Shown one piece after another: positions 1 to 32,000 of a stretch of DNA of 32,000 nucleotides (position 1 is its first letter; each line of letters begins with the position of its first letter). The DNA is from Desulfotalea psychrophila LSv54 (GTDB taxonomy: Bacteria > Desulfobacterota > Desulfobulbia > Desulfobulbales > Desulfocapsaceae): contig NC_006138.1 in the NCBI RefSeq assembly GCF_000025945.1, positions 2,340,001-2,372,000 on the forward strand, read 5' to 3'. The translations under genes were made by a program, and so were the position numbers. The notes under the pieces are model-generated. The model made no database searches and had not been told where the DNA came from. It saw nothing but the letters and a program-made list of their open reading frames with translations.

Positions 1-1
1 A

Positions 2-487
2 TTTGTTAGCACAACGCATCTAGACGAATTTATTGAGATTACCGGAAAAATTGTGGAGATCGCCGAGAGGGGATTCAAGGATATTGAGTTGATCCGAATT
101 CATAGTGATTGTCATAGTAGGAACATTCTGAATCGCCCCGAAGAAGGTCTCATGATTATTGATTTTGATGACATGGTGACAGGTCCTCCCGTTCAAGATA
201 TTTGGCTTTTATTGCATGATTATGCTGATAGATCCCAAAGGGAGATAAATCTTATATTAGAAGGGTATGAACAGTTTCGGGAATTTGATGATAGGAGCTT
301 GAAGCTGATCGAACCGTTGCGTGCGATGAGAATGCTCCATCACTTAGCCTGGTGCAGCAAACAGGTTAATGATTTTCAGTTTAATAAAAACTTTCCAGAT
401 TGGGGAAGCGATGCTTTTTGGCAAAGAGAAATATCGGATCTTCGGATTCAGTTGCAGATTATTCTAGAAAAGCACTCCACTGGTTAA
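2..487 (+). CDS. srkA: Stress-response Ser/Thr kinase, SrkA/RdoA (YihE) family, C-terminal part; the 5' end lies off-window
   Basis: The frame is open from nt 2 with no stop. The translation HSDCHSRNIL..IIDFDD..PVQDIWLLL..LIEPLRAMR..HLAW..KNFPDW matches the catalytic HxDxxxxN/DxDD blocks and the C-terminal LIEPLRAMR-YLAW-KNFPW blocks I recall from E. coli SrkA. Stop at 485-487. Confidence 0.85.
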   Translation, partial: FVSTTHLDEFIEITGKIVEIAERGFKDIELIRIHSDCHSRNILNRPEEGLMIIDFDDMVTGPPVQDIWLLLHDYADRSQREINLILEGYEQFREFDDRSLKLIEPLRAMRMLHHLAWCSKQVNDFQFNKNFPDWGSDAFWQREISDLRIQLQIILEKHSTG

Positions 488-782
488 TATGAATTAGTTA
501 AAGAATTTTTCCGATATGAGTCAAGGTGAGAAATACGAGTAAAAGGCATTGGTCGAGATGTAATGACCTATTGGGCCAGAGAATATAAGAAATAAGCAGT
601 AAATGGAAATGACATAACAAATGAATTCACAAAGATTGCTGACCCTACGTTTTTTCTCGAAAGGTTTTGCAAGGTTCAAAGATCATCTTTCTCTCTAAGT
701 TCAATGCTGGGCCAGCAACTTGTGATCCAGACGTTAGTATTCCCTGTGTTGAAAATCGACTCTTCACAGGCAGTAAAAAATT

Positions 783-1396
783 ATGATTTATTATATGGGG
801 TTAATCGGAATAGCCGCTTTTGCCATAACAGGGGTAATTGCAGCCGGTAAAAAAGGGATGGCTATATTCAGCGTTGTCCTGCTCGGTGTTGTTACCGCGC
901 TCGGAGGCGGCACTCTGCGTGATGTGATTATAGATTCTGGCCCGGCCTTCTGGGCTAACGATTTACTTTATCTATGGATAGCCGTGTCGGCTTCTGTCAT
1001 AACATTTTTTCTGATCCAGCATGTGCGTCATGCTCTGAAACTACTGCTGTTCGTTGATGCATTCGGCCTATCTCTTTTTACCGTTCTTGCAACGGAGAAA
1101 ACTCTTGTTCTGGGCTTTTCTGAGCCGGTTGCTGTATTAATGGGGTGATCACCGGAATCGCGGGCGGCATGATCCGTGACATGCTGACAGGCCGAATGCC
1201 TCTGCTTTTAGGCAGGGAATTCTATGCGACTCCCGCGCTGCTCGGAGCCGTTGTATTTTGCCTCATCCGTTATTATTTCCCTCTGCATGGCTTTAACATC
1301 ATTTACGCCGTCGGTATTATATTCATACTCAGATCATCTGCGATTCAATGGGGGCTGTATTATCCGAAATGGCTTATTTACAGTGAAAAAAACTGA
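783..1396 (+). pseudogene. TRIC/UPF0126 (YadS/YicG-type) membrane channel, split by a 1-nt deletion in a G run. Either a true pseudogene or a homopolymer sequencing error.
   Basis: ORFs 783..1148 and 1145..1396 each contain the UPF0126 motif (GGGTLRDVI and GIAGGMIRDML). The junction reads PVAVLMG|VITGIAGG, whereas E. coli YadS reads AVCMGVITGVGGG continuously. The sequence atggggtgatc has four G (1142-1145) where five would restore the frame. Confidence 0.75.
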
Positions 1397-1478
1397 ACAG
1401 ATTAAGTGTTTCAGTCAGATTTATATGTCTTTCAAACAGAACCAATCGTAGGGAACTCAACAACTAAGGGGATAGCAA

Positions 1479-1601
1479 CTAGCCTCCGGGATAAAATTCA
1501 CCAGTGCCTGGATTAACTGCACCATCATCCCAGTCATCTTCAGCATAGGCCGTGGATGATAATAAGACTGCTGCCAGTACTAAAATGATAAACTGTTTCA
1601 T
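1479..1601 (-). CDS. Candidate 40-aa secreted small peptide (below the ORF-track cutoff)
   Basis: Minus-strand ATG at 1601..1599 and stop at 1481..1479. Translation is MKQFIILVLAAVLLSSTAYA|EDDWDDGAVNPGTGEFYPGG, with a textbook signal peptide (K in the n-region, hydrophobic core, AYA cleavage motif). A G8 tract (1605-1612) sits 3 nt upstream in the SD position. Confidence 0.4.
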   Translation of the reverse strand: MKQFIILVLAAVLLSSTAYAEDDWDDGAVNPGTGEFYPGG

Positions 1602-1974
1602 ACACCCCCCCCGTTGTTGAGACTTCTTTAAAAGAAGTGATCTCTTCATAAGCTAATTTCCTTTTTAAGGTTAGGTGAAAAGCACCTGATTCACAAAGGT
1701 TCTTTTTTGGGGGGAGAGGTCAAGGTTGTAGTAGACGTGGGCTCTTTCTCCCTCCCCTCGCTATTAAATTGGTAACATTCACAGGTGGTAAGCACCTGGT
1801 AAACAACTCGTCAACTCTTACCTTTTAGCGTGGATTTTGTCAAAATACACCCCTTCCTCTCCCTGGTATGTGATATGGTTGAGGCAGGATTTAAACCATA
1901 TTGGTATGCACTCTCCATCACTCCATAAGCCCGCTCTATCTTAAGACTTAATTTCTAGCAATGGCACAAGAATT

Positions 1975-2589
1975 ATGAATTTCGGAACAATCAAACATTG
2001 GAATGACGAAAAAGGATACGGTTTTATCACTCCAGATAATGGAGGGAATGACGTATTCTTACATATCAAAGCCTTCAAAAAACGACCACACCGCCCTGAA
2101 ATTGGTCAGGTTATTTCATATGGTACAACATCGGGTGACAAGGGTCGTTTACGCGCATGCAATGTGCAGTACATGGAAGACAAATCTTCTTCAACACACA
2201 CGAAAAAACTCACATTTACAATTTATTGCGCATTTTTATATGTGATTGGTATCGCCGTTGGAGTTTATCTGGGAAAACTTCCAAAAGTTTCTATCTATTT
2301 ATACTTAGGGGCGAGCTTTATCACTTTTCTTGCGTATGGCATTGATAAATCAAAGGCTAAACAAGGTGGATGGCGTACGCAAGAAAGCACTTTACACTTA
2401 TTTTCAATCGTTGGTGGGTGGCCAGGTGCTCTTCTTGCTCAACAAAAATTTAACCATAAAACAACGAAAGAATCATTTCGTTCTGAGTTCTGGGGTACAG
2501 TAGTTATGAACTGTGTTGGCTTTTTTTGGTTCACATCTCCAGGCGCATTAGAAAAAACCATCCATTTCTTAGACAAGTTTTTAAAATAA
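1975..2589 (+). CDS. Cold-shock-domain protein fused to a DUF1294 membrane domain
   Basis: The N-terminus GTIKHWNDEKGYGFITPDNGGNDVFLHIKAF carries the CSD RNP1/RNP2 signature. The C-terminus WRTQESTLHLFSIVGGWPGALLAQQKFNHKTTKESF is the DUF1294 signature, with hydrophobic segments in between. Confidence 0.85.
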   Translation: MNFGTIKHWNDEKGYGFITPDNGGNDVFLHIKAFKKRPHRPEIGQVISYGTTSGDKGRLRACNVQYMEDKSSSTHTKKLTFTIYCAFLYVIGIAVGVYLGKLPKVSIYLYLGASFITFLAYGIDKSKAKQGGWRTQESTLHLFSIVGGWPGALLAQQKFNHKTTKESFRSEFWGTVVMNCVGFFWFTSPGALEKTIHFLDKFLK

Positions 2590-3838
2590 AAGGATAACAA
2601 ACGCTGTTGGTAGCCAGACTATTTGCTGTGCTCCGAATTTGCCATAACAAAAAACTAAGCTTTAGTTATATTCCAAAAACATTGCCAGCAAGACAACCTT
2701 GCTGTTACCATGCAATCTATTTAACACGCTGTAAAGGCAACATAACTGCCATAACCTAAAGTCAAAGTAAAAGACAGTCCGTAAGACCACATCCAACAAA
2801 AGGCAAAAGCTGAGGGGTGACAGCTGCCGTCCCAACCGACTCCACCAACTACGCTAAAAGCCAAGCCACTGCCCTCCACCTTTGACCAGCCCCCTCCCAT
2901 GTTGGGGACAACACCCATTGTTATGAAGCTGAGCAGCGGAGAAGTTGGCGGAAATAGAGTTTGAGCTGTTTGAGCTAGCCTTCTTAAACTCTCGTGGGGC
3001 TTGGAAGAGCGGTCCAACCCCTCTGTCATGCACCATCATTTCAACGCGTTGGCGTTACGACCGTATTAGGATGGAGGCGGTGGGCAGGTCAGGACGAACT
3101 GCTAGCTGCGCCCAGGAGCCCGTTCGCAAGCTTAGCGAAAGCTGAAACGAGAGTGAGGATTGGTAACTGGGCCGGGGCGGCATGGGGTGCAAAGGGGGGA
3201 ATGCTTCCTCCTTTGGCCAGTGTGGCTGGCAAGCCACGATCCGGTGACTACCATCAAATCCAGGAAACTCGATCGAGGGTCGTGATGCCAATTTGTTATA
3301 ATGATAAATTATCGCCCTGTGCGATGTAACTCAACCCTTTTGAGTAAAAGAAAATGATGTACCCCACAACCAGCAACGATCTCCCCACCACTCCTAAGCA
3401 GACATGGACGGGCCACACACCTTAACAACGCGAAAGGCGGACGATGGCCTGGCTGACGGCTGAGCATGTTAACAGGCCCTATGGGAGGAGTTCCTTCCTG
3501 CTCTAATGCAATAAGCCCGTTTGCGAAGCGAACCCTCTTTGAGTTGATGTCGATTTTTTGATATCATCCGTAGTGGACGCAGGTCTGTGTTTGTCGGCGC
3601 TTGAGCCAGGCAAGATTGGCTGTGAGAGATATCCAGTTAGAAGGGGGTATCGTGGATGAAAAAGCGTTGGCAAATTGTGTTTTGCGATGGGGCGAGAAAC
3701 CGGATAATAACTTGTTATGCTGACGGAATAACCTCGTAAGCCTGCTGCCGAAACGATTGCCGTTTTCCATCTCTCTCTTTCTTGTCAATTTCTATTTCGT
3801 CAGAGAGAAATGGGGACACCTATAAAGGAGATTCTATT

Positions 3839-4303
3839 ATGGACTGCCGTATCTGCATGAGCCCATTACCCACACCTCTCTATACTGATCAATCAGCGGG
3901 TACTGTCATCGACTTTATGCGCAAGCATCACCTTGAATTTGTTCCTATTGTGGACCGTGATAATAAGTTTGCCGGATTGGTCAGCACTGAAAAACTGATG
4001 CGGATGTTGTTACCCAAATCAATTGGGATGATGCGTAGCATAAAACATGCCAGTTACTTACGTGAATCCGCTGAGGACTTGCAGGCTCGTATGGATGATA
4101 TCCGTTTCCGGCTAATCGGTGATTTGCTCGATCCACATGCCCAAACAGTACATCCTGACGCATCCCTGGTCGATGCCCTGATGGTGATCAGTAATCGTCA
4201 GTATATAGTGCCTGTGGTGGATGACGACGGTCTACTCGTTGGCGCCATCTCCTACTTTTCTATCATGCATGCGCTTGAAGCGGCACAGGAAGAAAGGCCA
4301 TGA
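3839..4303 (+). CDS. CBS-pair domain protein
   Basis: AAGGAG at 3825-3830 lies 8 nt before the ATG at 3839; the track start 3782 is a TTG with no SD. Two CBS-like units are present: VIDFMRKHHLEFVPIVDRDNKFAGLVS and LVDALMVISNRQYIVPVVDDDGLLVGAIS. Its stop overlaps the next start (ATGA at 4300-4303). Confidence 0.75.
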   Translation: MDCRICMSPLPTPLYTDQSAGTVIDFMRKHHLEFVPIVDRDNKFAGLVSTEKLMRMLLPKSIGMMRSIKHASYLRESAEDLQARMDDIRFRLIGDLLDPHAQTVHPDASLVDALMVISNRQYIVPVVDDDGLLVGAISYFSIMHALEAAQEERP

Positions 4304-5643
4304 ATCCGCCGAATCAAGACCAGATCGCTACTCTCTTTGGCCTGGATCCTGTCATACTATCGGCCTCTATCCTCGTCATTACATTCATTGTCCTATTCAG
4401 CGAGCGCTTTAACCGAACCGTTGTCTCCCTGATTGGTGCCTGTACTGTTATTATCACCGGTATCCTGACCCAGGAACAGGCCATAGCAGGCATAGACTTT
4501 AACACCCTGGCCCTTTTAACGGGCATGATGATCATTGTCGCGGTAACCCGCCAGACAGGTCTTTTTGAATATATTTCCATCTGGGCTGTTCAGCTGGTCA
4601 AGGGGGACCCACGAGGTGTACTGATTGTACTGGCACTGGTTACGGCACTGTTTTCAGCATTTCTTGATAATCTGACCACTGTATTGTTGGTAGTGCCGGT
4701 CGCCTTGCTTATTGCCGAGAAATTGGAAGTATCCCCTTACCCGTTTTTAATCTCTCAAATACTGGCATCCAATATCGGTGGCACTGCTACTCTTATCGGT
4801 GATCCGCCAAATATTCTTATTGGCTCAGCCACCGGATACTCATTTACGGACTTTCTTTTTAATCTGGGGCCACTGGTATTGATACTGCTGGTACTGACCA
4901 CTTTATTCCTCTATTTCTATCTTGGCAGTTCTTTGCAAACATCAGAGGAAAATCGTTCCAGGATCATGCGCTTTCGACCGGCTGACAGTATACAGGACCC
5001 GGCCCTGTTGAAGGTTTCATTGACTATGATTGCCGCTGTCATTGCCGGCTTCATATTCGGCGACCATTATGGAATAGCCCCCGGTACAATTGCTATGTTC
5101 AGTGCAGCTCTGTTACTGTTATTTTGTGATTTCGGAGAAAGTGCCCAGGTGCAGGGTCAGCGTCTGCGTCTGGCTTTAGCCGAAGTCGAATGGGGCGCAC
5201 TATTTTTTTTCATGGGTCTATTCATTCTGGTTCATGGGGTTAAACATACCGGCATACTGCATATGCTGGGTGATAAGCTGATTCAGTTAACCGAAGGTGA
5301 TCCGCAAACCACCGCATTTTCGGTATTGTGGCTGTCTGCTTTGGCATCCTCAGCCATCGACAACATCCCCTTTGTTGCAACAATGATTCCTCTGGTGGAA
5401 TCAATGGAGATCAGTCTTGGCGGTGCAGAGGCAATAAAGCCCGTCTGGTGGTCACTGGCACTTGGATCTTGTTTAGGTGGTAATGGTTCATTGATTGGTG
5501 CAGCTGCTAACGTAATGGTGGCTGGTTTGGGTGATCGGGCAGGCTATCCCCTTAATTTTCTCGATTTCATTAAAATAGGTTTGCCAATCATGCTGGTTAG
5601 CGTCCTTATAGCTCATGTTTATGTTTACTTGGTTTATTTTTAG
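4300..5643 (+). CDS. ArsB/NhaD-superfamily (CitMHS/YbiR-like) anion or ion permease
   Basis: 447-aa polytopic protein with the motifs AFLDNLTTVLLVVP, NIGGTATLIGDPPNILIG and SSAIDNIPFVATMIP, typical of the ArsB/NhaD permease fold. Translationally coupled to the CBS gene. Confidence 0.85.
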   Translation: MNPPNQDQIATLFGLDPVILSASILVITFIVLFSERFNRTVVSLIGACTVIITGILTQEQAIAGIDFNTLALLTGMMIIVAVTRQTGLFEYISIWAVQLVKGDPRGVLIVLALVTALFSAFLDNLTTVLLVVPVALLIAEKLEVSPYPFLISQILASNIGGTATLIGDPPNILIGSATGYSFTDFLFNLGPLVLILLVLTTLFLYFYLGSSLQTSEENRSRIMRFRPADSIQDPALLKVSLTMIAAVIAGFIFGDHYGIAPGTIAMFSAALLLLFCDFGESAQVQGQRLRLALAEVEWGALFFFMGLFILVHGVKHTGILHMLGDKLIQLTEGDPQTTAFSVLWLSALASSAIDNIPFVATMIPLVESMEISLGGAEAIKPVWWSLALGSCLGGNGSLIGAAANVMVAGLGDRAGYPLNFLDFIKIGLPIMLVSVLIAHVYVYLVYF

Positions 5644-5718
5644 TTTCACAGCTAAGGTGATCTGCCAAGGGGAAGTCTGTAACGCCATGAAGTAAAAGTA
5701 TGTAGCCGATCGCTTAAC

Positions 5719-5743
5719 GCAGACCGCTGGAAGTGCGGTCTGC
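5719..5743 (+). terminator. Hairpin downstream of the permease gene; possible terminator or stabiliser
   Basis: Perfect 9-bp stem gcagaccgc/gcggtctgc with the 7-nt loop tggaagt, 76 nt after the stop. No U-tract follows, so it is not a canonical intrinsic terminator. Confidence 0.35.
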
Positions 5744-5873
5744 CGGGAACCTGGTTGCCAGATTAACTATAAATACCAAGTGACACTATTGAATAGCGGC
5801 TGGTTAGCTCAGCCGTCATGTTTCGAGACAGTAGTGTCCCAAGATGAAAAACCTGCCTGCTTCAGGAGTGAAA

Positions 5874-7619
5874 ATGCAAAAAAAAATCTTTTCCCCCCTC
5901 TATATCCTTGCTCTGTTTCTATTTCTGTCCGCTTCCAGGGCTTATGCGTACAGTCCAGCATACAAGATACTTATTTTACATTCCTATTCCATGGACTACA
6001 TGTGGACGGAGGAGCTGCATCAGGGGATAACAGAGACTCTTGAAAAAATGTCTCCACCCTCACAGTTCCGCGTTGAATTCATGGACACAAAAAATTTTTT
6101 TAATGAAGCCTATATCAAAAGCCTTGCCCATACCTATACCCTGAAATACGCTGAGGTACAGTTCGATGGCATCGTTGTAACAGACAACAACGCCCTGGCC
6201 TTTATGACAAGTTATGGAAAAGATATTTTTCCAGGAGTTCCCGTAGTGGCCTGCGGGATCAACGACGCGAGGCCACCGGAAGAGGGAAGTAATATCAAAA
6301 GTATCATTGCGGCGGGAGCTGACCATGGAGAAACCATAAGGCAGGCATTGAAGTACTGGCCGGATGCCAAAAGACTGTTTGTCCTTTACGATGCAACCCC
6401 CACAGGCCAATTCATAGCCAGCGAGGTACGACAGTCTCTCTCCTCATTAGAAGCCCCTCTCAAAGCCCAATTCATATCCGACAAAAGCCTTGATGAACTG
6501 AAACGATTTGTTGCTACCCGCAAGGCAACGGATCTTGTATATACACTTCCCTTTTTCCGTGACATCACCGGGAATGTATTTGCGGAAGGTCAGGCGGTGA
6601 GGGAACTTGCTTCCCTCTCCTCAGTCCCCATCCTGGCTTCCTGGTCCTTTCAGTTGGGCACAGGCGTTATTGGTGGACGATGCGTCTCCCCGTATTATTC
6701 AGGAGAGCTGGCGATGCGCACCCTCATGGAGATTCTTGACGGACAGGCTGTACCGCCTTTCCAGTCGCACGTTTCCGTGTTCGAAAACCGCTATGATTAT
6801 GAAGTGGTGAAACAGTTTGGCATCCAGGAAAAACTTCTTCCTGAAGATACCATATTCATCAACAGGCCCTTATCATTTTATGAAAAGCATCGCGACGTAC
6901 TGCTGCCGGCAGGTATCGTAATCGCCATCCTTTCCATCATTGCAACGCTTCTATTCCTGAATCTCCAGAAACAACGAACCATCAATGTCACCAACGCCCG
7001 TCTAATAGCTCTGGACAAGGAACTCATCACGACCCAACGGGAGTTGGTGAGTACCCTGGGCGAAGTGATTGAAGTCAGATCAAAGGAAACAGGCAATCAT
7101 GTGAAGCGTGTTGCCAAGATATCACGACTGATTGGGGAAAAAATCGGACTGAGTGATCATGAGCTGGAAACCCTGGAGGCCGCCTCACCGATGCATGACG
7201 TGGGAAAGATTGGCATTCCCGAGAGTATTCTGCAGAAACCAGGAAAACTCACAGATGCAGAATTTGACGTTATCAAGACGCATACGACTATAGGCAAGGA
7301 CATTCTGGGCTCTTCTGACCGGGAGCTTTTGAGCATCGCCTGCATCATCGCTCACCAACACCATGAACGTTGGGACGGAACCGGATACCCGGCCGGTCTC
7401 GATGGTGAAAAGATCAGCATATATGCCAGAATTACAATGCTGGCCGATATCTATGACGCTCTTTCGTCAGATCGGTCATATAAAACGGCATGGTCGGAAA
7501 AACAAATCTACGAATACATTCGCTCCAAACGTGAGAAATTCTTTGACCCCTATCTTGTTGACGTTTTCTTTGAACACATAGGCGAGGTAAGGGCCATACG
7601 AACTCAATATCGAAAATGA
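5874..7619 (+). CDS. Membrane-anchored HD-GYP domain protein (probable c-di-GMP phosphodiesterase) with a periplasmic substrate-binding-protein-like sensor domain
   Basis: AGGAG at 5864-5868 precedes the ATG at 5874. Signal/anchor MQKKIFSPLYILALFLFLSASRAYA is followed by YKILILHSYSMDYMWTEEL (ABC_sub_bind-type sensor), the TM segment LLPAGIVIAILSIIATLLFL, and then HDVGKIGIPESIL...HHERWDGTGYPAGL (HD-GYP). Confidence 0.85.
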   Translation: MQKKIFSPLYILALFLFLSASRAYAYSPAYKILILHSYSMDYMWTEELHQGITETLEKMSPPSQFRVEFMDTKNFFNEAYIKSLAHTYTLKYAEVQFDGIVVTDNNALAFMTSYGKDIFPGVPVVACGINDARPPEEGSNIKSIIAAGADHGETIRQALKYWPDAKRLFVLYDATPTGQFIASEVRQSLSSLEAPLKAQFISDKSLDELKRFVATRKATDLVYTLPFFRDITGNVFAEGQAVRELASLSSVPILASWSFQLGTGVIGGRCVSPYYSGELAMRTLMEILDGQAVPPFQSHVSVFENRYDYEVVKQFGIQEKLLPEDTIFINRPLSFYEKHRDVLLPAGIVIAILSIIATLLFLNLQKQRTINVTNARLIALDKELITTQRELVSTLGEVIEVRSKETGNHVKRVAKISRLIGEKIGLSDHELETLEAASPMHDVGKIGIPESILQKPGKLTDAEFDVIKTHTTIGKDILGSSDRELLSIACIIAHQHHERWDGTGYPAGLDGEKISIYARITMLADIYDALSSDRSYKTAWSEKQIYEYIRSKREKFFDPYLVDVFFEHIGEVRAIRTQYRK

Positions 7620-8059
7620 GGAATCGCTTATAACTTTTAGGGCGTGACTTGCCCTGTAATTACCCTGCTTTTCTTTTTGACAGGATCTGAACCAGTGAAA
7701 ATATAAAAAATCTCACTAAAGAATATCAGAGAGTTGAATGGCGTCAAAAAACAAGCAGAGAAGAAAAAGACTCAACATAATTACTGTGACTGGTGACACC
7801 AAAACGTTGAAATAATTGTATACCATCTCTTTCTTTGGTTCTGGCATGGCAACAGTAAAAGCACCCTGTCGATTTTCCCAAAAGTACTGAGCTGCATGTT
7901 ATCGGCACATTTATAGAGTGAGAATTTTACGAAACAATAGATTGGCATCACGACCCAAATCTTCAGCAGACAATCCGGTTAGCTTCTTGGCAATATAAAA
8001 AATATACCCCTTTTAAAAGGTCTGGTTTTGATCTTGTCCGATTGTTTTTTAAGGTTACT

Positions 8060-8088
8060 CCCCGTGCACCGCGGCGCGGTGCACGGGG
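8060..8088 (-). terminator. GC-rich hairpin immediately 3' of giant gene A
   Basis: ccccgtgcaccgc-ggc-gcggtgcacgggg forms a 13-bp perfect stem 17 nt past the stop. No U-tract follows on the minus strand (a T-run precedes it on the plus strand), so it is not canonical. The element is conserved after copy B. Confidence 0.35.
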
Positions 8089-8104
8089 CCTGCCCCTATT
8101 TCTA

Positions 8105-11100
8105 TCAGAACCGGAATTCGAGTTTCGCGGAACCGCCGTAATCGTAGCTGTTCGTCGACAAGGCGGTCTGGGCCCGTATTGACAGCGAAAGGTTGTCCTG
8201 TAGCTGCGCATCGAAGCCCACGGTTAAATCGCCCTGGCAACGGTCGGTGCCCATTGTGAAGTTCAGCTCTCCGAGCGAAGCATCCGCGTCCACCAGCGTC
8301 GAACTCGCGTCCATGCTCGGTTCGTTTAATACTACCGTGAGACCCGCTCGGATGAAGGCCAGCATGGAGTGGTCATTGACCGAGAAGGCCCGACCAAGCT
8401 CGATCATTGGGGTCATGGCGAGCCAGCCATCGCTGACCGACCCGACGTCCCAATTCAGGAGGCCGTTGCCGCTTTCGGTAAAACTGTTCTGCCAGACCTG
8501 TGTGTAGGCCAATGCGGCTGAGGGCTTGGTGTAGTAGCCACTTTGGCCTAAGAACACAGCCGATGCCCGGACCTCGGCTCCGAGGAAGCCTCCGTCTATG
8601 TCGGAATCGGCTTGTTGCCAAATCTGGGAGGACTTGTAGGCCCGATCGTAGTTGAGTGAATAGATCCCACCGGTCAGTGCTGTGGAGAGGGTGAATCTCC
8701 CGATCTCCTTCTTAAGAGCCAAGCCCAGCGAATAGCGCTTGCCATCCTGAGAAAAGTTGTCGCCGTCGATGGACAGCGTCTCGAATTGGCCCACTATCTC
8801 AATAAAGGTGTCGGCTGCGATCTCACGTTGCGAGCCGAGTGCGATACCCCAGGTGGTCTCGGAGAACTCAGGACTTTCTCCAGTGGCATTCTGGTTTAAA
8901 TGCGAGCCGATTGCCTGGACCCAGGCACAGTCGTTCTGGCGCAGGAAGTCGGTGCCGGTCGTCGGGTCGAGTGTCGGACAGCTCTGCATTAGCTGGTTTA
9001 GCCTGTGCGATGCCGAGACCGCTCTGGTCGCCCCGATCAGGCTCTCTTCCGGGGTATGGCTACCGTAGATTGCCGCTAGTTCGTCGGCACTGGTAGTGTT
9101 CAGAATCGTGGTCGCGTGCATGGATAAGGCTTCTTTCGTGTCGCCGCTCGCCGTGGCCTCAATTGCCGCCATGGCGCTGCTTAAATATCTGGCATAACTG
9201 AGCGCATTGTTCCCTAGTTCTATTCCCGCTGCGCTGCCAGTATAGTCGATCGTGTAATTGACGAAGATATCGCTGGTCTTGTTGCTGAGGGTGTAGGTGA
9301 CGGTCGGGGTGTTGACTAATGTCGCGGTCATTGTCTTGAGGTTAGCGTCATTCGTCAGCGAAACGATGTGCAGTACGCCGGTGTTGCCGCTGGAAAGGGT
9401 GGTGCTTCCAACCCAAACGGGTTGGATCACGCCGGTCAGGTTGATCTGCGCGCCCTGGGCAAGACCATCAAAAACGATCTGGTCATTTAATACAGTCCCA
9501 GTCGAGTTTTGTTGGACATCGATCCAGAGTGTCCCGGCCTCGGCGTAGGTTTCACCGAGGCTCACCGTGCTTGTGCCGACTATGTTCTGGCCATAGGGAG
9601 ACATGGTGCTGCCGTCATAGCCTGTGTAGTTACCGAGCTTGCCAAGATAGACGGTCTTGCCGGCGTGGAAGTACGCGCCCTGTAGGTTTTCGAACTCAGT
9701 CCGGTTAGAGTCGTCGAGTTGCAGCGAGCCCGCGAGGATGCCTCCGCTCAAATTGTGGATCCTGAGCGCACCCTGAAAATCGTTAGCAATGACCACTGAG
9801 TTCGCATCGGCGCTCTGGATCGTGCCCTCGTTCTGGATCATGTTGGAATAGCTGAGCGACCCGTCGGAATTATAGCTTGACCGCCCCCCTGAGATAACTA
9901 TCGTCTCGTAGGCCGAACTGTGCGTCGTTTCGACCAGCCCGCCCTTATTGACATAGATGTGACTGGTGCCCCGGCATTCGTCGTCTTTGCACTGGGCGGA
10001 ACCGCCGCCTTTGTCGCCCTGCGGATCGTCTGTGCCGGTTTCCGAGGATTGGGCGAGGATCGCACGGGCGTTCTCGCCCTCGGCTTTTACTGTGCCGGCG
10101 ATACGCATCTTGACCCCACCGGAGTAGCCATCGGTGCCCGAAGCGCTCTGCGCGAAGATCCCGTGCGAGCCGGTGCCCTTGACATTAATTAAGCCGTCAA
10201 TGGCTATGTCGACATAGCCACTGTTGCCGGCGTCTCCGGCGCTACCGATGCTTGCGCTGTCCGTGTCGCTTCCAAGATTGCCACCGGCACCGCCGCTACC
10301 GCCGACGGACTGCACCCAGATCCCGTGGGCGTTTTTATTTGCCGTGTGAATCTGGCCGGTACTCGTGATGTTAACATCGCCCCCGTCGCCACCCTGGCCA
10401 CCGTTGTCCTTACCGAAAATCTGGGCCCCCAGGGTTTCATAGAAATTGGCCACACCGGTTACGATGCTACTTTCGATATCACCAGCTGATCCACCGCCGC
10501 CACCGACCGATTGGGCATAAATACCCATGGCTCCAGAGCCTTCGGTACTGATGTTGCCGCTGTTGGTGACGGCCACATTACCGCCGTTGCCACCCCCAGA
10601 TCCCGACCGTGCGACGGTGATAGAAGTCAGAAGCCCCTGGCTCCCGTCGCCACCACTGCCGCCGCCACCGCCCACGGATTGCGCGAAGATCGCCGTGCCA
10701 CTGTCACCGGTTGTGCTCAGCGTGGCATCGTTCTCGACCGTGACGTTGCCGCCGGTGCCAGAGGCCCCAGCCTGGCCGCCGATATCGATTTCAAAGGAGA
10801 GTTCGTCTTTGGGGAAGCCCTTCACGCCCTTGTAGGTTTCATAGATGTCGTGCAAAAAATCAAAGGTTTTTTTGATATCTGCGACCCAGCCCTTAAGCCC
10901 GGGCGAGCCGTTACCGGAGTTGCCGCCACCACCGCCAACCGACTGGGCGTAGATCGCGTAGGAGGCGTTGCCGGCCGTCGATATCGTACCCTCGGAGTGG
11001 GTCACCGACACGTCGTTGCCGTCCCCCGAGGCGCCAGAGTTGCCGCCCATGGCGTATTTCAGAGAATAGCTTTTACCTTCGTCGGTCTTTTTCTGTTTAT

Positions 11101-14100
11101 TGGTGTAGCCAAAGGTATGGGACCCGGCTTGGCCGCCGTCGCCACCACCGCCGCCGACCGACTGGGCATAGATGCCATAGGAGGTCTCGGTCCGCGTGGA
11201 GATGTCTCCGTTGTTTTGCACAGTCACCGAGCCGGCATCCTCTCCGTTGCCGCCCGAACCGCCCAGCGCCACGTCTACGCTGAAGCTGGGGTTCTTGTTT
11301 TTGGGCGCCAAGTAAAAGTTGAGCGCGCTGGCGGAACCGTAGGCACCAACGCCGCCGTTGCCGCCGACTGACTGCGCGTAGATACCATGGGCGTTACCGC
11401 CCGATGTTTTGAGCGTGGCCTGATTCTCGACCGTCACAGAGCTACCAACCGACCCATTACCGCCGGAGCCGCCGATCGAAACGGTGGTCTGAAACGTCGG
11501 CCCGGAACTACCCGATACAGTGTAGGCATAGCTGCCGCCACCCTTGCCGCCGTTGCCGCCGATCGATTGCGCGAAGATCCCGTAGGACAGGTGTCCGTTC
11601 GTGGTGATATCGCCACCGCTGTTGTTGGTCACTGTGACCGCCTTCGCCGTGCCCGAGTCGCCGCCATCGCCGCCAACGGAGACGTTGACTGAACCGCCAC
11701 CCTCGGAGCTCAAATCGATCGCCGCTGCAATGATGGCACCGCCGTCGCCGCCGTTGCCGCCAATCGACTGGGCGGTAATCCCCGTGGATTGATAGCCGCC
11801 GGTGGTGATCTGGCCTGAATTGGTGATGTCGACCGTATCTGCAGTGCTACCCGCACCGCCGCTACCGCCAACGGAGACGTTGACCGAGGTTGAGATCAGC
11901 CCGGCGCTTCCGGCCCCGGTGCCCAAGAATCCACCTACGCCGCCGCTCCCGCCCAGGGACTGGGCAAAGACCCCGTGCGAGCTGTCGCCCGATGTGTTAA
12001 TATTTTTGGTGTTGGTCAGCGTCACCTTGCCGGCTGTGCCGCCGTCTCCGCCGTTTCCGCCGTGGGCGATGCTGAGATCGCCCATGATGCTAAATGAGCC
12101 TGAGGCCGTCACGCCCCCGGAGCCACCGCCTCCGCCCATACTCTGGGCCAGGATGCCGGTCGCACCTGAGCCAGCGGTGGTGACGGACGCGTTGTTGGTC
12201 AGCGTTATATCCGAGGCCATTCCGCCTAGACCGCCGTTGCCCCCGTGGGTATAGCCGAGGCTGATACCGGCATCGCCATTGACTGTGGTGCCGGATGTGC
12301 CACCACCGCCGGCCACGCTCTGGGCCATGACGCCGGTCGAGAGATGGCCGTGTGTCGTCACGCTGCCGGCGGTGGTCAGATCCACCGTTCCCGACGAGCC
12401 GCCCGTACCACCGGATGAGCCGAGCGCGATCGACCCGGAACTGATCGAGACGTCTCCGCCGAAGGTGTAACCCGCTTTGCCGCCACCGCCGCCGATGGAC
12501 TGGGCGACGACGCCAAGTGCATTGTCGCCCTTGGTCTCGACCGTACTGTCAGTTTGAACCCAGACCGCTCCGGCAGAGCCGGCAGTTCCTGCAGATGATC
12601 CCTGATTGCCAACGAACTGGCTGAATTCCCCTCCGACATTGGCGTCGATAACGTTGCTCGACTGGCCACCGCCGCCACCGATCGACTGCACCAGGATGCC
12701 GTCTGCGTGGTCGCCATCGGTCGTGGCATCGGTCTTGGAGTTTACCGTGACGTTGCCACCGGTCCCGCCGTACTGACCGTCCGCCCCCATGTCATGATTG
12801 AATTCAAGGGTGCTGCCTGCCTCGATGTTATTACCAGCCGAACCGCCGCCACCCCCGACCGACTGGACAAGGAGGGCCGAAGATGTGGCTCCGTGCGTGG
12901 TCACCGATCCGGTCAGGCCAACGGTATCCTTGGCGCCGACATTGACGGTTCCGCCGTGATGCGCTGTGATCGTGTTCGAGGCGGCGGTCTGTTGGTTGAA
13001 GGTCAGGCCGATGTCGACGTTGACCACGTTGCCGCCGGTGCCGCCGCCACCGCCGATGGACTGCGCGACGAAGCCGTTAGACTTGAAAGCGAAGGTTTCG
13101 ATGTCGACGCTGCCGCCTTCGCTGGTGACTGTGATGTCGCCGCCTGAACCGCCATCGCCGCCCTGGGAGCCGAGGATAGGCTTGATGATATCGAGGGCGG
13201 CAAGGGAGCTACCGCCATGGCCACCACCGCCGCCAATGGATGAAATCAGTACCCCGTCTGCGATTTTATCCTGCGTTGTGACCCCGAGCGTTCCACTCTT
13301 GAGATCAAAGGTCACATCGGAGCCACTGCCACCATCGCCACCTTTGGCTCCGAGGGCCCAGGGCCCTTTGGGCGAGGTCGACTTGCCGCCGCCGTCGCCG
13401 ATACTCGAGATCATCACACCAACAGCATATTCGCCCTCGGTCGTGATGGTGGTGTTGCCGTCGGCGGAGAAGGCGGCCTTGCCGCCATTGCCGCCTTTTC
13501 CTCCATCACCGCCAAGGGCGACCACGCCGTCGTTCCCGCCGCTGGTGCCGCCGCCTCCGCCAGCGCTCAGCACGAAGATTCCTGACGCGTCGTCGCCCTT
13601 GGTGGTGATGGTGTTGGTGTCCGTCAGCGTGACGGTGACGTTACCGCCCACGCCACCTGCACCTGCTTTGGCACCGATGGCGATAAAGCCGTCATCCTTC
13701 GAGCCGACACCGCCGCCACCGCCCACCGAGAGTGCGCTTAGTCCATTAGAATAGTTCCCTGTCGTATCCACAGACACGGCATTAAGGGTCGCCGTAACGG
13801 TACGGCCATCACCAGCACTCCCGCCGTTGGCGCCATAGCCGACAAAGCCGGTCGCGCCGCCGGCGTTACCAGCGAAACCGCCGACACTCTCCACGAGGAT
13901 GCCCCCGGCTTCATCGCCTTTCGTCCTAATGGTTCCATTCGCGTAGCTGACCGTGGCCTCGCCACCCGGTCCCGGCACGCTGGCAAAACCAGCGTTGCCG
14001 TCGACCCAGCTATCGGCGTTGCCACCGTTGCCGCTGGCGCCGCCGATACTCTGGATGAAGACGCCTTGCGCCTGGACGCCCGAGGTCGTGATGTCGCCGG

Positions 14101-15103
14101 CGAAAGTCACATCGATCTCTCCAGCAGTGCCGCCGGGGCCGCCATTGCCTCCAACCCCTTTGGTCGGTCCATGCCCTTCGCCGCCGGTCCCTCCGTCCCC
14201 AGCCTCGCTGATGGCAACGATGCCATGTATGGTATCACCCGAGGTCGAGATAGTGTTCGAACTGCTGGCAGCGGTGAGCGTGATAATCCCGCCGTTGCCG
14301 CCGGCACCACCGGTGCCGCCCGTGGCCTTGTTGTCCGAAAGCCCTTCCCCTGCGGTGCTCCCGTTTCCGCCGACGCTAACCAGGGCGATACCGGCGCTGG
14401 TGCTCGTGGTGATATCGACTGAATGCTGATCGTCGAGCGTCACGGTGATAGCGCCGCCATTGCCACCGGCACCGCCGTTGCCGCCGAAGCCCTGATGCAA
14501 CCCGCTCTGGTTGGTGCCCTTGCCGCCTTCGCCGCCCTGGCCACCCTGGCTGAGCACGATAAGACCTGGGCCGCCACTCGTGGTGATTGGGAAAGGGGTC
14601 ACCCCGCCGTTGTCAGCATTGGCTGTGATCGTCACGGCGCTGCCATTACCGCCGGCGCCGCCGATTCCGCCGCGGGCAGTACCAAATGCGCTGTTCTCGT
14701 TAGCCAACCCGCCGTTGCCGCCGTTGCCCTCGATCGAGATCCCGCCCGTGGCGCTGTCGATGCCAAAGCCCTTGTCGAAATGCATCATCAAGGACATATC
14801 GTACGAGCTGTAGGCATCCCCCCCGTCCTGGCCATCTTCATGCTTTTCTTTGGTCGCGTCGTTTCCCGGGCCCGCTTGGTCCGTAAACTTGAACGCATAG
14901 TTGTCGTCACTTGACAGGGAAGGCCCGAAATTACCTGTCACGTTTTCGTACAGGAAGTGGGTGGCAGTGCTTGACCCCACATCGAGGACCGGGATATCGC
15001 TGCCGGAGCAGGTATAGGTGCCATTATCATTGAGACATGATCCAATAGATAAAGTTGGCAACATAAAAATAGATACCATCGAAAAAATGTGCGTCATTCT
15101 CAT
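8105..15103 (-). CDS. Giant type Va autotransporter, copy A (2332 aa): signal peptide, glycine-rich repeat passenger, linker, C-terminal beta-barrel
   Basis: Uninterrupted 7-kb ORF. SD AAGGGG lies 5 nt before the ATG. N-terminus MRMTHIFSMVSIFMLPTLSIGSC. About 26 repeats carry an xAQS[IV]GGGGGxGG core. The last 276 aa (NDCAWVQAIGSH...YDYGGSAKLEFRF) show alternating-hydrophobic beta strands and the terminal aromatic Phe typical of autotransporter barrels. Confidence 0.9.
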   Translation of the reverse strand: MRMTHIFSMVSIFMLPTLSIGSCLNDNGTYTCSGSDIPVLDVGSSTATHFLYENVTGNFGPSLSSDDNYAFKFTDQAGPGNDATKEKHEDGQDGGDAYSSYDMSLMMHFDKGFGIDSATGGISIEGNGGNGGLANENSAFGTARGGIGGAGGNGSAVTITANADNGGVTPFPITTSGGPGLIVLSQGGQGGEGGKGTNQSGLHQGFGGNGGAGGNGGAITVTLDDQHSVDITTSTSAGIALVSVGGNGSTAGEGLSDNKATGGTGGAGGNGGIITLTAASSSNTISTSGDTIHGIVAISEAGDGGTGGEGHGPTKGVGGNGGPGGTAGEIDVTFAGDITTSGVQAQGVFIQSIGGASGNGGNADSWVDGNAGFASVPGPGGEATVSYANGTIRTKGDEAGGILVESVGGFAGNAGGATGFVGYGANGGSAGDGRTVTATLNAVSVDTTGNYSNGLSALSVGGGGGVGSKDDGFIAIGAKAGAGGVGGNVTVTLTDTNTITTKGDDASGIFVLSAGGGGGTSGGNDGVVALGGDGGKGGNGGKAAFSADGNTTITTEGEYAVGVMISSIGDGGGKSTSPKGPWALGAKGGDGGSGSDVTFDLKSGTLGVTTQDKIADGVLISSIGGGGGHGGSSLAALDIIKPILGSQGGDGGSGGDITVTSEGGSVDIETFAFKSNGFVAQSIGGGGGTGGNVVNVDIGLTFNQQTAASNTITAHHGGTVNVGAKDTVGLTGSVTTHGATSSALLVQSVGGGGGSAGNNIEAGSTLEFNHDMGADGQYGGTGGNVTVNSKTDATTDGDHADGILVQSIGGGGGQSSNVIDANVGGEFSQFVGNQGSSAGTAGSAGAVWVQTDSTVETKGDNALGVVAQSIGGGGGKAGYTFGGDVSISSGSIALGSSGGTGGSSGTVDLTTAGSVTTHGHLSTGVMAQSVAGGGGTSGTTVNGDAGISLGYTHGGNGGLGGMASDITLTNNASVTTAGSGATGILAQSMGGGGGSGGVTASGSFSIMGDLSIAHGGNGGDGGTAGKVTLTNTKNINTSGDSSHGVFAQSLGGSGGVGGFLGTGAGSAGLISTSVNVSVGGSGGAGSTADTVDITNSGQITTGGYQSTGITAQSIGGNGGDGGAIIAAAIDLSSEGGGSVNVSVGGDGGDSGTAKAVTVTNNSGGDITTNGHLSYGIFAQSIGGNGGKGGGSYAYTVSGSSGPTFQTTVSIGGSGGNGSVGSSVTVENQATLKTSGGNAHGIYAQSVGGNGGVGAYGSASALNFYLAPKNKNPSFSVDVALGGSGGNGEDAGSVTVQNNGDISTRTETSYGIYAQSVGGGGGDGGQAGSHTFGYTNKQKKTDEGKSYSLKYAMGGNSGASGDGNDVSVTHSEGTISTAGNASYAIYAQSVGGGGGNSGNGSPGLKGWVADIKKTFDFLHDIYETYKGVKGFPKDELSFEIDIGGQAGASGTGGNVTVENDATLSTTGDSGTAIFAQSVGGGGGSGGDGSQGLLTSITVARSGSGGGNGGNVAVTNSGNISTEGSGAMGIYAQSVGGGGGSAGDIESSIVTGVANFYETLGAQIFGKDNGGQGGDGGDVNITSTGQIHTANKNAHGIWVQSVGGSGGAGGNLGSDTDSASIGSAGDAGNSGYVDIAIDGLINVKGTGSHGIFAQSASGTDGYSGGVKMRIAGTVKAEGENARAILAQSSETGTDDPQGDKGGGSAQCKDDECRGTSHIYVNKGGLVETTHSSAYETIVISGGRSSYNSDGSLSYSNMIQNEGTIQSADANSVVIANDFQGALRIHNLSGGILAGSLQLDDSNRTEFENLQGAYFHAGKTVYLGKLGNYTGYDGSTMSPYGQNIVGTSTVSLGETYAEAGTLWIDVQQNSTGTVLNDQIVFDGLAQGAQINLTGVIQPVWVGSTTLSSGNTGVLHIVSLTNDANLKTMTATLVNTPTVTYTLSNKTSDIFVNYTIDYTGSAAGIELGNNALSYARYLSSAMAAIEATASGDTKEALSMHATTILNTTSADELAAIYGSHTPEESLIGATRAVSASHRLNQLMQSCPTLDPTTGTDFLRQNDCAWVQAIGSHLNQNATGESPEFSETTWGIALGSQREIAADTFIEIVGQFETLSIDGDNFSQDGKRYSLGLALKKEIGRFTLSTALTGGIYSLNYDRAYKSSQIWQQADSDIDGGFLGAEVRASAVFLGQSGYYTKPSAALAYTQVWQNSFTESGNGLLNWDVGSVSDGWLAMTPMIELGRAFSVNDHSMLAFIRAGLTVVLNEPSMDASSTLVDADASLGELNFTMGTDRCQGDLTVGFDAQLQDNLSLSIRAQTALSTNSYDYGGSAKLEFRF
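8108..8935 (-). other. Segment encoding the autotransporter beta-barrel translocator domain of copy A
   Basis: 276 C-terminal residues ending in EFRF. The preceding CPTLDPTTGTDFLRQNDC linker is followed by amphipathic strands (RYSLGLALKKEI, FTLSTALTGGIYSLNY, LTVGFDAQL, LSLSIRAQTAL). Confidence 0.8.
10040..14750 (-). repeat. Coding array of about 26 degenerate 58-95-aa glycine-rich passenger repeats (copy A)
   Basis: The recurring unit is G-x-V-T-V-x-N-x-G-x-I-x-T-x-G-x-x-S/A-x-G-I-x-A-Q-S-[IV]-G-G-G/N-G-G-x-G-G, then a variable insert, then V-x-V-x-x-G-G-x-G-G-x-G. Counted by eye: 14 AQS cores, 4 [IV]QS cores and about 8 degenerate cores. Boundaries are approximate. Confidence 0.8.
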
Positions 15104-15148
15104 AGTAACCCCTTAACATAAAATCTAGAATTGAACTTTCCAGTATAG

Positions 15149-15178
15149 CTTATAGGGCTCTGTTGCAAAAAATGTCAA
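15149..15178 (-). promoter_or_regulatory. Candidate hybrid sigma70 promoter for copy A: -35 inside the IS remnant, -10 in flanking DNA
   Basis: The minus strand reads aaTTGACAttttttgcaacagagcccTATAAGctatactgg. TTGACA is at 15178..15173, then an 18-nt spacer, then TATAAG at 15154..15149, about 45 nt upstream of the ATG at 15103. An alternative is TTGCAA (15163-15168) - 15 nt - TATACT. Confidence 0.35.
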
Positions 15179-15511
15179 TTTGTCAAAGACCCCTTATAGA
15201 AGACATATTTTATGCTGCAGAATAGATATCAAATTGTCTTTAAATTAGGCGGATCTCTCCTTGCAAACCTTGATCATGGGGCCATATATCGAATTGGCCT
15301 TTTTTAAACATTCTCATGACTTCAAAACCCCTCTCCACCATCATCTCTTCCAAATCACGATAACTAATTCCGTATTTACAGTACCAGCGTACACAAGCCA
15401 AAATTATCTCACCACGAAAATGCTTCCATTTGAAATCATTCATAACGCCTTCTATTGCTTGATGACATACAATGATTTCACAGCATATTTAGATTTTTTG
15501 CAACAGAGCCC
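15155..15511 (-). mobile_element. Internally deleted, non-autonomous IS6/IS26-family insertion sequence (357 bp)
   Basis: Perfect 19-bp terminal inverted repeats: gggctctgttgcaaaaaat (15155-15173) and attttttgcaacagagccc (15493-15511). The core GGCTCTGTTGCAAA matches the IS26 IR GGCACTGTTGCAAA at 13 of 14 positions. The element encloses the truncated transposase ORF. The flanking 8-mers differ, so there is no TSD. Confidence 0.8.
15240..15443 (-). pseudogene. IS6-family transposase remnant: in-frame fusion of the N-terminal 42 aa to the C-terminal ~25 aa
   Basis: MNDFKWKHFRGEIILACVRWYCKYGISYRDLEEMMVERGFEV aligns with the IS26 Tnp N-terminus MNPFKGRHFQRDIILWAVRWYCKYGISYRELQEMLAERGVNV. The tail MRMFKKGQFDIWPHDQGLQGEIRLI aligns with the IS26 C-terminus MRALRKGQASAFYYGDPLGEMRLV. 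The entire DDE catalytic core is missing. Confidence 0.75.
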
Positions 15512-15820
15512 AGAAGATTCTGTAAGTCCCTTTAACGGTGGTCAAAAAGTTCTTGCTGGAGTAAAAGAGGAAGAGTCATTCCTACATTTAATACCATTCA
15601 GTACTGGAAAAATTTAATGGCTTGTAAAGAAATAACAGAAACTAGAAGTGAGTCACATGATGTAAGCATTTACAATAATAGCTGTGAAGATTCGAATAAC
15701 ATAGTTCAATTAGTGAAAATTAATGGTGGTGGTCATGTCATACCTAATCCTTACTTTTCAGAGTGGGCAAAAGATCTTGGGAAGGTCAATAAATATTTTT
15801 TTTACCAAAGTTTAATTTAG
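15512..15820 (+). pseudogene. 5'-truncated, frameshifted fragment of a PHB-depolymerase-family (LpqC-like) esterase
   Basis: Frame 0 reads DSVSPFNGG. Frame 2, open from 15536, reads IQYWKNLMACKEITE...SCEDSNNIVQLVKINGGGHVIP. These resemble the D..vPf.GG, s...W...n.C and e.GGHtWP blocks of that esterase family. There is no N-terminal half, the IS inverted repeat abuts the 5' side, and a frame switch lies around 15570-15590. Confidence 0.45.
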
Positions 15821-15996
15821 ATTTCTTTGAATCACTTAAATAATATTTATGTTTGAGATTCTTCTTATCAACGATAAAGCTGAAAGTTTATTCAAATCTT
15901 CAGCACACAATCCGGTTAGCTTCTTGGCAATGTAAAAAATATACCCCTTTTAAAAGGTCTGGTTTTGATCTTGTCCGATTGTTTTTTTAGGTTACT

Positions 15997-16025
15997 CTCC
16001 GTGCACCGCGGCGCGGTGCACGGGG
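15997..16025 (-). terminator. GC-rich hairpin 3' of giant gene B (paralogue of 8060-8088)
   Basis: ctccgtgcaccgc-ggc-gcggtgcacgggg is the same element as after copy A. One outer pair is changed to a G.U wobble. Confidence 0.35.
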
Positions 16026-16041
16026 CCTGCCCCTATTTCTA

Positions 16042-19000
16042 TCAGAACCGGAATTCGAGTTTCGCGGAACCGCCGTAATCGTAGCTGTTCGTCGACAAGG
16101 CGGTCTGGGCCCGTATTGACAGCGAAAGGTTGTCCTGTAGCTGCGCATCGAAGCCCACGGTTAAATCGCCCTGGCAACGGTCGGTGCCCATTGTGAAGTT
16201 CAGTTCTCCGAGCGAAGCATCCGCGTCCACCAGCGTCGAACTCGCGTCCATGCTCGGTTTGTTTAATACCACCGTGAGACCCGCCCGGATGAAGGCCAGC
16301 ATGGAGTGGTCATTGCCCGAGAAGGCCCGACCAAGCTCGATCATTGGGGTCATGGCGAGCCAGCCATCGCTGACCGACCCGACGTCCCAATTCAGGAGGC
16401 CGTTGCCGCTTTCGGTAAAACTGTCCTGCCAGACCTGTGTGTAGGCCAATGCGGCTGAGGGCTTGGCGTAGTAGCCACTTTGGCCTAAGAACACAGCCGA
16501 TGCCCGGACCTCGGCTCCGAGGAAGCCTCCGTCTATGTCGGAATTGGCTTGTTGCCAAATCTGGGAGGACTTGTAGGCCCGATCGTAGTTGAGTGAATAG
16601 ATCCCACCGGTCAGTGCTGTGGAGAGGGTGAACCTCCCGATCTCTTTCTTAAGAGCCAAGCCCAGCGAATAGCGCTCGCCATCCTGAGAAAAGTTGTCGC
16701 CGTCGATGGACAGCGTCTCGAATTGGCCCACTATCTCAATAAAGGTGTCGGCTGCGATCTCACGTTGCGAGCCGAGTGCGATACCCCAGGTGGTCTCGGA
16801 GAACTCAGGACTTTCTCCAGTGGCATTCTGGTTTAAATGCGAGCCGATTGCCTGGACCCAGGCACAGTCGTTCTGGCGCAGGAAGTCGGTGCCGGTCGTC
16901 GGGTCGAGTGTCGGACAGCTCTGCATTAGCTGGTTTAGCCTGTGCGATGCCGAGACCGCTCTGGTCGCCCCGATCAGGCTCTCTTCCGGGGTATGGCTAC
17001 CGTAGATTGCCGCTAGTTCGTCGGCACTGGTAGTGTTCAGAATCGTGGTCGCGTGCATGGATAAGGCTTCTTCCGTGTCGCCGCTCGCCGTGGCCTCAAT
17101 TGCCGCTAGTTTGTCGGCACTGGTAGTGTTTAGAATTGTGGTCGCGTGCATGGAGGCTTCTTCCGTGTTGCCGCTCGCCGTGGCCTCAATTGCCGCCATG
17201 GCGCTGCTTAAATATCTGGCATAACTGAGCGCATTGTTCCCTAGTTCTATTCCCGCTGCGCTGCCAGTATAGTCGATCGTGTAATTGACGAAGATATCGC
17301 TGGTCTTGTTGCTGAGGGTGTAGGTGACGGTCGGGGTGTTGACTAATGTCGCGGTCATTGTCTTGAGGTTAGCGTCATTCGTCAGCGAAACGATGTGCAG
17401 TACGCCGGTGTTGCCGCTGGAAAGGGTGGTGCTTCCAACCCAAACGGGTTGGATCACGCCGGTCAGGTTGATCTGCGCGCCCTGGGCAAGACCATCAAAA
17501 ACGATCTGGTCATTTAATACAGTCCCAGTCGAGTTTTGTTGGACATCGATCCAGAGTGTCCCGGCCTCGGCGTAGGTTTCACCGAGGCTCACCGTGCTTG
17601 TGCCGACTATGTTCTGGCCATAGGGCGACATGGTGCTGCCGTCGTAGCCTGTGTAGTTACCGAGCTTGCCAAGATAGACGGTCTTGCCGGCGTGGAAGTA
17701 CGCGGCCTGTAGGTTTTCGAACTCAGTCCGGTTGGAGTCGTCGAGTTGCAGCGAGCCCGAGAGGATGCCTCCGTTCCAATTGTGGATCCTGAGCGCCCCT
17801 TGAGAATCGTTAGCAATGACCACTGAGTCCGCGTTGGCGCTCTGGATTGTGCCCTCGTTCTGGATCATGTTGGAATAGCTGAGCGACCCGTCGGAATTAT
17901 AGTTTGACCGCCCCCCTGAGATAGCGATCGTCTCGTAGGCCGAACTGTTCGTCGTCTCGACCAGTCCGCCTTTATTGACATAGATGTGACTGGTGCCCCG
18001 GCATTCGGCGTCTTTGCACTGGGTGGAACCGCTGCTTTCGCTGCCCTGCGGATCGTCTGTGCCAATTTCCGAGGATTGGGCGAGGATCGCCCGGGCGTTC
18101 GCGCCCTCGGTTTTTACTGTGCCGGCGATACGCATCTTGACCCCACCGGAGTAGCCATCGGTGCCCGAAGCGCTCTGCGCGAAGATCCCGTGCGAGCCGG
18201 TGCCCTTGACATTAATCAAGCCGTCAATGGCTATGTCGACATAGCCACTGTTGCCGGCGTCTCCGGCGCTACCGATGCTTACGCTGTCCGTTTTGCTGCC
18301 AAGATTGCCACCGGCACCGCCGCTACCGCCGACGGACTGCACCCAGATCCCGTGGGCGTTTTCATTTGCCGTGTTAATCTGGCCGGTACTCGTGATGTTA
18401 ACATCGCCCCCGTCGCCACCCTGGCCACCGTTGTCCTTACCGAAAATCTGGGCCCCCATGGTTTCATAGAAATTGGCCACAGCGGTTACGATGCTACTTT
18501 CGATGTCACCGGCCGATCCACCGCCGCCACCGACCGATTGGGCATAAATACCCATGGCTCCGGAGCCTCCGGTACTGATATTGCCGCTGTTGGTGACGGC
18601 CACATTACCGCCGTTGCCGCCCCCAGATCCCGACCGTGCGACGGTGATAGAAGTCAGAAGCCCCTGACTCCCGTCGCCGCCACTGCCGCCGCCGCCGCCC
18701 ACGGATTGCGCGAAGATCGCCGTGCCGCTGTCGCCGGTTGTGGTCAGCGTGGCATCGTTTTCGACCGTGACGTTGCCGCCGGTGCCAGAGGCCCCAGCCT
18801 GGCCGCCGATGTCGATTTCAAAGGAGAGTTCGTCTTTGGGGAAGCCCTTCACGTCCTTGTAGGTGTCATAGAGGTCGTCCAGAAACTCGCCGGTATTCTT
18901 GATATCCGCGACCCAGCCCTTAAGCCCGGGCGAGCCGTTGCCGGAGTTGCCGCCACCACCGCCAACCGACTGGGCGTAGATCGCGTAGGAGGCGTTGCCG

Positions 19001-22000
19001 ACCGTCGAGATGGTGCCCGCCGAATGGGTTACCGACACGTCGTTGCCGTCACCAGAGACGCCTTGGTCGCCGCCCATGGTAAAGTTCAGAGAATAGCTTT
19101 TACCTTCGTCGGTCTTGGTCTGTTTCTTGGTGTAGCCAAAGGTATGGGACCCGGCTTGGCCGCCGTCCCCACCGCCGCCACCGACCGACTGGGCGTAGAT
19201 GCCGTAAGCGGTCTCGGTCTGCGTGGAGATGTCTCCGTTGTTTTGCACAGTTACCGAGCCGGCATCCTCCCCGCTGCCGCCTGAACCGCCCAGCGCCACG
19301 TTCGCGTTAACGTCGAGGTTATTGTCACCGGGCTTGTAGAAGAAGTCTCCCGCGAAGGCGAAGCCGTAGGCGCCGACGCCGCCGTTGCCGCCGACCGACT
19401 GCGCATAGATGCCATGGGAGTTGCCGCCCGATGTCTTGAGCGTGGCGTCATTCTCGACCGTCACAGAGCTGCCAACCGACCCGCTGCCGCCGTTGCCGCC
19501 GATCGAAACGGAGGCATCTACCGTCGGCCCGGTACTCCCCGACAGTGTGAAGGCGTAGCTGCCGCCACCCTTGCCGCCGTTGCCGCCGATCGATTGCGCG
19601 AAGATCCCGTAGGACAGATGTCCGGACGTTGTGATGTCGCCACCGCTGTTGTTGGTCACTGTGACCGCTTTCGCCGTGCCCGAGTCGCCGCCATCGCCGC
19701 CAACGGAGACGTTGACTGAACCACTACCGTCGGAGCTCAAATCGATCGCCCCTGCAATGATGGCACCGCCGTCGCCGCCGTTGCCGCCAACCGACTGGGC
19801 GGTAATCCCCGTGGAGTGATAGCCAGCGGTGGTGATTTGGCCCGAGTTGGTGATGTCGACCGTATCTGCAGTGCTACCCTTGCCGCCGCTACCGCCAACG
19901 GAGACGTTGACCGAGGCCGAGATCGGCCCGGCGCTTCCGGCTCCGGTACCCAGAAATCCGCCTACGCCGCCGCTCCCGCCCAGAGACTGGGCAAAGACCC
20001 CGTGCGAGCTGTCGCCCGACGTTTTAATATTTTCGGTGTTGGTCAGCGTCACCTTGCCGGCTGTGCCGCCGTTGCCGCCGTCTCCGCCGTGGGCGATGTT
20101 GAGATCACCCACGATGCCAAATGACGCTGAGGCCGTCACGCCCCCGGAGCCACCGCCCCCGCCCATACTCTGGGCCAGGACGCCGGTCGCACCCGAGCCA
20201 GCGGTGGTGACGGACGCGTTATTGATCAGCGTTATATCCGAGGCCATTCCGCCTAGACCGCCGTTGCCCCCATGGGTATAGCTGAGGCTGATACCGGCAT
20301 TGCCATTGACTGTGGTGCCAGCCGTGCCACCACCGCCGGCCACACTCTGGGCCATGACGCCGGTCGAGAGATTGCCGGATGTCGTCACGCTACCGGCGGT
20401 GGTCAGCTCCACCGTTCCCGACGAGCCGCCCGCACCACCGGATGAGCCGAGGCTGATACCGGCATTGATCGAGACGTCTCCGTCGACGGTATAACCCGCT
20501 TTGCCGCCACCGCCGCCGATGGACTGGGCGACGACGCCAAGTGCATTGTCGCCCTTGGTCTCGACCGTGCTGTCAGTTTGGACCCAGACCGCTCCGGCAG
20601 AGCCGGCAGTTCCCGCAGATGAACCCTGATTGCCAATGAACTGGCTGATTTCCCCGCCGACATTGGCATCGATAACGTTGCTCGACTGGCCACCGCCGCC
20701 ACCAATCGATTGCACCAGGATGCCGTCTGCGTGGTCGCCATCGGTCGTGGCATCGGTCTTGGAGTTTACCGTGACGTCGCCACCGGTCCCGCCGTCCTGA
20801 CCGCCCGCCCCCATGTCATGATTGAATTCAAGGGTGCTGCCTGCCTCGATGCTATTACCAGCCGAACCGCCGCCACCCCCGACCGACTGGACAAGGAGGG
20901 CCGAAGATGTAGCTCCGTGCGTGGTTACCGATCCGGTCAGGCCAACGGTATCCTTGTTGCCGACGTTGACGGTTCCACCGTGATGCGCTGCGGTCGTGGC
21001 CAAGGCGGCGGTCTGTTGGTTGAAGGTCAGGCCGATGTCGACGTTGACCACGTTGCCGCCGGTGCCGCCGCCACCGCCGATGGACTGCGCGACGAAGCCA
21101 TTAGACTTGAAACCGGAGGTTTCGATGTCGACGCTGCCGCCTTCGCTGGTGACCGTGATGTCGCCGCCTGAACCGCCATCGCCGCCCTGGGAGCCGAGGA
21201 CAGGCTTGATGATATCGAGGGCGGCAAGGGAGCTACCGCCATGGCCACCACCGCCGCCAACGGATGAAATCAGTACCCCGTCTGCGATGCTACCCTGCGT
21301 TGTGACCCCGAGCGTTCCACTCTTGAGATCAAAGGTCACGTCGGAGCCACTGCCGCCATCTCCACCGTTGGCTCCGAGGGCCCAGGGCCCTGTGGGCGAG
21401 GTCGACTTGCCGCCGCCGTTGCCGATACTCGAGATCATCACACCAACAGCATATTCGCCCTCGGTCGTGATGGTGGTGTTGCCGTCGGCGGAGAAGGTGG
21501 CAACATCACCATTGCCGCCTTTCCCTCCAGCACCGCCAAGGGCGACCACGCCTTCGTTCCCGCCGCTGGTGCCGCCGCCTCCGCCAGCGCTCAGCACGAA
21601 GATTCCTGACGCGTCGTCGCCCTTGGTAGTGATGGTGTTGGTGTCCGTCAGCGTGACGGTGACGTTACCGCCCGCGCCACCTGCACCACCTGCGGCACCG
21701 ATGGTGACAAAGCCATCGTCTTTCGAACCGACACCGCCGCCACCGCCCACCGAGAGTGCGCTTAGTCCAATAGAAGAGTTCCCTGTCGTAGCCACAGACA
21801 CGGCATTAAGGGTTGTCGTAACGGTATTGCCATCACCACCACTCGCGCCGTTGGCGCCATAGCCGACAAAGCCGCTCGCGCCGCCGGAGCTACCGGCGAA
21901 ACCGCCGACACTCTCCACGAGGATGGCCGAGGCTTCATCGCCTTTCGTGGTAATAGTTCCATTCGCGTAGCTGATCGTCGCCTCGCCACCCGGTCCCGGC

Positions 22001-23133
22001 ACGCTGGCAAGACCAGAGTCGCTGTCGAACCAGCTATCGCCTTTGCCGCCACTGCCGCTGGCGCCGCCGATACTCTGGATAAAGACGCCTTGCGCCTGGG
22101 CGCCCGAGGTCGTGATGTCGCCGGCGAAAGTCACATTGATCTCTCCAGCAGTGCCGCCGTGTCCGCCAACGCCTCCAACCCCTTCGGCCGTCCCATCCCC
22201 TTCGCCGCCGGTCCCTCCGTCCCCAGCCTCGCTGATAGCAACGATGCCATGTCCCGCATCGCCCGAGGTCGAGATTGCGTTCGAACTGCTGTCAGCGGTG
22301 AGCTCTACAATCCCGCCGTTGCCACCGGCACCACCAGTGCCGCCCGTAGCCTTGTTCGACGAAACCCCTTCACCCGCGGTGTTGCCGTTGCCGGCGACGC
22401 TAACCAGGGCGATACCGCTGCTGGCGCTCGTGGCGATGTCGACTGAATGCTGATCGTCGAGCCTCACGGTGATATCGCCGCCATTGCCACCGGCACCGCC
22501 GTTGCCGCCATTACCCTGATGAACCCCGCCGCTATGGTTGTGGCCCTCGCCGCCTTCGCCGCCGTTACCACCCCGGCTGAGCACGATAATACCTGGGCCG
22601 TTCTTCGCGGTGATTGGGAAAGGGGGCACCCCGCCGTTGTCAGCATTGGCTGTGATCGTCACGACGCTGCCATTACCACCGGCGCCGCCGACCCCGCCAT
22701 AGGCGGTGGTGGAGTATTTCTTGTCCTCATTGGCGTTGCCACCGATGCCGCCGTTGCCTTCGATCGAGATCCCGCCCGTGGCGCTGTCGATGCCAAAGCC
22801 CTTGTCGAAATGCATCATCAAGGACATATCGTACGAACTGTAGCCCTCCCCCCCCGGCTGACCATTCATATGCTTTCCGTCGGTCGCGTCGGTCCCCGGG
22901 CCCGCTTGGTCCGTAAACTTGAACGCATAGTCGCCGTCACTTGACAGGGAAGGCCCGAAATTACCCGTTACGTTTTCGTACAGGAAGTGGGTGGCAGTGC
23001 TTGACCCGACATTGAGGACCGGGATATCGCTGCCGGAGCAGGTATAGGTGCCATTATCATTGAGACATGACCCAATAGATAAAGTTGGCAACATAAAAAT
23101 AGATACCATCGAAAAAATGTGCGTCATTCTCAT
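16042..23133 (-). CDS. Giant type Va autotransporter, copy B (2363 aa), paralogue of copy A
   Basis: Uninterrupted ORF, collinear with copy A. The signal peptide is identical, the barrel differs at 6 of 276 aa, and the passenger is visibly diverged. The SD is weaker (AAGGAA). Confidence 0.9.
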   Translation of the reverse strand: MRMTHIFSMVSIFMLPTLSIGSCLNDNGTYTCSGSDIPVLNVGSSTATHFLYENVTGNFGPSLSSDGDYAFKFTDQAGPGTDATDGKHMNGQPGGEGYSSYDMSLMMHFDKGFGIDSATGGISIEGNGGIGGNANEDKKYSTTAYGGVGGAGGNGSVVTITANADNGGVPPFPITAKNGPGIIVLSRGGNGGEGGEGHNHSGGVHQGNGGNGGAGGNGGDITVRLDDQHSVDIATSASSGIALVSVAGNGNTAGEGVSSNKATGGTGGAGGNGGIVELTADSSSNAISTSGDAGHGIVAISEAGDGGTGGEGDGTAEGVGGVGGHGGTAGEINVTFAGDITTSGAQAQGVFIQSIGGASGSGGKGDSWFDSDSGLASVPGPGGEATISYANGTITTKGDEASAILVESVGGFAGSSGGASGFVGYGANGASGGDGNTVTTTLNAVSVATTGNSSIGLSALSVGGGGGVGSKDDGFVTIGAAGGAGGAGGNVTVTLTDTNTITTKGDDASGIFVLSAGGGGGTSGGNEGVVALGGAGGKGGNGDVATFSADGNTTITTEGEYAVGVMISSIGNGGGKSTSPTGPWALGANGGDGGSGSDVTFDLKSGTLGVTTQGSIADGVLISSVGGGGGHGGSSLAALDIIKPVLGSQGGDGGSGGDITVTSEGGSVDIETSGFKSNGFVAQSIGGGGGTGGNVVNVDIGLTFNQQTAALATTAAHHGGTVNVGNKDTVGLTGSVTTHGATSSALLVQSVGGGGGSAGNSIEAGSTLEFNHDMGAGGQDGGTGGDVTVNSKTDATTDGDHADGILVQSIGGGGGQSSNVIDANVGGEISQFIGNQGSSAGTAGSAGAVWVQTDSTVETKGDNALGVVAQSIGGGGGKAGYTVDGDVSINAGISLGSSGGAGGSSGTVELTTAGSVTTSGNLSTGVMAQSVAGGGGTAGTTVNGNAGISLSYTHGGNGGLGGMASDITLINNASVTTAGSGATGVLAQSMGGGGGSGGVTASASFGIVGDLNIAHGGDGGNGGTAGKVTLTNTENIKTSGDSSHGVFAQSLGGSGGVGGFLGTGAGSAGPISASVNVSVGGSGGKGSTADTVDITNSGQITTAGYHSTGITAQSVGGNGGDGGAIIAGAIDLSSDGSGSVNVSVGGDGGDSGTAKAVTVTNNSGGDITTSGHLSYGIFAQSIGGNGGKGGGSYAFTLSGSTGPTVDASVSIGGNGGSGSVGSSVTVENDATLKTSGGNSHGIYAQSVGGNGGVGAYGFAFAGDFFYKPGDNNLDVNANVALGGSGGSGEDAGSVTVQNNGDISTQTETAYGIYAQSVGGGGGDGGQAGSHTFGYTKKQTKTDEGKSYSLNFTMGGDQGVSGDGNDVSVTHSAGTISTVGNASYAIYAQSVGGGGGNSGNGSPGLKGWVADIKNTGEFLDDLYDTYKDVKGFPKDELSFEIDIGGQAGASGTGGNVTVENDATLTTTGDSGTAIFAQSVGGGGGSGGDGSQGLLTSITVARSGSGGGNGGNVAVTNSGNISTGGSGAMGIYAQSVGGGGGSAGDIESSIVTAVANFYETMGAQIFGKDNGGQGGDGGDVNITSTGQINTANENAHGIWVQSVGGSGGAGGNLGSKTDSVSIGSAGDAGNSGYVDIAIDGLINVKGTGSHGIFAQSASGTDGYSGGVKMRIAGTVKTEGANARAILAQSSEIGTDDPQGSESSGSTQCKDAECRGTSHIYVNKGGLVETTNSSAYETIAISGGRSNYNSDGSLSYSNMIQNEGTIQSANADSVVIANDSQGALRIHNWNGGILSGSLQLDDSNRTEFENLQAAYFHAGKTVYLGKLGNYTGYDGSTMSPYGQNIVGTSTVSLGETYAEAGTLWIDVQQNSTGTVLNDQIVFDGLAQGAQINLTGVIQPVWVGSTTLSSGNTGVLHIVSLTNDANLKTMTATLVNTPTVTYTLSNKTSDIFVNYTIDYTGSAAGIELGNNALSYARYLSSAMAAIEATASGNTEEASMHATTILNTTSADKLAAIEATASGDTEEALSMHATTILNTTSADELAAIYGSHTPEESLIGATRAVSASHRLNQLMQSCPTLDPTTGTDFLRQNDCAWVQAIGSHLNQNATGESPEFSETTWGIALGSQREIAADTFIEIVGQFETLSIDGDNFSQDGERYSLGLALKKEIGRFTLSTALTGGIYSLNYDRAYKSSQIWQQANSDIDGGFLGAEVRASAVFLGQSGYYAKPSAALAYTQVWQDSFTESGNGLLNWDVGSVSDGWLAMTPMIELGRAFSGNDHSMLAFIRAGLTVVLNKPSMDASSTLVDADASLGELNFTMGTDRCQGDLTVGFDAQLQDNLSLSIRAQTALSTNSYDYGGSAKLEFRF
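16045..16872 (-). other. Segment encoding the autotransporter beta-barrel translocator domain of copy B
   Basis: Same 276-aa C-terminal domain as copy A with six substitutions (K/E, D/N, T/A, N/D, V/G, E/K). Confidence 0.8.
17006..17188 (-). repeat. In-frame tandem duplication (93 nt + 90 nt) in the pre-barrel linker of copy B only
   Basis: Unit 1 (17006-17098) and unit 2 (17099-17188) both begin attgccgctagtt and end gccgtggcctca. They encode AAIEATASGNTEEASMHATTILNTTSADKL and AAIEATASGDTEEALSMHATTILNTTSADEL. Copy A has a single unit. Confidence 0.85.
18067..22780 (-). repeat. Coding array of glycine-rich passenger repeats (copy B)
   Basis: Collinear with the copy A array and has the same xAQS[IV]GGGGGxGG cores. 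Boundaries are approximate. Confidence 0.8.
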
Positions 23134-23308
23134 AGTAATTCCTTAAAATAAAATCTAGAATTGAACTTTCCAGTAGGGCCACTAAAGGAATAAGCGTAAA
23201 GTTTGAGGGTAGTGAAGATTTGGTCGTGATGGCAAATGGGGAAAATTTCAATCGTATAATAATGGGGATTATTTTAATAAGTCAGCTCTCTACGATAAAG
23301 TAAATGAG

Positions 23309-23341
23309 CTTTCATCAAGAGGGAAAACCTCTTGATGAAAG
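23309..23341 (-). terminator. Probable intrinsic terminator of the D-lactate dehydrogenase gene
   Basis: Perfect 14-bp stem ctttcatcaagagg/cctcttgatgaaag with loop gaaaa, about 50 nt past the stop. On the minus strand it is followed by the T-rich ctcatttactttat. Confidence 0.55.
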
Positions 23342-23354
23342 ATTGGCATTGCGA

Positions 23355-23372
23355 TCCCCGTTTGCACGGGGA
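23355..23372 (-). terminator. Second small hairpin between the dld stop and the main terminator
   Basis: tccccgt-ttgc-acgggga forms a 7-bp stem. Its function is uncertain. Confidence 0.25.
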
Positions 23373-23388
23373 CACTAGCCTCTGTATG

Positions 23389-26220
23389 TCAATCTATTCC
23401 GGTCGTGACTTCATCGACCAGGTACATGATCGACATATAAGGAATGCCGAGTTGTTCTGTGCAGCCGATCTCACACGTTCGGCTGTTTGAATATCCGACC
23501 ACAGCTCCCTCCTTTTTGATCACTGGCACCGCTGTTCTCAGGCCATGAGCGTTGAGAGCAGGCAGATGAAAACCTTTGTCTCCGGCAAATCCGCAACAGT
23601 TTACATCAGGGGGCAAAATCACCTTGTCTGCACACATTGAGGCAACCTCTTGTAAAATTTTGGCAAGGCCCATTTTTTGGGTTGAGCAGGTCGCGTGGAT
23701 GGCTATGGTCTGCTTTTTAGGAGTAAAATGCAGCTTATTTAATAAAAATTTATGTACAAATTCAGCAGGTTCGTAAAGTTTTAGTTTGCTGTCCATGACT
23801 CTGCGCATTCGATATATACAAGGCGATGTGTCACAGAGCACCGGATACTTTCCCTGCTCAGAAGCGATAAGCAGTGCCTGCTCAAGTTCGCTGGACTTCA
23901 TGTCCGCTGTTTCGGTAAAACCCTTTGACTCCCAAGGGGTACCGCAACAGAGATTTTTCATACCTTTAGGGAAAATGATGCCATAGCCGGCTTTCTTGAG
24001 TACCCGAATGGTCACCTCTGATACAGACTCAGTCACCGGGTCATCCTTTGCCGGTCCCATGGCCCGGGCAATGCAAGACGGAAAATAGACAACTTTTTGC
24101 TCAGCATCAGTATTGATTGGGGTCTCTTCTGGAGCTGATACGCCACTTGGCATGGCAGCTGTCCACTGTGGTATGTGATTGCCACTTATAGAACGTGCCG
24201 TATCGCATATTTTACCAAAATTTTTGGTACCCAAGAGCCGATGCATTCCTCCGACCATCCCTAATGCAACGGAAGCGGTGCTGCAGATCAGGCCCAGATG
24301 TTCACCGGTAAAGTTGCCTACTTTTTTCCCAAAGGCACTGTGATTTGCCGCACGTATTTGTTTAATATATTTCCCGGTATCAATGGAGACAGGGCATGAC
24401 GTTTCGCAAAGTCCGTCACCTGCGCAGCTCTCCTCGCCCTGGAAGACAAAACCTTTTTCAAGTTCAGCAAGGCGCTCAGGGTTTTCGCCACTTTTTTTCA
24501 GTCTCGCGATCTCTCGCTGTACAACAATACGCTGGCGGGCAGAGAGGCTGAAATGGTTTGACATGCAGTTAACTTCACAAAAACCACATTCAATACATTT
24601 ATCGATCAAGGGATCACACTGGGGCAAGGGTTTGAAGTTTTTTAAATAGCACTCGGGATCGTCATTAATGATAACACCCGGATTGAGGATAGTATCCGGA
24701 TCAAAGAGCCTCTTGATTTCACACATCAGCTCATAGCCTTTTTTACCCCATTCTTTCTTGACAAATGGTGCCATATTCCGTCCGGTGCCATGTTCTGCCT
24801 TTAAGGAACCGTCGTATTTATCGACGGTCATATTGATGACGGCGTGCATCATCGCAGCGTAACGCTGCACCTCTTTTGGGTCGCTGAAATCCTGGTTGAG
24901 GATGAAATGAAAATTTCCTTCGAGGGCATGACCGTAAATAACGGCGTCAGTGTAACCATGTTCAACGATGATATCCTGCAGCTCCTTAGTAGCCTCGGGC
25001 AGGGTTTCCATGTGGTAGGCGACGTCTTCAATGAGACAGGTCGTGCCGATTTCCCGCATGCCGCCGACAGCAGGAAATACCCCTTTACGGATATTCCACA
25101 ACTGTTCGTTTTCAGCCGGGTCGGAAGTGAATTCGACGGGGCGAAGCGTTGTAAAGTCGTTGAGGATTTCTTTGATTTGGATAATATTTTTAGCGAGGAT
25201 ATCTTCATCCGAGGCCATGGTCTCTATGAGGACAGCAGTGGTTGTTTCATCAAAATCCTTGATGAAATCGGGAATTCCCTCTTTGTTCTCGACCGATTTT
25301 AAAGCCAGCCGGTCAAGTAGCTCCGCGCCATCTACCGGTCCTTCTTTCAACGCTACAGCTGCCTTACATGCCGTTATGATGTCCGGAAAATAGACCATGG
25401 AACTTGCCTTGCACTTGTAGGTGGGCACTGAACGCATTACCACCTCTGATATGAATGCCAGTGCACCTTCTGAACCGATCAGCAGATTGATGATAATTTG
25501 GAAGGGGTCATCGTAGTCAATAAAAGGATTAATGGAAAATCCGGTGGTGTTTTTTATGGAATATTTTTTTCTTATTCGAGCTGCAAACGTTTCATCTGCA
25601 CCTACCCTGTCCCGAATTTCTTCAATTTTTTCCACAAACCCTGGTCGGGTACGTCGAAAGGATTCACGGCTGTCAGCATCTGCGGTGTCAAGCAGAGTGC
25701 CGTCTGCGAAAATAATTTTAGCCGCTTCGATGGTTTTGTAGGCATTCTCATGGGTGCCGCAGTTCATACCGGAGGCGTTGTTAATGATGATACCGCCAAC
25801 CATTGCGGAGTTTATGGAAGCAGGGTCCGGCCCAAATTTGCGATTATACGGGGCCAGAATGCGATTAACCTTAGCCCCTACAATTCCAGGTTGGAGGCGG
25901 ATTTTTTGTCCCTCTTCCAATACTTCGTAGTCTTCCCACCCTTCACCTGCCATAAGTAAAATAGAATCGGAGATGGCCTGGCCGGAAAGAGAGGTGCCTG
26001 CTGCTTTGAAGGTTACCGGGAGTTTTTTAGACGATGCTTCGCGCAGACAAAGCTGCATCTCCTTTTCATTTGCAACCCGTACCACGACCTGTGGTTCTAA
26101 GCGGTAAAAGCCACCGTCCGTGCCATAAGCCAGGCATCGAAGCGTATCGGTAAAGATTCGTTCTTTCGGAATAAGGGTGGATATTGCCTTTACATAATTT
26201 TGATATTCAACGTTGCTCAT
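23389..26220 (-). CDS. FAD-binding plus Fe-S/CCG-domain oxidoreductase (Dld-II/YdiJ-like), probable D-lactate dehydrogenase
   Basis: 943 aa. SD AAGAGG lies 5 nt before the ATG. There is an N-terminal FAD PCMH-type domain, two ferredoxin motifs (CIECGFCEVNC and CAGDGLCETSCP), and two C-terminal CCG motifs (CCGTPW and CCGFAGDKG). It is divergently paired with a lactate permease. Confidence 0.8.
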   Translation of the reverse strand: MSNVEYQNYVKAISTLIPKERIFTDTLRCLAYGTDGGFYRLEPQVVVRVANEKEMQLCLREASSKKLPVTFKAAGTSLSGQAISDSILLMAGEGWEDYEVLEEGQKIRLQPGIVGAKVNRILAPYNRKFGPDPASINSAMVGGIIINNASGMNCGTHENAYKTIEAAKIIFADGTLLDTADADSRESFRRTRPGFVEKIEEIRDRVGADETFAARIRKKYSIKNTTGFSINPFIDYDDPFQIIINLLIGSEGALAFISEVVMRSVPTYKCKASSMVYFPDIITACKAAVALKEGPVDGAELLDRLALKSVENKEGIPDFIKDFDETTTAVLIETMASDEDILAKNIIQIKEILNDFTTLRPVEFTSDPAENEQLWNIRKGVFPAVGGMREIGTTCLIEDVAYHMETLPEATKELQDIIVEHGYTDAVIYGHALEGNFHFILNQDFSDPKEVQRYAAMMHAVINMTVDKYDGSLKAEHGTGRNMAPFVKKEWGKKGYELMCEIKRLFDPDTILNPGVIINDDPECYLKNFKPLPQCDPLIDKCIECGFCEVNCMSNHFSLSARQRIVVQREIARLKKSGENPERLAELEKGFVFQGEESCAGDGLCETSCPVSIDTGKYIKQIRAANHSAFGKKVGNFTGEHLGLICSTASVALGMVGGMHRLLGTKNFGKICDTARSISGNHIPQWTAAMPSGVSAPEETPINTDAEQKVVYFPSCIARAMGPAKDDPVTESVSEVTIRVLKKAGYGIIFPKGMKNLCCGTPWESKGFTETADMKSSELEQALLIASEQGKYPVLCDTSPCIYRMRRVMDSKLKLYEPAEFVHKFLLNKLHFTPKKQTIAIHATCSTQKMGLAKILQEVASMCADKVILPPDVNCCGFAGDKGFHLPALNAHGLRTAVPVIKKEGAVVGYSNSRTCEIGCTEQLGIPYMSIMYLVDEVTTGID

Positions 26221-27005
26221 AGGAGCCTCTTTGTAAAATATTAAATAATTTTCAACATGTTACGGTGTGCTAAAAGGTTTTTAGAGTATTCATAGTGATC
26301 GCTGATTATGTGATTTTTTTCTTTACTTGCATGTGCTTGAATGGCTGTAATTGCAACCGTATTGACAATATCATGAACAGTACCCCCTGCTGAGATCGTG
26401 CACCGGTTTGTTGAACTCTTCTAGGGCCAGTGACTGGGGAGCCTTTTGTAGCTCTTTGCACAGCTTTAGGGACTTGGATCTTTGAATCGAAAGATAATCG
26501 GCTTGCCAATAAAGTAGGTGATCGGCAAGTCACATCTTTGCGACCAAAAACATGATAAAGCATAGACATGGATATGAATCCCCTGCTTGAATTGATTCTA
26601 CTACAAACAACCTGCCTCATTCCATGTCCTTTTGTTTTTTATTTTTCACCACAGTTACTCGTTTGCCGAATGAACTAAAAAAATAAGCCCCAAGATACCA
26701 TTCCAGGTTCCCAAACCAAGGTTCTGGGTAACTCAGTCCTTTCTTGCAGAGACGATTTTACCCGCTTTGACTGTCACCCCTCCACCGCAAACTAAAATAA
26801 GCTACAATAACAAAGGAATAAAAAATATTAGCCCTGCCGGTATGCTTATTGACATATTAAATATAAGCTCTCGATATTTACCCAGAGCGACAGGCAGAAG
26901 AAGCATTCTCTTTTGTCAGCACCTTTAAAGAATAAACAGGCTTTTATTCTGGTGAAAATGCTTCACTGTAACAGGCAGTTCACGATTACTAGTCAAGGAG
27001 AAAAC

Positions 27006-28718
27006 ATGTCCGTAGGAATTTTAGCCCTTGTGGCGCTCGTTCCCCTCATGCTGGCCTTGGTACTCATGGTCGGCCTCCGTTGGCCTGCCACCAAGGCTAT
27101 GCCCGTTGCCTGGCTTTCCTGTGTTATTGGAGGAATTGCAGTCTGGCAACTTCCCGCCAGCTATATCGCGGCCCTCACACTTCAGGGACTCGTCACAGCA
27201 ATAGGTATTCTTATTATTGTTTTCGGTGCGATTATCATCCTCTACACCCTGCAGTACAGTGGTGGCATGGAAACCATTCAATATGGATTCCAAAATATTA
27301 CCCGTGATCGTCGTATCCAGGTGCTTATCATCGGTTATATGTTTGCTGCCTTTATTGAAGGCGCAGCAGGCTTTGGTACCCCGGCAGCCCTTGCCGCACC
27401 TCTGCTCTTAAGTCTTGGCTTTCCCCCACTCTGTGCGGTGGTCATGTGCCTTGTCTTTAACTCCTTCCCCGTAACCTTCGGAGCTGTTGGTACCCCTGTT
27501 GTTCTTGGTTTTAGTTATCTCACAGGCCTGGTAGACGAGGCGGTTCAAGTGGCTGCTCCGGGGGTAAACTTTACCTCCATGGAAGGCTTTAACCAGCTTG
27601 TCACTCAGTGGGCTACCCTGATGCACCTGCCCATGATTTTCATCCTTCCCATCTTTATGCTCGGCTTTATGACCCGCTACTTCGGGAAAAATCGCAAGTG
27701 GAGTGAAGGATTTGCTGCCTGGAAGTTCTGTATTTTCTCAGCCGTAGCCTTTTCTGTTCCTTACCTCCTGACAGCATGGCTGGTAGGCCCGGAATTTCCT
27801 TCCCTTATCGGTGGTCTTGTTGGACTTGGTATCGTTGTTTTTGGCGCTAAAAAGAACTTCTGTATGCCTAAGAAAAGCTGGGATTTCGGTCCCTCATCGG
27901 AATGGGATAAAGAGTGGACCGGTCTTGTTAGCGCCGATAATTCGGGTGAATTCAAAGCCCATATGAGCCAGCTTCGGGCCTGGGCTCCATATATTCTCAT
28001 TGGCCTCATTCTTGTCGTGACCCGTATACCATCCCTCGGTCTGAAGGGGATACTTGCAGGTGTTTCTATTCCCTTTACCGATATCCTCGGCTTTGAGTCC
28101 GTTGATGCCAGCATAAAGTACCTCTATCTTCCAGGAACCATCCCCTTTGCCCTGGTGGCCATCCTCACCATCTTCCTGCACAGAATGCCTGCCGCCAAGG
28201 CAGTCATTGCCTGGAAGGAGGCTATTAGCAAGATGAAGAGCCCAGCCATTGCCCTCTTCTTCTCTGTTTCCATCGTCTCCATCTTTAAAGGTTCCGGAAT
28301 TGTTGATGCTGCCCTGAATCCAAATAACTATCCATCAATGCCTCTGGCACTTGCCGAGGCGGTTTCCGGACTGGCAGGACAGACCTGGCCGATGTTTGCC
28401 TCATTTGTTGGCGGTCTTGGTTCTTTTATCACCGGTTCCAATACGGTTTCCGATCTTCTCTTTGCAGAATTTCAATGGGGCGTAGCATCCAGCCTTGGTC
28501 TCCCTCATCAGATCATCATTGCTGCCCAGGGCGTTGGCGGAGCAATGGGTAATATGATCTGCATCCACAACATTGTAGCAGTATGTGCTGTGGCTGGACT
28601 CTCCGGCAGGGAGGGCGCAATCCTTAAACGTACGGCCTTACCCTTTCTTATCTACGGTCTGGTTGTGGGAATTATGGTCTACCTCATGTCCTTCGTCTTC
28701 TTGCCAGGGGTTTTTTAG
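27006..28718 (+). CDS. lldP: L-lactate permease (LctP family)
   Basis: AAGGAG at 26995-27000 precedes the ATG at 27006; the track start 26913 has no [43 protein letters not shown] matches the E. coli LldP block [41 protein letters not shown]. The protein is polytopic throughout. Confidence 0.9.
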
Positions 28719-28768
28719 AGCTAAAAAAAAGCAGATAGGCAACCAACAGGGACCTAATTAGCTAACAA

Positions 28769-28802
28769 GTAGCTCCAGTGGAACGCGTTCCGCTGGAGCT
28801 AC
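28769..28802. terminator. Long hairpin between convergent lctP and a small minus-strand ORF; possible bidirectional terminator
   Basis: gtagctccag-t-ggaacg/cgttcc-g-ctggagctac gives about 16 bp of pairing plus one T.G. It lies 51 nt after the lctP stop and 31 nt after the small-ORF stop. There is no clear U-tract on either side. Confidence 0.45.
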
Positions 28803-28832
28803 TCGTGCCCACTGACCTTGGCGCCCCCCCCC

Positions 28833-28955
28833 TCACTCCTCAATAAGCAGACATTGACTCACGGCCACACCGTTACCGCAGGGAAGCTGGCCTGTCTGAT
28901 GGTCTCCGCCTGGGTAGGCGCTGATCTCATTCATCCCCATGGTCATTTTTTTCAT
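28833..28955 (-). CDS. Candidate 40-aa small protein (below the ORF-track cutoff)
   Basis: The minus strand reads gctAAGGAGatagtATG, a consensus SD with a 5-nt spacer. Translation is MKKMTMGMNEISAYPGGDHQTGQLPCGNGVAVSQCLLIEE, with stop TGA at 28835..28833 followed immediately by a G9 run (28824-28832). I recognise no homologue. Confidence 0.35.
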   Translation of the reverse strand: MKKMTMGMNEISAYPGGDHQTGQLPCGNGVAVSQCLLIEE

Positions 28956-29372
28956 ACTATCTCCTTAGCCCCGTGTTGTGGGCTAATCTACAACGACTAA
29001 ATCATCACTCATCTCGTCCTGCTCTTTCGGCCTTGGCCATTAGCGGATACCTACCACATCCTCTGCCCAGAGGGTCAGACAGAAACAGTCCCATAAATGC
29101 TTGTTTCCTTGCCCGATTGCGCCCAGACCCTCTTGAATATTTTGCTGAACGGGTCCATGGAGCTTGTGCTCTAAAAAAAGTATCACAGTAGCGGCCGAAG
29201 GTTTCATCGGCCACCTTGAGACGCAGACGTCCTTTTGCCTCTTCTTCCAGGGCCTCGGTGATGAAGCTTTCGAGCAGCGATTCGAGGGCGGTTTTGAAAC
29301 AGGGATGAGGAGAGATGAATCATATCTCTATAGCTTATTTCTTGTGCGGAACATTTTTTTTATGTAGTACCT

Positions 29373-29787
29373 GTGTTAGCGATTTTACAGAGAGCGAGGG
29401 GCGGTAGTCTGCCTATCACGCAAGATTGCGCTTCAGGTCTGTATAATAGCTTGGTCGATGACGAAACTATCTTGTGTGAGTTATTCAAGAGATCTCTTGA
29501 AGCGTTTGGTTATGAGGTCACATCTTTTTCTGATAGTCTCAATGCATTCAAGCATTTTCAACAAAATTATGAATCCTACGATATTGTGGTAGTGGATATG
29601 ACAATGCCAAATTTGACCGGACTCGATCTGATTAAAGAGATTCTACGGATATGCCCTGATAGCAAAAGCATACTTTGTACAGGATATAATAGCACTGTAA
29701 CCGAAACCAAAGCACTCTCTTCTGCTTAAACCATTTTTGCCCCGACTATTAGCAGAAACAATACGTAAGATATTTGACAATACCTAA
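29373..29787 (+). pseudogene. Response-regulator receiver (REC) domain remnant, frameshifted near its 3' end and lacking a normal N-terminus
   Basis: SLVDDETILCELFKRSLEAFGYEVTSF...YDIVVVDMTMPNLTGLDLIKEI...ILCTGY supplies the DD, phospho-Asp and Thr positions. The conserved KPF (LLLKPFLPRLLAETIRKIFDNT, stop 29785-29787) is in the +1 frame after the in-frame stop at 29727-29729. No output domain or plausible start context is present. Confidence 0.6.
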
Positions 29788-30162
29788 CTGTTTGGTCTTT
29801 GACGATTCAACAGACCTTTATTGAAGCGCAGGAGCGGAAAACAACTCCTGGTAACTCTCTTTTAAGACTTTTATTAATTATCAGACAAGCTTTCTAGAAC
29901 ATCATGGGAAAGAGCAGATCAGCCAGTTATATAACTGGAACCGGTATAAGGTAGCATTAATCTATCCGCTGGGAATATGTAAGGACGTGAAGGGGAATAT
30001 ATTCGTAATTGTTGGGTGAAACCTACTCGACTTTTTAAAAGATACCGAACATAAGTTAGAGGAATACTTGACCAAGTCCTCGGGAAATTTTTGCAGGGGA
30101 TGCAACTGAAGTATCGAGGAGAAGAATACTCGGCTAATGTAACTAGGCCACAGCCATTTAAA

Positions 30163-30188
30163 CTCAGGTGCATTCTACTACACCTGAG
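30163..30188 (-). terminator. Probable terminator of the 142-aa gene
   Basis: The minus strand reads ctcaggtg-tagtagaatg-cacctgag (8-bp stem) followed by tttaaatgg. It lies about 45 nt after the stop at 30232. Confidence 0.4.
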
Positions 30189-30231
30189 AGGCGGGCTGTT
30201 GACCTGCTGACGGTGTTATTTTTTAAGCTCC

Positions 30232-30660
30232 TTATAAAGGCTCACTGCCTTTATGTAGAGAAGAAAACTTGGTGGTATCCCAGTCAGCAACTTCTTCCTT
30301 TGGTTTTTGTCGAGTGTGAATACCCTGTGCCTGTTTGATATCGTAATTGAGGGCATCTTCCTCCCCTCTTACCTGTAACCAATTACAGAGCTGAGTGTCA
30401 TTATTAGCATCATCAGCTGCATTGGGTGTAGTAAGGTAGGCGATTTCCAACATACGATCGTGGGTGGTGTCGACATCAGCCTCTTTTGCATACCGCTCTG
30501 CTTCGGCATATGTGTTGAATTTCATCATTTTTTCAATATGCTCGAAACGGCAGTACTTGTCGAAGGCGATGCACCATGGTGTATAGTGATAATCAGCGCC
30601 AAACATCGTGGTATCAAACTGTTTTATAACAATGACAAAGAACCCTTTGACCTTTTTCAT
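30232..30660 (-). CDS. Hypothetical cytoplasmic protein (142 aa), family not recognised
   Basis: SD GAGAGG lies 6 nt before the ATG. The ORF has host-like AT-rich composition, no signal peptide or TM segment, and an acidic, low-complexity C-terminal half. Confidence 0.55.
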   Translation of the reverse strand: MKKVKGFFVIVIKQFDTTMFGADYHYTPWCIAFDKYCRFEHIEKMMKFNTYAEAERYAKEADVDTTHDRMLEIAYLTTPNAADDANNDTQLCNWLQVRGEEDALNYDIKQAQGIHTRQKPKEEVADWDTTKFSSLHKGSEPL

Positions 30661-30934
30661 AGATGACCTCTCTTTAAAAAATGGACTTCCAGTTGCCCCC
30701 TACTATGCTTTATAACTTATATATAGGTTTTTTTGGAATTCATTACAAGTAAAAAAAGTGTAAAAAAATGCTGTCAACTGACCAAAATCCTGTCTTTATT
30801 TGGATAGACACGTTTATCGTCGGTTTTTGAATTCTTTTGCATACTGTTTACGCATTCTCAGTTCTCGTTTCGCCCAAGGATTTTCCAATATTTTTTGAGG
30901 AGCAAACTATCCTGACACCTATGCCTTCGTCTAT

Positions 30935-32000
30935 TTAGTTTACGCTGCCCTTCAGTATTTGATCGGAATAGATAGCCATTTCGGATTCAAACTTTTTAAA
31001 GCGATTTGTGAGAGAAATGATTGTCTTCTCTCGTTCTTTGTTGGGGAGGAAAGAATATTTAATGCTGTTAAACGCATATTGTTTGATGGTTTGGTAACTT
31101 GGTTTATATCTCGTAGCTAACAAAACATATTCATGACTTAAGTTGTTTCTCGAAACCCCAGAATCGTCTGTGCATATAACTATTGGGACACCATATGCAG
31201 AATAAATCAAATATGGGTGCTCTTGACCTTTAACTCCTAATATAAATTCATTGCTGGTAAAATTAATTTCTACCACTGCTTTCTCTTTAATTGCCCTCAA
31301 AAGGTCGATGGCATCTTCTTCATAAGGTAAGTCAACGCCATGGCCAATTCTTTGAGCACCGGCAATATTTACTGCCTGATCAACATGGAATGTCAAATTT
31401 TTTGGGCGCACCATACCAAGAGTAAGCTCTCCAGCGTGCAATGCTACGTTAACCTCAGGATATTTTTTTCTGAGATAAGAGAAAAATTGCATATGTAATT
31501 CGTAATCCTCGATTGCCACCACGCCATTTTCAGGGCCCACGAGATTAACCCCGACGATAAGCTCAGATTGATCAGCTGCCTGAAATGCTGCATAGAGTGC
31601 AGAAAAAACTTTGCTTGGCACACTATTTCGTGATGTGTATGTTTGATAGCGCATCATGAATTGCTCATCGTCCACATTCGCGTTTTCGTGAGCTGTTTTA
31701 ATTCCTGTGGTAAAATCATTTGTTTTTTCAGTAAAAGTATTATCCCCGTCAATCTTTGATGATTGTTCGTCCAAAAGCGAAAATAATTCTTCGTTATCAC
31801 TATATGTTCTTACGTTTGTATCAAATATTGGATCTGGATATGAATAGCCAACTGATTTAATCATCGTCTCTATATAGCTGACATTTTCTTTTATGGCTCG
31901 CTTTTTGAAGACCAGCATACCCTTTTCATAGCTTTGAGAAACGTATCCAAAATAGCCAAATGTATTAAAGAAATTTGCATCAGGTGGTAATTGCAACTGA
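30935..32000 (-). CDS. Adenosine deaminase family protein (ADA/ADGF-like); the 5' end lies off-window
   Basis: VALHAGELT, AQRIGHGVDL, EINFTSNEFIL...HP and VICTDDSGVSRNNLSHEY are the metal-binding and catalytic motifs of the adenosine/AMP deaminase fold. The frame stays open to the window edge; the track start at 31996 is only a TTG. Confidence 0.8.
   Translation of the reverse strand, partial: QLQLPPDANFFNTFGYFGYVSQSYEKGMLVFKKRAIKENVSYIETMIKSVGYSYPDPIFDTNVRTYSDNEELFSLLDEQSSKIDGDNTFTEKTNDFTTGIKTAHENANVDDEQFMMRYQTYTSRNSVPSKVFSALYAAFQAADQSELIVGVNLVGPENGVVAIEDYELHMQFFSYLRKKYPEVNVALHAGELTLGMVRPKNLTFHVDQAVNIAGAQRIGHGVDLPYEEDAIDLLRAIKEKAVVEINFTSNEFILGVKGQEHPYLIYSAYGVPIVICTDDSGVSRNNLSHEYVLLATRYKPSYQTIKQYAFNSIKYSFLPNKEREKTIISLTNRFKKFESEMAIYSDQILKGSVN

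Follow-up and report, generated by a model that had tools for sequence, protein, structure and literature searches.

Two giant glycine-rich autotransporter genes of Desulfotalea psychrophila, probably acquired horizontally and duplicated in tandem

Genes and domain architecture

The window analysed here, a stretch of 32,000 nucleotides from Desulfotalea psychrophila LSv54 (GCF_000025945.1 NC_006138.1:2340001-2372000), carries two very long genes on its minus strand, gene A at 8105..15103 and gene B at 16042..23133. Both open reading frames are intact and encode proteins of 2332 and 2363 aa that end in AKLEFRF, as the initial annotation had described, and the product of gene B is identical to DP2074 (CAG36803.1; UniProt Q6ALH2). 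Each gene lies within a direct-repeat unit on the same strand: unit A (7956..15145) extends from 149 bp of 3' flank through the whole of gene A to 42 bp ahead of its ATG, and unit B occupies 15893..23175, boundaries that were confirmed by blastn of the two halves. The RefSeq model of gene A (WP_041277900.1) spans aa 332-2332 only. The start codon adopted here, ATG(1), is supported by a Shine-Dalgarno sequence (AAGGGG) 5 nt upstream of it in gene A and by a signal peptide and N-terminal cap that are kept in homologues at 47-64% identity. Overall dN/dS between the copies is 0.48, and both are therefore read as intact. DP2074 and its neighbours are not mentioned as bacterial genes in the literature searched.

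The domains of protein A, all encoded on the minus strand, begin with a signal peptide (15038..15103; aa 1-22, MRMTHIFSMVSIFMLPTLSIGS followed by C), in which inspection distinguishes an n-region (MRMTH), an h-region (IFSMVSIFMLPTL) and a c-region (SIG followed by SC). Homologues also have an N-terminal hydrophobic, signal-like stretch and then a conserved Cys pair. The N-terminal cap (14681..15037; aa 23-141), with the Cys23/Cys32 pair and a YENVTGNFGP motif, would lie at the far end of the fibre formed by 26 glycine-rich repeats (10046..14680; aa 142-1686). The region between these repeats and the barrel, initially annotated as a conventional linker, consists of a non-glycine beta-solenoid of ~320 aa and then a helical segment of ~75 aa. 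The solenoid (9248..10045; aa ~1687-1952, or aa ~1631-1952 in the AlphaFold2 model) has strands at model residues 32-353 with pLDDT >90 and occupies the position expected of an autochaperone; neither the autochaperone profile PF18883 nor any other Pfam or NCBIfam family model matched it. In the helical segment (8969..9247), helices are predicted at aa 1965-2038 and again at 2047-2052, directly before the first barrel strand (pLDDT >90), and a conserved Cys2042/SCPxLDP motif leads into the barrel.

The C-terminal translocator beta-barrel (8108..8968; strands at aa 2059-2331) matches nearly the whole PF03797 profile (positions 1-254 of 255; E=2.6e-26) and scores 93.4 bits, well above the cut-off of 26. 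This match is seen only if the final 300 aa are submitted by themselves, and scans of the whole protein gave none. The barrel also scores 29 bits against TIGR01414 (cut-off 16). The AlphaFold2 model of the C-terminal part including the barrel has a pLDDT of 91 and a pTM of 0.84, and Foldseek matches the predicted barrel to NalP, EstA, EspP, BrkA, Hbp and AIDA-I at E 1e-14 to 1e-7, with a target TM of 0.81 against NalP 1uyo. Both copies end in an aromatic beta-signal (...AKLEFRF), which is ...LRF or ...FRF in homologues. No partner gene is conserved beside homologues, those of Thiohalocapsa and Stappia being surrounded by unrelated housekeeping genes, and a TpsB/Omp85-like gene is absent from the window, unlike in type Vb two-partner secretion. 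The proposal that the genes encode autotransporters is thus borne out: A and B are classical (type Va) monomeric autotransporters, for which ordinary export is expected.

The glycine-rich passenger

Glycine makes up 21-22% of the two proteins overall, 24-30% of the passenger and 9% of the barrel. Each copy has 26 glycine-rich units, mostly spaced 52-88 aa apart, and distant homologues have 24-26. The unit (consensus FSVALGGNGGAGGTGGDVTVTNTGTITTKGDNATGILAQSVGGGGGSGGN) consists of a core with the strands GIxAQSV and VxVxNxGxIxT and two GGxGGxGG segments, to which a variable hairpin arm is added. In the passenger model (AlphaFold2; aa 860-1620 of A), the repeat cores have pLDDT >95, and strands of 10-20 residues are predicted, set apart by non-strand GGx segments of 9-12 residues; DSSP assigns neither strand nor helix to the 9- and 12-residue segments. 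Copy A contains 22 GGxGGxGG and 32 GGxGGxG motifs, two such segments per repeat, in which x is usually N, S, A, D, G or K, and the autocorrelation of glycine is highest at lag 3 (0.27) and falls below zero at lag 9.

The passenger had been presented as having no function that could be named, and neither family models nor solved structures supply one. Its segments, scanned separately, matched no Pfam or NCBIfam family at E <= 10. The profiles suggested initially for regions outside the barrel, PF18883 and the PATR models PF12951 and TIGR04393, were unmatched, the PATR models finding nothing in the passenger. Foldseek with the passenger model gave best E values of 0.11 in the PDB and 0.011 in BFVD, and no match at E <= 0.001. 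The repeat is nevertheless found in ~2000 protein clusters, and the fibre is a member of a large uncharacterised family.

Structurally, the passenger could be nothing more than a right-handed parallel beta-helix like those of pertactin and IcsA, with turns rich in glycine, and the missing structural match could be technical, owing to a long low-complexity fibre. Motifs common in autotransporter beta-helices are similar to the VxVxNxGxIxT strands, the proteins matched weakly by Foldseek (Fap2, tailspikes and Vag8, for example) are beta-helical, and five IcsA repeats align in register with a 20-aa sub-motif, GGNGGDxxxGxxhxhxNxGxh. Moreover, the IcsA passenger, including its glycine-rich region, is beta-helical in a published AlphaFold model (PMC9769942). 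On the other hand, many autotransporter beta-helices are available in the PDB and none was matched at the threshold given above, and strands of 10-20 residues separated by GGx gaps differ from the 3-6-residue rungs of pertactin-type helices. In addition to the unmatched PATR and other repeat models, an HMM derived from copy A's 21 best units gave only negative domain scores on authentic IcsA (WP_001071795.1), whose glycine-rich region scored within the shuffled controls inspected, so that homology to IcsA is not demonstrable. An ordinary beta-helix has a little under an even chance of being the correct description.

Foreign composition, genomic setting and divergence of the copies

Both genes are GC-rich, at 56-65%, compared with 37-50% for the flanks and 34% for the spacer between the genes; set against 16 kb of flanks, the figures are 61% and 45%. 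What had been described as one GC-rich block is two such genes split by an AT-rich spacer rather than a uniform island. That the composition is foreign beyond any effect of glycine codons was upheld, as judged against these 16 kb of flanks: GC3 is 0.72 in every domain, the barrel and the non-glycine region included, compared with 0.47 in flanking genes, and it is still 0.72 when glycine codons are left out. Codons typical of high-GC genomes (CGG, TCG, ACG and GCG) are preferred. The tetranucleotide profiles of the genes are anticorrelated with the flanks (-0.13 to -0.21), whereas their correlation with the genome around the Thiohalocapsa homologue is 0.81-0.83.

The genes sit between convergent HD-GYP and dld genes. 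None of the 31 dld loci of related genomes has a homologue within 10 kb of dld. In one genome with an empty site (L002), dld and HD-GYP are 586 bp apart, although the orthology of this HD-GYP is uncertain because it is only 43% identical. DNA homology with relatives stops at window positions 23355-23380, just past the dld terminator. The nearest homologues come from high-GC lineages, the Chromatiaceae (64-66% identity) and then the Rhodobacteraceae (52-59%), and no other Desulfobacterota occur among the named entries of the best 120 matches. In the tree, A and B are sisters nested in a Chromatiaceae/Rhodobacteraceae clade, which is incongruent with the host taxonomy, and most of the family comes from marine Alpha- and Gammaproteobacteria (Stappia, Labrenzia, Marinibacterium and Thiohalocapsa). 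There is no tRNA gene beside the block, and no integrase-like product was found among the ORFs examined. Signs of mobility are limited to a degenerate IS6 remnant and an inverted repeat around the block, both described below.

Native genes could in principle owe their high GC to translational selection or to glycine and alanine, which account for ~31% of residues and have codons that are GC-rich at positions 1 and 2. The GC3 values without glycine codons, the same value of 0.72 in a barrel with 9% glycine, the anticorrelated tetranucleotides, the relatives without the genes at this locus and the incongruent phylogeny make such an origin highly improbable. The sequence evidence instead supports acquisition, probably by horizontal transfer, from a high-GC proteobacterial lineage. 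The closest kin of the genes belong to the Chromatiaceae within a clade dominated by Rhodobacteraceae, and the acquired gene would have landed between HD-GYP and dld and been duplicated afterwards.

The spacer between the units is a unique 747 bp. It includes a 357-bp miniature remnant of an IS6-family element (15155..15511, minus strand) with terminal inverted repeats at 15155-15182 and 15484-15511 (28 nt, 89% complementary) and an internally deleted transposase ORF at 15240..15443 (minus strand; NF033587, E=2.4e-12 on aa 4-43). No target-site duplication of the remnant was found. The initial annotation correctly noticed this element; it lies between the copies and not at the edge of the block. 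A promoter-like site for gene A (15142..15169, minus strand; -35 TTTGCA, -10 TATACT) matches the consensus at 9 of 12 positions and is putative only. Its -35 box is inside the IS6 inverted repeat and its -10 box straddles the repeat boundary, so an IS-derived hybrid promoter is possible. The rest of the spacer is AT-rich filler (15512..15892, ~34% GC) with a 67-aa ORF at 15617..15820 on the plus strand, for which only weak BAAT_C and BB_PF matches were obtained (E > 0.03). Downstream of gene A, 17 nt past the stop codon, is a perfect GC-rich hairpin (CCCCGTGCACCGCG/GCGCGGTGCACGGGG; 8060..8088, minus strand), with a copy for gene B at ~15997-16025; it is terminator-like, lacks a U-tract and was not flagged after gene A by the terminator scan.

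The block is bracketed by an imperfect inverted repeat of ~50 bp, whose left arm (7911..7965) aligns with the reverse complement of the right arm (23213..23259) in local alignment. Its 20-nt core is unique in the window, and none of 100 shuffles contained it. The innermost 10 bp of the left arm (7956-7965) are the first 10 bp of the duplicated unit, which suggests that duplication followed insertion.

Divergence between the paralogues is mosaic. Identity is 98.7% between 7956-9169 and 15893-17106 and 92.6% between 9069-15145 and 17099-23175, the latter with 429 mismatches and 18 gap openings. The last ~560 codons and the 3' flank are ~99% identical, and dS is at most 0.04 in these codons compared with 0.05-0.26 across the passenger. 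This near-identity next to the 92.6% passenger DNA points to gene conversion, which may hold the translocator ends alike while the exposed arms diverge. Copy B has a 30-aa in-frame tandem duplication in its helical segment (AAIEATASGNTEEASMHATTILNTTSADKL; 17107..17196, minus strand) that is not in A, and the further indels are three of a single codon each. Within the repeats, the copies differ by up to 24% in the variable arms, by 1% in the GGxGGxGG loop and by 4% in the core strand, from which the scaffold appears conserved and the exposed arms of the paralogues appear to be diverging.

Duplication within Desulfotalea is not the only history that could give such a pair, as the copies may have been acquired independently or imported from the donor already duplicated. 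In parts of the passenger dS is as high as 0.2-0.26, the sequences preceding the 42-bp common leader are unrelated, and the junction contains the IS6 remnant and unrelated AT-rich DNA in place of a clean head-to-tail join. We regard this history as unlikely, since the unit boundaries coincide to the base at both ends of the two copies, the 149 bp of 3' flank that they share are AT-rich and resemble the host, the position of the inner 10 bp of the bracketing repeat suggests duplication after insertion, and A and B are closest to each other (90% identity compared with 64% to the next homologue). Large near-identical repeats, here with 98.7% identity over the 3' 1.2 kb, are also a classic source of mis-assembly, but a second copy created by the assembly deserves almost no credence. 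None of the outcomes listed initially as refutations was seen: relatives lack the locus, and the two copies cannot collapse into one, because they differ at ~7% of positions and by the indels listed above and their flanks are distinct. The spacer is also unique, and the databases list the two proteins as distinct entries on a single 3.52-Mb contig.

Proposed role and comparison with known systems

On balance, we consider it likely that the block is a horizontally acquired, tandemly duplicated type Va pair that probably encodes a non-enzymatic surface fibre or adhesin. Each protein would leave the cytoplasm via Sec using its N-terminal signal peptide, and the Bam complex would assist its C-terminal beta-barrel in entering the outer membrane, as expected from the family. 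The passenger of ~2000 aa would then thread from its C- to its N-terminus, nucleated by the non-glycine solenoid near the barrel, and its 26 glycine-rich units would fold into a long repetitive fibre that projects from the cell. Contacts with other cells, with particles or within biofilms would be made by the variable arms together with the N-terminal cap. An adhesive role is suggested by exclusion, as no catalytic domain is recognisable in the proteins and adhesins are common among type V proteins with large repetitive passengers.

A physical role in the cold or at surfaces, such as binding ice or minerals via flat Thr/Gly-rich faces or forming a protective coat, could be envisaged because Desulfotalea psychrophila is a cold-loving sulfate reducer, the strands are Thr-rich (VTVTN, ITT) and GGxGGxGG triplets typify the sequences of springtail antifreeze proteins, which form polyproline-II bundles. 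The springtail and snow-flea antifreeze PPII/polyglycine-II bundles (PDB 7jjv) share the GGx triplet periodicity, and GGx or Gxx periodicity over at least 9 residues is present in copy A. However, the 7jjv chains, ranked second and third by Foldseek, are non-significant matches (E 0.12 and 0.27, probability 0.04 and 0.51), and the antifreeze is a small all-PPII bundle whereas the GGx segments of A and B sit between long beta-strands of a 2000-aa fibre. The family is, moreover, dominated by marine lineages, and those of Stappia, Labrenzia, Marinibacterium and Thiohalocapsa are mostly mesophiles. We therefore find such a role distinctly improbable and favour the surface fibre or adhesin.

RTX beta-rolls (GGxGxDxUx) are similar in having Gly/Asp/Asn-rich motifs in a secreted repetitive protein, and copy A has 10 scattered GGxGxD matches. 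Membership was rejected: there are no tandem nonapeptides, no 9-residue periodicity and no RTX model match, and A and B use type V export whereas RTX proteins use type I. The glycine-rich region of Shigella IcsA/VirG (aa 117-307) also belongs to a type Va passenger in which GGxGG motifs are followed by an h-x-h-x-N-x-G-x-h strand. Its units, however, are ~33 aa with one Gly motif, about 6 in total, and do not have the GIxAQS(V/I)GGGGG strand-loop, and the function of IcsA, recruitment of N-WASP inside host cells, has no bearing on a bacterium that lives free in sediment. Fap2 of Fusobacterium nucleatum (PDB 9qe7) is likewise a giant type Va protein with a long repetitive rod as passenger; it is the top-ranked Foldseek match of the passenger, at a non-significant level (E 0.11, TM 0.07, 11% identity), and has no sequence similarity to it.

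NalP, EspP, EstA, BrkA, Hbp and AIDA-I are likewise single polypeptides in which a signal peptide and a passenger are combined with a helical linker and a PF03797 barrel. The barrel of A and B superposes on these solved type Va translocators and, as there, has an aromatic beta-signal and no partner gene. In contrast, the passenger is 3-4 times longer than in most type Va proteins, with its high glycine content, 26 units of ~60 aa and no family model. About four helices (~75 aa, of variable length) precede the barrel in place of the single linker helix of type Va proteins, and a conserved Cys pair and an SCPxLDP motif at the barrel entrance are a further difference.

Gene models and secretion class

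Two giant open reading frames lie where the initial annotation had placed them, at 8105..15103 (minus strand, 2332 aa; copy A, to which all residue numbers refer) and 16042..23133 (minus strand, 2363 aa; copy B). They occupy the two units of a direct repeat, and self-comparison reproduces the boundaries claimed for it, with 98.7% identity between 7956-9169 and 15893-17106, and 92.6% identity with 18 gap openings between 9069-15145 and 17099-23175. Overall glycine content is 21-22%, rising to 24-30% across most of the passenger and falling to 9-10% within the final 500 aa. A protein search returned matches of 100% and 90%, both from one 3,523,383-bp contig of Desulfotalea psychrophila. Copy B has the same sequence as GenBank CAG36803.1 (DP2074; UniProt Q6ALH2), originally labelled 'unknown protein' and carrying the UniRef name 'Autotransporter domain-containing protein'. 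Literature searches on the locus tags, or on Desulfotalea together with autotransporter, found nothing relevant.

The RefSeq models WP_041277900.1 (2001 aa) and WP_041277904.1 (2030 aa) begin at an internal GTG, codon 332 in copy A, with starts 331 and 333 codons late. The regions affected (14110-15103 in copy A and 22135-23133 in copy B) encode the signal peptide, N-terminal cap and first repeats, all of which are missing from these models; the older CAG36803.1 is full length. The internal start is almost certainly wrong, because homologues from Thiohalocapsa (64% identity over 100% of the query), Chachezhania and Stappia conserve the upstream 331 aa, two-Cys N-terminal cap included, and likewise start with a signal-like hydrophobic stretch. 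Furthermore, a Shine-Dalgarno sequence, AAGGGG, is found 5 nt 5' of the first ATG, and none precedes the internal GTG.

Neither protein, scanned at full length, matched anything in Pfam or NCBIfam. This blank, as a case against an autotransporter, was rejected as a composition artefact, since the last 300 aa scanned alone match the full PF03797 profile strongly (E=2.6e-26; 93.4 bits, cut-off 26), as well as TIGR01414. Extreme composition evidently suppresses the barrel match in the full-length context, and this is the probable reason that nearly all family members from the protein search (P0003-P0120) have no precomputed Pfam domain, which suggests systematic under-annotation of the family through composition filters. 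The annotation problem exposed here is twofold: RefSeq starts are placed late, without the signal peptide, and whole-protein HMM scans miss even the barrel.

A structural model of the C-terminal 733 aa (pLDDT 91, pTM 0.84) predicts a non-glycine beta-solenoid at aa ~1631-1952, about four helices at aa 1965-2038 and a beta-barrel at aa 2059-2331. In Foldseek searches this model matches the translocators EstA, NalP (target TM 0.81), EspP, BrkA, Hbp and AIDA-I at E 1e-14 to 1e-7 and, together with the C-terminal profile matches, this bears out the autotransporter identity first proposed for both proteins. At the sequence level of the module, searches of the PDB returned noise or engineered linkers alone. 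The Cys pair at aa 2042-2059 (8927-8980) lies in an SCPxLDP...C-x-W motif directly before the first barrel strand; C443, P444, C460 and W462, in the numbering of an alignment of 54 homologues, are invariant or nearly so, and the motif is a family signature.

A lipoprotein signal, suggested by Cys23 after LSIGS, was considered and rejected. Homologues have ARA/AC, AGA/AC and AEA/GC (the slash marking the putative cleavage site), which resemble signal peptidase I sites carrying Cys in position +2 and form no lipobox; the N-terminus is therefore treated as an ordinary signal peptide. The proteins contain three close-set Cys pairs (23/32, 1705/1710 and 2042/2059); the secretion pore tolerates closely spaced cysteines. 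Judged from the sequences, both proteins appear to possess every type Va autotransporter feature that can be assessed in this way. In the type Va pathway, Sec export is followed by Bam-assisted insertion of the barrel, and the passenger is secreted and folded from C- to N-terminus. By analogy, both proteins would be exported by Sec, inserted with the assistance of Bam, and their passengers secreted and folded in the same C-to-N direction. No conserved partner gene stands beside the homologues in Thiohalocapsa and Stappia, where the neighbours are unrelated.

Foreign origin and divergence of the two copies

The initial annotation held that the composition of the block, meaning both repeat units and their spacer, is foreign beyond the effect of glycine codons, and this is borne out. 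Sliding-window GC reaches 56-65% in the genes, against 37-50% for the flanks and 34% for the spacer. GC3 is alike (0.72) in the passenger, C-terminal solenoid and barrel and is still 0.72 after removal of glycine codons, compared to 0.47 in the flanking genes, and codon choice in both genes is shifted to CGG, TCG, ACG, GCG and ATC. Tetranucleotide profiles of the two flanks correlate with each other at 0.89; those of the autotransporter genes correlate with the flanks at -0.13 to -0.21 and with the genome flanking the Thiohalocapsa homologue at 0.81-0.83. In Thiohalocapsa and Stappia, the GC of the gene (65-66%) fits its surroundings (63-64%). A neighbour-joining tree built on the C-terminal module places the Desulfotalea copies as sisters inside a Chromatiaceae clade, itself nested among Rhodobacteraceae.

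The block lies between convergent HD-GYP (5844-7619) and dld-like (23389-26220) genes, and relatives are without it at this junction, as the initial annotation's reading would have it. One genome per species was scanned with the Dld-like neighbour, and no autotransporter homologue was present within 10 kb of the dld-like gene at any of the 31 loci, which are mostly from Desulfocapsaceae. DNA homology with the six closest relatives compared stops at 23355-23399, where dld ends or just beyond. In a Desulforhopalus metagenome-assembled genome (locus L002), a 586-bp gap free of ORFs separates the convergent dld and HD-GYP genes, although its HD-GYP protein is only 43% identical and orthology is uncertain. 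This intergenic segment (L002 4033-4618) has two long inverted-repeat pairs, for example GGAGAGCATGCAAAACC...GGTTTTGCATGCTCTCC, and small mobile elements may have landed at this junction repeatedly. Counterparts of the Dld-like FAD/Fe-S oxidase in the closest relatives share 85-93% identity with it, and the best HD-GYP match in this set reaches just 43%; the insertion flanks therefore differ greatly in evolutionary rate or history.

Remnants, or possible remnants, of mobile DNA are found within and around the block. A 357-bp miniature IS6-family remnant at 15155-15511 has an internally deleted transposase and both terminal inverted repeats intact (GGGCTCTGTTGCAAAAAATG...), and is followed at 15512-15892 by 381 bp of AT-rich spacer DNA (~34% GC). 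This AT-rich stretch contains a 67-aa ORF (15617..15820; ...VKINGGGHVIPNPYF...) with weak, non-significant matches (BAAT_C, E 0.076), and may be a gene fragment that arrived together with the IS element. The whole 15.3-kb block is enclosed by an imperfect inverted repeat of ~50 bp (7911-7965 and 23213-23259), the inner 10 bp of which are part of the duplicated unit; this repeat could represent the termini of a defunct mobile element, or else a host palindrome that lay between the convergent genes until the insertion split it. No target-site duplication was found around either the IS6 remnant or the bracketing repeat, and tRNA and Rfam scans found no tRNA gene or Rfam element in the block. The shared upstream part of the repeat unit is just 42 bp before each ATG, and genes A and B must therefore use different promoters. 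For copy A, the sole nearby minus-strand promoter-like site by consensus match has its -35 inside the IS6 terminal inverted repeat, the left repeat giving a -35-like TTTGCA 16 nt from a -10-like TATACT.

Overall, the copies differ with dN 0.053 and dS 0.110, unevenly distributed: dS is 0.05-0.26 over the first ~1800 codons and <=0.04 in the last ~560, and the shared 149-bp 3' flank is as similar as these last codons. This pattern is what would be expected from gene conversion at the 3' end. Within the modelled regions, the paralogues differ most in the variable arms (24%), followed by the second glycine segment (14%) and the core strands (8% and 4%); the barrel differs at 2% and the first glycine segment at 1%. 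The exposed arms are diverging on a conserved scaffold. Copy B also has a recent in-frame 30-aa tandem duplication (17107-17196) in the helical segment between passenger and barrel, where the Thiohalocapsa homologue has a longer insert, and this segment therefore tolerates length change.

These results make a solid case for horizontal transfer followed by paralogue evolution, and the initial annotation was correct in both observation and interpretation. The block represents a well-bounded case in which a 7-kb surface-protein gene crossed from another phylum into Desulfobacterota, and the succession of transfer, tandem duplication, export-module gene conversion and arm diversification offers a small-scale model for the evolution of surface repertoires.

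The passenger repeat and its family

A repeat HMM finds 26 units at aa 142-1686 in each copy, with the consensus FSVALGGNGGAGGTGGDVTVTNTGTITTKGDNATGILAQSVGGGGGSGGN and spacings mostly of 52-72 aa (extremes 36 and 88). The homologues have 26 (Thiohalocapsa), 25 (Chachezhania) and 24 (Stappia) units, and the repeats are therefore old, individually conserved and collinear. Tandem Repeats Finder detected none of this structure at the DNA level, where these old protein repeats have diverged. Glycine autocorrelation is maximal at lag 3 (0.27), and copy A contains 22 GGxGGxGG motifs.

The model of aa 860-1620 (pLDDT 80, pTM 0.80; repeat cores >95, inserted loops <50) has a strict ~60-residue period. 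In each predicted unit, a strand of 10 residues (GIxAQSV) is followed by a non-strand GGxGGxGG segment of 9 residues, then by a variable hairpin arm (10-45 residues), a GGxGGxG segment of 9-12 residues and, last, the strands VxVxN-xG-xIxT. Foldseek found no match to this model in the PDB or BFVD at E <= 0.001; the best PDB matches, all non-significant, were Fap2 (9qe7, E 0.11) and a springtail polyproline-II antifreeze protein (7jjv, E 0.12-0.27). By sequence, the passenger matched nothing in the PDB beyond noise and the engineered GGSGG linkers of mini-G proteins, and passenger and linker segments matched nothing meaningful in Pfam/NCBIfam at E <= 10, DUF2268 (E 0.14) and BACON_2 (E 0.03) being dismissed as noise. 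On this model the topology may be one of parallel rungs, or of hairpins with polyglycine-II segments. A literature search on polyglycine/polyproline II and autotransporters found nothing relevant.

An exhaustive phmmer search with a 761-aa repeat segment returned 2034 representative clusters (E <= 1e-3), of which 955 reach E <= 1e-30, the largest protein being 7216 aa; named members are mostly from Alpha- and Gammaproteobacteria. A subfamily-derived HMM detects a terminal barrel in ten of 15 sampled proteins; another two have an aromatic beta-signal at the end and the remainder look truncated. The repeat is therefore essentially a type V passenger module. The genes are already databased as autotransporters, and knowledge of type V secretion itself is unchanged by them; the undescribed passenger repeat family, which defines a large uncharacterised group of giant autotransporters with no solved structure or assigned function, is the sole potentially novel element.

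One tentative and rather unlikely proposal is that the 26-unit passenger is a previously undescribed fibre fold common to the ~2000 clusters of giant type V proteins. In such a fold, long beta-hairpins may alternate with 9-12-residue GGx polyglycine-II-like segments of matching length, in proteins of 2300-7200 aa that may belong chiefly to marine and soil Proteobacteria and would have been effectively invisible so far because compositional filters suppress full-length domain matches. If true, the conserved scaffold with hypervariable arms would be a new modular surface-display platform.

Function and comparison with known repeat systems

We infer that the proteins act as adhesins or surface fibres, because they have no catalytic domain, combine a conserved scaffold with variable arms, and conserve repeat number across homologues. 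Among known glycine-rich systems, RTX repeats, the only motifs to which the term 'glycine-rich' is applied in PMC2275737, were rejected as the identity of the passenger on periodicity, and PATR repeats were also excluded. Authentic IcsA aligns to the repeat HMM over a 20-aa sub-motif alone and scores negative, and an IcsA-type classification was rejected on these scores. The glycine-rich region of IcsA is the closest experimentally studied analogue of the passenger repeat (PMC9769942).

What the first reader, a model, noticed from the sequence alone, without database searches (positions are those of the whole stretch)
10040..14750. Passenger built from about 26 units around an AQS[IV]GGGGGxGG core; repeat family not recognised
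Each unit of 58-95 aa reads roughly G-x-VTVxN-x-G-x-ITT-x-G-xxSxG-I-x-AQS[IV]GG(G/N)GGxGG, then a variable insert of 10-45 aa, then VxVxxGGxGGxG. By eye there are 14 AQS cores, 4 [IV]QS cores and about 8 degenerate cores. The short beta-strand-like segments (VTVTN, ITT, GIxAQS) separated by poly-Gly turns suggest a beta-solenoid with unusually glycine-rich corners and variable surface loops. It is not the RTX nonapeptide, the PATR repeat, the Chlamydia Pmp GGA[ILV]/FxxN repeat or a collagen repeat as I know them. The same array is present in copy B (18067-22780).
Basis: partly seen in the sequence, partly recalled or inferred. Interest (0 to 1): 0.65.

Follow-up and report, generated by a model that had tools for sequence, protein, structure and literature searches.

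The report
Glycine-rich repeat rod on an autotransporter
Two neighbouring genes each encode a giant self-exporting surface protein whose exposed part is 26 copies of a glycine-rich repeat that no database has described; the repeat is shared by thousands of uncharacterised bacterial proteins and is predicted to form an unusual rigid rod with no counterpart among solved structures.

Summary
ORF A (8105-15103, minus strand, 2332 aa) and its tandem paralog B (16042-23133, 2363 aa) are classical type Va autotransporters: signal peptide, long passenger, C-terminal PF03797 barrel (E=5e-26). A unit HMM finds 26 units in each passenger (up to 66 bits in A; composition-matched shuffles peak at 4.9 bits). 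Each unit has four short beta-strands and two (GGX)n segments, with variable inserts between units. The unit matches no Pfam, NCBIfam or PDB family. RTX, PATR, Pmp, collagen and IcsA glycine-rich repeats were tested and excluded. The family is large (3260 clusters at 50% identity with E<=1e-3, 24-112 units in the listed proteins) and almost always ends in an autotransporter barrel. Orthologs are collinear, so the array is old with a fixed copy number. AlphaFold2 models are confident (pLDDT 81-87, cores 93-99) and all-beta, yet have no Foldseek match in the PDB at E<=1e-3. Weak structural hits, weak Obg-domain sequence hits and coupling analysis suggest the two glycine segments are ordered polyproline-II-type elements that pack together, not simple corners. 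Function is unknown; a rigid surface fibre or adhesin is most likely. It is a new variant of a known kind and moderately interesting.

The parts
8105..15103 (-). Gene A: 2332-aa type Va autotransporter (full ORF, ATG start, AAGGGG Shine-Dalgarno-like motif upstream)
   Evidence: ORF list and translation. Orthologs align over the full length, with 42-63% identity across aa 20-331. An in-frame stop lies 4 codons upstream of the ATG.
14690..15103 (-). A aa 1-138: signal peptide (MRMTHIFSMVSIFMLPTLSIG|SC), a conserved Cys23-x8-Cys32-[ST]-G loop (15008-15037) and a non-repeat N-terminal cap
   Evidence: By inspection and ortholog alignment, both Cys are conserved in 48/53 sequences. The residue before the first Cys is often D, H or N in orthologs, so this is not a lipobox.
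10046..14689 (-). A aa 139-1686: array of 26 Gly-rich units (strand b1, (GGX)4 segment P1, strands b2/b3/b4 ending in AQS, GGGGGxGGx segment P2, then a variable insert)
   Evidence: Unit HMM hits, shuffle control, AF2 models of aa 1003-1640 and aa 880-1135, coupling analysis.
10784..10909 (-). Conserved long insert in the unit at aa ~1399-1440 (GSPGLKGWVADIKKTFDFLHDIYETYKGVKGFPKD), predicted amphipathic helix
   Evidence: Helix H404-422 in model 1, at low pLDDT. The insert consensus PGLxGWxADxYxxxE...ExYExxK is conserved across 51 aligned sequences.
9224..10045 (-). A aa 1687-1960: non-repeat, beta-rich C-terminal part of the passenger (position of an autochaperone-like region; no family match)
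   Evidence: No Pfam or NCBIfam hit. Conserved in orthologs.
8108..9223 (-). A aa 1961-2332: linker with conserved Cys2042/Cys2059 pair (8927-8980) and the autotransporter beta-barrel (PF03797, aa 2060-2311 = 8171-8926), ending in ...KLEFRF
   Evidence: PF03797 E=5e-26; TIGR01414 E=2.3e-7. Cys pair conserved in 52/53 sequences.
16042..23133 (-). Gene B: 2363-aa tandem paralog of A (about 90% aa identity), same architecture
18073..22710 (-). B aa 142-1687: the same array of 26 units
   Evidence: Unit HMM finds 26 units scoring at least 10 bits.
17104..17193 (-). B-specific 30-aa tandem duplication in the pre-barrel linker (AIEATASGNTEEASMHATTILNTTSADKLA)
8060..8088 (-). 29-nt GC-rich palindrome just downstream of gene A (an identical element lies at 15997-16025 downstream of B); part of the duplicated segment
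   Evidence: RNA fold of -35.2 kcal/mol. No T-run follows, and the terminator scan did not call it.

Best explanation
Genes A and B each encode a classical (type Va) autotransporter. A signal peptide takes the protein across the inner membrane, and the C-terminal 12-strand barrel inserts in the outer membrane. The ~1950-residue passenger is threaded out and folds on the cell surface (inferred from the family mechanism). The passenger is an array of 26 ancient, individually conserved units with a period of 52-88 aa. Each unit supplies four short beta-strands: xSVxVx[VLI], VTVTN, ITT and GIxAQS. V22/V24 and I40/A42 appear to form a hydrophobic core. Each unit also has two glycine segments of strict GGX periodicity, P1 (GGxGGxGGxGGx) and P2 (GGGGGxGGx). 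The units are predicted to stack into one long, rigid, repetitive rod. In it the P1 and P2 segments are ordered and pack against each other, most likely as polyproline-II/polyglycine-II-type helices forming a glycine layer beside the beta-sheets. The variable inserts between units form surface loops. The most likely role is a surface fibre or adhesin whose specificity lies in the inserts and the N-terminal cap; the ligand is unknown. Shown here: gene structure, barrel, repeat statistics, family size, collinearity, confident all-beta prediction, and no match to any known family or fold. Inferred: solenoid stacking, PPII geometry, secretion and function.
For: Autotransporter: PF03797 E=5e-26 and TIGR01414 E=2.3e-7 on the C-terminal 382 aa. 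A signal peptide and A-x-A-type cleavage context are conserved in orthologs. In a sample of 262 family members, 233 end in the same barrel exactly at the C-terminus.

Repeat: 26 units in each protein, up to 66 bits in A against a shuffle maximum of 4.9 bits.

Fixed, ancient array: the 10-unit fragment of 638 aa spans 631-698 aa in nearly all of 51 orthologs down to about 40% identity. There is no DNA-level unit repeat.

Ordered fold: AF2 pLDDT 81.3 with pTM 0.80 (10 units) and pLDDT 87.4 with pTM 0.78 (4 units). Cores are at 93-99 and only the inserts are low.

Gly segments ordered but non-beta: the 12-residue and 9-residue DSSP coil segments fall in blocks at pLDDT 89-98.

PPII pointers: there are 38 runs of (GGX)>=2 and 19 of (GGX)>=3 in A. 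Family-wide Gly frequencies follow a period of 3. GGX repeated at least twice is the published PPII-bundle signature (PMC13243192). The springtail PPII-bundle antifreeze 7jjv is among the top Foldseek hits for both models, with TM 0.31-0.37 on the target, and collagen-like proteins lead the viral library. The only PDB, Pfam or NCBIfam sequence resemblance of the unit is the Gly-rich N-terminal domain of Obg GTPases, which is sub-threshold.

AlphaFold-independent support: direct-coupling analysis of 6215 units puts V22/V24-I40/A42 and P1-P2 pairs (11-47, 19-46, 11-52, 13-52, 10-49) at the top, z=3.5-6.3.
Against: All structural and sequence similarities to PPII proteins are below significance (Foldseek E>=0.025; Obg E>=0.023). 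Couplings between Gly positions could be inflated by heterogeneity between canonical and degenerate units. AF2 confidence on repeats with a 51-sequence ortholog alignment may be optimistic. That the matching Obg segment is PPII rests on my own knowledge of the Obg fold and was not tested here. No experimental or genomic-context evidence bears on function: neighbouring genes are unrelated and not conserved. The literature search was incomplete because the tool failed repeatedly.
Confidence: 0.6

Rival explanations
1. This is an ordinary pertactin-like right-handed three-sided beta-helix passenger, in which the glycine runs are merely unusually long turns or corners. It is nothing structurally new, only a divergent sequence family.
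For: The context is an autotransporter. The DSSP pattern is all-beta. Most weak Foldseek hits are beta-helices: Fap2, Vag8, pertactin, PL6 lyases, tailspikes, pectate lyases.
Against: None of the solved autotransporter beta-helices in the PDB is matched at E<=1e-3; probabilities are <=0.05 and TM <=0.2. Ordered non-beta segments of 12 and 9 residues per unit are far longer than normal beta-helix turns. Their strict GGX periodicity and the P1-P2 couplings are not expected for corners.
Confidence: 0.25
2. The glycine segments are flexible, intrinsically disordered linkers, and the AlphaFold confidence is an artefact. The passenger would then be a floppy chain of small beta modules.
For: The passenger is 27% glycine, and glycine-rich sequences are often disordered. 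The inserts are predicted with low confidence.
Against: Gly positions and segment lengths are nearly invariant across 51 orthologs and about 10,000 units. pLDDT is 89-98 on these segments. The two segments co-vary with specific partners. The family-wide minimal period is sharply peaked at 52, 61 and 65 aa.
Confidence: 0.07
3. It is a calcium-binding roll analogous to RTX repeats. The Gly-rich turns with D or N at the X positions would bind Ca2+ and drive folding outside the cell.
For: X positions of the GGX triplets are enriched in D, N and S. Extracellular folding driven by Ca2+ is the RTX precedent (PMC3034196, listed).
Against: There are zero RTX nonapeptide motifs and no hit to the RTX Pfam family even at E<=10. 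No acidic position is strongly conserved: D/N at position 18 totals only 43%, and D at position 35 is 29%. The periodicity is 3 rather than 9. Export is by an autotransporter barrel, not type I secretion.
Confidence: 0.05

Closest known systems
Classical (type Va) autotransporters with long repetitive beta-helical passengers (pertactin, Ag43, Vag8, Fap2)
   Same: The overall architecture is the same: signal peptide, very long repetitive beta-rich passenger and C-terminal PF03797 barrel. The presumed export mechanism and probable rod-like surface fibre or adhesin role are also shared. These proteins are among the weak Foldseek hits.
   Different: The repeat unit (52-88 aa, two (GGX)n segments, AQS core) matches none of their repeat families, including PATR and AC_1. 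The predicted fold does not superpose significantly on any of them. Glycine content of 27% is far higher.
Glycine-rich repeats (GRRs) of Shigella IcsA/VirG
   Same: Both are Gly-rich tandem repeats in a type Va passenger. They share a motif theme: GGNGGDAITGxxLxVINxGxI in IcsA against GGxGGxGGxAGxVTVTNxGxI here.
   Different: IcsA has 6 repeats of 25-37 aa (mostly about 34 aa) with one strand motif each and no AQS-GGGGG core. The unit HMM scores at most 3.4 bits per repeat and -43.6 bits for the whole sequence. Profile-profile probability is 2.3% over 18 columns. Homology is therefore not demonstrable.
Glycine-rich polyproline-II helical bundle domains (snow-flea and springtail antifreeze proteins, Obg N-terminal domain, phage S16 gp38, ALK Gly-rich domain, mycobacterial PGRS domains)
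   Same: Both have consecutive GGX triplets with small or polar X. The segments are ordered but neither helix nor strand. Weak structural hits go to springtail AFP 7jjv and weak sequence hits to Obg. The glycine segments appear to pack on each other.
   Different: Here each pair of GGX segments is embedded in a unit with four beta-strands and repeated 26-112 times as an autotransporter passenger. The known PPII bundles are small stand-alone domains or, for PGRS, nearly pure Gly/Ala repeats. No significant homology to any of them was found.
RTX nonapeptide beta-roll
   Same: Both are Gly-rich extracellular repeats that must stay unfolded until exported.
   Different: No GGxGxDxUx motif is present (0 occurrences). 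The period and secretion route differ, and there is no conserved Asp.

Membership tests
Type Va (classical) autotransporter | C-terminal autotransporter beta-barrel translocator domain | tested here: met
   PF03797 E=5e-26, profile positions 1-254 of 255, on aa 2060-2311. TIGR01414 E=2.3e-7. The full-length search missed it, probably because of HMMER's composition-bias filter.
Type Va (classical) autotransporter | N-terminal Sec signal peptide on the same polypeptide as passenger and barrel | tested here: met
   By inspection only, since no predictor was available. The N-terminus has a basic n-region, a hydrophobic core and an SIG|S cleavage context. Orthologs carry signal peptides ending in A-x-A.
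Type Va (classical) autotransporter | Recognisable autochaperone (AC_1, PF18883) at the passenger C-terminus | tested here: not met
   No Pfam or NCBIfam hit for aa 1641-1960. The region is conserved and probably beta-rich, but it was not modelled.
Type Va (classical) autotransporter | Surface exposure or secretion of the passenger dependent on the barrel | not testable with these tools
   Requires experiment.
Pertactin-like right-handed beta-helix passenger | Structural superposition on solved autotransporter beta-helices | tested here: not met
   Foldseek against the PDB gave no hit at E<=1e-3 for either model. Fap2 scored 1.4e-2, Vag8 9.7e-2, pertactin 0.59-3.0, Ag43 4.1 and EspP 8.0, with probability <=0.05.
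Pertactin-like right-handed beta-helix passenger | PATR repeat (PF12951/TIGR02601) | tested here: not met
   No hit at E<=10 for a single unit, a 4-unit fragment or 16 units scanned singly.
RTX repeat proteins | Tandem nonapeptide GGxGxDxUx (PF00353) | tested here: not met
   0 motif matches in A and B. No Pfam hit.
Chlamydial Pmp repeats | Alternating GGA[ILV] and FxxN tetrapeptides (PF02415/TIGR01376) | tested here: not met
   1-2 GGA[ILV] and 3-5 FxxN in about 2350 aa, which is chance level. No family hit.
T5SS/PEP-CTERM-associated repeat (TIGR04393) | Match to the NCBIfam/TIGRFAM repeat model | tested here: not met
   No hit at E<=10. One family member (P0232) does end in a PEP-CTERM-like tail.
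IcsA/VirG glycine-rich repeats | Sequence homology of the repeat unit | tested here: not met
   Unit HMM best domain 3.4 bits. hhalign probability 2.3%.
[quoted passage not shown] | Runs of at least two consecutive GGX triplets | tested here: met
   38 runs of (GGX)>=2 and 19 of (GGX)>=3 in A. Period-3 Gly frequencies appear over positions 10-21 and 46-54 in 9968 units. The criterion is taken from PMC13243192.
[quoted passage not shown] | PPII backbone geometry and direct helix-helix packing of the Gly segments | tested here: inconclusive
Indirect evidence: DSSP coil at pLDDT 89-98, weak Foldseek hits to 7jjv, and P1-P2 couplings at z up to 6.1.
[quoted passage not shown] | Homology to a known member (Obg N-terminal domain, PF01018) | tested here: not met
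   Only sub-threshold hits: PDB E=0.12; PF01018 best E=4.8 in 3/16 units; NF008954 best E=0.023 in 3/16 units.

The most novel reading that the evidence does not exclude
The passenger is a previously undescribed fold class: a hybrid solenoid in which beta-sheets are stacked together with a continuous layer of polyglycine-II/PPII helices. It would be repeated 26-112 times and exported by the type V pathway. The flat, regularly spaced GGX face, which in springtail antifreeze proteins is the functional ice-binding surface, could itself be the functional surface for binding ice, mineral or polysaccharide lattices. The near-absence of bulky side chains may also help keep the roughly 2000-residue passenger unfolded in the periplasm.
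Probability: 0.35. Interest if true: 0.75.

Novelty: new variant of a known kind. Interest (0 to 1): 0.5.

Why it matters
[quoted passage not shown] This window contains a large, phylogenetically broad family: at least 1300-3300 clusters at 50% identity, in Alpha-, Beta- and Gammaproteobacteria, Chlorobium, Verrucomicrobia and, in this window, a probable Desulfobacter-like sulfate reducer. These giant autotransporters have a passenger repeat with no Pfam or NCBIfam model, no name and no solved structural counterpart. Standard pipelines even miss their barrel, because composition-bias filtering removes the hit. If the predicted beta/PPII hybrid architecture is real, it would be a different structural solution for building a long surface rod. 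It would also extend the short list of glycine-rich PPII-bundle proteins into a large bacterial family and offer a tractable repeat scaffold for studying PPII packing. Practically, a profile HMM for this unit would annotate thousands of 'hypothetical' giant proteins. It would also correct gene models such as the two here, which are truncated by about 330 residues in public databases.

Tried and rejected
- **Full-length domain searches:** Pfam and NCBIfam returned nothing, probably because HMMER's bias filter removed the hits. Splitting the protein recovered the barrel.
- **Plasmid search:** tblastn of the 10-unit fragment against plasmids found no match.
- **Exact-sequence contig look-ups:** nothing was on record for a window protein or for P0001.
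- **Genome-contig scan:** only three Stappia loci came back and the source genome was not found.
- **Unit-profile search in the word-indexed protein database:** it returned only short fragments and no informative names.
- **Lipoprotein autotransporter idea:** this came from LSIGSC. I rejected it because orthologs have D, H or N before the Cys and an A-x-A cleavage context.
- **IcsA GRR homology:** rejected.
- **Strong diversifying selection between the paralogs:** not supported, since dN/dS is 0.38-0.75.
- **Conserved operon partner:** none. The neighbours are lactate-utilisation and other housekeeping genes here, and a two-component system in Thiohalocapsa.
- **DNA-level variable-number repeat:** rejected, since TRF finds no unit-period array.
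- **RNA genes in the window:** none.
- **PDB sequence search with the C-terminal 644 aa:** no hit.
- **Literature:** three searches and two autotransporter surveys found no description of this repeat. Six further paper-tool calls failed, so absence from the literature is not established.
Full report
**1. What is there**

The window holds two large minus-strand ORFs in tandem: A (8105-15103, 2332 aa) and B (16042-23133, 2363 aa). The finding's coordinates (10040-14750) correspond to aa 118-1688 of A. This stretch is 26.9% glycine, against 10.6% in the remainder of the protein.

Whole-protein scans against Pfam and NCBIfam returned nothing. That is probably an artefact of HMMER's composition-bias filter. 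The C-terminal 382 aa alone match the autotransporter beta-domain PF03797 at E=5e-26 over the full profile, and TIGR01414 at E=2.3e-7.

The N-terminus is a plausible signal peptide. In orthologs it ends in A-x-A and is followed by a conserved Cys-x7-10-Cys-[ST]-G loop, present in 48 of 53 sequences. A and B are therefore classical type Va autotransporters, and the finding is their passenger.

**2.

- A 54-position HMM built from 16 units finds 26 tandem units tiling aa 139-1686 of A, scoring up to 66 bits. It also finds 26 units in B.
- Fifty composition-matched shuffles of the passenger never exceed 4.9 bits.
- Core-to-core spacing is 54-88 aa in A.
- At the DNA level TRF finds no unit-period repeat, so the repeat is visible only in the protein.

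**3. The repeat is a large, old and unnamed family**

Searching A against 5.8 billion proteins gave more than 2100 significant hits among the 8000 candidates scored. They are annotated only as 'autotransporter outer membrane beta-barrel domain-containing protein' or 'hypothetical protein', with almost no precomputed Pfam domain.

Named sources include:
- Thiohalocapsa/Chromatiaceae (closest named, 64-66% identity), Microbulbifer and Allopusillimonas;
- many marine Alphaproteobacteria (Stappia, Labrenzia/Roseibium, Marinibacterium, Chachezhania, Sneathiella, Maricaulis, Mesorhizobium, Labrys, Rhizomicrobium);
- Luteolibacter (Verrucomicrobia) and Chlorobium.

A profile of the 54-residue unit, searched exhaustively against 1.84 billion cluster representatives, found 3260 proteins at E<=1e-3, 2241 at E<=1e-10 and 1338 at E<=1e-30. 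The listed proteins carry 24-112 matched units and reach 7216 aa.

Of 262 retrieved members, 233 end in the same barrel type exactly at the C-terminus. Most of the others end in a typical aromatic beta-signal. One has a PEP-CTERM-like tail.

The 51 closest relatives are collinear with A. The 638-aa, 10-unit fragment spans 631-698 aa in nearly all of them, down to about 40% identity. Units within A are only 31-58% identical to one another. The array is therefore ancient with a fixed copy number, and each unit has its own orthologs. It is not a fast-evolving variable-number repeat.

From 9968 units the family consensus is [ST]xS[VL]SVx[VLI]-GGxGGxGG[DN][GA]Gx-VTVT[NS]xGxIxTxGDx[SA]x[GA]I[LF]AQS[IV]-GGGGGxGGx. 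The period peaks at 52, 61 and 65 aa. The most conserved non-Gly residues are S44 (97%), T32 (87%), Q43 (83%) and V22 (83%).

**4. It matches no known repeat family**

- One unit, a 4-unit fragment and 16 units scanned singly gave no hit to any passenger repeat family in Pfam or NCBIfam, even at E<=10. That covers PATR, Pmp, RTX, AC_1 and TIGR04393.
- Neither the 4-unit fragment nor the unit profile found any significant PDB sequence match.
- Motif counts are 0 for RTX nonapeptides, 0 for collagen runs and chance level for Pmp tetrapeptides.
- I fetched icsA from Shigella plasmid pCP301 to test the only characterised Gly-rich autotransporter repeat I know of. Its GRRs share a motif theme, but the unit HMM scores at most 3.4 bits and hhalign gives 2.3% probability.
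- Two autotransporter surveys do not mention glycine at all. The literature check is otherwise incomplete because the search tool failed repeatedly.

**5. Predicted structure**

AlphaFold2 was run with the 51-sequence ortholog alignment.

| Fragment | Units | Mean pLDDT | pTM |
|---|---|---|---|
| aa 1003-1640 | 10 | 81.3 | 0.80 |
| aa 880-1135 | 4 | 87.4 | 0.78 |

Repeat cores are at 93-99, and confidence drops only in the inter-unit inserts. One of these is a conserved amphipathic helix at aa ~1405-1424.

DSSP gives the following pattern per unit:
- strand b1;
- a 12-residue non-strand segment P1, the (GGX)4 stretch;
- strands b2/b3 (VTVTN..ITT);
- strand b4 (GIxAQS);
- a 9-residue non-strand segment P2 (GGGGGxGGx);
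- an insert, often a hairpin.

P1 and P2 are modelled with high confidence even though they are neither strand nor helix.

Foldseek found no PDB or viral-library match at E<=1e-3 for either model. The weak hits fall into two groups. One is beta-solenoids: Fap2, Vag8, pertactin, the FapC amyloid, pectate and alginate lyases, and tailspikes. The other is PPII proteins: the springtail antifreeze 7jjv (TM 0.31-0.37 on the target) and collagen-like proteins.

The many solved autotransporter beta-helices are not matched significantly. I therefore infer that this is not a canonical pertactin-type helix.

**6. Nature of the glycine segments**

Four lines of evidence suggest that P1 and P2 are ordered polyproline-II/polyglycine-II-type elements packing on one another, rather than 'corners'.

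- Their strict GGX periodicity is conserved over about 10,000 units. This is the published sequence signature of Gly-rich PPII bundles (PMC13243192).
- They have high pLDDT without beta or alpha assignment.
- There are weak structural hits to a PPII bundle. The only recurrent sequence resemblance, in three independent libraries, is the Gly-rich N-terminal domain of Obg GTPases. All of these are sub-threshold. That the matching Obg segment forms type-II helices comes from my own knowledge of the Obg fold.
- A mean-field direct-coupling analysis of 6215 unique units is independent of AlphaFold. Its top long-range couplings are V22/V24 with I40/A42 (a b2-b4 hydrophobic core) and P1-P2 pairs (11-47, 19-46, 11-52, 13-52, 10-49), at z=3.5-6.3.

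Two caveats apply. I could not read coordinates, so the geometry is unverified. Heterogeneity among units may inflate the Gly-Gly couplings.

**7. Mechanism and function**

*Inferred from the type Va family:* Sec export, BAM-assisted barrel insertion, then C-to-N threading of the passenger and vectorial folding on the surface. Folding would be seeded by the non-repeat region at aa 1687-1960.

*Inferred from the model:* the 26 units stack into a rigid rod. The variable inserts and the disulfide-looped N-terminal cap are the likely specificity determinants.

*Function:* context gives no clue. The neighbours are lactate permease, an FAD/Fe-S oxidase, an HD-domain sensor, a CitMHS permease and an adenosine deaminase. 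The Thiohalocapsa ortholog has different neighbours. I commit to a surface fibre or adhesin as the most likely role, with modest confidence.

**8. Genome-level observations**

- A and B are a tandem duplication reaching from about 40 nt upstream of the start codon to about 150 nt beyond the stop.
- An IS6 transposase remnant lies between them (NF033587, E=2.4e-12).
- Passenger dS is 0.1-0.3, but dS is about 0-0.04 from codon ~1800 to the end. This indicates recent gene conversion of the 3' part. dN/dS is 0.38-0.75.
- GC3 of both genes is 0.72, against 0.34-0.52 in every neighbour.
- The neighbours' >=90% identity clusters come from Desulfobacter, Desulforhopalus and Thermodesulfobacteriota. 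The autotransporter's closest relatives are in high-GC Chromatiaceae and Alphaproteobacteria. Together these point to horizontal acquisition.
- Public gene models of both proteins start at an internal GTG and lack the first 331-333 residues.

**9. Verdict**

The finding is real, accurately described and not an artefact. It is a member of a known system, the type Va autotransporter. It carries a previously undescribed, widespread passenger repeat with a confidently predicted fold that has no solved counterpart, probably a beta/PPII hybrid. I class it as a new variant of a known kind. Interest is moderate (0.5) and would be higher if the hybrid architecture were confirmed.

Noticed in passing
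window 15240-15443 (-): A remnant of an IS6-family transposase lies between the two autotransporter copies. It has the N-terminal ~40 aa (NF033587, E=2.4e-12) joined to a short tail that, from my memory of IS26, resembles the transposase C-terminus. It may mark how the segment was acquired or duplicated.
   Followed up: partly
window 8105-15103 and 16042-23133 vs neighbours: GC3 of both autotransporter genes is 0.72, in both the passenger and the C-terminal part including the barrel. All flanking genes have GC3 of 0.34-0.52. Gly codon use also differs (GGC 58% vs 32%). The neighbours' 90% clusters are from Desulfobacter, Desulforhopalus and Thermodesulfobacteriota, while the closest autotransporter relatives are Chromatiaceae and Alphaproteobacteria. 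This suggests cross-phylum horizontal transfer.
   Followed up: partly
window 8105-~9700 and 16042-~17640: The paralogs are a mosaic. Passenger dS is 0.1-0.3, but the last ~530 codons (late passenger, linker, barrel) have dS of about 0-0.04. This indicates recent gene conversion of the 3' end. dN/dS is 0.38-0.75 throughout.
   Followed up: yes
window 17104-17193 (-): Copy B has a 30-aa tandem duplication in the pre-barrel linker (AIEATASG..TTILNTTSAD.LA) that copy A lacks.
   Followed up: partly
window 8060-8088 and 15997-16025: A near-identical 29-nt GC-rich palindrome (CCCCGTGCACCGCGCCGCGGTGCACGGGG; the surrounding fold is -35 kcal/mol) lies 17-45 nt downstream of each stop codon. No T-run follows, so the terminator scan did not call it. 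It may be an atypical terminator or a REP-like element.
   Followed up: partly
window 14111-15103 and 22132-23133: Public database gene models of both proteins (2001 and 2030 aa) start at an internal GTG (aa 332/334). They omit the signal peptide and the first few repeat units. The longer ORFs are supported by 42-63% ortholog identity over aa 20-331.
   Followed up: yes
window 15008-15037 and 8927-8980 (gene A): Two conserved cysteine pairs are present. Cys23/Cys32 (48/53 orthologs) lies just after the signal peptide. Cys2042/Cys2059 (52/53) lies immediately before the barrel. Both are probably small disulfide loops compatible with autotransporter secretion.
   Followed up: partly
family members P0232, P0120, P0139, P0192: A few proteins carrying the same repeat lack the barrel. 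P0232 ends in a PEP-CTERM-like tail (PEPGSAVLLAIATITIAVTCRRR). Three others end in a shared ...[FY]YR[IV]R...[DN] motif of unknown type. The repeat is therefore occasionally attached to other anchoring or sorting signals.
   Followed up: no
window ~2600-3780: This ~1.2-kb stretch has a higher GC (about 0.50) than its surroundings and only implausible overlapping ORFs. It has no Rfam match even at E<=0.1, no tRNA and no notable repeats. Its nature is unexplained.
   Followed up: partly
whole proteins A and B: Standard hmmscan of the full-length proteins misses even the strong PF03797 barrel (E=5e-26 when the C-terminus is scanned alone). The glycine-rich passenger probably triggers the bias filter. 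This likely explains why almost all 120 listed relatives have no precomputed Pfam domain.
   Followed up: yes
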